64,000 nt of DNA from a virus (lineage: Duplodnaviria; Caudoviricetes). The translations under genes and the position numbers were made by a program. The notes beneath the pieces were generated by a model that searched no databases, was not told where the DNA came from, and saw nothing but the letters and a program-made list of their open reading frames with translations. Within the stretch, counting starts at the first letter, position 1; every line of letters begins with the position of its first letter. This document shows, in pieces, positions 1-64,000 of this stretch. The stretch is from positions 56,951 through 120,950 of the IMG/VR virus record IMGVR_UViG_3300042306_000967; one strand, given 5' to 3'.

Positions 1-984
1 ATCTGCGGTTTCGTTTGTTGGTACGTTTGGTAAAACTAAACCATCAGTATCTACTATTGCAGATAGTGTTCTATTAGTAGCCCCATTAGCGTATGTATAA
101 AATGCTGCTCTACTTCCTGCTCCAGATGTTGAATAGTTTTCAGTAGCTTGAAATTCTAAACTTGTTGGAACTCCACCTACTATTGGAAAATAACTACTTG
201 TTGAATATCCTAATCCAGAAAAACGAGCTAATACATCTCCCGATAAAGTTGGTGTTGGTAATGCCGCCGTTCCTCTAGCATGTCTACCTACGAAGATAGC
301 ACCAATAGAAGAACCAAATCCATCTACAGTTACCCTTGCCGCCTGTCCATCGTTTCCCGTAACGTGAACCATACCACTCGGATTGATAACCGGTTGATAT
401 GCTCCGGATTCATTACCTATAATACTAAATGCACCAATATCCCCAGCAGGAATATTAGGTACTCTGATTTTGGTTCTTGCATCTTCAGAAATTTCAAATG
501 ATATAAATGAACCACTTTTTAATTGAAAACCTGCTGCCTGAATTGATACATTACCATCCGTATTTGATATTCTTGCGTTTCTTCCACCAATTACATCCGG
601 TGCTATATTAATAGATGCCGATTGTAAGAATATATCTCTAAACGGTCTTTCTAAAGTTCCTAATGTTGCACCTTGTGGATATAGTGGAACTAAATCTCCA
701 CCAAACTCCGTTGAACCACTAATTGAAATCGAACCACTTAATTCAGTTCTACCTACTAATGTATTATTACCAATTTGGACAGTTGAACCACTTACAAATA
801 ATGAACCCGTTGTTGTTACTGCTCCAATTATATTCTGAACACCTGTAAAATTATTTCCGCCATTAAGTACGGCATATCCACTTAAATCTTGCTCTCTACC
901 TCTTACACCGGCAGTTGAGACAGATACGTTAGTGGGTTTTGTGACAACACTAATCCTTGTTTTATTTATATTAGGAATACTCAT
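1..984 (-). CDS. Tail fibre / virion beta-rich protein, 3'-truncated by the window edge (not in ORF track)
   Basis: ATG at 984 just after the stop of the 986..1369 gene. Manual translation begins MSIPNINKTRISVVTKPTNVSVSTAGVRGREQDLSGYAVLNGGNNFTGVQNIIGAVTTTGSLFVSGSTVQIGNNTLVGRTELSGSISISGS. Gly/Ser/Thr beta-strand repeats are typical of fibres; the frame appears open to position 1. Confidence 0.65.
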   Translation of the reverse strand, partial: MSIPNINKTRISVVTKPTNVSVSTAGVRGREQDLSGYAVLNGGNNFTGVQNIIGAVTTTGSLFVSGSTVQIGNNTLVGRTELSGSISISGSTEFGGDLVPLYPQGATLGTLERPFRDIFLQSASINIAPDVIGGRNARISNTDGNVSIQAAGFQLKSGSFISFEISEDARTKIRVPNIPAGDIGAFSIIGNESGAYQPVINPSGMVHVTGNDGQAARVTVDGFGSSIGAIFVGRHARGTAALPTPTLSGDVLARFSGLGYSTSSYFPIVGGVPTSLEFQATENYSTSGAGSRAAFYTYANGATNRTLSAIVDTDGLVLPNVPTNETAD

Positions 985-985
985 T

Positions 986-1369
986 CTATCGTGTTACATT
1001 TTTGGATAAACGAACTTTACCCTCTAATAATCTATATACTTCACAACCACTTACTACTTCTAAATCATAATATGCTTCATTAAAATTTAATAATGAAGAT
1101 GATGCAGCAGATACATAAACACCTATTGAACCCGAAGATAATGGATTTGTTCCACTACTTCCACTTAAATTCAATCCCGTACCACAACTATCGGAAAGTG
1201 ATGATGAAAGATTTAGAAATATTTCAGAAGATTCAACGGCGGGTCTTACTTGCATTCTTGCGTGCATACCTGTTAAATCTATTGGATTACCAGTATCATC
1301 TGTCCAATCTAATTGAAACTCTAATGTTGCTCCCTGTTCTATTACAAATGAATATTTTGCTGCTGCCAT
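986..1369 (-). CDS. Small virion structural protein (BppU-like / Ig-like adaptor)
   Basis: IEQGAT...W.D..G.PIDLTG..ARMQVR...YYDLEV...RLLEGKV pattern of phage fibre-anchor domains; late-type motif 23 nt upstream. Confidence 0.6.
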   Translation of the reverse strand: MAAAKYSFVIEQGATLEFQLDWTDDTGNPIDLTGMHARMQVRPAVESSEIFLNLSSSLSDSCGTGLNLSGSSGTNPLSSGSIGVYVSAASSSLLNFNEAYYDLEVVSGCEVYRLLEGKVRLSKNVTR

Positions 1370-1423
1370 ATAAAAATCGGTTTAATACAACTATAAATAT
1401 AAAGTTTCTTTAAAGGGGTAAAA

Positions 1424-1461
1424 TAAAAAAAGGGAGTGATTTCTCACCCCCTTCTTTTTTT
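1424..1461 (-). terminator. Rho-independent terminator after the major capsid gene
   Basis: Minus strand AAGGGGGTGA-GAAA-TCACTCCCTT followed by a T tract, about 30 nt downstream of the capsid stop. Confidence 0.85.
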
Positions 1462-1489
1462 ATGAATCGTTAGTTAGATTACATTAAGA

Positions 1490-3145
1490 TTAGATATTAG
1501 CTAAATCTTTGATGTAAATCTTACCATAGAATTCTGGACGAACCATCTTCTTAGCGTAACGAGTCATCACACCTCTACGCGGAGTAAAGTTTTGTGGGTC
1601 GTACACTAATGGAGTCATAATCAATGGTACATATGGAGCGTAAACAGCACCAGTCTCAAGGAAGTTATTTCCTCTGAAGCCCATTAAGATTTCGTTAGAA
1701 GTCATGTAAGGGTTTTTGTACACAGTGAATCTGTTGCTCATAGAACCAACTGCAGTTACACCAGCTGCGAATTGTAAAGCGTCTTTATCAGCGTTTACAG
1801 TAAAGCCAGGAATTGATTCTAAAATAGTACATACATCAGGAGATGCAACTACGAAGTTAGCACCACCACGAAGTGTTAATTGGTGAATCTTGTTAGAAAC
1901 TTTGTTCAACTTAACACCTAATGTTTGATACCAAGAATTCTTAGTATAGTAAGTGTTTGCTCCAGAAGGAACTGAAGAACCCCATGCACCTTGACCAGTT
2001 GCACCGTTGTTTAAGTATTCTTCACCAATTGTTGCTGACCAGTATTCAGTAGTTAATGCGTTAGCTTTTAACATATCTAAAATTTCTAAATCAATCTCTA
2101 AAGAGATGTAATCAGATAACATAGAAGTTAATTCAGCTTCTGCATCAATTGAATGATAAGCGTTTAAGTCTTGCGCTAATTCAGGAGTCCATACTGCTTT
2201 CAACTTACGAGTCTTAGCAACGATAGCCTCTGATTTTAATTCAAGATCAATTTCAGGAATATCTAATGCAGTTGTTGTGTTACCTGCACTGTTAGCTGTT
2301 TGGTCTTCGAAGTCACCTCTATCGTAAGATACTGGTTGCTCAGAATAAACAACAGTTGAAGTAGAGATTGTTACACCGTTAGATGCAGAAACAAACAATA
2401 CTACGTTGTTAGAAGATACATAGTTAAATTCGTTGATGTTTGAATTTAAAGTACCAGCACCGATAGCAGTAACGTTGAATGAACGAACTGCTTCAGAATC
2501 AACAGTTGTAGGAAGTTGGTTTGCACCACCTGCTTTAGAAACTGTTAATTTGATGATTCTACCAGCTGCTACTGAAGCAGAGATTGAAGCGTCAAATCCT
2601 ACATCAGCCCAAGAAGCTGTAGCTGCAGTTGTAGTTAAAGAAGCTGCAGATGCATCGTTTACAGAGTAGCCATATCTAGCTTCACCATAAAGACCATTTT
2701 CAGCTGCATTAGTTCTACCAAAGTTAGTTGCAGAACCAGTTACGTTAGTACCACCAAAAAGTGATTTACCAGCGAACTGACCGTTAGCACCTTGAGAAGA
2801 ACCATATTTGAAATCCAAGAAGAATACAAGACCAGAAGGTAAGTTCATTGGTTGTACGCTTACGAATTCTTTTGCTGCGATTTCACCGAAGATTCTTCTT
2901 ACTAACGGTAAAGCCACACCAGACCACTCTTCAGAACCAGTAGAAGTACCAGTTTGAGTTGCCTCATCAAGCAATTGCTTTGCTTGGTTTTCTAACAATA
3001 CAGCCATGCTGTGTTGTTCTCTTTCTTTTAAACCTTCAAGAAGACCAGTTTTTTCCCATTTGCTTTTTAACTGACGAGTTTCAGCTAACATTACTGCTTG
3101 TGGGTTTTTGCCTTCCATAAGTTTTCCTAAATCAAAATTTGCCAT
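1490..3145 (-). CDS. gp23: Major capsid protein (T4 gp23 family)
   Basis: LPLVRR..., VSVQPM..PSGLVF, AKTRKLKAVWTPELAQDLNAYHSIDAEAELTSMLS, YAPYVPL...DPQNFTPRRGVMTRYA; N-terminal LLDE|A maturation-like site. Confidence 0.97.
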   Translation of the reverse strand: MANFDLGKLMEGKNPQAVMLAETRQLKSKWEKTGLLEGLKEREQHSMAVLLENQAKQLLDEATQTGTSTGSEEWSGVALPLVRRIFGEIAAKEFVSVQPMNLPSGLVFFLDFKYGSSQGANGQFAGKSLFGGTNVTGSATNFGRTNAAENGLYGEARYGYSVNDASAASLTTTAATASWADVGFDASISASVAAGRIIKLTVSKAGGANQLPTTVDSEAVRSFNVTAIGAGTLNSNINEFNYVSSNNVVLFVSASNGVTISTSTVVYSEQPVSYDRGDFEDQTANSAGNTTTALDIPEIDLELKSEAIVAKTRKLKAVWTPELAQDLNAYHSIDAEAELTSMLSDYISLEIDLEILDMLKANALTTEYWSATIGEEYLNNGATGQGAWGSSVPSGANTYYTKNSWYQTLGVKLNKVSNKIHQLTLRGGANFVVASPDVCTILESIPGFTVNADKDALQFAAGVTAVGSMSNRFTVYKNPYMTSNEILMGFRGNNFLETGAVYAPYVPLIMTPLVYDPQNFTPRRGVMTRYAKKMVRPEFYGKIYIKDLANI

Positions 3146-3170
3146 TTTATTTTATTTTTTTATGGATTGT

Positions 3171-4289
3171 TTATTTTACGATACCAGCTAATTGCTTAAA
3201 GCGGTTAGCTAATTCGTTTGAGCTTTCAGCGATGATTTCTTTTGCTGGAGCTGTTGTAGCTTGTGGCTTAGAAGCAAAACCTTCGGTCATTGTCTTCTTA
3301 GCTGCTACTTTTCTTTCAGTACCAGTAAACTTCATGCTTTCTGCTAAAGTTGCGTAAACCAATTTAACTTCTCTTACAGAAGATGTTCTGTCTAAATTCT
3401 CAACTACTTTTACTTTTTGTTCGTTAGTTAAGTTGTAAGAACGGAACAATTTGTTTGCGTAAAGTAATTTTGCGTTTAACAAATTTACTTCGTTAATAGT
3501 GCCTTTTAAAGATTTGATTGTAGAAATTGCTTCTGCCAATTCTGCTTGAAGTTTTTCTTTTTCTTCATCATGCTTTGGTTCTTCAGCTTCTTCAACTTTT
3601 TCTTCATCATCACCATATCCCATTTCACGTAAGATTTCATCTAAATCGATTTCTTCTTCATCGTGAGCTGGTTCTTCAGTTGGAACTTCTTCAGCTTCAA
3701 CTGCAGGTTCAGCAGCTACTGGTTCTTCAACCGGTGCTTCTTCACCTTCTACTGCTGGTTCTTCTTCGTGATATTCATCACCTTCTTCACCCGCAATTTG
3801 TGCTTCTAATTCTCTAATGATTGATTCTAAATCTAATTCGTCTTCGTCATCAGATTCTTCGTCATCACCAAATTCAGGAGCATCTTCACCTTCTGATTGG
3901 TATTCAGCTGCATCTTCTGCTTTATCTTCTGCAGAAGCTTCATCTTCAACTTCATTAAGGTCTTTAACTTTATCGTAGTCTTCTACTTCACCACCTACTT
4001 CCGCAGATTGGTTAGCAATACCACTTAGGTCAGTGTCATCGTTGTTTGCTTTATCAGCTGGTTGTTTGTTATCACCACCACCAATTTCGCTTGATACATC
4101 ATTGTTTTCTTCAACTTTATCTTCAACTTCTTCATCATCAGCCATTTCTGCCTGAAGTTTTTTAGAAAGGATAGATTGTAGTCTTGGAGTAAATGCTTCT
4201 TCAAGAGCGATTTTAGCGTTAGCAATAGCAGTTTCACGAACAGCTTTAGCATCAGCGATGGCTTCTTTCAACAATTTTGAACTTGCCAT
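3171..4289 (-). CDS. Prohead core scaffold protein (gp22-like)
   Basis: Very acidic coiled-coil protein directly upstream of the capsid gene; C-terminal LANRFKQLAGI helix typical of scaffolds. Confidence 0.75.
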   Translation of the reverse strand: MASSKLLKEAIADAKAVRETAIANAKIALEEAFTPRLQSILSKKLQAEMADDEEVEDKVEENNDVSSEIGGGDNKQPADKANNDDTDLSGIANQSAEVGGEVEDYDKVKDLNEVEDEASAEDKAEDAAEYQSEGEDAPEFGDDEESDDEDELDLESIIRELEAQIAGEEGDEYHEEEPAVEGEEAPVEEPVAAEPAVEAEEVPTEEPAHDEEEIDLDEILREMGYGDDEEKVEEAEEPKHDEEKEKLQAELAEAISTIKSLKGTINEVNLLNAKLLYANKLFRSYNLTNEQKVKVVENLDRTSSVREVKLVYATLAESMKFTGTERKVAAKKTMTEGFASKPQATTAPAKEIIAESSNELANRFKQLAGIVK

Positions 4290-4441
4290 TTTTTCCTTAT
4301 TTGTTAGGATTTCTTAAGCTATTGTAATGTGAGCTTAAATAGAATTATTAATTGGCGTTTTGGTCACTACTCATAGAACGAGAGTATTCATTTTACCAAT
4401 AAAAAAACGTATATAAAATACGTTATTGTATCAATAAATAT
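4290..4441 (-). promoter_or_regulatory. Late-type promoter motif plus structured 5' leader of the scaffold-capsid operon
   Basis: ATATTTAT at 4434-4441; stems AACGTAT/ATACGTT (4406-4424), TACTC/GAGTA (4368-4386), TTAAGCT/AGCTTAA (4314-4338), and TCCT/AGGA over the AAGGA SD-like site. Confidence 0.55.
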
Positions 4442-4479
4442 ATAAAAATTAATAAAAACGTAATTTTCTAAAGAATTTT

Positions 4480-5799
4480 TTAGAAAAGATAAATATAAGA
4501 TGGGTGTTTATCATCTTTTAGTTTTTGACGGATTCTTTCATCCGAACACCCAAAATGTTCTCCAGCCTCTTTAAGAGAGCAGAATTGAATTCCTTCACAC
4601 TCAATTATTGGAAGGTGTATTTTTATTTTTGAACGTAATTGTAATTCGTTCATTTCATCGTAACTGATATCATTACGTTCAACTTTTTTCCAATGACGAT
4701 ATACTGGATTATTTGATTCAAAGTAGTTTCTAGCTTCCGATTCTGATATTCCTAATTTATCCGCCACCTGTTTTGGGTTCTCAAAAGGAACTCCATCTAT
4801 TTCGTATTTAATTGTTGGATTAGTTTCTTCACCAATGATTTGCCAATCTTTGTATTTTGATTTAGTAGAACGGCATCTTCTCTCAACTTCACTTGCCACC
4901 AATTCATTTGGACTAATATCAATTGCAGCTTCTCTAAAACTTCTATAAGATTTACCATCAACCACACATTTAAACGTATCACCGTTTACAATAGATTCGG
5001 TTGCAATATCAGGATTGCCTTTTACGAATACCAATATGTTTTGATGAACCGATGCCACTTTGCGATTTCTTTCAAAGTATGTATCAACAACTCTTGATGC
5101 TTGGTGTTGTGAATTAAATAGAATCATATCGTTGTAGAAATGTAATCCAGCTTCTTCACATGCTCTAATTGTTTTCCAGACCAAACCTTTATACTTTCCA
5201 ATCTTATAATTTCCTGTGGTTGATTGTTCTCTTACTTCCGATACAACTACTGCAAAGAAACGATTATCTTTTAGTTTTTCCGCTGCTTTTCTTAAAATAG
5301 AATAATATTTTTTATCAAATGAATCTTCATCCATATTTGAAAGGTCAGCTGGGTTGTCTGTATATTTTTCTAAATCATAATAAGGTGGACAAGTAAATAC
5401 AAAGTCCTGAGTCTTATTCTGAATAGAATCTATTACCCACTCACTATCTCCTTGTATCCAATTTGGTTTTGATGATTGTTTTTTATTTGCTTCTATTTGT
5501 TCATCCGAAAGGTCTATACCATTATAGATGTATCCCATTTCAGTTGCAACTATACCTCTAACACTACCACCTGCAAATGGGTCCAATACTCTACCTTCCT
5601 CTGGACAAAACCATTCATACATCTTTTCACAAAGTGTAGCATCAAATATGGAAACGGTATTATCTTCCCAAAAACGGGCTCTACTTTGGGTATTTTCTCT
5701 ACCCAATTCTGATTGGATATTGTAGGTGTTAATCCACCATCTTTTACGTTCTTGCCATTGTTTAGAACGAGTATCTAAAATAGAGAAAGGTTTAATCAT
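4480..5799 (-). CDS. DNA amino-methyltransferase (N6A/N4C type) fused to C-terminal NUMOD1/IENR-like HTH repeats
   Basis: Motif I VLDPFAGGSVRG, motif IV FTCPPYY; C-terminal repeats VVDGKSYRSFREAA, EIDGVPFENPKQVADKLGIS, ECEGIQFCSLKEAGEHFGCS. Start moved to MIKPF (5799) because the promoter overlaps the longer start. Confidence 0.8.
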   Translation of the reverse strand: MIKPFSILDTRSKQWQERKRWWINTYNIQSELGRENTQSRARFWEDNTVSIFDATLCEKMYEWFCPEEGRVLDPFAGGSVRGIVATEMGYIYNGIDLSDEQIEANKKQSSKPNWIQGDSEWVIDSIQNKTQDFVFTCPPYYDLEKYTDNPADLSNMDEDSFDKKYYSILRKAAEKLKDNRFFAVVVSEVREQSTTGNYKIGKYKGLVWKTIRACEEAGLHFYNDMILFNSQHQASRVVDTYFERNRKVASVHQNILVFVKGNPDIATESIVNGDTFKCVVDGKSYRSFREAAIDISPNELVASEVERRCRSTKSKYKDWQIIGEETNPTIKYEIDGVPFENPKQVADKLGISESEARNYFESNNPVYRHWKKVERNDISYDEMNELQLRSKIKIHLPIIECEGIQFCSLKEAGEHFGCSDERIRQKLKDDKHPSYIYLF

Positions 5800-5803
5800 A
5801 ACA

Positions 5804-5835
5804 CAAATATACAAAAAAAGTTTGGAATTACCAAA
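5804..5835 (-). promoter_or_regulatory. Bacteroidota sigmaA-type promoter (-33 TTTG, -7 TATATTTG)
   Basis: TTTG (5832-5835), 20-nt spacer, TATATTTG (5804-5811); matches the known TTTG-N19-21-TAnnTTTG consensus. Confidence 0.75.
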
Positions 5836-5839
5836 CTTT
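5812..5839 (-). terminator. Terminator hairpin overlapping the methyltransferase promoter
   Basis: AAAGTTTGG-TAATT-CCAAACTTT followed by a T run on the minus strand, just after the stop at 5852. Confidence 0.6.
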
Positions 5840-5851
5840 CTTTATACTTTT

Positions 5852-6763
5852 TTATTCGAAATCAGGACTTTGTTCTACGTCCTTATATAAATTATCAATA
5901 TATTTTCTTTCTATATCTGCCAAATTTCTTCTATACATTTCCAATTGATTAGTTCCCTTTTTCAAAAGTGGCATCATAGCTTCCTTTTTCTTTGGGTTCT
6001 TTTCAGCAAAGTATTTAGCACCCATAGCTCTTTGTGCATCTTCCAATTCTCTAACTTTCTTTTGTACCGCTAAGTATTTTACATACATTTTAGGTACACC
6101 ACCATATAAACCAGCTTCATTTACTACTCCTTCCGGTACACAATTTGGAACTTGTCTACCACCCTTATTTTTCATACCAACTTGCTTATATCCTTTCCAA
6201 CAAGGTGAATCTTCTTTTATTGACTCACTTTTAACAACTTTACCTTTTTGTTTAAAAAGTTGTTTGATATTATCTTGTGCAGTTGAGTCATTATTTTTCC
6301 ACTTTTTAATTAAATCAAATAATTTTTTTTCATCAGAACTATTCAATGAAGCAATTTTACCTCTACCACTTCCTAGTGCCATACCATTTTTGTACCAGTA
6401 TTCAAAATCTTTTACATCATCAAATAACCAAGTTGGTAAAACTCTTATATTAAATGCTTCGTTTACCGATTCGTTTGTTCCGTATTCGTGATAGTTTCCA
6501 GCTGCTTGAGAAATATAGTTTTCTGCTTTAGAAATATGGTCTTGAATCCAAGCTGGTATTTCTTTTTCATTCTCACCCATTTTAGCTTTCAATTCAGTTG
6601 CCATCTTAATAATGGTATCTAATTGATTTTGTCCCATAGAAACTTCGTGGTCTTCACCTTCAGCTTCTTTAATGAATGCAGTTGCAAATGGATTAGAAAT
6701 TACTTTACCCATTTCAAATTTACCAAATGCTTTTTGATTTACTAATCCACCTAACTTAATCAT
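5852..6763 (-). CDS. Modular head-associated (internal) protein
   Basis: Located in the head operon; MIKL start; short modules (DHEVSM...PAWIQDHISKA; CWKGYKQVGMK.KGGRQVPNCV) separated by IKE|, VNE| sites. Confidence 0.55.
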   Translation of the reverse strand: MIKLGGLVNQKAFGKFEMGKVISNPFATAFIKEAEGEDHEVSMGQNQLDTIIKMATELKAKMGENEKEIPAWIQDHISKAENYISQAAGNYHEYGTNESVNEAFNIRVLPTWLFDDVKDFEYWYKNGMALGSGRGKIASLNSSDEKKLFDLIKKWKNNDSTAQDNIKQLFKQKGKVVKSESIKEDSPCWKGYKQVGMKNKGGRQVPNCVPEGVVNEAGLYGGVPKMYVKYLAVQKKVRELEDAQRAMGAKYFAEKNPKKKEAMMPLLKKGTNQLEMYRRNLADIERKYIDNLYKDVEQSPDFE

Positions 6764-6765
6764 AA

Positions 6766-7323
6766 TTATTTCTTTTTCATTGCAAGTCTTTCTCTCATTA
6801 CATCAGTTGGGATATCAGAGATTTCATAGTAACGATTTAAGATGTGACCCATATCTTCATATAAAGCATGTAATCTTTCATCCATTGCTTTTGCTTCAAC
6901 AGAGAACTTATCAAATTGCTTACCCAACTTATCCAACTCACTCATATTTCTTTTTACAGTTTGAGCGTCAAACCAATCGTTAGCTTCTCTTAAAGATAAT
7001 TCTTTTGCAGCTTCAACAATTGCTCCTAATGTTTCTGAAACTTCAGTCATATCTGAATTACGTTTCATTTGGTCTTGGAAAGTATTGTATGTAGATATAA
7101 TTTCTAAAAAGTGTTTTTTAACTTCTAAAGATAATTTTCTATCAGGTTGTTCTAAATTCTCCTTAATAGAAAATTTACCATCCTTAATCTTTACTTCGTT
7201 AATTGCAGTTTTACGGATATCATTGTATCCTTTAGCTATTTTATTTACCCCTTTAGGTTGTTCCACATTCAACTTAAATTTGTTGTTGTGTACATAATCA
7301 TATATGTCGAAATTCTTGCTCAT
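6766..7323 (-). CDS. Conserved head-region helical protein
   Basis: 185-aa ORF tightly coupled downstream of the prohead protease. Confidence 0.55.
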   Translation of the reverse strand: MSKNFDIYDYVHNNKFKLNVEQPKGVNKIAKGYNDIRKTAINEVKIKDGKFSIKENLEQPDRKLSLEVKKHFLEIISTYNTFQDQMKRNSDMTEVSETLGAIVEAAKELSLREANDWFDAQTVKRNMSELDKLGKQFDKFSVEAKAMDERLHALYEDMGHILNRYYEISDIPTDVMRERLAMKKK

Positions 7324-7324
7324 C

Positions 7325-7918
7325 TTATGCTATTTCAGTTATTATTTCTCTCATTAGGTCTTGTGCCTTGCAGTATTCTCCACAAACATCAGTACCAATA
7401 TTTTTTAGTGGATTTACGGATTCGTTCATTGGGACCATAAATGCACCATGTGTAGACGGGTTAGAAACAAAATCCCAACCAATCAATTCAAAATCTTCTT
7501 GTACTTCTACTTTGTTTCCACTCATAGGTCTAGTTGAACCCATACCTCTTGATGAAATACCTAATAGAATTCCAGCTTTTAATAACTCTTTAAGAATGTT
7601 ACCAGATGGAGTTCCTAATATTTCAACAGTCCCACAAAGGTCATCACCTTCCCACCAAATTTCTCTGATGTTATGTGATACGTTCTTTAAGTTAATAACG
7701 GTAGAATCCGGATGGTCTAATTCACCCAATGCTCTACGTTCTTTAATGAATGTTAAGTATTTCTTAGCTTCTCTTTCTAATATAGGCTTTGGATATACTC
7801 TACCATTCTGGTTTTCAGCACCAGCTCTTTGTAAGACACCTTTAACTAGGGTTCTTCCACCTTCATCTTCTTTTATCTTACCTTCAAATAAGTGCGTTTC
7901 TATTAAGAGTCCTTTCAT
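7325..7918 (-). CDS. gp21: Prohead protease (T4 gp21 family)
   Basis: NQNGRVYP, RALGELDHP, NVSH, GISSRGMGS (catalytic Ser), DFVSNPSTHGAF. Confidence 0.95.
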   Translation of the reverse strand: MKGLLIETHLFEGKIKEDEGGRTLVKGVLQRAGAENQNGRVYPKPILEREAKKYLTFIKERRALGELDHPDSTVINLKNVSHNIREIWWEGDDLCGTVEILGTPSGNILKELLKAGILLGISSRGMGSTRPMSGNKVEVQEDFELIGWDFVSNPSTHGAFMVPMNESVNPLKNIGTDVCGEYCKAQDLMREIITEIA

Positions 7919-7932
7919 ATTACTTTATATTC

Positions 7933-8979
7933 TTATTTAATTTTAAGAATGTTATACAAATGTAATTTTACATTCTTTCCTTCTTTATTTTTAATTACAA
8001 TTTGTTTAGTATTAGGGTCAGCAGATACAACCACTCCTTCAATTTCATCAAAGCTTTGAGAACCAGACCCTTGCCCACCATTCATTACCACGTCCATACG
8101 AACTTTTTTGCCTTTTTGTGGAAACATCTTTAAGCTGTTTTTATCGGTAGTGAATATATCTCCTTTTGAATTTGAAGGGGATATAACTTGTATTTCTACA
8201 TTTTTACTACCAACTATTTTAGATAGTCTACCAACTACTGGAGTAGATATGGTCATTCCTCTTTCGTTTTGTCCACGATTAAACCAAACCAATTCCCCTT
8301 TTGAAAAATCTTCATTTACTGATTCCATTTTACTTCTAATCTTACTAGTAATATTTCCTAATTGAGTCTTATCTAATCCTAAACCATCAACCATCTTTGC
8401 GATTAATTGAAGTTTTTGAGTTGAAGAAAGTTTTGCTGCACTAATTTTACTAATAGCAAGTTCTAATCTTTGATTGATTGCCGATGGGATTGTTGCTTTT
8501 GGTAATTCGGTTGAAATATCTTCGTTAGTTTTACCAGCTCTTAAATCTGCTAAATCATCTCCTTCAATATCACCATCACCATCAACATCTAATTTATGTT
8601 GGTCACCTTTTAATGCTTCAGTTTTTTCACCTCTACCATTCCAAGCAGAATCAACTTTATTAAAGAATGCTTTCTTTTCATCGTCTGTCATATCATTGAT
8701 ACCCTTCCCAGCTTTTTCTAAAGCTTTTTTGAAGAATGCTTGATAATCTGCTTCTTCTACCATTACTTCTTTTACAAGTTCTTTTAATCTTTCTCTTGAT
8801 ATTGTTTCTTTGTACATAGGTAATCCTTTGTGTTTTGTAGATGCATAATCTTTAGCATCTTTCTTTTTCATTGAATCTGCTGCTTTTTCAACTTCTTTAG
8901 ATGGTGCTTCCATGTCTCCTTTTTGTACTGCATGGACCATACCCATAAATCTTTGCTGTGCTTTTGATTGTGCTGGCAT
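7933..8979 (-). CDS. Modular head-associated protein (DUF3008-like N-terminus, EF-hand-like loop, beta-barrel/SH3-like C-terminus)
   Basis: MPAQSKAQQRFMGMV...ASTKHKGLP; DVDGDGDIEGDDL Ca-binding-like loop; KTE|, TNE|, VNE| junctions. Confidence 0.55.
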   Translation of the reverse strand: MPAQSKAQQRFMGMVHAVQKGDMEAPSKEVEKAADSMKKKDAKDYASTKHKGLPMYKETISRERLKELVKEVMVEEADYQAFFKKALEKAGKGINDMTDDEKKAFFNKVDSAWNGRGEKTEALKGDQHKLDVDGDGDIEGDDLADLRAGKTNEDISTELPKATIPSAINQRLELAISKISAAKLSSTQKLQLIAKMVDGLGLDKTQLGNITSKIRSKMESVNEDFSKGELVWFNRGQNERGMTISTPVVGRLSKIVGSKNVEIQVISPSNSKGDIFTTDKNSLKMFPQKGKKVRMDVVMNGGQGSGSQSFDEIEGVVVSADPNTKQIVIKNKEGKNVKLHLYNILKIK

Positions 8980-8980
8980 C

Positions 8981-9544
8981 TTATAAAGTTCTTAATTTTT
9001 CAGTTATTCCCATTAACCTTTCTCTGATTTTATATAAAGATGCATTTGTTCTTTTCCAGTAATCTTCTTTTTTAAGTCCATTTTCAGTCTTAATTTTAGA
9101 ATACCAATTAACAAACTTCTCTATTTCAGAAAGTTGTTTGTGTATATTAGAAACTCCTCTACCAACTTTTGCTCTTGGTGAAGATTCTTCTCTTTTTAAT
9201 TCTAACCATCTATTTTCTGCAACAATCATTCCACTAATATCAGCAACTTTTGCTTTATCAACTTCTTTTGCTGCAGTTGGTTTCATTGGCAATGCTTCAT
9301 CTTTACTAGCTGGCACATCACCCAACGCCCAATCCTTTTCACCTTCTTCTAAATTATCAACTACGGTTCCACCAGTTACTTTTGCTAATCTATTATTTTT
9401 CTTTGCAGTTTGTCCAGGTTTAGCAAATGCAGCAGGAGTATTATATCCTGCAACGTTTCCAGTTACACTCATTTCATCCAATGTTCTTTGAATGTTTCTT
9501 TCTCTAACGTATTTACGAATAGCTTCTTTTAATCTTGCTTCCAT
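8981..9544 (-). CDS. Head-region protein
   Basis: 187-aa ORF in the head operon; LDE|MSVTGNVAGYNTPAAF module. Confidence 0.5.
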   Translation of the reverse strand: MEARLKEAIRKYVRERNIQRTLDEMSVTGNVAGYNTPAAFAKPGQTAKKNNRLAKVTGGTVVDNLEEGEKDWALGDVPASKDEALPMKPTAAKEVDKAKVADISGMIVAENRWLELKREESSPRAKVGRGVSNIHKQLSEIEKFVNWYSKIKTENGLKKEDYWKRTNASLYKIRERLMGITEKLRTL

Positions 9545-10413
9545 TATTTTACTTTAGATTTAAGTTCCTTAATTAGCTCATAAGAAAGCATAATAGATGA
9601 AACTTGTCCATCAGATACACTTTTTCCAATTTTCATTTTTTCTAAAACGGAAATAGTTTCTGACAATTTAATTTGTGTAACTTTATCTTTTAGTTTTGAT
9701 TTAATACTATTCAATTCTGCAATTATATTTGGTAATTCTTTTCCAACATAATCTACGAATTTGGTAGTATTTGAGATGTTGTTTATATATTCTTTCAACA
9801 AATTCTTTTGAGAATTATCTAAATTTGTATATTTTTTGTTGAAAGTTTCTACTAGAATCTTATAGGTAAGTAATCGTAGGTCTTTGTCTTGTTGTTTATA
9901 GGTTTCAATCAACTTCTTATCTTCGGTTGGTTGAGTTTTTAAAGCAGGTTTTGAGGTAATGTTTTCAATTAGGGTAATTTTAGAATTAAAGATATCTTTA
10001 ATATCATATCCTTCTGCTCTTTTAGATTCAAATACTTTATAGATAGATGCTAGTACTTTATAGTTAGAAATAGGGGATGATAGGAATTGTTCAATTTCAA
10101 ATTTTGCCGAAATTTCTTTAATAAGGTTAAATTTTTCTTTAGAAAGTGTATTTTGGTTCAATTTAGCATGTGCATCACATACCGTTTCTACCAATCTATC
10201 TGCTTTTGTTTCAGAACTATATTTTTCCTTTAATAGTATATCATAAAGACGTAGTTCTTTATTTAACTCCGTATTTGGAGCAAAGAACTCTTTTACGATT
10301 TTTTTAGCGTTTTCGGTCTTATCGCCATTAAGAACTTCCAATGTTATTTGTCTTACTAAAAGCTCAAATAACACTCCAGTATTCTTAAACTTGGAATGTT
10401 TAATTTTTTTCAT
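9544..10413 (-). CDS. Conserved hypothetical protein downstream of portal
   Basis: 289-aa helical ORF (KHSKFKNTGVLFELLVRQIT); late motif at 10455-10462. Confidence 0.55.
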   Translation of the reverse strand: MKKIKHSKFKNTGVLFELLVRQITLEVLNGDKTENAKKIVKEFFAPNTELNKELRLYDILLKEKYSSETKADRLVETVCDAHAKLNQNTLSKEKFNLIKEISAKFEIEQFLSSPISNYKVLASIYKVFESKRAEGYDIKDIFNSKITLIENITSKPALKTQPTEDKKLIETYKQQDKDLRLLTYKILVETFNKKYTNLDNSQKNLLKEYINNISNTTKFVDYVGKELPNIIAELNSIKSKLKDKVTQIKLSETISVLEKMKIGKSVSDGQVSSIMLSYELIKELKSKVK

Positions 10414-10479
10414 TTACTTACCCTATATTTGTTCTACCCTATAAACTAACACATATAAATATAAACAAATTAATGTTTA

Positions 10480-12255
10480 TTAAATTTTTGTATCGTCTAA
10501 TAGGTTTTTTTCATCAAGCATACCCGATTTTTCATTTAAAACCGTCTTTTTTGATGAAATTCCGTTTATATATTCTCTTGCTAACTTCTTAGCGTTTGTA
10601 TTTAAATATCTATCATCTCGTTTTCTCTCCTTATGATTCTCCTTATCTCCCAATGGGTCTCTGCCGTATGGGTGTTTATCTTTACCATAAGTGTTTCCTT
10701 CTCTAGGTCTACCCACATTTCTATTCAATTCAATTTCAGTTTTTAACTTTTGAATTTCTTCTTCTACATTTTGTTGTTCTGGTGGATTTGCTGGGTCCTG
10801 TCCTTGTTGTTCAATTGAACTATGTCTGAATCTATCTTTAAGGTCTAAAATTACTTTAGCTCTTTCAATATCAATTTCATCCTGAGATAATCCGAAGATA
10901 TTATGGTATGCCCAATCAGATGATAACATATTAAGTGCTTTTGCATCAGATGCTAATCTAACCTTCTCACTCCATAAGTTTACTTTCTCTTGCTCATAGA
11001 TTGTAGAAGCGTTTGTCAAACTTAATTCAAAGTTTGTCATTTCAGAATCTTCTATACCATTTGATGCCAAGTGAACTACTGCAATTTTTGCTAATTCACT
11101 AACAACCGTTCTTTGAATTCTTTCAATAGTTCTTGCAAAACGAACATCTTCTGCAGCCAATGTAGCTTTACCATTCACATTCTCATCATAAGATAAGTAC
11201 GCTTTTGGTACTCTCAAAGCTGCAAATAATTTATGTTTTAAATAATCAATATCTTCAATTGCTGCATAATCTAATCCAGCTAAATTATCAATATTAGTAC
11301 CACTATCGCTACCACGTACAGGTAGAAAGAAATCTTCGGTAAGGTTTTGGATATTATATTTTAAGTTGTAATCTCCGGTGTTCTTATCAACAAATGGAGT
11401 TTTCTTCATTTTATTGATAATTTTTTGCATATAGTTATCTACTTCCTGTGGTGGGATATTACCTATATCAATTTTGAACACTCTTTTTTCAGGTGCTCTC
11501 ATAATACGATGAATTAACATCGCATCTTCCATAAGTGATAATTGTTTCCAAATTCTTCTTGCACCCTCAATCATTGATTTACCATAAGGAAGGAAGTTAG
11601 TATCTGATAACATTCTAAAGTGAGCCATCTCATATTGCTCATATTCCTTCTTGCCAAATCTATCCAATTCAATCTTATATTTTACATAATCAGGATTGTT
11701 TGGGTCAGTACCTTCTAATCTTTCTACATTATATGTTGAGTGAGGTGCTACGTTGATAATACCTTTACCAGGTAGGATTTCTAATGCCAAAAAAGCATCA
11801 CCATATTTTACTAAATTTCTAATCCAAGGCCATAAGTTAAACTCCACATTCATTATATCATAGAATAAATTGTGAAGCATTTCTCTTACATTCTCATTTG
11901 TGGATTTAATTTGAAGTACATCACCATATTCATTTTTAGTTGTACTTTCATCCGCATATATATCTAAAGCAGAACCAATGATTGGGTCCATATCCATAGC
12001 ATCATAATCTCTAAAAAGTTCTCTACGAACTTGATGATATGCCATTGATTGAGCACCCTGATGAGTTTCAAAATAAGACCTTTGTAACTTCGTATATCTA
12101 TCTCTTAAATTTACAAAGTTTGTATTTGATTGACGGTCTTCAATATCAACCACTCTACGTTTACCATCTTTATCAACGGTTACGATTGCATTGGTTGAAA
12201 ATAGTTTTTTTAGTCTCCCAAAGAAACTCCTATCGTCTTGAAATTGTTCTGCCAT
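10480..12255 (-). CDS. gp20: Portal vertex protein (T4 gp20 family)
   Basis: LMEDAMLIHRIMRAPEKRVFKIDIGNIPP, EDFFLPVRG, LFAALRVPKAYL, EDVRFARTIERIQ. Confidence 0.95.
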   Translation of the reverse strand: MAEQFQDDRSFFGRLKKLFSTNAIVTVDKDGKRRVVDIEDRQSNTNFVNLRDRYTKLQRSYFETHQGAQSMAYHQVRRELFRDYDAMDMDPIIGSALDIYADESTTKNEYGDVLQIKSTNENVREMLHNLFYDIMNVEFNLWPWIRNLVKYGDAFLALEILPGKGIINVAPHSTYNVERLEGTDPNNPDYVKYKIELDRFGKKEYEQYEMAHFRMLSDTNFLPYGKSMIEGARRIWKQLSLMEDAMLIHRIMRAPEKRVFKIDIGNIPPQEVDNYMQKIINKMKKTPFVDKNTGDYNLKYNIQNLTEDFFLPVRGSDSGTNIDNLAGLDYAAIEDIDYLKHKLFAALRVPKAYLSYDENVNGKATLAAEDVRFARTIERIQRTVVSELAKIAVVHLASNGIEDSEMTNFELSLTNASTIYEQEKVNLWSEKVRLASDAKALNMLSSDWAYHNIFGLSQDEIDIERAKVILDLKDRFRHSSIEQQGQDPANPPEQQNVEEEIQKLKTEIELNRNVGRPREGNTYGKDKHPYGRDPLGDKENHKERKRDDRYLNTNAKKLAREYINGISSKKTVLNEKSGMLDEKNLLDDTKI

Positions 12256-12263
12256 AATTTATT

Positions 12264-12701
12264 TTACCATTTTCTACAAGACCAATATCTTGCTTTTGTT
12301 CTTGGACCGGGATTATCACAATTGTGTCTTGCTCTAAAATTAGCCCTTCTACCAGGATTATTTTTCTTAATTTTTACCCCTTTCTGTCCAAAGTTTACTT
12401 TAATAACTTTACCAGTTTTAGGATTTTTAACATATACCTTAAACTTTTTCACATCACCTGCCATTGGTTTACCCAATTTCACTTCTCTACCTTGATATTC
12501 GGCTTCAAAAACACAACTACAATTAGCTTCATCTAATGATTGTGAATATGCTTTAAGATAATTGATAAAATCATCCATATCTTCTTGCTCTACATCCAAT
12601 TCATCATAATCATCAATTGGATTATCAGCCGGTTGGTCTCCTTTTGAATATGCTTTATCTACATATTCATCTTCTTTTAGGATATTTGTTAATTTAATCA
12701 T
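12264..12701 (-). CDS. Small head-associated protein with basic C-terminal Cys/His domain
   Basis: MIKLTNILKE| start; acidic half followed by KKFKVYV...VNFG...RRANFRARHNC...ARYWSC..W, a module common in T4-like phages. Confidence 0.55.
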   Translation of the reverse strand: MIKLTNILKEDEYVDKAYSKGDQPADNPIDDYDELDVEQEDMDDFINYLKAYSQSLDEANCSCVFEAEYQGREVKLGKPMAGDVKKFKVYVKNPKTGKVIKVNFGQKGVKIKKNNPGRRANFRARHNCDNPGPRTKARYWSCRKW

Positions 12702-12765
12702 TTTGGTCTCCTTTTTCTATTTTGACATATATCATAAATATCTGAAATTGTCAAAACCCTACAAT

Positions 12766-14361
12766 TTATAACCATTGTGATAAATCCTCAAAATCATCAC
12801 CAATTTTCATCTTCCAAGGATTATCATCTCTATCGGATGGTCCATAAACACCAGCATGCTGCATATTTGATGAAATACCACCCAAAGTTCTCTTTGTAAG
12901 GTCAATACCTTCTTGTCTTAAACGAAGTGCAGTATCCCTTACCCACAATCCAATTGATAATGCCATCGTAAGGTCATCGTTATAACCCTTCATAGCTTCT
13001 GCTCTACCATTAATGAATATAAAAGTAAATAATTCATCAATTAAACGATTAGAACGGATTGTTACCGATTTTTCTCTAAAATATTCATCTAATTTAGAAA
13101 TAATTAAAGGTCTAGTTTTAGATGTTGTTGAAAACCCAGCTACCATTTGCCTCTCATCTGCTCTATATTTATTTTTCATTTGATGTTCAACATCCACATA
13201 TTTTAAATCCTTACTCATATAGAATAAGTTTTTATAATCTCTATCTATACATTGTTGAATACACGCCCAACCAATATTTGAGTTTTCTATTACTAATAAA
13301 GCATCATTATATTCAGTTGATAAGTTTACTAAAAAGTTTCCAAAATCTTTTGTTTCAATTTTACCTTTGTATTCTGCAACCTGTGTTGCGTTTAGTACAT
13401 CTATTACGTGACATCCAGAAAAGTCAGCACCATCACCTCTGGCAACGTCCGCTACTACCATATAAGAGCCGTTTGTAGTTGGATATTCCCATCTCCAAAG
13501 ATTCCCATCAAATCCAGTTTTTTCAATTGGATTTTGACAATATGTTTCTTTATAGAACATTAATAATTCTGGATCAATTACAGTATCACCCGAAGATACG
13601 AAGTCACAATCACATTCTTGGGCTGCTTTTTTAGCACCCAATAATCTTTGTTGTTCATCTCTCCAACTCTGGTCTCTTTCAGGATGTACTGTCCAATGCA
13701 ATCGTATTGTATTAAATGGATTTGTTCCTTCTTCGGCATCTAACCAAGTTTTGTGGAACCAGTTACCCACACCATTAGGAGTAGAAAGTGCAATACAACT
13801 ACCACCCGTTGATAAGGTTGATTGTGCCGCTACCCAAATCTCATCAATATCATCAATGAATGCAGCCTCATCAAATATAAGTAAGGATAGAGCTTCAGAA
13901 CGTCCTGCATCAGGTGAACTCGCAATCGCTTTAATTTGAGAACCATTATTTAAACGAAGGGAAAGTTTATTATCTTCCAAAGAACCACCCTTTAACCAAC
14001 TTGGTAATAAATCGTGCATTACCCTTACTTTAGTTACTAGGTTCTTTGCTACATCTTGTTTTGTTGCAATTACCAACACATTGAAATCGGTATTGAATAT
14101 CATCTTCCAAAGTGCATATCCAGCTGAAAGTGTTGAGATACCGGTTTGACGTGATTTCAATACTATATTAAATCGGTTATCTTTAAATTGTGTTAGAGTT
14201 TGTTCCTGAAATGGGAAAAGGTGAAAAGGTATCTTACCTCTCACCGGATGCTGAATCATACAATACTTTTTCATAAAGTGAATCGGGTCTACCGCACACT
14301 TTTTGTATTCATCTGCTATTATATCCTTTAGGGATTTTTTTTGTGTAATTCCAGTACTCAT
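12766..14361 (-). CDS. gp17: Terminase large subunit
   Basis: Walker A LKSRQTGIST, Walker B LLIFDEAAFI, coupling motif LSTPNG, nuclease ADVARGDGAD and NDDLTMA. Confidence 0.96.
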   Translation of the reverse strand: MSTGITQKKSLKDIIADEYKKCAVDPIHFMKKYCMIQHPVRGKIPFHLFPFQEQTLTQFKDNRFNIVLKSRQTGISTLSAGYALWKMIFNTDFNVLVIATKQDVAKNLVTKVRVMHDLLPSWLKGGSLEDNKLSLRLNNGSQIKAIASSPDAGRSEALSLLIFDEAAFIDDIDEIWVAAQSTLSTGGSCIALSTPNGVGNWFHKTWLDAEEGTNPFNTIRLHWTVHPERDQSWRDEQQRLLGAKKAAQECDCDFVSSGDTVIDPELLMFYKETYCQNPIEKTGFDGNLWRWEYPTTNGSYMVVADVARGDGADFSGCHVIDVLNATQVAEYKGKIETKDFGNFLVNLSTEYNDALLVIENSNIGWACIQQCIDRDYKNLFYMSKDLKYVDVEHQMKNKYRADERQMVAGFSTTSKTRPLIISKLDEYFREKSVTIRSNRLIDELFTFIFINGRAEAMKGYNDDLTMALSIGLWVRDTALRLRQEGIDLTKRTLGGISSNMQHAGVYGPSDRDDNPWKMKIGDDFEDLSQWL

Positions 14362-14362
14362 A

Positions 14363-15046
14363 TTAATCGTTAATAGGTCTTACTAAATCGTAATTTTTAT
14401 CTTTTAATTTTTCGTAAGCCTCATTTCTTAATTTTGTAGCCTGTTCAACTTCTTTTTCAAAATTAACAATATCTAAAAGTATTTCTGCTTTGAGTTCATC
14501 AACATCTCTTTCCATACTCCAAGTTTCAATCTTTCCATCTTCTTGAATTACTTCGTATGTTTGTTTAGCATCATTATAAGCCTGTTTGAATTGTGCAATC
14601 ACATCGTTACCGTATGCAATCATATTAGAGTATATCTTATAATCTTCATATGCTTCCCACAACCCATCAGTTTTGATTATTCTTTCTTTTTTTGCCAGAC
14701 AAGTTATACAATATCCTGTTTTGGATATTAATTTTTTATCAACTCTACCTATTTTGATTGTTTTACAATCTTCAGCTTTACAACTATTTAATTTATCTAA
14801 ATAAGCTCTAGTCTCGGCCATAATATCACCTAATTCCGAAACTTCTATTTTACCGGCAGCATGTTGTTCCCAAGATTTACCATTATCATCAGTCCATCTT
14901 TCACCAACTTTTCTTTTTATTTTCTTCTTATCTGCTCCTGCGAATGAAATCTGTGTTTCCTTTTGATATTCTCCACCCGTTAAAACCATATCTACCAACT
15001 TTTTTCGAGTTGGATGCATGAATTTTTTATTGAATTCTCTTGCCAT
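14363..15046 (-). CDS. Hypothetical protein with putative Zn ribbon upstream of terminase
   Basis: CKAEDC...YCITC cysteine pairs and C-terminal coiled coil; adjacent to terL (small-terminase role possible, unproven). Confidence 0.45.
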   Translation of the reverse strand: MAREFNKKFMHPTRKKLVDMVLTGGEYQKETQISFAGADKKKIKRKVGERWTDDNGKSWEQHAAGKIEVSELGDIMAETRAYLDKLNSCKAEDCKTIKIGRVDKKLISKTGYCITCLAKKERIIKTDGLWEAYEDYKIYSNMIAYGNDVIAQFKQAYNDAKQTYEVIQEDGKIETWSMERDVDELKAEILLDIVNFEKEVEQATKLRNEAYEKLKDKNYDLVRPIND

Positions 15047-15097
15047 ATTACTTACAATATATTTGTATATATAAGTATATCAAAATTCAAAAAACGA

Positions 15098-18061
15098 TTA
15101 AGAATCAAAAAATATTCCTAAAATTTGATTTAATGGTGCGAATGCACCTGTTAATTTGTAAGTGTTACCACCATATACAAATACAATACCTTCGTTTGGT
15201 ACAATCTTATCAAATCCACCCAAAGCATTTAAACGTTCTAACTCTAATTTTAATTTTGCAATCTTTTTAGGGTCACCACTTGCTTTTACTTGTTGAATTG
15301 TAGATTCCAAACGAGCTACCATTTGTCTTTTGGCACTATCAGGATTTGCTGTAAGTACCGAACTCATAAATGATAATACATCTGCACCAACTCCTAAAAA
15401 TATCTCCTCAAATCTCATTAGATTTTGCTTTGATATCTTTTGTTGGTCTTGTTTATCAGTTTGTTCAGCCCAAGCTCTTAATTTAGTATCTTGTATTGTG
15501 TTAATACGGAAACTCTTGTCACCAAAAGCCCATCTCTTAACCAATCCTATTTTTTCTTGTGTATCTAATTTTTTTGCATTCTTTTCAACAAACTTAGTCC
15601 ACCATGCTTGATGATAATCCGCTACTCCATCCGAATCACTTAATGTAAATTCAGATTGAAGTTTACTAATCATAGAAATATACTTTCCTTGTAATTTAGA
15701 AAGATGTTCTGATTTAGGTAACTTATTCATCGGTGGGCCTTGAATTGTATATTTAGATTGTACGTGCGCATTTACTTGCTTAATCATACCGCCTAATATA
15801 GTTGCCGCTTGTTGATTCTCACCTACGATAGTACCATCCATATCGTAATCAAAAGTACCATGAAACACTAATAGCGGTTGATTGTAGGGGATTACGTTTA
15901 CAGACGTTGGATATATTACTTCCAAATTCATAAACGAACTACCATCCTTAAATATCTTTTTACGTTGAGGTTCAGATAGGGCTGCAATTGCTTTAGATAA
16001 ATCCTGCATAGCGAAGTTGTAAGCATCGGTTAATCCACCTCTACCAGCAAACTTATCTGCTACCTGTCCTATTGTCATAGCACCAGCTCCTTTGTTCTTT
16101 AGATGTGATTTGTTACGAGCCGCAACTAATCTACCATTTACCCAACTAACTGCTAATGCTTGTCCATCGGTTTTTTCTCTTGCTAATTCCAAATCACCAT
16201 TAAGTGCTCTTACTACAATTTGTTTAAGGTCACCGAATGTTAATCCCATTTCAATATCAAATGGATGTGCCATATGTCCATATGCACCACCTTCTAAAAT
16301 TAAACCTTCACTTAAAGATTCTTTTTTAACTTTTTTAAGCTGTGCCATTATTTTATCTAACTCTGCTCTTACTTTTAATTGAGCAGGTGAATTTGGCATC
16401 ATTTTAAGTGCTTTAAGAAATAGTCTATCTCTTTCTCTTTCTAATTCTTTTACTCCTTCGTTAAATGGAGTTTCAATTTTAGAAAGTTTACTATAATAAT
16501 TTGGGTCTTCGTAAAGATGGTCTAATGCAATTTCTTTTGCAATATTAATATCAGTAGTATGTTCTCTTTCAACAGCATACCCTTTTATAAATTCGTTCTT
16601 TAAAGTTTGTGGACTGATATTATGATGTTTAGCTATATCTTTTAGGGTCATTCCTTTTGCTAATCCACCAGGTATCTGGTCTTCTTTTACTGGTTGGTAT
16701 TCTTCACTATCATCTTTATCCAACTTTGATTTTAATTTCTTAACATCTTTTGGATTTGGTGCACCATTAATATATCCTCCAGGTAATGATAAACCTACAC
16801 CAGCTCCGCCACCAAGTCCCATCTCATTGATGATTTCATCAACAATTTGGTTTATTTCATCTTCTGAAATAAGATTTTCTTTTACTACTTTTATATTTTG
16901 TTTACCGTCCAATTCAGCTTGTTTTCTTTGTTCTTTTTCTTTTGTAGTTAGTGTTTCTTCCCACCCCATATCTTTTACCGAAGTCATTACATCACCTAAC
17001 CAATTGGTATATGCTCTTTTAGCTGTAAATTTACCTATTGTGTCCGTGTTCTTTGGTTCTTGCATTATTGGAAAGTTTGTTACTTGAGTACGAGGGTCTA
17101 ATTCTTTATAATTTACTAATTCTTTTTCCTTTGCTTTACCCTTATCATCATCAACTTCTTCGTATCCAATTCTATTAGCTCTTACTTTAGATTGAGTATG
17201 ATATTGTTTCCAAGAAGATGCAAAAGGTCCTGTACCATCATCTGTTTCTATTCTTTCTACCCCAAATTGGGATTGAACCGATACTTCTTTTAATTGTTCT
17301 TTTTTAGGAATTCTAAAAGTTACTGCTTTCTTACCATTGATTGTTGGCATTCCCCACTCATCCTCACCTATTGATTTAACAACTACTTTTTTATTTTTGA
17401 ATTTACCCATTAACAAAGTATCACCAACTTTTACGTTTAGTTTAATTTCTTCGTTAATAGATTCTTTTAATTTTTTTAATTTAAGAGTTATTAGTTTGAA
17501 TACTTGGTCATCAAACTTTGGATATGCTTTTGTGAAGTTTTTCTTTCTATCAGTCGCACTACCCGCACTTAACCAATAACGAACATCAGTTCCGCTAATT
17601 GGATTGGGTTGAGCAGGTGCCGCATAAACATAACCTCTATCTAAATAACCAGTATCTACTTTACCCTTATACGGTTTAAAATATTTACCACTTAAACGAG
17701 ATGCATCTTTTTCACCTACCACCGTTATAAACCCAGTAGTATCTGAATCAAATTTATTAAGTATTTCTTCTGGAGCATAAGGATTTTTAATATTGACTAT
17801 TTTGTTTGATGGAATACCAAACATTGTTGTCATTATCGCTTTCTTTTCCTTAAAATTAAATGGAGATTTCTTTGAATCGGTAACATTAGAAGTTCCGATA
17901 TATACACTATCTTTACCGAATTTCTTAACTAAATGGTCATACGTTGCGTAGTGACCTTTATGAAATGGTTGAAAGCGGCCAGAATAGACAACAACTACTT
18001 TGTCCATCCCTGCCGCTTCTCCCAATATTGTTTCTACTAAAAATTTTGCTAATCCCTTCAT
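15098..18061 (-). CDS. Multidomain protein: HIGH-type nucleotidyltransferase + small modules + RNA-ligase-like (KxDG) nucleotidyltransferase domain
   Basis: N-terminal GRFQPFHKGH and ISGTDVR; middle KG.AVEREHT...AKEIALDHL.EDPNYYSKL module; C-terminal GHMAHPFD...EKTDG...EGIVF...YKLTG. Start set at MKGLAK (18061), just below the late motif. Confidence 0.7.
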   Translation of the reverse strand: MKGLAKFLVETILGEAAGMDKVVVVYSGRFQPFHKGHYATYDHLVKKFGKDSVYIGTSNVTDSKKSPFNFKEKKAIMTTMFGIPSNKIVNIKNPYAPEEILNKFDSDTTGFITVVGEKDASRLSGKYFKPYKGKVDTGYLDRGYVYAAPAQPNPISGTDVRYWLSAGSATDRKKNFTKAYPKFDDQVFKLITLKLKKLKESINEEIKLNVKVGDTLLMGKFKNKKVVVKSIGEDEWGMPTINGKKAVTFRIPKKEQLKEVSVQSQFGVERIETDDGTGPFASSWKQYHTQSKVRANRIGYEEVDDDKGKAKEKELVNYKELDPRTQVTNFPIMQEPKNTDTIGKFTAKRAYTNWLGDVMTSVKDMGWEETLTTKEKEQRKQAELDGKQNIKVVKENLISEDEINQIVDEIINEMGLGGGAGVGLSLPGGYINGAPNPKDVKKLKSKLDKDDSEEYQPVKEDQIPGGLAKGMTLKDIAKHHNISPQTLKNEFIKGYAVEREHTTDINIAKEIALDHLYEDPNYYSKLSKIETPFNEGVKELERERDRLFLKALKMMPNSPAQLKVRAELDKIMAQLKKVKKESLSEGLILEGGAYGHMAHPFDIEMGLTFGDLKQIVVRALNGDLELAREKTDGQALAVSWVNGRLVAARNKSHLKNKGAGAMTIGQVADKFAGRGGLTDAYNFAMQDLSKAIAALSEPQRKKIFKDGSSFMNLEVIYPTSVNVIPYNQPLLVFHGTFDYDMDGTIVGENQQAATILGGMIKQVNAHVQSKYTIQGPPMNKLPKSEHLSKLQGKYISMISKLQSEFTLSDSDGVADYHQAWWTKFVEKNAKKLDTQEKIGLVKRWAFGDKSFRINTIQDTKLRAWAEQTDKQDQQKISKQNLMRFEEIFLGVGADVLSFMSSVLTANPDSAKRQMVARLESTIQQVKASGDPKKIAKLKLELERLNALGGFDKIVPNEGIVFVYGGNTYKLTGAFAPLNQILGIFFDS

Positions 18062-18099
18062 ATCATATAAATATTGGAGATTATTGTTTTGCAAAATTA

Positions 18100-18462
18100 T
18101 TAAGCCAATCCACCTTGTTGTTCAGCTAGTTGCTTTCTAGTAGGTGCACCTGGTTGATATTGAATAACACCTTCTTTAAGGTTAATTCTCATTTGTGGAT
18201 ATTTTTCATCCAATTCATCAATTGTTTGCTTGATTTCTTCGGTTATCAATTGAAACTCAACCTCTGATTTTGCAAGTACTTCATCAAGTTTAACAAGTTC
18301 AGCTTGTATTTCTTTTTTTCTAAGATATATTTGACCGAAATCGTTTATAAAGATATTTTGTTTTTGATTAAGTTGTTCTAACTTTTCTTTAACAGAATCA
18401 TCTATTTTTACAGATTCAATCTCAATACTTTGTTTTTGTGGAATGTTATCTAATTCACTCAT
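18100..18462 (-). CDS. Small coiled-coil protein, paralog of 23003..23281
   Basis: LDEKYPQMRINLKEGVIQY resembles LQKKYPNGEINLADGTISY. Confidence 0.55.
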   Translation of the reverse strand: MSELDNIPQKQSIEIESVKIDDSVKEKLEQLNQKQNIFINDFGQIYLRKKEIQAELVKLDEVLAKSEVEFQLITEEIKQTIDELDEKYPQMRINLKEGVIQYQPGAPTRKQLAEQQGGLA

Positions 18463-18505
18463 AAGTTTGTTTTTTATTGTTTTGTATATATAAGTATATT
18501 CTTTT

Positions 18506-19258
18506 TTATTTTTTAAATACCGAAACTCCTTTTTCTTTTACAACTTCCCCTGCACAATAGTTAGCCCAGTCAATAGATTCTTCTACATTATTGGATTCCA
18601 AATACCTGGCTATAAATCCAGCCACAAATGTATCACCGGCTCCACTAACATCTGCGTTCTCAACATATTCGGTTGAAATAACTTTATCCTTATAACACGC
18701 ACCAATACCATCTAAAGTTATAATCAACTTATCTTCTAACCATTTGTTCTGATAAATGATATCTCTATTGTTATAAGCTTCATTTCTATTTACTTTTATA
18801 AAAGATACATTCTTGCACCAATCACCTAAAATCTTTTTAGTATCTAATATTGTAAATTTAGCCATAGACGATATTTTATCAATATCTTCTTCGGTTAGGA
18901 ATCCTTTACAATAATCGGATATAATAACCGCATCATATTTTTTCAAATCCGGCAAATCGTAGATATCAATTCTATTTGTAGTATCATTTTCATCTACTCT
19001 CAAATATAATTCGTTTGTATCGCTATTTACATATCTCGTTTTGGTAATCATACCTTTATCAAAATATGTGTCAACAACCAATCCCATAGATTGTAAATTA
19101 GATGCTGTATTACCCGCCATTCCTCTACCCGAAACTTTTAATTCATCTATTGGTAAGAAAACTGGTCCATTTCCTTCTGGAGATTTTCTGCTCGTTGTAC
19201 CATATCTAAAAATATCAGTACATACTTCGCCGATAACTAAAACTTTATATTTTCCCAT
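18506..19258 (-). CDS. Heptose-7-phosphate kinase-like, PfkB family (HldE/RfaE kinase domain, HldA-like)
   Basis: VLVIGE...D...G...R.SPE..GPV, GMAGNTA.NL, ITKTRY, AVIISDYCKGFL, DVSGAGDTFVAG, VV.EKGV. Confidence 0.85.
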   Translation of the reverse strand: MGKYKVLVIGEVCTDIFRYGTTSRKSPEGNGPVFLPIDELKVSGRGMAGNTASNLQSMGLVVDTYFDKGMITKTRYVNSDTNELYLRVDENDTTNRIDIYDLPDLKKYDAVIISDYCKGFLTEEDIDKISSMAKFTILDTKKILGDWCKNVSFIKVNRNEAYNNRDIIYQNKWLEDKLIITLDGIGACYKDKVISTEYVENADVSGAGDTFVAGFIARYLESNNVEESIDWANYCAGEVVKEKGVSVFKK

Positions 19259-19634
19259 CACCTAATATTTTCGTTGTACTTAATCCTTCTATTTTTTCAA
19301 AGAATTCTATTTTGGGTATATATTCAACACCGATTATCTGATGGTGTTTGTAATCATTACCGATGACCATAATATCAGGCTCCCAATCTTTTATTTGTTG
19401 TATAAGTTCTTCATCGGAATTAAAAGATACAACCGATTCAACTCCATTAATTGCAGATATAAATTCTATACGGTCATTTAAATTGTTGAACGGCCTTCCT
19501 TCTCCTTTTTTTGAACGAACTCTTTCATCCGTATCCAATCCAACTCGTAAGATACCAAGTGATGAAGCATGTGATAATAATCTAATATGCCCTATATGTA
19601 AAATATCAAAAGTTCCGTTTACCCAAATTTTCAT
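19245..19634 (-). CDS. Heptose-1-phosphate nucleotidyltransferase-like (HldE/RfaE domain II, HldC-like)
   Basis: NGTFDILHIGH, VGLDTDERVRSKKGEGRPFN...R, PDIMVIGNDY, EGLSTT. Confidence 0.88.
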   Translation of the reverse strand: MKIWVNGTFDILHIGHIRLLSHASSLGILRVGLDTDERVRSKKGEGRPFNNLNDRIEFISAINGVESVVSFNSDEELIQQIKDWEPDIMVIGNDYKHHQIIGVEYIPKIEFFEKIEGLSTTKILGDGKI

Positions 19635-20782
19635 TATAGGAATTTTTCCAACTCTCTTATCACCATTTCGGATGTAATACTTTTAGTACATTCAAACTGT
19701 CTTTCAGTTCCTTTATGGTCAGGACACCAATTCCAATCACCAGCATCTAATTTAATTCTATTAAAACACCCTTCACATTTTCCTTCAGGTGCACCAATTC
19801 TAATACAATCTTCCATCTCCGCCCATCTATAAGAGAATCCACTTATTAATACCGTTGGTACATCTAATGCCCAACTCAACCAGCTCAAGCCACTACCAAT
19901 ACCAATAAATGCTTTTGATTTTTTCATCTCATCCATTACCAATTCAATTGGACCGTTTGGATGATGAATTACTCCTATTGGTAATTTATTACCCATATAG
20001 TTATCACCTTCTTTTGAAAGTAATTTTACTAAATAACCTCTACCAATCAACCAATCAACTACTTCTTGCCAACCGGTTGGATTATTCCAAAATTTAGATT
20101 GTGCAGTACCATAAGTTGCAATACAAACCTGTTTAATATCATTATCTAACTTTACAGGTCTTTGTTTTACTTTTGGTTTTATTTCTTTAAATTCTAACCC
20201 AAGTATATCAGAACACATTTTTTGCATTGTTACTGATTTTGGGTCTACTGGGTTTTTGAATCCATTTACCGAACCATTTTCATTATAAAATAGTCCAACC
20301 GAATACATCGCATATAAATTAGGAACAGGTGTACCAGGTTGTACAAACTCAATATCAGGATATTCTCCTAAAAACATATCGTTCATAAAGGTAGATACTA
20401 TTACTTCACATTTATGCTGCTTTTTAAATTCTTGTACATAAGGTATCCAGGCTAAACTATCTCCTAATGCTTTTGAATCCATTGCAATATAAACTCTCTT
20501 ACCTTCGGCGTTAAATACCATACTATACCATTCTACGCCATTTTCGTAAATAACAATTTTCCATTCAATAAAATATTGAATACTACATCTACACCAACAA
20601 TTATTATCTATGCTTGTTGTATAGCAAATTTGACCGGTTTTATTATTAATAAAATCAACTTTATAATTTGCCTTCTTTGGTCCTTTAATTTCTACAAAGG
20701 GACCATTAATAAAATGTATAAGTACATTGTTATTTATTTCCCTAATGCTTTTATTATTTTTTTTAAGATTATCGTAAATCAT
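19634..20782 (-). CDS. TibC/Aah-type (autotransporter) protein O-heptosyltransferase
   Basis: ALGDSLAWIPY..EF.K.H.C, YPDIEF, IATYGTAQSKFWNNPTGWQEVV, FIGIGSGLSWLSWA...TVLISGFS, Fe-finger cysteines CEGCFN...WNWCPDHKGTERQFECTKSIT. Start taken at MIYDN (TAATG overlap). Confidence 0.85.
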   Translation of the reverse strand: MIYDNLKKNNKSIREINNNVLIHFINGPFVEIKGPKKANYKVDFINNKTGQICYTTSIDNNCWCRCSIQYFIEWKIVIYENGVEWYSMVFNAEGKRVYIAMDSKALGDSLAWIPYVQEFKKQHKCEVIVSTFMNDMFLGEYPDIEFVQPGTPVPNLYAMYSVGLFYNENGSVNGFKNPVDPKSVTMQKMCSDILGLEFKEIKPKVKQRPVKLDNDIKQVCIATYGTAQSKFWNNPTGWQEVVDWLIGRGYLVKLLSKEGDNYMGNKLPIGVIHHPNGPIELVMDEMKKSKAFIGIGSGLSWLSWALDVPTVLISGFSYRWAEMEDCIRIGAPEGKCEGCFNRIKLDAGDWNWCPDHKGTERQFECTKSITSEMVIRELEKFL

Positions 20783-22950
20783 TAACTCCAAGTTTTTACT
20801 GTTTGGTCTATAAGAGAATATCCTTCGGATTGTTTACAATATACTTTATTTGTTGTATATCTAAGCTTTGGTTCTTTGTAAAATACATCAGTAAGCCATA
20901 AATCGAATCCTTCCCACGGCGTATCATTGAATCTATCAATCCACCATTGTTTAGTTCGATTTGGTATTAAGTATGCATGTGCTAAATCTTGATTTGCTGC
21001 AGTTTTACTGAATAGTTCATCAACCTTTTCTTTATTTCTAGAACTATTATTTGCCAATCCAACATAGTAAACATCATCTCTTTCCGATATAAAACAAGCC
21101 TTATTTACTATATCCACAAATTCTTCTAAACCGGTATAAATAAATGCATCTGCTTCAAATATCAAAGTGTAATCATATTCATCACTCATTGTTTCCAACG
21201 CCTTTCTATGAGCAGAAAAACATCCATAATGTCTGCCAGTTAAAGGTCCCAATCCATTTCCAAAATTACCAGGTTTATCCGATATATGGTCTGGTCTTTT
21301 ACAATGTTCCGATGGTGGAGTTTGGTCATATGGTTTGTTTACCATTGGTAGATAATCAATACCATATTTTGATAATTGTTTTAAAGATGCTCTACTCACT
21401 CTTTCTCTAACATCATCTGGTCTAGTCAATAGGTGTCTAACTTGTATTTTTGGTTTTCTACGAATAAATGAACGAAATCCTTCTTTAAATTGCCCATAGA
21501 AGAATTCATTTGCCGCTTGTGTAACTCCGTGAAATACACCATAATCATCACCACTTACAATTCCACCTGGTTTAACTTTATTATACCAAAATTGTAAATC
21601 TTCTTTTAATGCATCATAACTATGACCAGCATCTAACATTATATAATCTATACTTCCATTTGCAAATTGATTAGATGCGTTTTTAGAAGTATCTTTAATC
21701 ATATTGATATTATCATAGTTATCTGATAATATTGTGTTATCGATAAATTCATAAAAGATATCACCATTAAACGAACCAACGATTGTCTGGTGTATATCTT
21801 CATCATCAGTTCCTTTCCAAGTATCTACCGTTGTGAACTTTATGTTCTTTTTAGATTCTCTAATTTTTTCTGCTAAATAATTTGTTGATTTACCAAACCA
21901 TGCACCTACTTCTACAAACACATCATCATTTCCCGCATTTTCTACAACCTCATCATAAAGTTCTCTATATGCAAACCAACCAGGAATTTCATTAAATTCA
22001 GGTTGTAATTTTTCTAAAATAATTCTTTTGGTAAGTTTTAAATCATCATTGATATAAGTTACCAATGAGTTATTATCGTATGTATCCAAATATGTATGTA
22101 AATTTCTAAAGATACATGGTAATTTATAAGATAGTGCTTCTTTTATAGAAAGTGGATTTAATTCCAATATAGATGAAAAATAAAAAAGGTCACATGCTGC
22201 ATAGAATGTATCCACATCATCTCGCTCTCCCCATATGACACAATTATCAGGCTTATGCTTCATTAAAGGTAACCAATAATGTTCATAATTCATAGCTTGG
22301 TTTCCAACAAAGTGAAACTTAATTTTATACTTTTCTAATTGCCTAGCTATTGAAAATATTTCACCCTGATTTTTACCAGGTGAAAATAATCCAACCATTA
22401 AAACATGTTTCCATTCAGAATCTAATCCCAATTGTTGTTTTGCAATTTGTTTATCAAAAACATATTCACTAATAGGATATTCCCATAGAGTAGTTTCAAC
22501 TCCTAAATTCGCTTCATCAAACTTTTGTTTACTCCATTCAGAAACCAAAACATAACGGTCTGGTTGATATATAATTTCAGATGGTGTTGTAAACGAACCA
22601 TGTGTTGTTGCCAAAATAAAATAAGACCTATCCTTTGTAAAGATACTATCTAAAACGTAGGTTGGTAAATCAAATTGTGGTATTTCTTGGAAATGTATAA
22701 CATCTGGATTAAATTTTTCAATTACATCCAATATCTTAGTCTTATCCTCACCCAATGTGTGAACTACTGCTAATTTTTTTATTCTATTTTTTTGAACAAC
22801 AAACGCATCACCGCCGCTGTTGTTTATTTCAACCACTTCAATATCGAAATCATTAACAAAATGTTCGATTTGTTTATAGGTGTATTGGGGCTGTCCTCCT
22901 GTTGATAAGTGGGGACAGACGTAAAGTAACTTTTTTCTTTCTGTTTTCAT
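20782..22950 (-). CDS. Tri-domain glycan enzyme: GT4 glycosyltransferase + class I SAM methyltransferase + GT-A (GT25-like) domain
   Basis: HLSTGGQPQY, VGLFSPGKNQ, ELNPLSIKEALS (GT-B); VEVGAWFGKST, IMLDAGHSY, KPGGIVSGDDY (Methyltransf_24-like); GCFSAH..., LIFEADA (GT25-like). Confidence 0.8.
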   Translation of the reverse strand: MKTERKKLLYVCPHLSTGGQPQYTYKQIEHFVNDFDIEVVEINNSGGDAFVVQKNRIKKLAVVHTLGEDKTKILDVIEKFNPDVIHFQEIPQFDLPTYVLDSIFTKDRSYFILATTHGSFTTPSEIIYQPDRYVLVSEWSKQKFDEANLGVETTLWEYPISEYVFDKQIAKQQLGLDSEWKHVLMVGLFSPGKNQGEIFSIARQLEKYKIKFHFVGNQAMNYEHYWLPLMKHKPDNCVIWGERDDVDTFYAACDLFYFSSILELNPLSIKEALSYKLPCIFRNLHTYLDTYDNNSLVTYINDDLKLTKRIILEKLQPEFNEIPGWFAYRELYDEVVENAGNDDVFVEVGAWFGKSTNYLAEKIRESKKNIKFTTVDTWKGTDDEDIHQTIVGSFNGDIFYEFIDNTILSDNYDNINMIKDTSKNASNQFANGSIDYIMLDAGHSYDALKEDLQFWYNKVKPGGIVSGDDYGVFHGVTQAANEFFYGQFKEGFRSFIRRKPKIQVRHLLTRPDDVRERVSRASLKQLSKYGIDYLPMVNKPYDQTPPSEHCKRPDHISDKPGNFGNGLGPLTGRHYGCFSAHRKALETMSDEYDYTLIFEADAFIYTGLEEFVDIVNKACFISERDDVYYVGLANNSSRNKEKVDELFSKTAANQDLAHAYLIPNRTKQWWIDRFNDTPWEGFDLWLTDVFYKEPKLRYTTNKVYCKQSEGYSLIDQTVKTWS

Positions 22951-22964
22951 TCTAAAAATAATAT

Positions 22965-22996
22965 CAAATATACAAAATTTTTCTTAATCTACCAAA
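22965..22996 (-). promoter_or_regulatory. Bacteroidota sigmaA-type promoter for the glycosylation operon
   Basis: TTTG (22993-22996), 20 nt, TATATTTG (22965-22972). Confidence 0.75.
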
Positions 22997-23002
22997 TTTA
23001 TT

Positions 23003-23281
23003 TTAGGATTCATAAGAAATAGTACCATCCGCTAGGTTTATTTCACCATTAGGATACTTTTTTTGTAAATCTGATATGCTGTTTTCTAGTTTGAGTGCAA
23101 GTAAATCAAATTTTTCTTCGGTTTCTTTTTTAATAGCTTCGAATTTTTCGATTTCAGTTTTAAACTCTCTTATTTTAAAACTTATTTCTCCCACTTGAAA
23201 TATCAACATACTAAGCTCTGACTGAGTATTGTTTATGTAATCTAGTGTGTCTTGTGATAATTTTTCTTTAATTTGTGACAT
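23003..23281 (-). CDS. Small coiled-coil protein, paralog of 18100..18462
   Basis: Coiled coil ending KYPNGEINLADGTI; late motif at 23298-23305. Confidence 0.55.
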   Translation of the reverse strand: MSQIKEKLSQDTLDYINNTQSELSMLIFQVGEISFKIREFKTEIEKFEAIKKETEEKFDLLALKLENSISDLQKKYPNGEINLADGTISYES

Positions 23282-23317
23282 AATTTATTGTTTGTATATA
23301 AATATATATCTTTTAAA

Positions 23318-25315
23318 TTATTCAAAAACAGCAGATGCACAGCTTCTACATATAGTTTCGTATGATTGTTTTATCTTTTGGATATGTTCTTCATTACCCC
23401 AAAAATCTCTTAATTCTTGTGTTTGTAGGTTTCCAAATTTAAAATCAAAATCATAATCATTACAACATAGGAAAGCATCACCATTTGCGTTTACATGCAC
23501 CCATCCGATTGGTCTACCACCAACTTCTCTACCATTGCCACAACCTATAACCTTTTTACCTTCATTGTTTTTCATTAAGTTTCGTTGTATCGCCGGACCG
23601 TTTGTTATAACTTCATCCAATAATCCTGCTCTATCAATAAGGTAAGGTACTGTGAATATATTTACACCAGGAAATAATTCTCTTGCTTTTTTCTCTTGCT
23701 GAACCAATTCTCCACTTTGTACATTCAAGTCAATATCCGATGGAAATTGCTCTCCTTTCTCTAACCACCCACCCTTATTACCAAACGATAATTCATGTAC
23801 ACCATTTATCTGAATAGAGAACGCCTTTCTTTGAACCATTTCAGGCAATTGCTCTACTGCGTATTTAATGTTTGATATTAACTTATCAAATTGTTTTATG
23901 TTAATACCACTTCGTTTACTCCAAGTTTCTGCATCAAATGCCGGAGTATTTAAACATATACCACTTAAACAATCCTGATATTCTTTTAATATATCAACTT
24001 TCTCAGGTGTTAATGGAATACCATTTGAAAGTACCATTGTTACCAATTTATACTTTCTACATATTTTTAATATTTCTTCAAAATGTGGATATAAAAGAAC
24101 TTCGTTATAATGTGCTGTATAGAATCCATTGAATGCTTTACTAACCAATCCATCCGGTCTTTCTCTTTCATCTATAAGATTTTTTATAATTTTTTCAAAT
24201 AGTTCCGGACTCATTACCGCTTTACCTTCGGTTGGATTGCCTTTATACTTTACAGGACAATACCAACATTTCGCATTACATACACCATACGGGTCTATTT
24301 GTAAGTTTGTAATTTTATATTTGTTAAAATCATTTTTAATTTTACTCTCATCGGTTTGTTCAATTAAAATAGATTTATTTGCAGTTTCACATATTTCTTT
24401 CCAATAATAAAAAGAAGCATATTTTTCACTTATATTTAATGATTCGTTGTATGGAAGTTTATCAGTAAAAGCTCCTTTATAAAATAAACCTTTAGCATAC
24501 GAATGAAAGTGGTTGTTATCAGCAACAACTCCCGCATTATGTAATATTGGATATTTATCTACTTCGGAAATATCACCAGTTACCCATCCAAAATCTAATC
24601 TTTCATCCACTATCGTTTCATGTCCCACTAACCAAGCATTCCATAATAAACTCCACATACCGGCGGTCCATTTTTGAATTGGATAATCATACTCATTTTT
24701 TTTAACATGTCTATGTTCATTATCACAAAACCATTTATAAAGATTTATACTATCTTTTTCAACTTTATCCCAAAATTCGTATGTAGTGTTTTTAACTATA
24801 TATTGTGCCCCACCTGAATTATTATTTAGTAGTTTTGGAATTAATGGGTCTATGCCTATAATTCTACACATATTATCATAAACATAATCTCCTTTTGATT
24901 TTATGTAATCATGATTTATATAAAATTTAGTATTACTTAAATACCAACTATTACCAGCAATCATCTCGTCAAATTTTGGTGGCCTTGTCAAAACTATATC
25001 CGAATCATGTAGGAATAAAACATCATCTTGTATTTCAGGTCTTGCTACAATATGTTGCTTCATCAAATTAAAATAAATGGATGGTTGATAATTTTTATCA
25101 GTTCTACTATCATTATAAAAGAAAAAACGAACACTATTATAATGTAGCATTAATTTTCGCCATTCATCTGGAATTACACCATTCTCTATACCACAAACTA
25201 TATCAATGTAGTTTGGATTTACTCCCATTTTTTTGAAGTTGTTAATTAAAACTTCAACTTGCCAAGTATAATAAGTGATTGCCGGTTGGCAACAAATATA
25301 TCGTAATTTTTTCAT
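23318..25315 (-). CDS. GT-A-like glycosyltransferase fused to a radical SAM/SPASM domain
   Basis: N-half DxD motif LFLHDSDIV, GGAQYI, WTAGMWSLLW, ILHNAG; C-half CNAKCWYC (CxxxCxxC), LSNG, and SPASM-like C...HVNANGDAFLCCNDY...GNL...W...CRSC. Confidence 0.75.
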   Translation of the reverse strand: MKKLRYICCQPAITYYTWQVEVLINNFKKMGVNPNYIDIVCGIENGVIPDEWRKLMLHYNSVRFFFYNDSRTDKNYQPSIYFNLMKQHIVARPEIQDDVLFLHDSDIVLTRPPKFDEMIAGNSWYLSNTKFYINHDYIKSKGDYVYDNMCRIIGIDPLIPKLLNNNSGGAQYIVKNTTYEFWDKVEKDSINLYKWFCDNEHRHVKKNEYDYPIQKWTAGMWSLLWNAWLVGHETIVDERLDFGWVTGDISEVDKYPILHNAGVVADNNHFHSYAKGLFYKGAFTDKLPYNESLNISEKYASFYYWKEICETANKSILIEQTDESKIKNDFNKYKITNLQIDPYGVCNAKCWYCPVKYKGNPTEGKAVMSPELFEKIIKNLIDERERPDGLVSKAFNGFYTAHYNEVLLYPHFEEILKICRKYKLVTMVLSNGIPLTPEKVDILKEYQDCLSGICLNTPAFDAETWSKRSGINIKQFDKLISNIKYAVEQLPEMVQRKAFSIQINGVHELSFGNKGGWLEKGEQFPSDIDLNVQSGELVQQEKKARELFPGVNIFTVPYLIDRAGLLDEVITNGPAIQRNLMKNNEGKKVIGCGNGREVGGRPIGWVHVNANGDAFLCCNDYDFDFKFGNLQTQELRDFWGNEEHIQKIKQSYETICRSCASAVFE

Positions 25316-25346
25316 AACCTTTATCAATAAATATTAAAATATATGC

Positions 25347-26936
25347 TTACGGGCATTCGCCGCTATAATATGAAAATTGAACAATATCAGTACTACTAAA
25401 TGTAACATTATAGAATGTATAAGTACCACCACCCGATACAGGTACACTATCAATTGGTGTATTGTTTATCTCCAATACTATACATCCATTTGCCGATGGA
25501 TTAAATATACCTACATCTACATTAGCAGATGATAATGAACCTTGAGTACCACTAACACTTTGTCCCGCAGATATTGGGTAGAAACCTGTTGTAATAACAG
25601 CAAATTCTATTCCTCCAGAAGTAACTTCTGTCACAGTTCCAGTACCATCAACATTAAGTACATAGAATGTATCACCTCCTGGAGCAGCCGTTGTTGATGT
25701 TGTTGTAGTTGTAGTAGGTGCTTCGGTGGTTGTAGTTGTAGTTGGAGTTCCTTCACATCCATACGCTATACATTCCGCATAAGATATGTAAGTACCAAGT
25801 CCAGTTCCAACGTTTGTACAAGTACCAATGATACAATCCCAATCCAAAGAACCCGGACCTGCAGTAGTTGTAGTTGTAGTAGGTGCTTCCGTAGTTGTGG
25901 TTGTTGTAGTTGTGGTTGTACCAGGTGCACAATCACCCACCAACGTATATGTACCACCGGCAACGGATGGTGCTCCCAAGAAACATATGTTTACAGTTCC
26001 AAAGAACCCAGTATCACTATATGGCGTATTATCGCACAATGTACCATTTATATCTGCACCATATGTTGGGTCAGTTGATGTTATTTGATATTCTTTACAA
26101 GTTGGCGCGGCCGTTGTTGTAGTTGTTGTAGTTGTTGTAGGCGCTTCCGTTGTTGTAGTTGTTGTAGTTGTTGTAGTTGTTGTAGGCGCTTCCGTTGTTG
26201 TAGTTGTTGTAGGCGCTTCCGTTGTAGTTGTTGTAGTTGGTGCTTCCGTTGTAGTTGTTGTAGTAGGAGCAGCGGTAGTAGTTGTTGTAGTAGGCGCTTC
26301 AGTTGTAGTTGTAGTTGTTGGTGCCGCAGTAGTTGTGGTTGTTGTAGTTGTAGTAGTTGTAGTAGTTGTAGTTGTTGTAGTTGTTGTAGTAGTTGTGGTT
26401 GTGGTTGTTGTAACAGAAATACAAGTACCTTTATCGTTTAATACACCATCATTACTTATAATATAATAATATGTTCCATCCGAATAATATCCATTTGATG
26501 CAATTGTAGTTAGGCTACCATTTGTAAAAAGTTTTGTACTCTCTGTTAATGTAACTCCACCATATGACCAATACACCGTTGGGGAAGCTAAAAAATCAAT
26601 ACACGCACTGTTAGCAGAAGATGCATCATACCCCAAACTAAATGAAGATGGTGGAACTATTGTAGTAGTTGGTGCCGCAGTAGTAGTTGTAGTTGTAGTT
26701 GTTGTAGGTGGTGTAACTTCACTAGTACCCATACAATTACTACTGCCACCTTGTAAAAGTTCTATGGTTGCACCAGATGGTGCTGATATACTACCAGGTT
26801 GTGCTTCTATTACTACAGAATTTAAAGTTTCACTTAAAAAAATAGATGGACCGGCAAAGCCTTCGCACTCTAACCAAGATACATTCCCACTAGTACTACT
26901 AGCTAACGTTACTCTATATATGTTTACAGTTGGCAT
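25347..26936 (-). CDS. Mucin-like Thr-rich virion/fibre protein with small Cys-containing modules
   Basis: Several (E/A)APTTTTTT tracts separating Cys-paired beta modules; directly downstream of the giant fibre gene. Confidence 0.65.
   Translation of the reverse strand: MPTVNIYRVTLASSTSGNVSWLECEGFAGPSIFLSETLNSVVIEAQPGSISAPSGATIELLQGGSSNCMGTSEVTPPTTTTTTTTTAAPTTTIVPPSSFSLGYDASSANSACIDFLASPTVYWSYGGVTLTESTKLFTNGSLTTIASNGYYSDGTYYYIISNDGVLNDKGTCISVTTTTTTTTTTTTTTTTTTTTTTTTTTTTAAPTTTTTTEAPTTTTTTAAPTTTTTTEAPTTTTTTEAPTTTTTTEAPTTTTTTTTTTTTEAPTTTTTTTTTAAPTCKEYQITSTDPTYGADINGTLCDNTPYSDTGFFGTVNICFLGAPSVAGGTYTLVGDCAPGTTTTTTTTTTEAPTTTTTTAGPGSLDWDCIIGTCTNVGTGLGTYISYAECIAYGCEGTPTTTTTTEAPTTTTTTSTTAAPGGDTFYVLNVDGTGTVTEVTSGGIEFAVITTGFYPISAGQSVSGTQGSLSSANVDVGIFNPSANGCIVLEINNTPIDSVPVSGGGTYTFYNVTFSSTDIVQFSYYSGECP
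26107..26412 (-). repeat. Poly-Thr / (EA)PTTTTTT coding repeat
   Basis: Plus strand (GTT/GTA/GTG)n interrupted by GGCGCTTCC/GGTGCTTCC; mixed synonymous Thr codons; shorter tracts near 25690-25745, 25860-25920 and 26660-26706. Confidence 0.9.
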
Positions 26937-26950
26937 TTATTATTATATTT

Positions 26951-29900
26951 TTATAAAGAACCACTAAGTTGTGCTTCCAATCTATTTACTTTTTCCGATA
27001 ACTCTTGTATAGCTTTTACAATTGGTGATATAAATTCTTCATATCTTAATCCTAAATTAGTATGTTCAATTGGGTCTTCCGCTATATATCCAGCAAAATC
27101 AGTTGTACTTAATCCAATCTCATCTAAAGTAGCCTTAACATCTTGAGCAATTAAACCATAGTGAGTTCTCTTACCAGGAATAATTTCTATAACTTGAGGT
27201 TTTTCTGGATTTGGGATTTCTTTATACGTTGCTTCTTTTATTAAAATATCACCATCGTATTTAGCTTCCTCATCCAATATACTAATAGTTGGTGGTAGTT
27301 CTTCCCATATTTTACTACCCGTTATCATAGTATATGATACTGGATTTAATCTATTTATAAAATCAAGTCCTAATATCGATGATGTTATATTTGTCTTTTT
27401 AGTTCTATCAGATGTGGTTGTTACTGCTCCATTTGTGAAAATATCTCGCCATCTTTTTGAAGTAGCTCCCAAATCCCATTGGTCATCTGTATATGGGTTT
27501 ATGTTGGCAGAAACTGTTGCGTACCATTGATTTGCTAAAACACCAGTATTTGGTCCATCAATTTTAAATACTTCTTGCCATGCCGTTATTGTACCGGTTC
27601 CATACCCAATTCCCAATCTACCAGTCATATATTGACCACCAAATGTTTGAATTCCATATGCACCCCACGAATCCGCCAACGTTGCACCACCAGCGTTTAC
27701 ATCAATATACCCACCTTTAGTTTGCATCAACATTGAACCAAATGAATATGAACCCGGATCAATTCTTATCAGTTTAACAAAAGCAGTTTCATTGGATACA
27801 ATTTGAACACCACCGCCATTTATTTCTGCTTTGTTTACGTTTGCTTTGAATTTAAAATCATAATAATTAATAGTTCCAGTATTTGAATGAGATGCGTTTA
27901 CCGAATTAGCGTAATATGTAGTTGTTCCACCAAGGCTATCGACCACATGCCCAGAACCTGCGAATACTTTAAGTGTTAATGCAACTCTATATGTTCCGGC
28001 CGCTGGAATGGTTATTGTTACAGATTTATTTCCTGCAATAATATCTCCACTATAAGAAGCGGGATTAGTATATGAAATCGGTCCATTCCAATAATAGAAG
28101 CTTCCTCCACCAGATGCTCCAATATAAAATGTATTACTCGCGGCGCCATTTCGATAAGTAGCTGCACCACCTACTTCTGATTCTGCCAATAATGTAGTAC
28201 CCGTTGAATTATATAATTGCACCACCCATCTAGCACTTCCATAATAGCCATAAGCTGCTCTTGATTGGTAAGTTTCGGTAACATCAGCCGGAGGGCTTGG
28301 TGGAGAATCCGATGTAGTTGATATAGTTCCCGCCGTAATAGTAAGTGCTGTGGCGGGTATTGGTACCGTAACATCAATTGTTCCTGCGGCTAGTGTTGTT
28401 ATAGTTGTACCACCACTATCTACGGTAATTCCTTTTTCACCAACACCAGAAGCAACAACATATGTATCAACACCCATGGTAGTACCACTATTTGCTGTTA
28501 CACTTGTTGTACCCGTCCAAGTGGATCCAGAAACATAAATTGCCGCTGCACCAGCATCGGATAATTCTGCATTTGCATTAATTACTACTTTAGGCGATGC
28601 TAAATCTCCTCTTTTGAAAAATGAAATTTGTGGAATTTGTGTATCTATTTGCAACAAACTTCCCGATGCCAAAAACTTACCGTCTGCAATAGTAAATCCA
28701 CCAATATTTCCTTGTGTTGCATTTAATATACCAGATATATTTAAATCATCACCATCCCAATATACATAATTATTTGAACCAGAAACCGATTGACCAAATC
28801 TAAAATTACCATTTACATCTAAATAAAATCCTCTACCAGTTGTAAGTGTGTTTGCATTTGCTGAACGGATAAATCCTGTATTACTACCTTCCGTACCCAT
28901 TACTAAACCTCTAGTGATGGTTGCATCTTGAGCTAATAATACATCAGTTGCTACTGAACTAAATTGTGCTCCAAATATAGACCAGTTTGAGTTTGGTGGT
29001 GTACCCCATACTGAACCAGAATTGTTATTAAGAGATAAATTATTTGCTAAATAAAAAGTACTTCCCGCTCTTACAATGTCCCTTCTTTCAGTTGTATGAT
29101 AGTAAACACTTCCGGTTGCAAAATTTCCTCTAAATACAACCCCTGCACCAGGTTGCCCATTAGTACCACTAACACCGGATGTACCACTAACACCAGATGT
29201 ACCGGCTGCCGCATATACAGTCCAAGTGTTTGTTGCATTTGGCGGATATCCGGTATTAATATTTGTATTGTTTGTAGAAGTATGTGTTATTGAATTAATA
29301 TAACTAGCACCACTATATGTTGCCGTATCGTCAGGATAATAGATAATACTCGGTGCCCAAGCTCCTCTAAAAGAACCTTCTGGTACTCCAGGCTCTCTTT
29401 GTCTAATACTACCAACTATTGTTAATTGGTCTCCATCCCAAAACATGCCTTTACCAGATGTACCCGTTGTTTTAATTGAAAAACGTCCTGTTGTACCATT
29501 TGTGCCATCTTCATATAATCCCAAGAAAACACCAGGTCTATTATATCCAATAATTCCTGGAGTTGTCAATGATGTTCCACTTGTACCCGCAGTTCCTTGT
29601 GTACCGGTTTGACCAATTGCAATGTATGGGTCTGGTCTTCCACCTGCAATTACAATATTTGCAAATGCACCACTACCATCTTTAGTACCAACATTAATTG
29701 TATTCTTAACATATGATTCTTGGAATATTGCAATTTGTGCTGCAACAAAGAATTCTTCATTTCCTAAATACTGCCAATATGCATTATCACTTGTTGTACC
29801 GGTTGGTGCTTGAATTCCTGCACCCGTACCAGGACCACTTTCTTGAATTGCACCATAGTATTGTGTTACGTTTCCATTTGTAGCAGGGTCTGGATGTATT

Positions 29901-32900
29901 ACGGCATCTCTACGATTACCACTTATATCTGAACCTATGTAATCTATGTCATTTTTCCAAATTCCTCTCATCACAATTCCAGGTCCAGTATTTCCTTCAT
30001 ATTGAACCGATAACGATTGTGTTTTATATAAAAAATCTCTACCTTCACAATCAATCTGATATACAATAAATGCAGTTTGATTTACTTCAGGATTTAACCA
30101 TTGAGTAATCCCACCCATAACAGCAGGAGTTCCACTAACATGAGAACCAGCAGTTAAACTTCCAGCTAAAGTAATATGCGCAGATTTTGCGTAAATACTT
30201 ACTCTACATTTTTCCTTCCAACCAGCTTCACCATACATATCAGTATGAGTTTCTTGTCCAGCTATCAAAGAGGCACTATTGATTAATTCAACATCACCTC
30301 TATAAACATTTATAGTTGTTGGTGTTAAGTTGTATTCAATTTCACCAGATACACGATATATAATTGATGAGTTTTCATTTGTTAATGTTACATTATATGG
30401 TGCAGGTGCAGTTATTTGAGAACTAAATGATTGTGAATAAAATTCAGATTTTCTACCATTTTCAAAATCAACTTTATACACAACAGTTCCCGCGGTATTT
30501 ACCGCCGGTGCTACCCATCCAGAAACATTTCCTATTTCAGCAGGATTTCCTAATAATCTATTTTGTGGATTTACGGTAATGTATGGCGACTTTGAATGTA
30601 TAGATGCAGAATAATATCCTAAGTTTCCAATTGGTAAACCAGAATTAGGACCATACTCATAATATACAACCTGCGAAGAAACATACGAAGATGTATGTAT
30701 CAACGGTACTCCCGCTTTAAATGCTCTAATTTGTGTTCCACTACCAGTAAAGGCAGTTTCCCATAGAGAAACTTGAATAGAAGTGTTTTCGTTTGTTACG
30801 TTTGCTGTGAAAGAATCTGCTCCAGCCTTTACACCAAATATAGTAACTTCATCAACTGCTCTTATTATATCAGATGCAGAACCATCTCTCATCTCAACTC
30901 TAAAAACCGCAGTTTCACCTGCAGAAGTTGCATCGGAAGAACCAATACTAATTTGGTCAGTAGTACTTATTCCATATCCTAAATCACCATATGTTGCAGA
31001 GTTTTCATCGTATTTAAACCATTGGTAATATGCCTGTGAACTTGTTATGTTAATTGGTGTTGCGGTAAATGTTATATCTCCCACCGGTGAAATAACAACC
31101 GTATCACCATCAAAGTTTACGGTATTTGTACTCGTTGATAGTTTAACAGTTCTTGCCTTTACAGCATCCGAATTTTTAGTGAAACTTTGTGTTGCAAATA
31201 AATTAACCGAACCAGTTCTATGTCCAGGTAATAAAGAATATGGATATACTCTTAAATTATAGAAAGCACTTGCCGATACATACGGTGGTAAGAAGTTTGT
31301 ATAATTCGCACTACCGATTCTCGTTGGTGTTGTAGAATTTGGAGATGAAATGGATGCCGTTTGTATGTTACTTCCAGTAATCGATTGGAAATACCAAGTA
31401 CCTCTTTGTTGAGAACTCGTATATATTAGATACTCATTTCCTTCCTTTAATTGTATTGATGTACTAGCCGGTGCATATGTTCTTATATATCCAGTTTCAA
31501 ATGCGGATAATATTGCATTTTGTGGACTGATTAATATTTCAATTGGTGGTGCTCCATCAACCGCTTTGGTAAAGTTTTGAACTAAACTTTGTGTATATTT
31601 TGATGAAGTGAAATATGGATGAATTAAGAGGTCATAAGTTAAACTCGCACTTAACTCAGTCATATTATTAATTCCGGTTAGTAATAATGATGAGGTATTG
31701 TTAAAATCAACGGAACCGGTTGATATCATTGATTGTGTCACCGTATTTAACCAGAAATTACCAGGTTGCTTTGATGAACTAAATGCCAAATACCTTGCAC
31801 CTTGTTTTAATTTCAATTCAGTATTTGCCGGTGTATATGTTGCAACATCTCCCTTTGCATTTGCATTTAATGTTACATTGGAAGGTGTCAATTCAAATAC
31901 TATACTTTCATCACCAGGTTTACCTTCAGGTACAATAGTAAATGTTTTATCAATACTAATTTCGGTTAATGTGTAAGGTTCGGTATAAGTAAATGTTGCA
32001 ACTAATACTTTACTTTGAGATAACGGACTTCCAATAAACGCGGATGGTGGTCTTGAAGGCAACGTTCTACCCGCTTCATCCGCTGCAGTAATTGATATGT
32101 TAGAATCTTTACTTTGACTAACCCAATACAACCAATATTCTGGCGCGAAGTCCGTATTAATAGACATTGATGGATATACCAAAATAGATGCCGATATTGG
32201 ATTTTCATTTGTACCTCTTAAATAAAACGATGCGGTTGCGGATGCAGATACAGGTCTAAAATCAGTTTCATTTCTAAAATTAATTGTAAAAGTATCTGTA
32301 TTGTATGTTACAACCGGTGTATCAAGACCATCTTGCAAATCTTCTAAAATTTGAGATGCTAAAACTGATGCCGATGTATTAAATGCCCAATCCGATGCAG
32401 CCGATGCAGAAGACATTAAGTAAACCGTTCTTCTTTTATCAATTGAATCTCTATTGAATATTGCGTTGAAATTAATTTCCTTTGTACCCAATTCACCAAC
32501 ACTCAAACCATTTATATATCCACTATTTGCTGCGTATTCTAAATTTACAAACTTTTCAAAAGGAGCAGAACCACTAAGTACGTGAAGTTGTATTAAATTC
32601 CACCCTCTATCTGGTCTTGAACCACTATAAAGTTCAATATCATTTATACCATCAATTCTTACTGCCTGAATTTCTAAAGATGCAGTACTACTATTTCTAA
32701 TTTGAGTTCCTCTATAAGGTCTAATAATATGATTAACTCCACCAAACCCATCTAATACTGCGGTGATAGTTACCGTATCGGTTACGCCTTCACACTCTCC
32801 CGTAAATGTTACCAACTGAACATCTATATCACTTCTACTACCAGTAAAATTCGCAACAGTTAAAACCGGTACATCTGGATTTGTTAAATTTAATGTACCA

Positions 32901-34756
32901 GGAAATGTACCACCAGCATATTGCGATGCCGATAAAACATTTCCAAAGAAATCAATAGAAGATGATGTGAAGTTTACAGAACCAGTTAATAAAGTTTTTT
33001 GAATATTAAATGCAATTGCAGTTGGTGGTATAGGTTGTGAACCCGAATCAAATTGAAAATATAAAGAAGTTGGATTTAAACTTAATTTTTTCTCAATTCT
33101 TTGAATATTTCCACCATCAAATTCTTTAGATGCTTCTACATTAACCGGAATGTAATTACCATTTATATCATAAAATTTAAAAAGATAATCAAATCTTTCA
33201 GATACTAAACTTCTAGGAACTGATTGTACTACCGTTAATTCGTTAGGTGAAAATGATGTTTCTTGAGATGCTTTAATACTAATATCTGAAATATACCATT
33301 CAGTTCCTTTTACATCTACATAAAGTTTTGCATTATCAATTTGTTCAGCTTCAAAATTTTCAGATACCAATACCTTTTGTAATACTTGATTATTTGCCTG
33401 AATTTTAGTAATCAGTTGTTGAACCGGAACTGTTACAGAAGGAAATGCACTTCCTAATGGATTTGAAGATTGTCTAGAACCACTTATGTAAAACTCAATA
33501 TAGTCATCGGTTGATGTTATAGATTTTTTTCTTACATTGAAATCCAAAGTATATTCTCCACCGGTATTTAAACTAAACGATTGTGTTGTATGGAAATACC
33601 CTACACCACTTGCAACATTTAGTTCGGCAGAATTATACAAATAATTTTGATTAAATGCTACCGTATTATTAGAAGATGATACCCAATAGTTTGAAATTAT
33701 ATCACCGGTTAGGATACCATAATTTTCTTCATTCTTATCAGTAGTATTATAATCTTTTAATATTTCATTTGATTCTAACAATACCTTTTGAACAAACTCA
33801 AAATCGCCAATCTTTGACCTAGACTTTCGGTAGACGTCAACCGATACAACATCACCAATAAAAGTTGTTAAATCAGATATTGTAATTTTTGCAAATGAGC
33901 CAGTTAATGCCGTTTTTAAATTAGAAGTACCTTCAAGATGTTGAAATGATGCGGTGTATCCTATATTGTCAAAACTTTCTACAATACCATTAATTGTATA
34001 TGGGTCTGATGTTAGTACTTCTTTATTAGTAACTATTTGTGTAATTAGTGGATTATAGTTTAATCCCGGAACCGATAATCTTGTATTTAATACGGAACCT
34101 GTCCAATTGGTATTATCCTGTAAGGTTAATCTATATAATGTTGGTAATGTGTAATCACTTAATTTTTGTCCAGATTGTGGAGTTATAGCAGTACCATCCA
34201 AACTACCAGTTTGCACTATTGTTGGTATCGTTGTTGAAAACAAAGGTTTTACTAATTCATCAATTGTTACTCTAGGTCTTCTATAAAATCTAACTCTATC
34301 TTCGTTGGCTAAAAGTTTATTAACTTTTATTGTTTTTTGCCACTTAACATTATATACACCCTTCCAATCATCCGGAATATCTCTTACAACTTTACCATCA
34401 TCCAAATATTCTTTAAGTTCACCTAAAATCGTAATAGTAGCATCTCCAATAGGAGTATCATCGTAAATATGCACCGATACAATCTTTGAAGTACCCTCAT
34501 AGTATTCAGGAATACCATTACCAGGTTCCCAATATATAGGATTACCCTCAACATCTAAAATTTGTATTTTAATTTCGGTTGTTTCTTTTAAAAAAGGACT
34601 ACCTTCTATTAAAAACCCATTTTTACCTCCTGTAAATGTTTCTTTTAATTCGGTTATTCTAAAATATGTTGAATTCGCATCAGTATCAGAAACAAATGTT
34701 CCAAATGAACTAAGCGGTTGTGGTAATACTTCTCCGTATTTTTTTATCAATGGCAT
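26951..34756 (-). CDS. Giant tail fibre / receptor-binding protein with C-terminal peptidase S74 intramolecular chaperone
   Basis: SDRTKKTNI...GLDFINRLNPVSY...HYGLIAQDV...LRYEEFISPIVKAIQELSEKVNRLE; repeated Ig-like units (LTNENSSI, VTNENTSI); GxVxRGxW modules; GTSGVSGTSG linkers. Confidence 0.8.
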   Translation of the reverse strand: MPLIKKYGEVLPQPLSSFGTFVSDTDANSTYFRITELKETFTGGKNGFLIEGSPFLKETTEIKIQILDVEGNPIYWEPGNGIPEYYEGTSKIVSVHIYDDTPIGDATITILGELKEYLDDGKVVRDIPDDWKGVYNVKWQKTIKVNKLLANEDRVRFYRRPRVTIDELVKPLFSTTIPTIVQTGSLDGTAITPQSGQKLSDYTLPTLYRLTLQDNTNWTGSVLNTRLSVPGLNYNPLITQIVTNKEVLTSDPYTINGIVESFDNIGYTASFQHLEGTSNLKTALTGSFAKITISDLTTFIGDVVSVDVYRKSRSKIGDFEFVQKVLLESNEILKDYNTTDKNEENYGILTGDIISNYWVSSSNNTVAFNQNYLYNSAELNVASGVGYFHTTQSFSLNTGGEYTLDFNVRKKSITSTDDYIEFYISGSRQSSNPLGSAFPSVTVPVQQLITKIQANNQVLQKVLVSENFEAEQIDNAKLYVDVKGTEWYISDISIKASQETSFSPNELTVVQSVPRSLVSERFDYLFKFYDINGNYIPVNVEASKEFDGGNIQRIEKKLSLNPTSLYFQFDSGSQPIPPTAIAFNIQKTLLTGSVNFTSSSIDFFGNVLSASQYAGGTFPGTLNLTNPDVPVLTVANFTGSRSDIDVQLVTFTGECEGVTDTVTITAVLDGFGGVNHIIRPYRGTQIRNSSTASLEIQAVRIDGINDIELYSGSRPDRGWNLIQLHVLSGSAPFEKFVNLEYAANSGYINGLSVGELGTKEINFNAIFNRDSIDKRRTVYLMSSASAASDWAFNTSASVLASQILEDLQDGLDTPVVTYNTDTFTINFRNETDFRPVSASATASFYLRGTNENPISASILVYPSMSINTDFAPEYWLYWVSQSKDSNISITAADEAGRTLPSRPPSAFIGSPLSQSKVLVATFTYTEPYTLTEISIDKTFTIVPEGKPGDESIVFELTPSNVTLNANAKGDVATYTPANTELKLKQGARYLAFSSSKQPGNFWLNTVTQSMISTGSVDFNNTSSLLLTGINNMTELSASLTYDLLIHPYFTSSKYTQSLVQNFTKAVDGAPPIEILISPQNAILSAFETGYIRTYAPASTSIQLKEGNEYLIYTSSQQRGTWYFQSITGSNIQTASISSPNSTTPTRIGSANYTNFLPPYVSASAFYNLRVYPYSLLPGHRTGSVNLFATQSFTKNSDAVKARTVKLSTSTNTVNFDGDTVVISPVGDITFTATPINITSSQAYYQWFKYDENSATYGDLGYGISTTDQISIGSSDATSAGETAVFRVEMRDGSASDIIRAVDEVTIFGVKAGADSFTANVTNENTSIQVSLWETAFTGSGTQIRAFKAGVPLIHTSSYVSSQVVYYEYGPNSGLPIGNLGYYSASIHSKSPYITVNPQNRLLGNPAEIGNVSGWVAPAVNTAGTVVYKVDFENGRKSEFYSQSFSSQITAPAPYNVTLTNENSSIIYRVSGEIEYNLTPTTINVYRGDVELINSASLIAGQETHTDMYGEAGWKEKCRVSIYAKSAHITLAGSLTAGSHVSGTPAVMGGITQWLNPEVNQTAFIVYQIDCEGRDFLYKTQSLSVQYEGNTGPGIVMRGIWKNDIDYIGSDISGNRRDAVIHPDPATNGNVTQYYGAIQESGPGTGAGIQAPTGTTSDNAYWQYLGNEEFFVAAQIAIFQESYVKNTINVGTKDGSGAFANIVIAGGRPDPYIAIGQTGTQGTAGTSGTSLTTPGIIGYNRPGVFLGLYEDGTNGTTGRFSIKTTGTSGKGMFWDGDQLTIVGSIRQREPGVPEGSFRGAWAPSIIYYPDDTATYSGASYINSITHTSTNNTNINTGYPPNATNTWTVYAAAGTSGVSGTSGVSGTNGQPGAGVVFRGNFATGSVYYHTTERRDIVRAGSTFYLANNLSLNNNSGSVWGTPPNSNWSIFGAQFSSVATDVLLAQDATITRGLVMGTEGSNTGFIRSANANTLTTGRGFYLDVNGNFRFGQSVSGSNNYVYWDGDDLNISGILNATQGNIGGFTIADGKFLASGSLLQIDTQIPQISFFKRGDLASPKVVINANAELSDAGAAAIYVSGSTWTGTTSVTANSGTTMGVDTYVVASGVGEKGITVDSGGTTITTLAAGTIDVTVPIPATALTITAGTISTTSDSPPSPPADVTETYQSRAAYGYYGSARWVVQLYNSTGTTLLAESEVGGAATYRNGAASNTFYIGASGGGSFYYWNGPISYTNPASYSGDIIAGNKSVTITIPAAGTYRVALTLKVFAGSGHVVDSLGGTTTYYANSVNASHSNTGTINYYDFKFKANVNKAEINGGGVQIVSNETAFVKLIRIDPGSYSFGSMLMQTKGGYIDVNAGGATLADSWGAYGIQTFGGQYMTGRLGIGYGTGTITAWQEVFKIDGPNTGVLANQWYATVSANINPYTDDQWDLGATSKRWRDIFTNGAVTTTSDRTKKTNITSSILGLDFINRLNPVSYTMITGSKIWEELPPTISILDEEAKYDGDILIKEATYKEIPNPEKPQVIEIIPGKRTHYGLIAQDVKATLDEIGLSTTDFAGYIAEDPIEHTNLGLRYEEFISPIVKAIQELSEKVNRLEAQLSGSL

Positions 34757-34810
34757 GCTTTTCTATTAATATAAAATAAATATTCTAATAAATTTTTATT
34801 ATTATAATTA

Positions 34811-34840
34811 TATAAAGAATTCTAAAGAAAACTAAAGAAT
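34811..34840 (+). promoter_or_regulatory. Three 10-bp direct repeats, putative operator
   Basis: TATAAAGAAT-TCTAAAGAAA-ACTAAAGAAT immediately upstream of the RHH-like gene. Confidence 0.55.
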
Positions 34841-34843
34841 GTT

Positions 34844-35020
34844 ATGAAAAAATACGCTATGATTCAAATTGATGCTGAAATACATCAACTTTTGAAAGAA
34901 TTTTGTAAAGAGAAAGGATACAAAATAAATGGGTTGGTGGAAACCCTTATAAAAGAAAAGGTAGAAGCTTCAAAGAAACCTCTACCTAAAAATATATTAC
35001 CAGTTAGTTCTAGAACTTAA
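34844..35020 (+). CDS. Ribbon-helix-helix (CopG/Arc-like) DNA-binding protein, 58 aa (not in ORF track)
   Basis: Manual translation MKKYAMIQIDAEIHQLLKEFCKEKGYKINGLVETLIKEKVEASKKPLPKNILPVSSRT: alternating beta strand, helix, G-turn, helix; fills an otherwise empty gap. Confidence 0.7.
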   Translation: MKKYAMIQIDAEIHQLLKEFCKEKGYKINGLVETLIKEKVEASKKPLPKNILPVSSRT

Positions 35021-38000
35021 TTTTAGAAAACCCTTCTACTTTCTTAATCTCAATAAGTCCATCTACAATATCTCTCATTTGTTCCAAGTGAGAAATTACC
35101 CAAATAAAATCAAATTGAGTTTTAAGATACTGCATCATCATAAACAATGAAGATAGATTATCCGCATCTAATGTTCCGAACCCTTCATCGATTACCAGGA
35201 AGTTTGGTCTTGGTAACCCACAGATGTTAATTAGAGCCACTCTAATCGCTAGACCTGATATAAACTTCTCCATACCACTACACATCTCTAATGTCCATTC
35301 CTGGTCCTCGTAAACGATTCTAGCGTTGATGTTCTTTCCATCAGTATCCATAGAGATTGAGAAATCTACCACCTGTCCTAATATGTTGTTCACTTCGTTT
35401 TCAATTGCTGGAAGTGCTTTAGTAATAAGTTCGTATGGTACACCATCTTTCTTAACTGCATCTAAATAATAAGTGTACAAATCATTTTTTATTTCTAAAT
35501 CTTTTACTTCCTGTATTTTATTCTTTGTAGTATTGATATATGATTCAATAGAACCAATTTCTCCAGTTAGATTTAGAATTTTTCTATTTGTTTCTTTTAT
35601 TAAGATTTCCAATTGTTTTTTATCAGTTTCTAACTTCTTTATATCTTCGTTGATTGCTTTGTTTTTCTCTATTGTTGCTTGATTATCGTAGTATCTACGG
35701 ATATCCGATTGTACATTATCCAATTGAGTTAAAAGAAGTTCATAGTGAGTTTTCAACCCATCCAATTCAGCTTCTGCTTTTTCAGAAACAACAACTCCCT
35801 TTTGATATTTGTTTCTTAATTCCAAAAGTTTATCCCAAACACTATCTACATCTGAATATGGTTGGATTGATTTGATAAGAGAACTATGTGTTAGATTTAA
35901 TTCTTCTAATTCTTTTTCTTGTGTTACCACTATCTCTTTTGTAGCAATCGCATCCTTTACGAATACGTTGTTCATACAAAACTTACAATTTGGGTCATAT
36001 TCATGTTGTTCCAAATGTTTTAGTTTTTCTAAATTAGATTCATATTGAGCTTCTAATTTATCTATTTGTTGTTGAACATCCGATATCTGTCCTTTTAATG
36101 AATCCCATTGTTTCTTCGCATCATCTATTGACATCCCATTTACTTCGGTGTGTTCATTAATTGATTGAGAAACCTCTCCTAAAAGGTACTGGTACTCCAA
36201 GATTTTGGTTTGTTTATCTGTCCTATTAGTTTTATTGATTTCAATTTTGTCTTTAATAACACCCTTTAAATCCTCCAAGGATTGTAGTTCTAACTTTGAA
36301 TCAATTGGTACAATAGATTCCTTTAAATCGGATATTTGGTTTTGTATTTTTTCTTTTGAATCCGAATCGGCTTTTAACATACCGTTTAACTCTTTTAACT
36401 CTTCATTTTTAGTTTGAAGGTCGGTTTCCTTCGTCGCCAATTCCGAAGTAAAATCAGTACGTTTGAAATTTCTGATAAGTACAGCAACTTCCTTAATCTC
36501 CTCGCTCGCCGCTTCATACAACTTATCAAATATATCCAATCCCATAAATTGAGCAAGTAAATCCTTTCTATCAGATTGTGATTTATCAATGAATAGGGCG
36601 TTGTTTCCTTGTAAGGATAGTGCAGTCATTACGAAATCCTCATACCTTCCTACATACCCTTCAATTACAGAGTTTGTATCCCTTCTCTCCGTCCCATTAA
36701 GTGATTCGGCTATCCCGTCCACAGTTCTCCAAAACTGAACATCTACTTTAACGTTCTTTCCTTTATTAACGATTCTCGCTTCTCTCCTTATAGAGTATTC
36801 TACTCCTTCAACCTGAAAATCTAATTGACAATGGAAGTCCGCTTTCCGATTATTCATTATGTTTGCCGCTTTGAACGCTCTACTACATTTGTCAAACAAG
36901 CAAAATGAGATTGCGTCAAATAGAGATGATTTACCACTTGCATTTGGTGCGAATAAACCCATCAACCCATTTACTTTGTCAAAATTGATTACGTTATCTT
37001 CACCATAAGAGAACATATTGGAGAACTCAAATCTTACCGGCTTCCATTGTATGTTTCTTGCGATATCATCCAATACAATTCTACTATTAATTTCTTTGTT
37101 TAAGGATTGTATTCCTGCTATATCTTCCGGTGTTGCAAACGGCATCATTCTTCCGATATAATCCGTAATTAGGGAGTTTTGATAATTTACATCGGTAATA
37201 TCTTCTAACTCCAATTGGTTATCTCTATCACCTGTCTTTTTCTTTTGTAAACTATCGGTTTTAATTACAGTAAAATCTTCTACACCGTATTTCATTTTGA
37301 TTTCGGTGATTGCCTTTTTAGTATCTGCCGCATCGGTTTCAGAAAATCTTACCCTAAGCCTTGGATAAGTAGGTAAATCAGTAACGTCAGGAACAACTCC
37401 TGCGATAATATCCATGGTATAATAACCATAATCGTTTTTAATATCAACTTCTTCATATGTTAATGTTTCTAAGTCCCAAACTAAAAACCCATGTTTATCA
37501 AGGGTTTCTCCAAAATTTTGTTGCACCAACGAACCTGCATAAACGCACTTACATCCTTTAGGGGAGATTAGTTCTTGTCTTTTGTGGATATCACCTAATA
37601 GGGCTAAATCGTAACCATCAAACATATCAGTTGTGAAGTGTCTGGATGATACTACATAACCAATATCGGTTTGTGAGTGGTCCACAGGTCCGTGAAATAG
37701 TGCAATCTTTTTATTTCCAAATAGAGTATCGGCTTTTGGCCAATTATCTTTGTTATCAAATATACTGAATACTGCAAAATCAACATCTCCAATTGCGTAA
37801 ACTTGAGTATCTCTTAAATAATGTAGATTTGGTAATTTTAATGCTTCTACAATTGGAGTAAGTACATCCAATCTATCCGAATTGTTCATATTACAATCGT
37901 GATTACCAGCAATAAGAATAGTTTCACAATGTTTCGTACATTCGGTTAATAACCAACTTATTTCTTTTAATAATTCAGGTGACATTTCTAATTTAGCATG

Positions 38001-38156
38001 TGCAATATCACCTGCCAAATAAATAAGAGAATCTTCCGTACCTCTATTACGAATTTCCTCAAACATTTTTTCAAATACACCTCTAAATTCTTTGTGCCTC
38101 TTTACATTACGAATATGAATATCCGCGATGTGGTAAATCCTTTTTAATCTACTCAT
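35010..38156 (-). CDS. Fused Mre11/SbcD nuclease - Rad50/SbcC ATPase (gp47-gp46 fusion)
   Basis: ADIH, AGD, AGNHD, GDIH phosphoesterase motifs; Walker A APNASGKSS, Q-loop LSLQG, hook CKFC, signature CSGMEK, Walker B VIDEGFGTLD, ISH. Confidence 0.92.
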   Translation of the reverse strand: MSRLKRIYHIADIHIRNVKRHKEFRGVFEKMFEEIRNRGTEDSLIYLAGDIAHAKLEMSPELLKEISWLLTECTKHCETILIAGNHDCNMNNSDRLDVLTPIVEALKLPNLHYLRDTQVYAIGDVDFAVFSIFDNKDNWPKADTLFGNKKIALFHGPVDHSQTDIGYVVSSRHFTTDMFDGYDLALLGDIHKRQELISPKGCKCVYAGSLVQQNFGETLDKHGFLVWDLETLTYEEVDIKNDYGYYTMDIIAGVVPDVTDLPTYPRLRVRFSETDAADTKKAITEIKMKYGVEDFTVIKTDSLQKKKTGDRDNQLELEDITDVNYQNSLITDYIGRMMPFATPEDIAGIQSLNKEINSRIVLDDIARNIQWKPVRFEFSNMFSYGEDNVINFDKVNGLMGLFAPNASGKSSLFDAISFCLFDKCSRAFKAANIMNNRKADFHCQLDFQVEGVEYSIRREARIVNKGKNVKVDVQFWRTVDGIAESLNGTERRDTNSVIEGYVGRYEDFVMTALSLQGNNALFIDKSQSDRKDLLAQFMGLDIFDKLYEAASEEIKEVAVLIRNFKRTDFTSELATKETDLQTKNEELKELNGMLKADSDSKEKIQNQISDLKESIVPIDSKLELQSLEDLKGVIKDKIEINKTNRTDKQTKILEYQYLLGEVSQSINEHTEVNGMSIDDAKKQWDSLKGQISDVQQQIDKLEAQYESNLEKLKHLEQHEYDPNCKFCMNNVFVKDAIATKEIVVTQEKELEELNLTHSSLIKSIQPYSDVDSVWDKLLELRNKYQKGVVVSEKAEAELDGLKTHYELLLTQLDNVQSDIRRYYDNQATIEKNKAINEDIKKLETDKKQLEILIKETNRKILNLTGEIGSIESYINTTKNKIQEVKDLEIKNDLYTYYLDAVKKDGVPYELITKALPAIENEVNNILGQVVDFSISMDTDGKNINARIVYEDQEWTLEMCSGMEKFISGLAIRVALINICGLPRPNFLVIDEGFGTLDADNLSSLFMMMQYLKTQFDFIWVISHLEQMRDIVDGLIEIKKVEGFSKIKF

Positions 38157-39088
38157 ATATTATTCAACTTTGCTAACACCAAATCATCCCAACTGGTTTC
38201 TTTGGCGGATTTTAATAATTCATTTACTTTTTGGAATCCCATCTCACCCGCATCTTTATCGGTTGGTATGATATTCCTAACTTTGATTCCATTCTTTTGA
38301 AACCATTCGGTATGTTTAGTGGAATCTTCTACGGCATCAGAATCTAACATAATTGTTACATCCTTAACACCTTTTTCCATAATTTTATTTTTGAGTTTGC
38401 CGAGTAAGAACTTACCCAACAACGGAATTACATTTCTTTTGACTGAGAAGGAATCAAACACTCCTTCAACTAATGTTATTGGTTCGTTCCAATTAATCAT
38501 ATTCTCAAATACAATTACATCTCTACTAATTGGTGGATTCTTATACTTCATTTTCTCATCTTCATAAAAAGAACGAGCTACAAAATAATTAAGGTCACCG
38601 GTATCATCATAAGAAGGTATAATAACCCTTCCACCATAAAGCCCATCTTCACAATATCCGATATTATGTTTTACTATATCAGCATGTGTAATACCTCTTT
38701 TATTTAAGTAATGTATTGCCTGATTATACGATGGATTAATACCCTTTGGTTTAAAATATAATTGTTTGAATTCTTTTGGTAATTGTAATTTTGCTACATA
38801 TTCCTCTTTTGAATCGTATTCTGGTTCATCGCCATATACATCTTTTACAACACCAATATCCCTAATATCTACGTTAAGTTTACGAAGAAGGGATGTTATA
38901 CTCCTACCTTTAGAATCACATACCCAACAATGCCATCTTTGAGTATCCAAATTGATTTGTAGTTTCTTTTTATGGTGATTACAAAAAGGACAATGGTGTG
39001 CCTGCTCATTTCCCTTTAAGGATGAACCAACTCCCAATGCAGAGTCTAATATATTGATTATTTTTAATTTGTTCTTACCCGATAACAT
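38153..39088 (-). CDS. DNA primase (Zn finger + TOPRIM)
   Basis: CPFC...WHCWVC, RVIIP, YFVAR, KYKNP, LVEGVFD, MLDSDA, KDAGE. Start set at MLSGK, below the promoter. Confidence 0.9.
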   Translation of the reverse strand: MLSGKNKLKIINILDSALGVGSSLKGNEQAHHCPFCNHHKKKLQINLDTQRWHCWVCDSKGRSITSLLRKLNVDIRDIGVVKDVYGDEPEYDSKEEYVAKLQLPKEFKQLYFKPKGINPSYNQAIHYLNKRGITHADIVKHNIGYCEDGLYGGRVIIPSYDDTGDLNYFVARSFYEDEKMKYKNPPISRDVIVFENMINWNEPITLVEGVFDSFSVKRNVIPLLGKFLLGKLKNKIMEKGVKDVTIMLDSDAVEDSTKHTEWFQKNGIKVRNIIPTDKDAGEMGFQKVNELLKSAKETSWDDLVLAKLNNI

Positions 39089-39116
39089 AATTTTGGTTAT
39101 ATCCACAAAAACTATG

Positions 39117-39148
39117 TAAATATACAACATTTTTCGGATATATCCAAA
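39117..39148 (-). promoter_or_regulatory. Bacteroidota sigmaA-type promoter (variant -7 TATATTTA)
   Basis: TTTG (39145-39148), 20 nt, TATATTTA (39117-39124). Confidence 0.65.
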
Positions 39149-39153
39149 TTTAA

Positions 39154-39357
39154 TTAACCTCCGTGAGAATTTTTGATATCAATAAGAAAATCGGCTAAAA
39201 ATTGAAGTTTATTAGCTACTTCTTCTCTAGGTTTATTTTGAAGGACCATATTTTTAAGGTCTAATAGTGATGCAGCCGCTACCGAATGTGCATCATCTTT
39301 TGAATTTAAATAAGAATCGGAGATTCCGTATTTGTTACAAATGTCTGAAATTGTCAT
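39154..39357 (-). CDS. Hypothetical protein
   Basis: 67-aa ORF tightly packed in the operon. Confidence 0.5.
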   Translation of the reverse strand: MTISDICNKYGISDSYLNSKDDAHSVAAASLLDLKNMVLQNKPREEVANKLQFLADFLIDIKNSHGG

Positions 39358-39359
39358 AA

Positions 39360-39773
39360 CTATTGATTTATTATATCCCTACGGAAGAACTTTCCCATAA
39401 GGTTTTCGTTTATTGCTTGTTCGTTGGCAAGTACATCGTAATGAAACTGCCATTTAATTTCGTAATATGATAATGATTTCTTTGAGAAACAAAACTGAAT
39501 AATCTCTCTTTCAAAATCACCAGCGTTTCCAGCTTTAACTTCCGATTTAATCCATTCGTTTGATGAATAGTATTTCTCCCAATCAGATGCTTTCTTTACA
39601 ACCCTTCTACGAGTCTTTCCTTTAAGGGGTTTTAATCTTCTGGTTTGAGATAGAGATTTTTTACCTATATAGAATCTACCGGTTGGGGTATGTATCATTT
39701 TATAGACAAACCCAACCGCACCTTCAGGTGTGGTTTCTTCTGTAACAATATTTCCATTAAATTTCCAAGACAT
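39360..39773 (-). CDS. GIY-YIG family endonuclease
   Basis: GFVYKM...RFYIGKK, SDWEKYYSSN, FEREI, conserved E and N. Confidence 0.8.
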   Translation of the reverse strand: MSWKFNGNIVTEETTPEGAVGFVYKMIHTPTGRFYIGKKSLSQTRRLKPLKGKTRRRVVKKASDWEKYYSSNEWIKSEVKAGNAGDFEREIIQFCFSKKSLSYYEIKWQFHYDVLANEQAINENLMGKFFRRDIINQ

Positions 39774-39779
39774 TTTGGA

Positions 39780-40076
39780 TTATCCTTTTTTCACTTTTTT
39801 AGTGTATTCATTATCACCAGGACCGTATCCAGGTATCTTTACTCCAGGTGATGGTTTTGGGTCACTACCTAGTTCACCTTTTCTACCAGATTTTAATTTA
39901 GCATCGGTTAATACCGCAGGGTCAGGATTTCCAAATGTAGGGGTAGGGTTACCTCCAGGAATAGTTCCAGTTGAATATGGAGTTTGGTCTTTTGAAGTAC
40001 GAGCTTTCGCTTTTGTCCAATCGTTTTGTAAGCCACCACCGTTGAAGCTGTTATATAAGTCTACTAATTTTGACAT
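39780..40076 (-). CDS. Hypothetical protein (Gly/Pro-rich, probably virion-associated)
   Basis: 98-aa ORF with late motif 17 nt upstream. Confidence 0.5.
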   Translation of the reverse strand: MSKLVDLYNSFNGGGLQNDWTKAKARTSKDQTPYSTGTIPGGNPTPTFGNPDPAVLTDAKLKSGRKGELGSDPKPSPGVKIPGYGPGDNEYTKKVKKG

Positions 40077-40115
40077 TTTTGTGTTATTTACATATAAATA
40101 TAAAAGAAAACCGAT

Positions 40116-41069
40116 TTAAGTATCAAATCTTACTATAAAGTTTAATGGATAGTCTGGTAACGATTTTATTGGTTTAGGTAACTTCGCTACTGCTATCATA
40201 TTTAATTCATCATCATATAACGCAATTGTTGTAATATATGGTGCTAAATATGAACCAGTTGGGTCTACCGAACCACTATACATATAATCATCAAAACTTC
40301 CAAATACATTCGGATTTAACGAAGATGTAAACGGATATTTTTTACCTCTAACCCATTTAACACCAGGTTCGTAAAAAGAAGATGTAACTAAATCATTAGT
40401 TAAAGTATTTCCAGGTCTATTAATTATTGTTTGAATTTTTTTACCACCATCTTCATAAACTGCTGAAGGATTTTGTGAATAATTAAATTCATTTTCTAAT
40501 ACTGATAAAAATATTTCATTCTCAAATATTGTCTTTGTAGAACGAAAATCCAATCTAAAAGATGATGTAAATGATGAACCGGTTACAATACCATCGGTCA
40601 TTACCACCAATCCTCTATCATAAAATATATTACCTTTTATATTACTAGCAGAATCAATTAAATTAGAATGTCCATCATCGGTATATACTTTAGTTGAACC
40701 AAGTAAATCATCCGTTAATACTACTGAACCAACTTTAATACCTTCTCCATAATATTCTTGAGGAACACAAATAACCGCAATTTCATTTCCAATTACTCTT
40801 TCATCTTTAGAAGCATATGAGTGTCTTAATCCAACTTCATACAATATAGAAGCAGTATCTGCATTTCTATAAAATTGTGATTTTATTGAATAATACAAAC
40901 TTCTTTTTGATATCTCTCCGTTTGTTTTAGGGTCAGTTTCAATATCATATTCGCCACCACTACCAGTTGATGCAAAATAAACCGGAACATCATTCTCGTC
41001 TAAACTCCATTCTTTGTAAACCTTCATTGGTCTTACAATAATGTCCGATTTAGGAATTTCTTTTATCAT
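40116..41069 (-). CDS. Baseplate/tail-collar-like structural protein
   Basis: GNIFYDRGLVV, EFNYSQNPS, YITTIALYDD..NMIAVAKL..PI; paralogous to 41146..42357. Confidence 0.6.
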   Translation of the reverse strand: MIKEIPKSDIIVRPMKVYKEWSLDENDVPVYFASTGSGGEYDIETDPKTNGEISKRSLYYSIKSQFYRNADTASILYEVGLRHSYASKDERVIGNEIAVICVPQEYYGEGIKVGSVVLTDDLLGSTKVYTDDGHSNLIDSASNIKGNIFYDRGLVVMTDGIVTGSSFTSSFRLDFRSTKTIFENEIFLSVLENEFNYSQNPSAVYEDGGKKIQTIINRPGNTLTNDLVTSSFYEPGVKWVRGKKYPFTSSLNPNVFGSFDDYMYSGSVDPTGSYLAPYITTIALYDDELNMIAVAKLPKPIKSLPDYPLNFIVRFDT

Positions 41070-41100
41070 TTATACTAGATTTATTAATAAATATTCTTAT

Positions 41101-41128
41101 AATAAAAAACCCCCTTTCGGGGGTTTTC
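41101..41128 (-). terminator. Rho-independent terminator
   Basis: Minus strand AAAACCCCC-GAAA-GGGGGTTTTTT. Confidence 0.88.
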
Positions 41129-41145
41129 ATATATCATTTATTATA

Positions 41146-42357
41146 TTAGAATGATAATTTAACTTTAATTAATACTTCTTTATCAAATGATTTTACAATT
41201 GGTTGAGAAGTTTTAGCTACTGCAATCATCTCGTTTGAATCGTTATACAAACCTATCGTTGTGATATAAGTTTGTGGGTCTGTTTCAAAAGTGCTTTCAG
41301 TAAAAAATCCGTTTGTATCTACATATGTAGGATTGTTAGAGTAGTTAAATTCTCTATTTGTTGCTCTTACGAAGAAGTGTTGTGTTGATACGTTTTCAGT
41401 TCTTCTAGCATCAAAATCCGCTCCTTTTTTCATTGAGTAATACAATCTTTGATGATTACGTTGTTCAGAAGCCGTTACGTGAGAACCACTCATTCCACCA
41501 ATTAACACACCATTTTCAGTATGGATGTTTCCTAATTTGGTTTGAAGTGCAGTTGGGTTGAATACCATAATACCTCTGTCAGGATAGAATAAACCAAAAC
41601 CTTTACCATTTGCATCGTATTGGTTTGAAATAGTTGCTTCTAATTGAGTACCAACGTTAAGAACTCCTTCTACAATATTGAACACTCTTCCAGCTTTTCC
41701 AAAGTTATCACCAAATTTCTTACCACTATCATCAATAAACGTAAAGTTACCAAGTGAACCAGAAAGGTTTAATTCCCAGTTTCCAGCATCCATAGATTCT
41801 CTAAATCTACTTCTAGCTACGTTTACTACATATATGCTATTTGAATCATCTTCGGTTCCTGATGAATTAGGGAATGAAAATTTAGCATCAGTTGGGTCTA
41901 ATAAAATTGATTTGTATTGTGCGTAAGTTGCTTTCGTTGCTAATGTTGAAGTATTATCAACATCTAACGTAGCAGAACCACTTGCATCTACGTGTCCATA
42001 TGCTATCGCAAATTCAACTTCCGCAGAAGAACTAATTTGTGGGTCATATGAATATACATTATAGTAGTATTTGCCGCTCGTTGCAGCTGCTTGTGTAGAT
42101 GATGTATAGAAATTATTTATTTGTCCTTCATCACTTGTCCATAAACCGGTTGTTACTACTTCAACTTTTGCGTTTACTTTATCAAATTCTCCAAATCTTT
42201 TGTAAATACCAGTTGTAACACCAGCACCTACAGCAATTTGTTGGCCAGCAGGTAACGCAGTGTTTAACAACGCTACAATCTGGTCAGTATCAATAATTCC
42301 CGTATTAGCAAGTGTGGCTAACTGGGCGGTTACATTAGGGTCATTTATTTGTGCCAT
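41146..42357 (-). CDS. Baseplate/tail-collar-like structural protein
   Basis: GLFYPDRGIMV, EFNYSNNPT, YITTIGLYND.NEMIAVAK. Confidence 0.6.
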   Translation of the reverse strand: MAQINDPNVTAQLATLANTGIIDTDQIVALLNTALPAGQQIAVGAGVTTGIYKRFGEFDKVNAKVEVVTTGLWTSDEGQINNFYTSSTQAAATSGKYYYNVYSYDPQISSSAEVEFAIAYGHVDASGSATLDVDNTSTLATKATYAQYKSILLDPTDAKFSFPNSSGTEDDSNSIYVVNVARSRFRESMDAGNWELNLSGSLGNFTFIDDSGKKFGDNFGKAGRVFNIVEGVLNVGTQLEATISNQYDANGKGFGLFYPDRGIMVFNPTALQTKLGNIHTENGVLIGGMSGSHVTASEQRNHQRLYYSMKKGADFDARRTENVSTQHFFVRATNREFNYSNNPTYVDTNGFFTESTFETDPQTYITTIGLYNDSNEMIAVAKTSQPIVKSFDKEVLIKVKLSF

Positions 42358-42371
42358 GTTTATTTATCTTT

Positions 42372-42998
42372 TTATGCTTTGTAAGTTATAGTCACAGGTA
42401 TAGTTTGTGAGCCTCCAGTTTCGTTACCATACACAGTTAATGTTGTTGAAATATCAATTGTCAAGTTTGGATTAGGAGTAAATGTAAATTTCTTACCACT
42501 TACAACTTGAGCAGTTGTTGTTATTTCTTCACCCAAGAATACTGGTACAGTTCCACTTGTTGTTGCCGCTTCAGTTACCGTAATAGTACCAGCTCTTTGG
42601 TCTGCTAATACAACGGTGTAACCTGCATTTGAATTTCCAGCAGGAGATGTTTGTGGAGTTAAACCAGTACCACCTTCATTTTGATTTGAAGCGATTGATG
42701 TAATACCACCAAATTTAACGGTTGGTATTTGTGTTGTTCCTTTTGGTAAAGTAACTAATTTATATCTTAGCACTTGTGTTTCATCAGGAGATGCTTCAGT
42801 AATAGGAATAGCTCTAATTGCTGAATCATAGTAAGATGAACCTCTTGGATGTGCTGGTTCATATAATGTGTAATCAATCTCATCATCACCTAAAGCGAAC
42901 TTTGTAATGTTTAAAGATTGTCCAGATGCTAATTTTTGTCTTCCTTTTTTGGTAAGAATCGCATCTACGGTAATTTCGGTATTATCTAAATATGCCAT
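42372..42998 (-). CDS. Tail-collar fibre anchor-like structural protein
   Basis: AILTKKGRQKLA...ITKFALGD resembles the N-terminal tail-collar (DUF3751-like) domain. Confidence 0.55.
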   Translation of the reverse strand: MAYLDNTEITVDAILTKKGRQKLASGQSLNITKFALGDDEIDYTLYEPAHPRGSSYYDSAIRAIPITEASPDETQVLRYKLVTLPKGTTQIPTVKFGGITSIASNQNEGGTGLTPQTSPAGNSNAGYTVVLADQRAGTITVTEAATTSGTVPVFLGEEITTTAQVVSGKKFTFTPNPNLTIDISTTLTVYGNETGGSQTIPVTITYKA

Positions 42999-43059
42999 TT
43001 GATATTGTTTTTTATGCTTTTATTTCTAAAATAAATATAACCATTTAGTATTTTCATTC

Positions 43060-46000
43060 TTAATCTACAATAAGTATCGGTTCACCACTACCTCTACCGG
43101 TATTTGCAACTTTAAGAACATTTGGATTAGTTGTAAATATTTCTAATGGAGATAATCCATCTGGTGTAGTTGATGCGTTTTGTTGAGAACCTTTCCAAAA
43201 TGAACGTTTCATACCCTCACTAAGTCCATTAACATATCGGTAATGTGTTGGTAGATATCCATTTACAGCCGTCACTTCGGTTACACTTCCACCCACATCT
43301 ACACTTCCGCTAAAAGGTAATACTGTAACTTTGTATTTGTTATTCGTAACCAATACATTCTCATACTTAACTCTTTGTCCTGGTATGTTTGTTGCCGGCC
43401 ATCCTTCAGTTTGTGTTGATACTTTTGTATCATATTGTTCTTTTACCAAGAATACACTCTTTCTATCGCCACCATTTACCGATGAGGTAATATGTGTAGT
43501 AATATAATTTCCAAATACACCATCGAATCCAGGTATAATTGCGTTACCATTTCTAGCATACAATCCAAACCCAACATTTGCCAACGAATCTCTTTCCATT
43601 CCAATTGCTTGGAATTTAAACGAATCAACCTCACCAGTCAATGTTGAACCGGTAGGTATTTGTAATGAAAATTCATACATAGGTACACTACCACTAATCA
43701 CTGTGTCCTGTAAATATTCAATTAATGTATCGTAGTATGCCGGATTTGCATTTAAATCGTAAACCGTAACCGCATCCAATGTACCATCATAATCAGGTCT
43801 TTCCACCGAAAGTACCGTATTACTAATTGCGTTGAGTTCAGTTTCTTTTGGTATAAAATCACTTTCTAATGCAATATCATCATTTGTAGAAATAGATGTA
43901 TCATATGAATTTTTCTCTGCAATTGTTTCTTTCCATCTTGTTTTACTTCTCTCTAATAAGTGAGGTTCAATCAACAATCCTTTTGAAACTTTTGCTCTAG
44001 CAGGTGCTAGTTCAGCAAGAACATCAAATAATGATTTATCTATATATCTTACAAGTTGAATGTACTCATTTATATTTTGATTCATTCTTTCAAAATAGTA
44101 CTCTCTCAACGTTTCTAATTCACTATATGTATCTTTATACTCATCACGTGGGTCTCCTATGTAATTATCAATATTAAAATCACCAAACGTTTTTAAGATG
44201 TCCATATTCAACTCCTTAATTGGAGAGAAGAATAATCCCAAACGATTTGAATCTATTGGAGATTGGTCAAATGCTTTTTTAGTTGCTCTTGTTTTGTATG
44301 ATAAATCGGTAACTAATGAAGCAGATTCAAATCTTATTTTATTTGAATAACCAAAACCTAAAGACGGTACTTCTGCCGTTACAGTTCTATCATACGGAGT
44401 ATATTGATACGGATAAACGGTAGCAGTGTACATCTGACTTGCAGTAGCGTAAGAATTTGCACCATCATAACTTTGATTGATTGCCACATTCTTAATATAC
44501 GGGTCTGCATTTCTATCCTTTGGATATTCAAAATCAAGTCTAAATAATAAATCTTCAGTAGATGCTGTATATGAATTACCATTTGTTGCATCAGGAAATA
44601 AAACGTGATTATTAAATTTACTTCTTTGTAATGGAACTTTCCACAAACGAACTTCATCTACGTTTCCTGTAAATGTGTTACTACCAATTTGTAAATGCGA
44701 ACCACTACTCCATTGTGTATCCGGTGCAAAAATAGACATACTAACCGATGTAATAATTCTGTCACCATTAGATGTTCCCAACCAAACTTCATACCAAGAA
44801 CCAGTTCCTGCACTATTATATCTGTTGATTGCTACATTTGAATAATATTCGGTTGATATAGGGAAATCTAAACTACCAGTTTTATAATCAGGTCCAAACA
44901 CATATTCAATTGATGTATTGAAGTAAGGATAGTTTACACCACTAGTTTCCATATAGGTAGTTAGTGCCTGGTCTCCACCAAAATTTAATTCCAATTTACC
45001 AAATGAACCAGTTGTTTGTACTAAATCCAAAGTCCATTCGCTTCCACTAATAAGTGTTGATGTTGTATTTGGTAAAGAAGCCGGTTTAAATCTAAATTCC
45101 ACACAATTTGGATAGTCTAAACTTCCGGTAAAGAATTTCCAAGGTACTTTTACAGATGCACTTCCACTCAAATAAATTGCAGCGGTTCTATCATCAAATG
45201 TAAATTTGGTACTACCACCTTTTGATGGGTCTTGTGGTCCACCAAATTCCATTATAGTCAACATAGATTGTGGTACACCATAACAAGCCATTACAGCTTT
45301 CATAGCTCTACCAGTTCCTTTATGTTTTAAAATATATGGAAGGTTATTTAATATTCTTCTCCAAATTTCTTCATTAGCAGATTCAAGAGATTTAGAATAT
45401 TTTTGTGTACCATCTTTGTATGTACCAAACGCATATTCCCATAAAAAGTTAGAATTAAACGCCTTTTTAACATCCCATCCATGTGATTCAAGTACAAACT
45501 GAACTACATCATTTGATATTCCCTTATACTCCGAAGCTTCAACTGATTTTGTTTTTGCTAAAGAACTTATATATGACCAAAGTATATCAAAGTGTTGGCC
45601 AATCATATTCAAAAACGTAATAAAATCTTCATTAGCAGTATCTTCTACCAAAAATTCTGGTATATTTGCCGTAAGACGATTTGGGTTGTATTTGTCAAAA
45701 TATAACGCCTGGGATAATAATTCATCATACCACATCGTAACTAAAGAAGATGTAGTATTAATTAATATAGATGATGATGGATTTGTTTTAGGATATGCTA
45801 AATTATTTGAATTAGTATTTGTAGTATAATACAAATATTTTTCAAACCCATCCATCGCATTAATAAGTTGATTAGCTTTATTAAGCGATGTATTTGCTTC
45901 ATTTAATTCATATGGAGAAGCCGAAGCAGTTGACGTATTAGTAAAATATATATTTTTATAATATTCTACCAATCTAACTTTATATATAAAATTATCTACT

Positions 46001-48171
46001 CTTTCCGTTGCGGAACTAAAATTAATAAAATTACCAAATGTGTATTCAGACCCACTTATATATTCAATATTTAATTTTTGTGTATCAATACCAATCGTAG
46101 ATGCATATCTATTAATAACATCTACGGATGAAACGGAACCACTACCCACCAAATCATCATAAATTTGAAACTCTATACCATTATCAGGATTTAATGAAAA
46201 GTTTGGTCCTTTTAAAGTATTACAAGCGGTTTCAGTTTCACCTCTTAAACTTATTGTTTCAATTATTGGAGTTGATTGTACTTTGGAAATCCATACTAAT
46301 TGATTAGGTTGTACAGTAACTGGTAATGGTTCGTATAATTTTAATATAAGTGAATCAAAACTACCAGTCCATGTAGTAACAACTTTACTATCACCATCGC
46401 CTAAATGTAATAAATGGTTTAAGTATTTAGAAGATTCATCTCCAAAAATAGATTCATCAAATTGTGACGTAAATGCCGATGCAATTCTATTAATTGCAAG
46501 TTCTTTTGGTATTGTTAAATCACCAGCTCTAAATGTAACCGTTATTAATTCTTCTTTACCAACAATTTCTTTATTACCACTATTGTTGTACGGAACTAAT
46601 TTTAAATTTAGCTTAATAACATCATTCGGGCCAGTATAAGAACTAAATTGTAATAATTTTTGTACATTTAATGTAATTCTAGCATTTGGTCCTTCTTGAT
46701 AAAACCCTGCCGAATTATTTACAAATATTTTTACAAAATCCGTATCTCTTGATTTGTATGATATTTCAAAATCAACATCAGTACCAACGTAATCTCCACC
46801 TATTAATTCTTTTGGATATGTAATTGATTCTATATCAGGAACACCAACAAAAAATTCGTCAACAACTGAAAGTTTGAATTCAATCGGTGGCAGTTCTATA
46901 CCTGCATTTTTACCAACTAGATAAATTTTATAATTACCCAAAGAATCAAATGCAGTTTTAGGAATACTGATTACGGTTGGAGGTCTTTCAGTTTGATTTG
47001 CAACTATCCCACCTATCGCGGCACCTACCGCGTTATTTATAGTTGAGTTTATGTCAAAATTAAAAGTTTTATCCTTTACATATGCTACAATCTGATTAAT
47101 ATTATCGGTAACCAATATAATAGGATAATCTTCCTGTGAATTTCTATTGTATTTTCTATTTTCATCAGGAGTTAATAATCTTATTACAGGGTTTGAGGCC
47201 TGCTGTACGATAGTAATATTTTCACTTTCAATATCAATTACAGTATTATTGTCTACTGTATATTCTGAAAATAAAGTATCGGTATTTAATGCTTCTAATA
47301 CTCTAGGTTTTAATCCTTGAGAAGTTGCAGTTATTTTTGATATTTTATAAAGATTATTGTTTACAGAAACAATTTGTAAATTCGTACCAGTTTCTACTAT
47401 AAACGTAGTTACTTCGTTTGTAAGTTTAATATTTTCAGAAGTATTTACGTTTGTTAAATTTACAGAATTGTTTGGTCCTTTTAAATTTATTGTTACGTTA
47501 TAGGTAGAAACTTCTGGAACTATAATTTTAGCATTATCTTTTGGATTTTGCTTTTTAAGTTCAAATAACAGTTCTTTTATATCATTCGGAGAATCCGATG
47601 CATCGGTTGATACAACTTCACCATTTATAACTCTTTCAATTCTAAAAACATATGGAGTTGATTTTGTAAATATTTTTTGTTCAGGTTGTAATCCCAAAAC
47701 TCCATCATAATTTGTAATAGTATTTCTATAATTACTAAATCCATCATCAATAAAATTAGGATTTTGAACTATTGATATATTATATTGCTCGTTTGATTCA
47801 TATCCTTCTTTGGTTAATGAAATAGTTTTTGTTCCAACGCCAATTATATCTGATATTGAGAATACAAATTTAGTAGGTGTTGTTCTATATGAAGGTTGTC
47901 CATCTATGTTTACAAGACACTTATCAGCATTTGCATTAATATTAATAGCTAAAAATCCATCCTGATTAATTGTACCCGCATAATCATAATCTTTTTTTAT
48001 AGGTATGATTACATTTTCACTTTTAATAATACCAATATCGCCACCAGGCAAAATAACACCATCAACAGGACTTACATTTTCAATATTAGAAAGTAAATTC
48101 TGTCTTAATGAATCCTGACTATTTTTATTTAATTCAGAATCAAATGGTTGGTCTTGTGTAAATCTAGGCAT
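43060..48171 (-). CDS. Large baseplate wedge protein (gp7/P2 gpI-like) with LamG-like domain
   Basis: FLNMIGQHFD...RILNNLPYILKHKGT.RA.KA...CYG (gpI-like); VEFRFK...FTGNVDEVRLW (LamG-like); downstream of gp6. Confidence 0.65.
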   Translation of the reverse strand: MPRFTQDQPFDSELNKNSQDSLRQNLLSNIENVSPVDGVILPGGDIGIIKSENVIIPIKKDYDYAGTINQDGFLAININANADKCLVNIDGQPSYRTTPTKFVFSISDIIGVGTKTISLTKEGYESNEQYNISIVQNPNFIDDGFSNYRNTITNYDGVLGLQPEQKIFTKSTPYVFRIERVINGEVVSTDASDSPNDIKELLFELKKQNPKDNAKIIVPEVSTYNVTINLKGPNNSVNLTNVNTSENIKLTNEVTTFIVETGTNLQIVSVNNNLYKISKITATSQGLKPRVLEALNTDTLFSEYTVDNNTVIDIESENITIVQQASNPVIRLLTPDENRKYNRNSQEDYPIILVTDNINQIVAYVKDKTFNFDINSTINNAVGAAIGGIVANQTERPPTVISIPKTAFDSLGNYKIYLVGKNAGIELPPIEFKLSVVDEFFVGVPDIESITYPKELIGGDYVGTDVDFEISYKSRDTDFVKIFVNNSAGFYQEGPNARITLNVQKLLQFSSYTGPNDVIKLNLKLVPYNNSGNKEIVGKEELITVTFRAGDLTIPKELAINRIASAFTSQFDESIFGDESSKYLNHLLHLGDGDSKVVTTWTGSFDSLILKLYEPLPVTVQPNQLVWISKVQSTPIIETISLRGETETACNTLKGPNFSLNPDNGIEFQIYDDLVGSGSVSSVDVINRYASTIGIDTQKLNIEYISGSEYTFGNFINFSSATERVDNFIYKVRLVEYYKNIYFTNTSTASASPYELNEANTSLNKANQLINAMDGFEKYLYYTTNTNSNNLAYPKTNPSSSILINTTSSLVTMWYDELLSQALYFDKYNPNRLTANIPEFLVEDTANEDFITFLNMIGQHFDILWSYISSLAKTKSVEASEYKGISNDVVQFVLESHGWDVKKAFNSNFLWEYAFGTYKDGTQKYSKSLESANEEIWRRILNNLPYILKHKGTGRAMKAVMACYGVPQSMLTIMEFGGPQDPSKGGSTKFTFDDRTAAIYLSGSASVKVPWKFFTGSLDYPNCVEFRFKPASLPNTTSTLISGSEWTLDLVQTTGSFGKLELNFGGDQALTTYMETSGVNYPYFNTSIEYVFGPDYKTGSLDFPISTEYYSNVAINRYNSAGTGSWYEVWLGTSNGDRIITSVSMSIFAPDTQWSSGSHLQIGSNTFTGNVDEVRLWKVPLQRSKFNNHVLFPDATNGNSYTASTEDLLFRLDFEYPKDRNADPYIKNVAINQSYDGANSYATASQMYTATVYPYQYTPYDRTVTAEVPSLGFGYSNKIRFESASLVTDLSYKTRATKKAFDQSPIDSNRLGLFFSPIKELNMDILKTFGDFNIDNYIGDPRDEYKDTYSELETLREYYFERMNQNINEYIQLVRYIDKSLFDVLAELAPARAKVSKGLLIEPHLLERSKTRWKETIAEKNSYDTSISTNDDIALESDFIPKETELNAISNTVLSVERPDYDGTLDAVTVYDLNANPAYYDTLIEYLQDTVISGSVPMYEFSLQIPTGSTLTGEVDSFKFQAIGMERDSLANVGFGLYARNGNAIIPGFDGVFGNYITTHITSSVNGGDRKSVFLVKEQYDTKVSTQTEGWPATNIPGQRVKYENVLVTNNKYKVTVLPFSGSVDVGGSVTEVTAVNGYLPTHYRYVNGLSEGMKRSFWKGSQQNASTTPDGLSPLEIFTTNPNVLKVANTGRGSGEPILIVD

Positions 48172-48180
48172 CTTTTATAA

Positions 48181-49614
48181 TTATAGCTCTGATAAATTAT
48201 TCGGTGTATTATTTGTAACCATTGTTGCTGCATCCGATACATTTCCGGTGCCCATATTTCCTAAAACTACACCTCTTCCTTTAATTCCAAACATACCTCT
48301 AGCTCTCGAAGGTGTATTAACACTACCATCACCACTACCCAATAGCTTTTTAGTTAAACTTTCAGCGGGTGTAGATGGAGTATCCGTATTTTTTCTTTTT
48401 TTAAATAACTTACCAGCGTTTTGTATTTTTTCACCTTTTTTCATTCTAAGCTTCGCAAATAAACCTCTCGGCTTACCCACTTCAAATGCAGTTTCGGTTT
48501 CTAAAACAGATGGACTAGTTAATGGTAAATTCATATCGACATCTGGTAAAATAACTTGCGTTGGAGCCAATACTTCTTTTGCTTTTACTTCGGCTGTAAT
48601 TGCATTTTGTAAAACCGAAGGTATTTTTGTTTTAATAATAGTTGCCTCTTTTATTAATGGTGGATTTGTCATAATATCTAAATCCGATGTTTTTGTTTCT
48701 AAAATACGTTCCGGAGCATCATAACTTTCAAATGTATCATTAGATTTTGAACCAAATTTTACAACAGGATTCAATAAAAATTTATTTATAACCTGTATTA
48801 ATATTTTTTCACATTTGTCTTTAACGTATTCTTTTGATAATTGAATAGATTCTGGAGTATTTTTCTTCTTTCCGTAATTCAAATCATTTATATCGGAAAT
48901 TCTATTTGTAAATTCATATATCGTTGCTTCAACAAATTTGTTATACATAGTTGTTGCAAATGAATCAAATTGTTTAATCTGATATTCACTTAATAATAAA
49001 TTAAACCAACTTTCCGAAAAGTTTGTTTTTAAATAAGATGCTATATAATTTGGACTAATCTTTTCAACAAATGAAATTGCATATCTAACAACATCTTCTC
49101 TGAATGAACCGTCATTTATAAAAATACCATAACGCGTTTTTAATTCAGGATTTAATTTACTCCCTTCACTATGTGGGAACAATCTTATTTCAGTTCTGGA
49201 TGGTGATATTTCTGAAATCCATAATTTATCAAACATACCCTCACTACCCACTCTTTTATTTAATAGTGTAATTTGAATTTTAAAAATACCATTGTTATAT
49301 CCGGCCTCATTTATAAGTCTTTCCGCATCAATAAAATATTCAGTTGGAAATTGATATTTTTGAAAAATAGTTCCCTCTGCTACTAAAAAGTAATCTCTTA
49401 TATTTTCGGAAGTTAGTGGCAAATATCTTACCAATCCATAGTTTTGTTGTGGTAGTTGATTATCGTTTGCATCGTATAAAACAAATTCAATACAATCGGT
49501 TTTACTAAATCCAAAAAACGATTGTATATTACCCGATTCAAATAACATTCTATCATCGGTGTTTATACGATACCCCTTACTATCAATAATATCCTTAAAT
49601 GATTTTATTGCCAT
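48181..49614 (-). CDS. Baseplate-region structural protein
   Basis: In the baseplate operon; LWISEISPSRTEIRL conserved-looking core with a basic disordered tail. Confidence 0.5.
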   Translation of the reverse strand: MAIKSFKDIIDSKGYRINTDDRMLFESGNIQSFFGFSKTDCIEFVLYDANDNQLPQQNYGLVRYLPLTSENIRDYFLVAEGTIFQKYQFPTEYFIDAERLINEAGYNNGIFKIQITLLNKRVGSEGMFDKLWISEISPSRTEIRLFPHSEGSKLNPELKTRYGIFINDGSFREDVVRYAISFVEKISPNYIASYLKTNFSESWFNLLLSEYQIKQFDSFATTMYNKFVEATIYEFTNRISDINDLNYGKKKNTPESIQLSKEYVKDKCEKILIQVINKFLLNPVVKFGSKSNDTFESYDAPERILETKTSDLDIMTNPPLIKEATIIKTKIPSVLQNAITAEVKAKEVLAPTQVILPDVDMNLPLTSPSVLETETAFEVGKPRGLFAKLRMKKGEKIQNAGKLFKKRKNTDTPSTPAESLTKKLLGSGDGSVNTPSRARGMFGIKGRGVVLGNMGTGNVSDAATMVTNNTPNNLSEL

Positions 49615-50630
49615 TATCCTTCAAATTTATTTCCTCTTTGTTTTTGCAAACCAACCGTCAACGTTACCGTTGATGAAGTTGTTTTTGCTATAAATGAACC
49701 CTTATATAATTTATCTCTACTTGCTCCTATCGCCTTTGCAGGTACTTTATCCCTCACTGCTCCTTTATTTGGCGCAAGTATTATTACCTTTTTCGCTTTT
49801 GGTTCTAATGTGATAGAATCTACTTTTTCTAAAGTATCTCCAGTTTCTCCGGTTGATTCAAATGATATGTTTACACTTTCTGCAGAGAAATTATATACTT
49901 CCACATCTGGACCATTTATCCAAGTAACTTCACCTTTTGCATTTGCTCTTGAATTAAATAATATATCTTCACCACCTTCTTGTCCTTTTTTAAGAACTTT
50001 TAAAGATATATCCATACCAACTTTTGAACCTTCTGCCAATTTAGCATCTTTACCTTCCAATTGTTCTTTATATGCTCTATTTTGTTCTTCCAACGAAGCA
50101 ACTCTTGCCGTCAATGAAACTCTCTGAATCGCTTCCGATGTTGCTTTTTGAATAGCATTTTGTAAATCAACTATACTAGATTGGACTTTTGTTCCATATT
50201 GAAATGATTCATTCTGTGCAGTTGATGATGCTATCGTTTCTCTATCTACATCTATTCGTAAGCTTTCGGTTACAATTTCCAATTCAATAACCTTTGCTCT
50301 TAAATCATCTATTTCTTTATTTAACTGAGTTACTTCTGCAGTTAAATCGATTACGGATTGCGTTACCGGATTATAAACTCTTCTAGGTACTGTATCTTCA
50401 ACCGGTGGTGGTTCTTGTGGAATTAATTCGATAATCGTTGTATCAATTGCTCTTAATAATTCATCCTCATCATATTTTGGTTTAGTTAGTTTACCAGAAA
50501 TTACGCCGCCATCCTTGTCTTTATTTTCAAAGATATAAACACCGGTATCGGTTTTTGGTTTTAACGCCAAAGAACCACTTACAAGTATTCTGCCTACATT
50601 AACCTCATTTTTTAATCCAGTATTTTTCAT
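49614..50630 (-). CDS. Baseplate-region coiled-coil protein with C-terminal Ig-like domain
   Basis: Central heptads, beta-rich C-terminus. Confidence 0.5.
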   Translation of the reverse strand: MKNTGLKNEVNVGRILVSGSLALKPKTDTGVYIFENKDKDGGVISGKLTKPKYDEDELLRAIDTTIIELIPQEPPPVEDTVPRRVYNPVTQSVIDLTAEVTQLNKEIDDLRAKVIELEIVTESLRIDVDRETIASSTAQNESFQYGTKVQSSIVDLQNAIQKATSEAIQRVSLTARVASLEEQNRAYKEQLEGKDAKLAEGSKVGMDISLKVLKKGQEGGEDILFNSRANAKGEVTWINGPDVEVYNFSAESVNISFESTGETGDTLEKVDSITLEPKAKKVIILAPNKGAVRDKVPAKAIGASRDKLYKGSFIAKTTSSTVTLTVGLQKQRGNKFEG

Positions 50631-50631
50631 A

Positions 50632-51702
50632 CTAATTATTTTCTAAACTAAACGTTATATTTTCATCAAAAAATTGAACATCACCGTTGTGTTCAACCTT
50701 AAATTCTAATTTATAAATTCTATTTGGTTGCCAATTTGAAAAATTAACTTTGATATAATTACCAGTTTCATCACAACTAATTTTTGAATAATTTCCAAAT
50801 GGAATTATAACATCATCTGATGCCGCATCTTTTATTTGATAATATGATGATGTTGGTAAATATTCAGCCGTATTGTAAGCAAACGAATTAGTAAATGTTT
50901 TTAATGGATACAAATCTCTAGCAAATATTCTTATTTTTGCAGTTGAATTAACTTTGTATTTGTTTTTAAAATTAAAAACATTAACTTTTATATCATTCGC
51001 CGTCAATGGATTTAATTGGCCTGTTACATATGATTGGTCATCCCATCCTATTCTTACTTTTGGCTGGTGTATTGTATTTGTTTCTTTACTAAAGAATTTA
51101 AGTATTCCATAATCTTCAGTATCATCTTCAACCGAATTATTGTATTTAATTATAAATCCATTATTTTGTACAGAACCACTTAACCAGCTTTTTAATGATT
51201 CTTTAACATCCATATTAATATCAGCGGTTTGATAATTAAATGATTGACTTGCTGCGTTTGCAGTGTACCAAACACCACCTCTACCTTCATATGAACCAGT
51301 ACTACCCGCCGAAAATTGTCCAGATGGTAACCACTCTAAATTAGAATCACCTTCTCTATAATCCCAAGTTACACCCTGTGTAGATACCTCATCAAAACGA
51401 GTGCCCTTTCCCATTTGCCAACTTCCCGAAATCATATAAGCGTAAACTGTGTATTCTAAAGGAATTTCTTCGCTTTCGGTTTGTCTCAAAACAAGTGTAG
51501 CGTTTTCTAATTTCATGCTGCCATTTGATAATGAAGATGAAAGATGTGAAATATCAAATCTTATTAATATTCTGGATAAATCTTTTATATTTCCATAATA
51601 TACTTTACTTATTTCCAATATCTCATCCAATCCAGTATTTTGAAATGGTTGTTGAATATACACCGATGCATCTTTTGATGCTGTTAAAAAATAGTATGCC
51701 AT
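50632..51702 (-). CDS. Baseplate-region protein with DNRLRE/CBM96-like domain
   Basis: ASKDASVY...NTG.DEILEI...SRILIRFD...A.LVL...W..G...TW...MDV...W...NNGFIIK...F.SKE...P. Confidence 0.55.
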   Translation of the reverse strand: MAYYFLTASKDASVYIQQPFQNTGLDEILEISKVYYGNIKDLSRILIRFDISHLSSSLSNGSMKLENATLVLRQTESEEIPLEYTVYAYMISGSWQMGKGTRFDEVSTQGVTWDYREGDSNLEWLPSGQFSAGSTGSYEGRGGVWYTANAASQSFNYQTADINMDVKESLKSWLSGSVQNNGFIIKYNNSVEDDTEDYGILKFFSKETNTIHQPKVRIGWDDQSYVTGQLNPLTANDIKVNVFNFKNKYKVNSTAKIRIFARDLYPLKTFTNSFAYNTAEYLPTSSYYQIKDAASDDVIIPFGNYSKISCDETGNYIKVNFSNWQPNRIYKLEFKVEHNGDVQFFDENITFSLENN

Positions 51703-53738
51703 TATCTTACTCTACCTTTTATATCTTTATCAGGAAACTTAACTTCAAAAATTGACGGGTCTAAAGATGGATATACAATCTTATCTTTAGTAGCCGCATC
51801 AATATTATAAGAATTTGGTGAATAATTACCACCACATTTATTTGTTATTTTTAACATTGGAACAGATTGAACTCCTTCTATGTTTGCAAGAAGTAATTCA
51901 ATTTCACTTAAATTTATAGTCTGATTGAATTGCCAATTATCAACTATAAAATATTCTTTTAATTCATTTACACATTCTACCAACACTTCTGCTTTATTAT
52001 AATTTGGATAACAAATGATTTCAAAATCAACACCAATGTTTATTACAAACCCATCTAGCATATTAACACCATCGGTTAATATTTTATATTCGTTTAAATA
52101 TGTTTTTAAATTTTCTTTTAATGCTCTATTAATATTTGATAAATTACCGTTACCATCATAAGATAGTAAATAAAGATTTACTGCAAATGGATTATTTTTT
52201 TCGTTTTCGTTTGATGTTTTTCCTATTAAAAATTTAGTAATATCTTGTTTAACAGACGCTTCACTTGGTTCTTCTGAATCCGGTTTATTTACAAAACTCA
52301 TAACCAAATCGGTAAATTCTTGCAGATTGTTTGGAGATGCTAATATAGATGATGGTGAGTTGTTATCCAATGTACCATCTGCGGTTGCAAAAGCTTTTGC
52401 AATTGCACCAAATTTGGATGGCATTGATAATACTCTAATTTGATAATCTTTTGCAGTTACTGCTCTATTTTGAGATGAAAAGTGTGCTAATGCATTTTGT
52501 TTCATTTCAAGTAAAGTTTCACCACTTCTTCCACCTGAAGCAGCAATTTCATTATCAACAGCAATAGTATTCTTCATTTTTAAATAAAGAGGTAATTCTT
52601 GTGCAGTAAAATCATTTAAATCTTCGTCATATTCTATAACTTTAATTTTATTTATAGTGTTACTAGCTACATTCGATGTAACACCACCTCCAGTTAAATA
52701 CTTAATAGTTAAAGTTGTATTTGCCGGTGATGTCCCGTATGTTTTTGTTTTTAAGAAATTAGTTGGGTCAAATGATTCTTCTAATCTATTAATAGAATTT
52801 GGCAATCCCAATCCAACATTTTTAAGATTTGGAATTAATAATTCATCGGATGCGGTTGGGTCTCCTGCACCAAACTGTAAAGTTGTTGTACTATCACCAT
52901 TAATTACAGTTGTAAATCGTTTAGGTGTTTTTATTGTTTTTAAAATATATGGAACAGTTGTTTTAAATTGATATAAGTCAGGATCGTTTGTAGCTGTATT
53001 TGGTTGTTCAATAAATACCATTTCTTGCGCTAAATAAGGTACTTCATAGTACTTATTACCATCCGCATCTCTTACATCAATAATTTGAATAATATCATTT
53101 TCTGGTAGCAAAACTCGTTGATATGGAGTATAACTTCCAAATAATTCTTGCTTTGTTCTTACTCTACCAGATATCGCATCTCCATATTTTTTAATCAAAT
53201 ACAAAGATGGTTCTCCGGTTAGGGTATCTCTTTGATATACGGTAATTTCTCTATCGGTTTCATCGTTAAAATCTATATAATCAGTAGTATAAAATTCAAT
53301 GTTATTTTGCGATGATTCTAATATCATACCACTTTTAATTCTTAAATAATATTTTGAATCCGGTCTATTAGAAGTACCACTACCAATAGAAGGTACAAGT
53401 TGATATACCGATATTTTTGTTGCAGATGGTGCTGTTACCGCTGGTTTATATCCCAGATATCGTGCTAGAGGTATTACACTTTGCATATCATCCGCATATA
53501 ACATTAAGGATTGTTTAAACGTATCATCAATATAATACGATAGTACATCTCCTACATATGCAGCCATCTCTATAAAAAGAGTACCCGGTGATGCATCACT
53601 AAAATCATTATAAGCTTTTGGAAAATATGTTTTTGCAAACTCAACAAGATTTTCTTTAAATTGTGAAAAATCTTTATTAAGATATTTTACATCTTTTCCT
53701 CTATTTTTAAAGTTTTTATTTATACTTCTTAACGCCAT
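51702..53738 (-). CDS. gp6: Baseplate wedge subunit (T4 gp6 / baseplate J-like)
   Basis: KDFSQFKENL, YNDFSDASPG.LFIEMAAYVGDVLSYY, LARYLGYKP, LQFGAG, YLTGGG..SN, ASGG...ET, QNRAVTAKDY. Confidence 0.9.
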   Translation of the reverse strand: MALRSINKNFKNRGKDVKYLNKDFSQFKENLVEFAKTYFPKAYNDFSDASPGTLFIEMAAYVGDVLSYYIDDTFKQSLMLYADDMQSVIPLARYLGYKPAVTAPSATKISVYQLVPSIGSGTSNRPDSKYYLRIKSGMILESSQNNIEFYTTDYIDFNDETDREITVYQRDTLTGEPSLYLIKKYGDAISGRVRTKQELFGSYTPYQRVLLPENDIIQIIDVRDADGNKYYEVPYLAQEMVFIEQPNTATNDPDLYQFKTTVPYILKTIKTPKRFTTVINGDSTTTLQFGAGDPTASDELLIPNLKNVGLGLPNSINRLEESFDPTNFLKTKTYGTSPANTTLTIKYLTGGGVTSNVASNTINKIKVIEYDEDLNDFTAQELPLYLKMKNTIAVDNEIAASGGRSGETLLEMKQNALAHFSSQNRAVTAKDYQIRVLSMPSKFGAIAKAFATADGTLDNNSPSSILASPNNLQEFTDLVMSFVNKPDSEEPSEASVKQDITKFLIGKTSNENEKNNPFAVNLYLLSYDGNGNLSNINRALKENLKTYLNEYKILTDGVNMLDGFVINIGVDFEIICYPNYNKAEVLVECVNELKEYFIVDNWQFNQTINLSEIELLLANIEGVQSVPMLKITNKCGGNYSPNSYNIDAATKDKIVYPSLDPSIFEVKFPDKDIKGRVR

Positions 53739-53739
53739 C

Positions 53740-54183
53740 TTAACTATTATTATTTATACTAAAATCAACATCAAATCCAGCATTAATTCCTTTGGCAGTA
53801 AAACTAATTTTAACGCCAACTTCATTTTTATCTTTCATTTCGTTAGATTGGTCTATTTCTATATTTGAAACCGTTAATTCTGGAATCCAATATCTTACCG
53901 CAGTTTCTATTGCTTCGGTTATTTTATCATTCATTTCATCATCATTTGGTTCAAAAAGTATTCGATGTAATTTTGTACCAAAAAGTGGTTGATTTAATCT
54001 TTCTCCTTGTCTGGTTCGTAATAATAAAGTTACATTTGATTTTAATTGTGCAACCGAATCATAGTTTTGAAAAAACGTGTTAGTTCCCATTTGCATAGGA
54101 ATAGATAATCCTAAAGCATAATCACTTAAAACTCTCAAAGATGAATTGTCTGCTACAAAATATTGACCTACTACTACTGCCAT
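53740..54183 (-). CDS. gp25: Baseplate wedge / sheath initiator (gp25 family)
   Basis: QLKSNV..LL.T..GERL.QP.FGT.L..ILFEP...I.EAI..W.P. Confidence 0.9.
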   Translation of the reverse strand: MAVVVGQYFVADNSSLRVLSDYALGLSIPMQMGTNTFFQNYDSVAQLKSNVTLLLRTRQGERLNQPLFGTKLHRILFEPNDDEMNDKITEAIETAVRYWIPELTVSNIEIDQSNEMKDKNEVGVKISFTAKGINAGFDVDFSINNNS

Positions 54184-54659
54184 TACTTTTTAAATCGTTT
54201 AACAAGTTCAGAATAATCTCTATTAAAAGCTTTATCTAATTCGGCAACACCGGTTTGTACACCTAACCCACTTCTCTGGCCGCCACCTGCAAATTCACCA
54301 TACCCCATTTTTTCAGCCATAGCGGTTCTACCTACAATTGAACCCATATCACCTTGGCCAAAATTCATTGTTCTGAATCCACCATCAACACTAGCTGCAG
54401 CGGTTCTAGTTTCATTAAGAATTTGATTAATCATTGGATTTTTACTAAATTCTTTTTCTTTTGTTTCAACTATTTTTGGCTTTTCTTCACCTAAAATAGC
54501 TTTAGCCATACTTAATCCAGTATTTTTTGGTTGTTTTTGTTCAGCCAATACTTTCTTCATTTCAGACCTTACTGCTTCCTTAATAAGAGTAGGAAGTTGT
54601 TGTTTAAGTTCCTCTTTGACTAAGATTTGAATGGCTTGTAATAATTTATCAGTATTCAT
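54183..54659 (-). CDS. Hypothetical late protein
   Basis: 158-aa ORF with late motif at 54681-54688; ends in RDYSELVK. Confidence 0.5.
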   Translation of the reverse strand: MNTDKLLQAIQILVKEELKQQLPTLIKEAVRSEMKKVLAEQKQPKNTGLSMAKAILGEEKPKIVETKEKEFSKNPMINQILNETRTAAASVDGGFRTMNFGQGDMGSIVGRTAMAEKMGYGEFAGGGQRSGLGVQTGVAELDKAFNRDYSELVKRFKK

Positions 54660-54732
54660 ACATTCTTATTTGTTATGTAAATAAATATCTAATAAAGATT
54701 TTTTTAAGGTTTGATAATTATTACCTATAAAT

Positions 54733-55632
54733 TTATTTTGAAAATATAGTACCGCCGATGACTTTGGAAGATGGTTTTGCTCTTAAATCTAAAAGATACT
54801 GATAAACTCTATTCGGTATTCGTATAACGTTACCATTCGCATCTCTAGTAGGTACGCCACCACTACATCTCACATACGCACAATCGTTATTTGATGTAAA
54901 GTTTATATAATCTTTATCTACACCTGGTAAAATTTCTTTTATAGAACCAAATATTGATTGTTCTCTTGCCGGAGTTGGACCTCTTAAATACCAAACTCTA
55001 CTACTAGCAGGACCCGTAACCGGTTCAAACTGATTTGGTTTATTTATAGTTTGTGTGACGGTTGTTGCTCGTAAAATTCTTAATCTAGTTCTATTTAATA
55101 TTACCGCTGCTACCCAAGCCTGTTCCGTTTGATTAACTGTTGATTCGGCCGCTACCAATGAAATAAAATTACTCCATTCCTGGTCATCAACAAACGGCTG
55201 TCCCATATATGCTTCGGCAACAGCTCTTGCTTCATCTATTTTTGCCGTAAAGTTTGTTTGCAGCGTTTCACCAAAATTTTGAACTGTAGTGCCATCGGCT
55301 TTTACAAGATTTGGATAAACAACATTTTGATTTTGTACCCTTCCTAAATCCTCATCTTCAATAAATAAAACTCTAGTTGATTTTGGTTTTCCAGCTTTGT
55401 AATTACTATTTAGAATTCGTTCTCCAAGCTGACCTAATTCTATAACTTCTGGATCGGTTGGCATTATTTTATATCCTGTCCATGCAACTTGAGATGGAGC
55501 TGGTGTACCGAGTGGCAAATATGTGGCAGTTGTAACTATTGTACCCTTTACGGTTAATAAATGCTGACTAGCCATTCTGATAAACTCATCTATCAGTATC
55601 CCACAATTCATATTTGGATTTACAGCTGCCAT
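54733..55632 (-). CDS. Virion-associated cell-wall hydrolase (SleB/Hydrolase_2-like C-terminal domain)
   Basis: LVAAES...EQAWVAAVILNR...V...I..PNQFEPV...IGGTIF. Confidence 0.75.
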   Translation of the reverse strand: MAAVNPNMNCGILIDEFIRMASQHLLTVKGTIVTTATYLPLGTPAPSQVAWTGYKIMPTDPEVIELGQLGERILNSNYKAGKPKSTRVLFIEDEDLGRVQNQNVVYPNLVKADGTTVQNFGETLQTNFTAKIDEARAVAEAYMGQPFVDDQEWSNFISLVAAESTVNQTEQAWVAAVILNRTRLRILRATTVTQTINKPNQFEPVTGPASSRVWYLRGPTPAREQSIFGSIKEILPGVDKDYINFTSNNDCAYVRCSGGVPTRDANGNVIRIPNRVYQYLLDLRAKPSSKVIGGTIFSK

Positions 55633-56655
55633 TTAGTATTTATTTATATGGTCTCCTAAAATTTTTGGTTGCCTTCCTGTTATTGGATGGAATCCATCCT
55701 TTATTACACCTACCGATATTATAGGAACAATAGTTGCACCCTTTATCGTTGATGCCATTAATCTTTGATATTTTTGATATTCCTGTAAATACGGTATGTA
55801 ATCTTCTTTTACCCTCACATATCTAGTGAATGGGAAATTTTCAATTAACATATCTCGTTCACCATCATATCCAGTAATTACAATCGCTTTTGCACCGGTT
55901 TTATTTACGGAATCTACCATACCTTGCAATACACTTAATACCCTTTCTGCTTTCTTTGCGGAAAATATATCATTCGTACCACCATATATGTAAACTTTAT
56001 CATATTTGGTTGTAGCCAGTTTCTTTTCTAATTCCGGCTTCATCCATAGTGTTAATTGTTTACCACCAATTGCAAGTATTTCAACATCTGCTTTATTATT
56101 AATTTTTTTATAATATGATGACCAAGTATATCCCGCATCTACAGATATAGAATCACCTACTATTAAAATCTTTTTGGCATTATCATTATTTTCTTTAGCA
56201 GGTTTATTTTCAGAATCTTGTTTCTTTTTTTCTTCTAGTTTAGTTTCTTCCAAATCTCCTTGAACTGGCCAATTTCCTGGAGCTGTAATAGAATTACTCA
56301 CACTTGTCAAATTTGCAGTTACGTTTGTAGCAATTTGCGGTGCGGTTGGTAAAGGTATTGGAAATGGTGCAAGTTGTGCACCGGTCCAATATGCTTTAAC
56401 ACCCCTTCCCATTTCACCAACTAAATCATAAGGAGTAGTTTTGGATAATCCTTTTTGTAAAGCGGAAACGAATAATTTTTGCATAGCCTCTACGTTACCT
56501 TTTGTAACCGATATATTATCAGGTATTGTTCCACCTCTCTTAACCGCAGCATCATATTCTTCGGCAAATGCTTTAGCAACATACTCTATATCAGGTACTT
56601 GTTTAGCATTACATATTCTATTTATTAAATTATTTTTAAATAGTTGCCAACTCAT
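55633..56655 (-). CDS. Virion-associated protein with C-terminal SGNH/GDSL esterase
   Basis: Block I IVGDSIS, block II AIGG, block III GGTNDI, block V DGFHP. Confidence 0.8.
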   Translation of the reverse strand: MSWQLFKNNLINRICNAKQVPDIEYVAKAFAEEYDAAVKRGGTIPDNISVTKGNVEAMQKLFVSALQKGLSKTTPYDLVGEMGRGVKAYWTGAQLAPFPIPLPTAPQIATNVTANLTSVSNSITAPGNWPVQGDLEETKLEEKKKQDSENKPAKENNDNAKKILIVGDSISVDAGYTWSSYYKKINNKADVEILAIGGKQLTLWMKPELEKKLATTKYDKVYIYGGTNDIFSAKKAERVLSVLQGMVDSVNKTGAKAIVITGYDGERDMLIENFPFTRYVRVKEDYIPYLQEYQKYQRLMASTIKGATIVPIISVGVIKDGFHPITGRQPKILGDHINKY

Positions 56656-56656
56656 A

Positions 56657-57256
56657 TTACTTTGGTAAATTTGGTATTTGTGATTGAATTTTTCCGGCTA
56701 TATTTGATGCTTGAGAAGATAAATTTCCTGCTAATCCTTGAGCCTGTGATGTTATATTTCCAACTTGTGATTGTATATTTCCTGCTAATCCTTGCGCCTT
56801 TGATGCTAATCCTTGCGCCTGTGATGCTAATCCTTGCGCTTTTGCTGCCGCATCTTTTAGCTTATTAATACCACCGGCAGCTTTACCAACCATACCTTTT
56901 AATTTTTCTTTTTCGGCTTTTAATTCTTTTTTTGTTTTTGGTAAAGCAGGTTGTCTAAATTCTTTAAGTGGTTTAAATGGTGGAGGTTTTATACCTTTAA
57001 AGTTTGGTATAGTTGGTTTTTTTATATTTTTAAGCTTATCCGCCAATTCCTTTGCCTTACCCAATTGTGCCTGTGCCTCACCTATCGCACCCCCTGCTAA
57101 TGCAGATAAATCACCAGGTACAACACTCGTAATCGTATTTAAATTTATACCTGCCGCGTTTTGTAATTGTGAAGTTAAGCCGCCAACCGCGCCTTCTAGT
57201 TTTGGTGCTATGTTTGAAGTTATACCACTTATGACTGTAGTTCCTATATTGCTCAT
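56657..57256 (-). CDS. Low-complexity amphipathic protein with AQGLA repeats
   Basis: AQGLASQAQGLASKAQGLAGNIQSQ; adjacent to the gp5-like gene. Confidence 0.5.
   Translation of the reverse strand: MSNIGTTVISGITSNIAPKLEGAVGGLTSQLQNAAGINLNTITSVVPGDLSALAGGAIGEAQAQLGKAKELADKLKNIKKPTIPNFKGIKPPPFKPLKEFRQPALPKTKKELKAEKEKLKGMVGKAAGGINKLKDAAAKAQGLASQAQGLASKAQGLAGNIQSQVGNITSQAQGLAGNLSSQASNIAGKIQSQIPNLPK
56727..56840 (-). repeat. 21-nt coding tandem repeat (AQGLAS)
   Basis: TGCTAATCCTTG(C/A)GC occurs four times on the plus strand. Confidence 0.8.
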
Positions 57257-57265
57257 ACTAATAAA

Positions 57266-58525
57266 TTATGAAGTTTGATTCTGATTACTTAGAATATTAT
57301 TTAATTTATCTTTAATTGCCCCAAATGCTTTTCTATTTTCAGAACCTATTGCAGAAGGACCGGCTGGTGTTTTGAATTGCATATCGCCTATAACATCAAT
57401 TAATTCACCAAGAATTGCAACTAATTGTTTTCCTTTTACCAACGGTTCTAAATCTTTACTGCCTAAAAATATCTTACCATTTCCAGTAACCATTACAACA
57501 TCTTTGTCATTTGTAACAATATTAATATTATCTTTTACACTTATATCAATTCCAAGTTTATTATCAATAGATAAGTTTCCATCTGAAATAAATCCATAAT
57601 TCTTTTTTGAATAGAATATCATTTCACCATTTCTAGCAGAAAACATTAATCTACCGGAACTTAAAAGAATTTGGTCTCCGTTTAATTTTGCAGGATAATC
57701 AACAAATGATTCTGGTTTTGTTTCAAAATCGGATTTTCCATTTTTATCCAATGTACCAGGAATAAATGGAAGTTCATAATCTTTGGATGATAATGCAATC
57801 GTGCTACCATCCATATTAACATCTTCTTCTATTGTAACATTTACATTTTTAGCCTGATTAAGTGGACTCTCTCCATTTCTAATAATGATTGTTGGTGAAA
57901 ATGATGGAGTAGAACCGGCTTTATTATTATATGCTGAAAAACGTATTGATTGTCCAAATCTAGATTCAATTATAGAATCTCCTTCATATAATTTTAATTT
58001 ATGTATATTTGGAGTGAATTTAAAGTATTTTCCAAATTTATCATATTTTTTAAATTCACCGGTATTATCGTTATTGGTTATACCGGTTGTAGCTGTTTCT
58101 TTATATGATTGTAAATTTGGTGCACTTTGTGTTGAATTTTGTTTTGGATGTATCTTTAATGATATCTCATTTATGGCCGCACTTGAATTAGGTGTTTCAT
58201 TGGTTGGTTGCATTCTTTTATAAAAAATACCTAATCCGGTCTTTATAATATGCACTCTCTCATTGATAGTTGGTAAATCTTTTTTAGTTGCATCTACCGG
58301 TAATGCAATAGGTATATCATCTTTAGAAACACCAAATGCATCTAAAGTTCTATAAATGATAGCCCCTATGAAAGTCAATCTATATCCTTCATCGTATTTT
58401 TTTAAATACTCATTATTTTCATCCGTTATAACATCAAAAACAACACCGATATCACTTTGAGAAGTTTCGGTAATATTTGTTGATAATATGTTTGATGTAC
58501 TAATTCTATCGGTAGTAAGACCCAT
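57266..58525 (-). CDS. Baseplate hub/spike protein (gp5/VgrG-like)
   Basis: N-terminal OB-fold-like LP..NE.V; EGDSIIESRFGQSIRF; beta-helix-like C-terminus with EPLVKG..L and TPAGPS; upstream of gp25 and gp6. Confidence 0.65.
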   Translation of the reverse strand: MGLTTDRISTSNILSTNITETSQSDIGVVFDVITDENNEYLKKYDEGYRLTFIGAIIYRTLDAFGVSKDDIPIALPVDATKKDLPTINERVHIIKTGLGIFYKRMQPTNETPNSSAAINEISLKIHPKQNSTQSAPNLQSYKETATTGITNNDNTGEFKKYDKFGKYFKFTPNIHKLKLYEGDSIIESRFGQSIRFSAYNNKAGSTPSFSPTIIIRNGESPLNQAKNVNVTIEEDVNMDGSTIALSSKDYELPFIPGTLDKNGKSDFETKPESFVDYPAKLNGDQILLSSGRLMFSARNGEMIFYSKKNYGFISDGNLSIDNKLGIDISVKDNINIVTNDKDVVMVTGNGKIFLGSKDLEPLVKGKQLVAILGELIDVIGDMQFKTPAGPSAIGSENRKAFGAIKDKLNNILSNQNQTS

Positions 58526-58526
58526 A

Positions 58527-58919
58527 TTATTTCATTTTCTTTTTTAAATCTTCTAATTCAAATTCTAAATCATCTACTCTCTCTACCTCTTGTTTGGTTT
58601 CCTCTAATTCTTTAAGTAATTGATTTTTTTCAAATTCAGTTAAGAACCCATCCTGTCCTTCGGTTTTCTTTTCCGCGGCTATAATTTTAGTTGCAATAGT
58701 TGCCAGTTTAACTAACTGGTCATCGTTCTTAACTGAACTATCTATCAATGATGATAGTATAGGACCGATAGATGCAACATCACCCGCATGTTTTATCATC
58801 TTCTTTAATTCTTCTATTAAAGAGCTTATTTTTTGCTTTTTGCTTAATTGGTTGTTATAAATGTCCTCAAATAGAGAACTTAGATTTTTTCCTTTAAATA
58901 ACTCGAAATCTGTTGACAT
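58527..58919 (-). CDS. Conserved hypothetical helical protein
   Basis: 130-aa ORF with late motif at 58941-58948. Confidence 0.5.
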   Translation of the reverse strand: MSTDFELFKGKNLSSLFEDIYNNQLSKKQKISSLIEELKKMIKHAGDVASIGPILSSLIDSSVKNDDQLVKLATIATKIIAAEKKTEGQDGFLTEFEKNQLLKELEETKQEVERVDDLEFELEDLKKKMK

Positions 58920-58968
58920 ACTTTATTATTTTGTATGTCTATAAATATGTGTTATGAAAAAAGTGGGA

Positions 58969-59784
58969 TTATGATTCAATAATCTCAATGCTGATTTTGG
59001 GTTGATACCCATCAGGTAGTTGTCTATTAATACCCTTAAATTCGTTTACTTTGTTCTTAAAGTATGTTATTTGTAATACCTTATCAGTTAGGTTCATTAC
59101 AGTTTGAGATGATGTAGACATCTCTTTTGTATCTCTTTTCATGTTCAATTGAGGTCTTTTTGGAAAGAATTCTTTTCTCATAGCTTGTGCTACTTCTTTC
59201 CAATCTTCTACCTTATCAACCGATTTCTCTGCTGATAACTTTCTCATTTTTGAACTTAAATACTTCTCACCATTTGTATATCCCGCATCGGTGAACATAT
59301 GTCCGTGATTTGTACGAACAACAGGTGATTCGGAGTTTTGAAGTTTAACATCCGGCTTATGCTTCGATGTAGTTTCAATACTAACCATATGTTTTGGAGA
59401 TGATACAAATGTATGTCCTTTTAATGATAGTCCACTTTTACCTTTATAAGTAAGTGTAGCTTTAACAGCATCTATTAGAGTAGGTTGTTTGATGATGTTT
59501 CTCATCTTATCACCATCGGGTCCAGGTTTACCACCTTTCTTTACAATCTTATGTTCGGCTTCATCGTGTCCAACTAATAGTGCCGAATTTACAACACCAA
59601 TTCCGTTTTCGTTTAAGCCCTCACTCCAATCGGTTACTAAATCATGTAGATATGCAACTTCCACACCATCAATAATAGTGTGTACAATTTCTAAAGATGG
59701 GTTATAAGCTCTATCTCTATTTTTAGCTAGGATGAACTTATCATTTATTTCCTTAGATACAATAATGCACTCTGTAAGTTTCAT
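58969..59784 (-). CDS. Ntn-hydrolase (NRDE/C45/choloylglycine-hydrolase-like) with short MKLTE pro-peptide
   Basis: C6 followed by ...ILAKNRDR, WSEGLNENGIGVVN, VVRTNH, R...TSSQ: the Cys-Ntn hydrolase signature. Confidence 0.75.
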   Translation of the reverse strand: MKLTECIIVSKEINDKFILAKNRDRAYNPSLEIVHTIIDGVEVAYLHDLVTDWSEGLNENGIGVVNSALLVGHDEAEHKIVKKGGKPGPDGDKMRNIIKQPTLIDAVKATLTYKGKSGLSLKGHTFVSSPKHMVSIETTSKHKPDVKLQNSESPVVRTNHGHMFTDAGYTNGEKYLSSKMRKLSAEKSVDKVEDWKEVAQAMRKEFFPKRPQLNMKRDTKEMSTSSQTVMNLTDKVLQITYFKNKVNEFKGINRQLPDGYQPKISIEIIES

Positions 59785-59786
59785 TT

Positions 59787-60341
59787 TTATATTCTTTCTG
59801 AATAAACAATCATACCTTCATTATCTTCAATAGCTATTATAGAACCCGGCATATTACGAGTTTGCTTTATATCTTCAAAGTGTGCTGGAATTGCATCTTT
59901 TACTTTTACTTGTTGTTGGTAAGTTACTTTTTTATTTCTAGATACCACAATTGTCCAAGGACTTTTTTGAGAACCTTTTTTAACTGCTGCCATCATCTTT
60001 GCCCAATTCTTACCTTCTGTCATTATAGATTCATTAACTCCTTCAAATAACCTAACAGAAAGAATTACATCTTTACCTATATTTAAGTTTCTTAATTTTT
60101 TATTTTGTAAATCATAAGATGGATTACCAATTGTATTTGCCTTTGCAATTACACCATTCTTAATAAAGTGTGGTTGTAATCCAGAATAGTTATCATCTCT
60201 AAAAATAAAAATATTATTAGGTAATTCTTTAGATATTTTAATTATCTTCTTTAAACCTTCTTTACCCACAAAGCAACCACCTTTACAAACAGTTCCTCCG
60301 TAAGTTACACCTTTTACAAATGCTTCTTTTAAACTTTTCAT
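59787..60341 (-). CDS. Two-module hypothetical (putative internal head) protein
   Basis: MKSLKE| start; internal VNE|SIMTE| junction. Confidence 0.5.
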   Translation of the reverse strand: MKSLKEAFVKGVTYGGTVCKGGCFVGKEGLKKIIKISKELPNNIFIFRDDNYSGLQPHFIKNGVIAKANTIGNPSYDLQNKKLRNLNIGKDVILSVRLFEGVNESIMTEGKNWAKMMAAVKKGSQKSPWTIVVSRNKKVTYQQQVKVKDAIPAHFEDIKQTRNMPGSIIAIEDNEGMIVYSERI

Positions 60342-60342
60342 A

Positions 60343-60675
60343 TTAAAATGCTCCTTTTAAATTAGTGTAATCAGTTAAACTATATTTATCTCCAAAGGTA
60401 TCCATTAATCCGTTTAAGATAATGTTTCTATATTTAGAAATTTCAGATGGCATTGAACCTTCTATTTTGTGTATCGTTTCTATTGCTTCTAATTTCTTAA
60501 TCGCCTTTGTATCTTTCAAAAATTTTGCCAATTCCATTACAGAAGCTGTATGGTCATTTCTATCGGTTAATTTAGCTATCTTTTTAGATAAAACTAAAAC
60601 ATCAGGATTTTCATGAGGATTACTCGCTTCACTTACAACTGGTTTTCCGGTTACAATACCCATTAATTTTATCAT
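60343..60675 (-). CDS. Hypothetical (putative internal head) protein
   Basis: MIKLMGIV...VVSE| start, like 5852..6763 and 12264..12701. Confidence 0.5.
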   Translation of the reverse strand: MIKLMGIVTGKPVVSEASNPHENPDVLVLSKKIAKLTDRNDHTASVMELAKFLKDTKAIKKLEAIETIHKIEGSMPSEISKYRNIILNGLMDTFGDKYSLTDYTNLKGAF

Positions 60676-60676
60676 C

Positions 60677-61333
60677 TTACTTCTTTACTTTAATTTTCCA
60701 ATAAGTACCAAATCCAACATACGGTGAGAATGAGCCATTAGTTCCATCAGTAGTTCTATTGTTTACACCTAAACCAAATTGATAAATTTTATCTTTTTTA
60801 GTTTTTAAGATTAAACCAGCTCCAACTGCAGAAACATAATCTTCTCTATTAAATCCAGCATTCAAACCATAATATAATTGAGTTTTTGCAGGCTCTTTAA
60901 CAATAAGTTCTTCTTTAATGATTCTTTCTTTAACTTTAGCATCCCAAGTTCTACCTAAAATTCTATTCTTTGTGATAGTATCGGTTAATGCAATAGTTCC
61001 CAATCCACCATCTAAAGTCAATGTATCTTTATAAACTACTTTTGCTAAGTAATCTTTAAGTAATGCTGCGGTATCCACATTTACTAATTCTTTAAGAACT
61101 AATGTATCTACATCAATTACTTCGTGTATAATATCTGCACCTTTTTTAGTTACTATTTTAGTTTTTTCAACTTCAATTGTATCAATTGTGTGCTTTAATA
61201 CTTCATATTTTTTACCATCAATTCTGATAGTTCTTCCACCTGGCATAACTCCACCTGGATTAAACCATTGTAGAAGAATGTAGATGATTAATGCTGCTAT
61301 AGCAATGTTTTTGAAATTAACAAATTTTTTCAT
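60677..61333 (-). CDS. Membrane-anchored protein with C-terminal amphipathic beta strands (possible lysis/spanin-like)
   Basis: N-terminal TM IAIAALIIYILLQWF; DT-rich stalk; C-terminal LYYGLNAGF, VGAGLILK, IYQFGLGV, YVGFGTYWKI. Confidence 0.5.
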   Translation of the reverse strand: MKKFVNFKNIAIAALIIYILLQWFNPGGVMPGGRTIRIDGKKYEVLKHTIDTIEVEKTKIVTKKGADIIHEVIDVDTLVLKELVNVDTAALLKDYLAKVVYKDTLTLDGGLGTIALTDTITKNRILGRTWDAKVKERIIKEELIVKEPAKTQLYYGLNAGFNREDYVSAVGAGLILKTKKDKIYQFGLGVNNRTTDGTNGSFSPYVGFGTYWKIKVKK

Positions 61334-61359
61334 AAGACGTGTTTTTATGTGTATAAATA

Positions 61360-62808
61360 TTAGAAAGCTAATTTTGAACCGATTTGAAAGTTGTTTAACA
61401 ATTTAAAATTAGGTTCAAATGTCATAGCTCCCCTATAAGAAGTTGATAATGCAAATCTTTTACTGATTTTATAATCGTATCCCAATCCTACAATTGCACC
61501 GGGTGTTCTACTTACCGAACTATTTCCCGTCATTGTGTTCCAAGCTATTGGAGATTGCATTAAGAATACTTGTGGGGTTAGTGTAACCTTTCTATTATAC
61601 TGGTAGGGTTTCATCCAAAATCCAACTGCGGATGCACTTAACGAAACATCATACCCACCACCATTCATTTTTGGCATCATTAAGGTAATAACACCCACAT
61701 TATATCCGAATGTTCCGTATTTAGGATGTGGTTTAATCCAGGTATACCCATTAAGGTTCATTAGCGTTCCTTTAAGGTAAGCAAATGTAGTTCCATATGA
61801 ATGTATCGCATTTAATTTACCATCCTCAAAATCCATCTTAGTCACCCCAGCACTCAATGCAAATTGGTTTAGGGTACTCCAAATAAGTGCGGTAGCTGAA
61901 TATGATTTATCACCCATTAGAGATGATTTGGAAACACCCACACTCATCATTACGGCATATCTACCTTCCATATCCTCCGTTCCTGCTAAATCACTAGCTA
62001 ACATCATTGGATTAGCTACTGCTTTTTTCTTCTCTTCTTTTTTCTTTTCAGATTTTTTCTCCTCTTTCTTTTCTTCCTTTTTTTCTTCTTTGGATTCTTC
62101 TTTCTTCTCTTCTTTTTTCTCTTCTGATTTAGATTCTTCTTTCTTTTCTTCCGATTTACTTTCAGACTTTGATTCCTCTTTTGATTCGGATTTACTTTCA
62201 GATTTACTCTCTGATTTTGTTTCAGATTTAGTCTCCGTTTTGGTTTCAGTTTTAGTTTCAGATGATGAAGATGAACTACCTGATGAAGATGATGAAGATG
62301 AACTACTACCAGAACTACTACTTCCAGATGATGCCGGTGGAGTAGAACTACTACTTGATGATGGTGGTGGTGCCGATGCCGTTGGTGGAGGTGTCGATGC
62401 AGCTGCTGCACTTGCACTACTACTTGCTGCAGCACTTGCCGATGAACTTGCCGCAGACGATGCAGCCGAACTTGCAGCTTGTGAAGCGGCTTGAGATGCT
62501 GCTTGAGCTGCCGCTTGAGTTACCGCTTGTTGAACTACCACATTTGTTGGACACCCCATAGTTGAGTATGCCGTATAAGTTGCAGTTATCCAAACCTGAA
62601 CCGCTCCAGCCATTACCTCCTGTGGAGAAAATACTCTTATCTGATTATAAAATGATACTGTTGCAAAACCATTTGTAATTGTGGTAGTTGCTATTTTAAT
62701 TTCACCTGTACATTTATCCTTATAAGTTTGTGTATAGGTTTGCCCTATCGCTTCCGTAACGAATGAAGATATAACAATTAACAATAAACCAATTACCCAT
62801 TTTTTCAT
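61360..62808 (-). CDS. Secreted outer-membrane beta-barrel protein with long Ala/Ser/Glu-Lys linker
   Basis: Signal peptide MKKWVIGLLLIVISS; low-complexity linker; alternating beta strands ending QIGSKLAF (terminal Phe). Confidence 0.65.
   Translation of the reverse strand: MKKWVIGLLLIVISSFVTEAIGQTYTQTYKDKCTGEIKIATTTITNGFATVSFYNQIRVFSPQEVMAGAVQVWITATYTAYSTMGCPTNVVVQQAVTQAAAQAASQAASQAASSAASSAASSSASAAASSSASAAAASTPPPTASAPPPSSSSSSTPPASSGSSSSGSSSSSSSSSGSSSSSSETKTETKTETKSETKSESKSESKSESKEESKSESKSEEKKEESKSEEKKEEKKEESKEEKKEEKKEEKKSEKKKEEKKKAVANPMMLASDLAGTEDMEGRYAVMMSVGVSKSSLMGDKSYSATALIWSTLNQFALSAGVTKMDFEDGKLNAIHSYGTTFAYLKGTLMNLNGYTWIKPHPKYGTFGYNVGVITLMMPKMNGGGYDVSLSASAVGFWMKPYQYNRKVTLTPQVFLMQSPIAWNTMTGNSSVSRTPGAIVGLGYDYKISKRFALSTSYRGAMTFEPNFKLLNNFQIGSKLAF
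62022..62520 (-). repeat. Low-complexity coding tract (AASQ/AASS, poly-Ser, KSE/EEKK)
   Basis: Visible short-period repeats in DNA and protein. Confidence 0.8.
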
Positions 62809-63648
62809 TTAGAAATTCACACCCAATCCAAAAGTTTTACTATTGATTACCGGGTCATAATCAAACTTTATTGTTAAATTTTTAAAATCATGTAACGCTC
62901 CTACTTTCATAGTAGTAAATCTATCTAAATATTTTGGGAATGTAATATATCCCAAATCATCTTTACCTCTCCATTTTACATCTTCGGAAACAGTACCAAT
63001 CATAAAGTGAACACCGGTTCTCTTTATTCGTTTACCAGCTCCGATATAAAAACTATTTCGTTGAATCAAATCATTAACCATTGGAAAATCAACTTGAGTT
63101 ATATTACCATATGGAAAGAATGTTGAATTATCTCTTTCAACACTTGAATTGTATTCCATTATAAGATATCCCTTATTACCAATCGTAAAGAAACCGCCTA
63201 ATTGTTTATCGGTTGTTTTCTGAATACCAAAACTAATTACAGGCTTCTTACCTCTAATTGTATCTCTTTTACCATCACCATAAACATAAATTCTTGCAGG
63301 TTGACGGTATCCCCAATCGTTCCAATAGAATGATGGTTGCCAAAAGTTCCATCCAAAGCCAGGTGCTCCCCACATATTCCATCTATTCCATCCCCACCCC
63401 CAATCGTTAAAGAATGGGTCTCTAACAATTATATTTGAACCAGGTCTTGTCCTAGAAGGTCTATTAAACTCTCTTGGTGATTCATCTCGCCATCTACTAA
63501 CATCATTTCTTTGAGGAGTTGATGGTTGTATCGATGGTGTAGACCTTTGTTGAGGTTGTGATTGTTGTGGTGGATTACTTCTCCAATTACTAACTTGTGA
63601 AAAAGCTAGTGTTGGCACAAATGCCAATAAAAATAATAGATTTTTCAT
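62809..63648 (-). CDS. Secreted outer-membrane beta-barrel-like protein with Trp/Gly-rich segment
   Basis: Signal peptide MKNLLFLLAFVPTLAFS|Q (Bacteroidota-style Gln at +1); WGWGWNRWNMWG; ends TFGLGVNF. Confidence 0.6.
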   Translation of the reverse strand: MKNLLFLLAFVPTLAFSQVSNWRSNPPQQSQPQQRSTPSIQPSTPQRNDVSRWRDESPREFNRPSRTRPGSNIIVRDPFFNDWGWGWNRWNMWGAPGFGWNFWQPSFYWNDWGYRQPARIYVYGDGKRDTIRGKKPVISFGIQKTTDKQLGGFFTIGNKGYLIMEYNSSVERDNSTFFPYGNITQVDFPMVNDLIQRNSFYIGAGKRIKRTGVHFMIGTVSEDVKWRGKDDLGYITFPKYLDRFTTMKVGALHDFKNLTIKFDYDPVINSKTFGLGVNF

Positions 63649-63675
63649 AGGTATATTATTTAGTTACCTATAAAT

Positions 63676-63708
63676 ATAAAAAAAGGGAGTATTCACTCCC
63701 TTTCTTTT
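63676..63708 (-). terminator. Rho-independent terminator
   Basis: Minus strand AAAGGGAGT-GAAT-ACTCCCTTT plus T tract; similar to the capsid terminator. Confidence 0.8.
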
Positions 63709-64000
63709 TAATTTCCTTTTGACGGGAATCTAGTCCATCCGTTTATCCATATCGGTTTATCCAATTCAGCTATCACAGAATCAACTTCTTTATTACTTTT
63801 ACTCAAAGCTAAAGTTTTAAGTTGTTCATTTGTTAAAATTGTAGTTGCTTTACTAATAAAGTTTAAACTAGGATTAAATGTTCCTACTGAATTGTTTTCA
63901 AATACTGAAACTCCATCTTTTACGAATTGTGCAGTTTCATTACTTTCTAAACTCAATCCACCTTTCATCCATCCCCAAATTACACTATTCTTCATTGTAA
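63708..64000 (-). CDS. 3' end of a gene truncated by the window edge; resembles Bacteroidota beta-helix surface proteins
   Basis: Frame open to the window edge; NSVIWGW..G and terminal WINGWTRF motif. Confidence 0.4.
   Translation of the reverse strand, partial: TMKNSVIWGWMKGGLSLESNETAQFVKDGVSVFENNSVGTFNPSLNFISKATTILTNEQLKTLALSKSNKEVDSVIAELDKPIWINGWTRFPSKGN

Follow-up and report, generated by a model that had tools for sequence, protein, structure and literature searches.

Why are the outer virion proteins of a large tailed phage studded with one short, serine-ending tripeptide, and what reads it? The question arises from a 64-kb window of a Caudoviricetes phage (IMGVR_UViG_3300042306_000967, positions 56,951 to 120,950), the whole stretch of DNA analysed here, in which the open reading frame listing places all genes on the minus strand; gene coordinates below are those of the window. 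The motif is [ST][GASQ]S, written [ST]-x-S where the middle residue is left free. The original prediction held that it is a sequon recognised by the phage's own TibC/Aah-like heptosyltransferase. For each protein, expectation was the mean of 1000 composition-preserving shuffles, and counts are given as observed versus expected. Pooled tests used 400 shuffles each, with a stricter version in which shuffling was confined to 8-residue windows, and excluded a 482-aa protein with poly-Ser and a Thr-rich 529-aa protein. The high motif score of the 482-aa protein, which lay outside the range of the original prediction, is due to a poly-Ser linker only.

The 2601-aa giant tail fibre (26951..34756), which carries a C-terminal Peptidase_S74 intramolecular chaperone domain (PF13884, residues 2449-2479), has 52 sites versus 15.8 (z 9.2, 0/1000 shuffles), in agreement with the roughly 50 first estimated. 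A 1703-aa baseplate-associated giant protein (43060..48171), originally called a wedge and matching no Pfam or PHROG family, has 22 versus 6.0 (z 6.8). The other proteins named in the original prediction also lie above their shuffles: a 317-aa tail protein (40116..41069; 9 versus 1.1, z 7.6), a 403-aa tail or baseplate protein (41146..42357; 6 versus 1.8, p 0.013), a 356-aa baseplate protein adjoining the gp6-like wedge (50632..51702; 7 versus 1.6, z 4.3), a 127-aa protein of phrog_1084 (986..1369; 4 versus 1.4, p 0.047), and the N-terminal 328 aa of a fibre-like protein (1..984; 7 versus 2.5, p 0.001), whose 3' end is open at the left edge of the window and whose sites fall within TGS/SGS beta-strand modules. 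The gp23-type major capsid protein (1490..3145; PF07068, E 4e-75) was expected to bear the motif in its central region, and all 5 of its sites do fall there, within the variable stretch of residues 69-253, but its enrichment (5 versus 2.3, p 0.071) is not significant alone.

Pooled, the seven outer virion proteins (5835 aa) contain 107 sites versus 29.8, a stronger enrichment than had been described, and local 8-residue shuffling still left an approximately 3-fold excess (107 versus 35.4); in neither test did any of the 400 shuffles score as high. Nine other virion or morphogenesis proteins have 10 versus 8.8, and the 30 remaining proteins of the window 12 versus 14.1. The near-absence noted earlier for terminase (0 versus 1.0), portal (0 versus 0.6), primase (0 versus 0.3) and Mre11-Rad50 (2 versus 1.3) was borne out. 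Among all tripeptides, SGS (28 versus 4.7) and TGS (22 versus 4.5) rank first and second in over-representation, while the permutations GSS (4), SSG (4), SGT (8), GST (8), GTS (8), STG (4) and TSG (7) stand at expectation, so the motif is order-specific. Against a first-order dipeptide expectation the four members with Gly or Ala in the middle remain 2.1-fold up (75 versus 35.9); the Gln-middle forms are weak by raw count (TQS 5 versus 2.1, SQS 4 versus 2.5). No internal repeats turned up when the fibre and the 1703-aa protein were each searched against themselves with BLAST, and the motif is not fixed by any DNA word, because many codon combinations, drawn from both Ser codon families, lie behind it.

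The positions of the tripeptide are not equally constrained. The third position is Ser-specific in three genomes, where enrichment is 4.1- to 7.3-fold for [ST]GS and 0.9- to 1.9-fold for [ST]GT; in the giant collagen-like proteins of one related genome, G014, Thr-third tripeptides are enriched as much as Ser-third ones. Measured over 38 fibre homologues that share about 50% identity, conservation of the third-position Ser is 0.656 versus 0.406 for other Ser (Mann-Whitney p 1e-4), and that of the first position 0.61 versus 0.40 for other Thr. The middle residue, at 0.495, falls under other Gly (0.62) and exchanges among G, A, S, Q, R and T. Each of nine fibre sites is present in at least 94% of the 38 homologues, and some sites are invariant; in the 356-aa protein some site positions are kept across the window and two cultured phages, Mel-JY01 and Flavobacterium phage immuto. 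More generally, sites come and go on the surface proteins while their density is maintained.

The enrichment extends to relatives. Orthologues of the 1703-aa protein are enriched in Mel-JY01, immuto, G001 and G018, as are sheath and capsid proteins of the relatives; the capsid protein has 5 sites in Mel-JY01 and 3 in immuto, versus none in T4 gp23 and gp24. We judged the baseplate orthologues of LR756508 to be without the motif, those of the 356-, 1703-, 403- and 317-aa proteins having 0 versus 0.4, 4 versus 1.3, 3 versus 0.7 and 0 versus 0.2 sites. Twelve T4 tail proteins show no enrichment (11 versus 15.7), and little or no excess was found in the myoviruses S-SSM4 (13 versus 14.3), Vibrio QD01 (8 versus 8.6) and Rhizobium RHph_Y65 (22 versus 15.0). 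Non-structural proteins showed no consistent avoidance of the motif (Mel-JY01 0.97, immuto 0.78, T4 0.64). The motif-rich genomes form a single clade. [ST]-x-S is therefore a real, clade-specific, selected motif of outer virion surface proteins, with the general properties of a sequon: it is over-represented, order-specific and confined to outer proteins, its fixed positions are conserved and its middle is free.

Because the same ordered tripeptide is enriched across unrelated folds and not in non-virion proteins, it has the signature of something recognised in trans; and because the LR756508 orthologues, T4 and the three other myoviruses lack the enrichment, the folds do not need it. A modification sequon, whose sites may be points of sugar attachment, is thus the best reading of these patterns, although we put its chances at somewhat short of even.

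The same tripeptide could instead be an unmodified structural element, a strand or turn unit of the form hydrophobic-[ST]-small-S-hydrophobic in fibre shafts and on beta-sandwich surfaces, its two hydroxyls capping or bridging backbone groups, carried along by shared domain types and held in place by folding constraints alone. Hydrophobic residues are indeed enriched around the motif (0.46 at -1 and 0.47 at +3, background 0.32), with F and Y at +3 enriched 5.4- and 3.5-fold in immuto, and fibre modules such as FTGSF, SGSxKFGD and TASY runs recur with the motif inside them in immuto, Mel-JY01 and G001. The invariance of some sites across the 38 homologues fits a structural role as well, and so does retention of the motif with or without a TibC gene. 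The LR756508 orthologues, however, fold without it, four other myovirus lineages lack it, and a least-constrained middle residue that tolerates Q and R is a poor fit to a packed small residue; the spread over unrelated folds and the lack of internal repeats in the fibre and the 1703-aa protein also tell against this explanation. An AF2 model of fibre residues 180-900, of moderate confidence (mean pLDDT 65.5, pTM 0.28), is an array of beta-sandwich domains and not a beta-helix. It places the third Ser of 22 sites in loops (10), strand edges (7) and strands (5), close to the background of 44%, 33% and 20%, so that the strand-loop-strand context suggested at the outset did not appear, and no secondary-structure preference supports the structural account. 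We regard that account as rather unlikely.

If the motif is a modification sequon, the candidate reader nearest at hand is the 385-aa product of the gene at 19634..20791, and the prediction that the phage has its own TibC/Aah-like gene was correct. The protein matches TIGR04414 at 272 bits (cut-off 200, residues 22-383) and PDB 4RAP chain A at E 9.4e-54 (residues 43-377). PMC4358343 gives Asp-110 of TibC as the catalytic base and Thr-226, Lys-230, Arg-286 and Trp-305 as sugar-binding residues. All 61 distinct phage homologues keep the equivalents of D110, T226, K230 and W305, and likewise all four aligned Cys of the iron-finger; the Arg-286 equivalent is Val in 60 of 61 and the Pro-300 equivalent Gly in all 61. 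By its family matches the protein is a genuine TibC/Aah-type O-heptosyltransferase family member.

Sugar genes sit here among structural genes, the TibC-like gene, its 722-aa partner and HldE lying beside the giant fibre gene. The partner (20782..22950) encodes a multidomain enzyme with GT1, methyltransferase and weak GT25 domain matches; it overlaps the start of the TibC-like gene by 10 nt, is paired with it in 77/80 related loci and is fused to it in Mel-JY01. A split HldE follows, with a heptose-7-phosphate kinase domain (18506-19261; TIGR02198, E 6e-26) and a heptose-1-phosphate adenylyltransferase domain (19245-19634; TIGR02199, E 2e-27), both below the equivalog cut-off and found in 26/80 and 36/80 related loci, respectively. 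Between the fibre gene and the transferase genes lie those for a 669-aa radical SAM/SPASM protein (23318-25327; 2/80 loci) and for the 529-aa protein with poly-Thr mucin-like linkers (25347-26936; 3/80 loci), in which the motif count is 0 versus 4.8. The TibC-like gene adjoins a fibre gene in 56/80 loci, and in many others the flanks end short of the fibre.

It could then be supposed that the TibC-like enzyme places heptose on these Ser virion-wide. Besides its conserved family residues, the adjoining genes for ADP-heptose synthesis and the position beside the fibre gene speak for this, as does the shared preference for Ser, since TibC modifies Ser only, according to PMC4358343, and position 3 of the motif is Ser-specific. 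The distribution of the enzyme argues otherwise. The original prediction named as refuting evidence a motif no poorer in relatives without the enzyme, and for TibC this is what was observed: when co-occurrence was followed across genomes, immuto, G009-G011 and G018 proved motif-rich with no credible TibC. The entire immuto record contains no TibC or GT9; the partial contigs G009 and G010 gave zero TibC matches, and G011, also partial, a 31.9-bit partial match only, versus the 200-bit cut-off; and none was found in the 276-kb G018 genome, which is rated 100% complete and shares synteny with the window (its TerL is 75% and its portal 70% identical). Ser-specific enrichment in the immuto and G018 orthologues equals that of the window, and the G009-G011 orthologues are equally motif-rich. 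G004-G007, three of the four at least 93% complete, likewise lack TibC, and their orthologues have similar site numbers, as judged from counts only. In the TibC-less immuto-like clade, moreover, motif Ser are selectively conserved (0.821 versus 0.614 for other Ser, p 0.008). Conversely, in two unrelated huge phages no motif-rich protein lies within 20 kb of TibC. The acceptor sites mapped on TibA, N-S-G-G and T-S-A-A (PMC4358343), have N or T before the Ser and G-G or A-A after it and do not resemble [ST]-x-S. The modelled beta-sandwich domains of the fibre, unlike a beta-helix, and the replacement of Arg-286 by Val weigh on the same side. TibC as reader of the motif is not supported, and the idea appears improbable.

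A cassette of GT-B and GT-A transferases related to immuto gp181, gp180 and gp178 follows the motif more closely. It occurs in all seven motif-rich genomes in which the relevant part could be examined and in none of five motif-poor phages at a credible score; the gp180-like transferase was found in Mel-JY01, immuto, G009-G011, G014, G017 and G018. Because the motif-rich genomes form one clade, this match is weak evidence, a single evolutionary event and not a correlation. Neither the 64-kb window nor the 136 kb of G001, rated 67% complete, yielded the cassette, and we infer its presence in this phage from G014 and G017, in which the single-strand-binding protein is 81% and 84% identical, respectively, to that of G001. 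The enzymes give generic GT1/GT2 matches, with no solved relative, and their substrate could instead be DNA, lipid or polysaccharide. HldE homologues adjoin the cassette in L180 and in G014.

Some reader other than a glycosyltransferase would leave the same trans-acting signature: phosphorylation, acylation or a radical-SAM reaction on the Ser, the action of an assembly chaperone, or a weak affinity of the paired hydroxyls for host or environmental polysaccharide. A radical SAM/SPASM enzyme is encoded within the cluster, and no one enzyme was directly seen in every motif-rich sequence. That radical SAM gene is, however, present in only two of the 80 loci, we noticed no clade-conserved kinase or acyltransferase in the BLAST tables, and the conspicuous clade-specific enzymes are glycosyltransferases; we consider such a reader very improbable.

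Under the preferred reading as a modification sequon, [ST]-x-S, with x mostly G, A or S and neighbours often hydrophobic, would be a recognition motif gained and retained by unrelated outer proteins in a single clade of large, aquatic, T4-like phages. Its carriers are the sheath, the fibres, the peripheral proteins of the baseplate and, in the capsid protein, the variable central region, which is presumably surface-exposed. A phage-encoded protein-modifying enzyme, most plausibly an O-glycosyltransferase, would act on the third-position Ser and give a glycan coat over the exposed virion surface. By distribution, the best candidate for that enzyme is the conserved GT-B/GT-A cassette and not the TibC-like heptosyltransferase. 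The latter, together with the 722-aa protein and split HldE, would have been added in this phage's own lineage, and these enzymes may heptosylate the adjacent giant fibre, at motif Ser or at other positions. The sequences show directly how often the motif occurs, how well it is conserved, in which genomes it is found and what the enzymes are; we infer all three of the modification, the enzyme responsible and the sugar used from sequence. As a speculative but not far-fetched proposal, the whole clade, with hosts from Flavobacterium to Microcystis, may coat its virions with sequon-templated O-glycans, the sequon having been acquired convergently by capsid, sheath, baseplate and fibre proteins and being read by the cassette, with some lineages, this one included, adding heptose through a captured autotransporter-type heptosyltransferase.

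The closest known system is the modification of TibA and AIDA-I by TibC/Aah, enzymes that the 385-aa protein resembles in sequence, in its catalytic base, in the iron-finger Cys and in three of the four residues that bind the sugar. There too, according to PMC4358343, a Ser-specific enzyme hyperglycosylates a large surface protein encoded alongside it. The phage enzymes differ as a subfamily with Val for Arg-286 and Gly for Pro-300, their neighbour is a fibre modelled as beta-sandwiches and not a beta-helical autotransporter passenger, and the phage motif does not follow the enzyme across genomes and differs from the mapped TibA sites. The Chlorovirus glycoprotein repeat PF06598 weakly matches an FxGDGSxLTNI-type module in giant fibrous proteins of the relative G001, not of the window (E 1.3e-4; 22.4 bits, under the 27-bit cut-off), and is a lead only. 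Virion glycosylation in mycobacteriophages is similar in that phage-encoded transferases decorate exposed virion proteins, namely capsid and tail tube subunits. The sugars there reportedly sit on C-terminal extensions of two proteins, in hosts and by enzymes unrelated to those of the present phage, whereas here a short sequon is distributed over many proteins. Short sequons are familiar from N-x-S/T for N-glycans and from the Ser-rich S-[AVT]-S repeats of Gram-positive adhesins modified by GtfA/GtfB. Unlike those, the putative acceptor Ser here would belong to proteins that are folded, rich in beta structure and synthesised in the cytoplasm of the bacterium; what [ST]-x-S would have in common with them is a three-residue pattern with fixed outer positions, a free middle and a density kept up on surface proteins as single sites come and go.

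All genes in the window lie on the minus strand and make up the structural half of a large T4-like myophage. The capsid protein is of the gp23 type (1490-3145; PF07068, E = 4e-75), and the window further encodes a prohead protease, a gp6-like wedge protein, a primase, and a portal protein and large terminase that share 50-58% identity with their counterparts in Microcystis phage Mel-JY01 and Flavobacterium phage immuto. An Mre11-type phosphoesterase and a Rad50-type ATPase are fused in a single 1048-aa ORF (35010-38156), and homologues of equal length occur in Mel-JY01 and in two related viral metagenome contigs, G001 and G018. Also found were a DNA methylase with a weak C-terminal match to sigma-70 region 4 (4480-5814), a SegE-like GIY-YIG endonuclease (39360-39773), and a 482-aa protein with a low-complexity linker of about 60 Ser, Gly, Pro and Ala residues (61360-62808). 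In a neighboring NadR-like protein of 998 aa, Pfam detected a cytidylyltransferase-like domain and DUF5661, and nothing else.

Counts of the tripeptide [ST][GASQ]S, compared with 1000 shuffles of each protein, bore out the high frequencies originally noted for the outer virion proteins. The 2601-aa giant tail fibre, where about 50 sites had been estimated by eye, contains 52 (15.8 expected), and the 1703-aa protein, which had been called a wedge, contains 22 (6.0 expected). The 317-, 356- and 403-aa proteins have 9, 7 and 6 sites (1.1, 1.6 and 1.8 expected), the left-edge protein 7 (2.5 expected) and the 127-aa protein 4 (1.4 expected). The capsid protein has 5 versus 2.3 expected, an enrichment that does not reach significance by itself (p = 0.071). 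Four proteins that had been described as nearly devoid of the motif (terminase, portal, primase and Mre11-Rad50) were all at or below expectation. When proteins were pooled, leaving out the poly-Ser 482-aa protein and a Thr-rich 529-aa protein, the seven outer proteins had 107 sites versus 29.8 expected, nine other virion or morphogenesis proteins 10 versus 8.8, and the 30 remaining window proteins 12 versus 14.1. None of 400 shuffles reached the outer-protein total, and the same was true of 400 shuffles confined to 8-residue windows (35.4 expected). Unselected totals over all ORFs were 91 versus 35.6 in the window and 189 versus 84.0 in Mel-JY01. The 482-aa protein was rejected as motif-rich, its high count being an artefact of the poly-Ser linker. 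Avoidance of the motif by non-structural window proteins (3 [ST][GA]S versus 7.7 expected) was considered and dropped, since relatives do not share the deficit (ratios of 0.97 in Mel-JY01, 0.78 in immuto and 1.23 in G001) and T4 is equally low (0.64).

In the outer proteins no tripeptide is more over-represented than SGS (28 versus 4.7) and TGS (22 versus 4.5), and the permuted forms GSS, SSG, SGT, GST, GTS, STG and TSG are at expectation. This control, which had been proposed together with shuffling as a check on the original observation, is decisive for the reality of the motif. The four members with Gly or Ala in the middle (SGS, TGS, SAS and TAS) are 2.1-fold enriched even against dipeptide expectation. 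Local composition or low complexity as the cause was rejected by the windowed shuffles and permuted tripeptides, and a DNA-level cause by the diversity of the motif codons. Because the motif is order-specific, is not a product of internal repeats (none were detected by self-BLAST in the fibre or the 1703-aa protein) and is written in many codon combinations, the signal lies at the protein level.

The third position is specific for serine: [ST]GS is enriched 4.8- to 5.8-fold in the window and, in protein sets picked by position and annotation after the per-ORF motif table had been seen, 5.9- to 7.3-fold in Mel-JY01 and 4.1- to 4.6-fold in immuto, versus merely 0.9- to 1.9-fold for [ST]GT in the three phages. 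Hydrophobic residues are somewhat enriched at positions -1 (0.46) and +3 (0.47) relative to a background of 0.32. In an alignment of 38 distinct fibre homologues from viral metagenome contigs, at about 50% identity, conservation of the third-position serine is 0.656 versus 0.406 for other serines (p = 1e-4), and that of the first position is 0.61 versus 0.40 for other threonines. The middle residue (0.495) is conserved less than other glycines (0.62) and is found as G, A, S, Q, R or T, supporting the wide definition of this position adopted from the outset. Nine fibre sites are retained in at least 94% of the homologues, and the remaining sites turn over while their density is maintained. Residues 180-900 of the fibre, modelled with AlphaFold from a 34-sequence alignment (mean pLDDT 65.5, pTM 0.28), resemble, with low TM-scores, beta-sandwich arrays such as ephrin-receptor ectodomains, CBM22, MAM and a phage baseplate protein, and have no resemblance to a beta-helix. 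The 22 modelled sites fall in loops (10), strand edges (7) and strands (5), proportions like those of all residues.

The invariance of some sites, the hydrophobic flanks and the inclusion of the motif in recurring fibre modules of relatives keep a purely structural role in play as a serious explanation, one that we nevertheless consider doubtful in view of the outgroups. The idea that the motif is a generic property of phage fibres was rejected on counts in twelve T4 baseplate and fibre proteins (11 versus 15.7 expected for the four Gly/Ala members) and in cyanophage S-SSM4 (13 versus 14.3), Vibrio phage QD01 (8 versus 8.6) and Rhizobium phage RHph_Y65 (22 versus 15.0); T4 gp23 and gp24 contain no motif sites. 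The most telling outgroup evidence comes from LR756508, an uncultured 484-kb phage with a gp6-like protein 36.5% identical to that of the window over its full length. Its orthologues of the motif-rich proteins are clear but unenriched (0 versus 0.4, 4 versus 1.3, 3 versus 0.7 and 0 versus 0.2), indicating that the motif is dispensable for these folds; downstream of the LR756508 gp6-like gene, 14 ORFs together have 10 sites versus 5.2 expected, and 7 versus 3.3 with threonine in the third position. Tblastn searches of GenBank phages with the left-edge protein (328 aa) and a 508-aa Mel-JY01 fibre protein returned nothing or members of the same clade, a result in which the low-complexity filter may hide more. 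An order-specific motif with a serine-specific end and a free middle, selected in unrelated outer proteins and missing from their outgroup orthologues, points to a trans-acting factor and not to a folding requirement. The best explanation may be a modification sequon, most plausibly for O-glycosylation, a reading we hold tentatively and give slightly less than even weight.

The sugar cluster of the window sits between the fibre gene and the terminase. Its 385-aa TibC-like O-heptosyltransferase (19634-20791) scores 272 bits against the NCBIfam equivalog of autotransporter strand-loop-strand O-heptosyltransferases, above its cut-off of 200, and matches TibC itself (PDB 4RAP, E = 9e-54). The equivalents of TibC Asp-110, Thr-226, Lys-230, Trp-305 and the four iron-finger cysteines are invariant in 61 of 61 distinct phage homologues, that of Arg-286 is Val in 60, and that of Pro-300 is Gly in all 61; the roles of these residues are those described in PMC4358343. 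The TibC-like gene shares its first 10 nt with the gene of a 722-aa protein (20782-22950) that combines GT1 and methyltransferase domains with a weak GT25 match, and two HldE halves come next. Among 80 related loci, the 722-aa and TibC-like genes are paired in 77, a fibre gene lies upstream in 56, and the HldE kinase and adenylyltransferase occur in 26 and 36, respectively. In Mel-JY01 the equivalents of the paired genes form one 1226-aa protein (4750-8430, locus L001), annotated "methyltransferase FkbM". The cluster also includes a 669-aa radical SAM/SPASM protein whose N-terminal 340 residues are unassigned (23318-25327), present in just 2 of the 80 loci. Between the fibre and the sugar enzymes lies the 529-aa protein (25347-26936), 31% Thr, in which small domains with Cys residues are set apart by long mucin-like linkers of poly-Thr and TTTTTTEAP type. 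No motif site occurs in it (4.8 expected), and it is present in 3 of the 80 loci; it would be a textbook candidate for another kind of dense O-glycosylation. TibC-like relatives number 261 in viral metagenome contigs, and the gene is present in 4 of 50,697 GenBank phage records, those of Mel-JY01 and three huge uncultured phages. A full-text literature search found no publication on a phage-encoded TibC/Aah-type protein heptosyltransferase, which appears to be new to print.

The TibC-like enzyme may heptosylate the adjacent fibre, but the proposal that it reads the motif is improbable, as the motif is equally rich in relatives that have no credible TibC. TibC and the GT9 domain are absent throughout the 160 kb of immuto, where baseplate and fibre proteins share the Ser-specific motif (163 versus 63.4 in the ORFs of 80-160 kb; 53 versus 12.2 in one tail spike). 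TibC is likewise absent from five contigs that resemble immuto, of which three are at least 93% complete. In four of these, G004-G007, orthologues have site numbers similar to those of immuto, and motif serines are conserved at 0.821 versus 0.614 for other serines (p = 0.008). Three further relatives, represented by the partial contigs G009, G010 and G011, have no TibC match above cut-off, although a 31.9-bit fragment is present in G011. Each is rich in the motif, while tripeptides with threonine in the third position stay at expectation. The closest TibC-less test is G018, a 276-kb genome rated 100% complete and syntenic with the window (identities of 75% for terminase, 70% for portal, 68% for capsid protein and 57% for gp6-like protein). 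It has no TibC, and its orthologues of the 356-aa, 1703-aa and 403-aa proteins and of the fibre have 6 versus 0.9, 23 versus 3.6, 7 versus 2.2 and 27 versus 7.9 sites. The predicted tracking of motif and TibC thus failed, an outcome named at the outset as one that would refute the idea, here for the part of it that names TibC. No Ser-specific motif-rich protein occurs within 20 kb either side of TibC in the huge phages LR756504 and LR756501, a negative that carries no information, since the structural genes of these phages may be in another part of the genome.

A better candidate for the reader would be a clade-wide cassette of GT-B/GT-A transferases related to immuto gp181, gp180 and gp178. 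It is syntenic between immuto (49172-50614, 50617-51927 and 52406-53029) and Mel-JY01 (84024-86972), with 37-43% identity; Pfam and PDB searches with its enzymes gave generic GT1 or GT2 matches, or nothing. The gp180-like member, absent from GenBank phages beyond these two, has 258 relatives in viral contigs and is present in G009-G011, G014, G017 and G018, with no match at credible score in LR756508, T4, S-SSM4, QD01 or RHph_Y65. The cassette occurs in 7 of 7 motif-rich genomes in which the relevant part could be examined and 0 of 5 motif-poor ones, a match that amounts to a single evolutionary event, and weak evidence, since the motif-rich genomes are all one clade. The gp180-like gene was not found in the 64-kb window or in G001 (136 kb, 67% complete), nor in two shorter TibC-bearing contigs (32% and 29% complete), giving 0 of 3 for these contigs, and among 80 gp180-like loci there was no high-identity match to genes of the window's clade. 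The 207-kb contig G014 covers the genome part missing from G001, and carries the cassette and an HldE kinase homologue. Given this cassette and the 65-90% identity of proteins overlapping between G014 and G001, the window's phage probably has both systems, like Mel-JY01. HldE adenylyltransferase/kinase homologues adjoin the cassette in TibC-less contigs (locus L180, 10502-11977; G014, 110539-111291), so heptose may serve the cassette system too.

The relatives G001 and G014 have several other features. Between its head and sheath genes (64109-104167; loci L104-L110), G001 has three giant ORFs of 3058, 4539 and 4717 aa with collagen-like GSSGSS runs and FTGSF and GDGSxLTNI modules; a segment of these has a weak, below-cut-off match to a Chlorovirus glycoprotein repeat. 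A second sugar-modifying cluster in G001 (118201-125926; L109, L110) encodes two DUF6734 proteins, a GT25, an O-carbamoyltransferase and a 2OG-Fe(II) oxygenase, and in cyanophage S-SSM4 a carbamoyltransferase immediately follows the capsid gene. Both G001 (1-2412, L104) and G014 (1-2271, L324) carry an ORF of TonB-dependent receptor type, with CarboxypepD_reg, Plug and outer-membrane beta-barrel domains, 65% identical between them, a hint of either a Bacteroidota host or a receptor gene carried by the phage.

Should the motif prove to be a modification site, tailed phages would have their first known short sequon for virion-wide glycosylation, and phages would be able to evolve a glycan coat in the fashion of enveloped viruses, which would affect adsorption, stability, adhesion to particles and host recognition. 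It would also assign a function to widespread glycosylation gene sets (the 261 TibC-like and 258 gp180-like relatives). The question is directly testable, as two motif-rich phages are in culture, Mel-JY01 with TibC and immuto without it. Even if the motif is purely structural, a clade-specific tripeptide that ranks first in the outer proteins of the virion makes a useful marker and still calls for explanation.

The acceptor motif of the TibC/Aah (BAHT) family was reportedly defined by Lu et al. in 2014. In the TibC system, the two mapped TibA serines lie in N-S-G-G and T-S-A-A and threonine is unused (PMC4358343), acceptor contexts that differ from the [ST]-x-S of the window. The fibre differs as well, its model being beta-sandwich-like and not a beta-helix.
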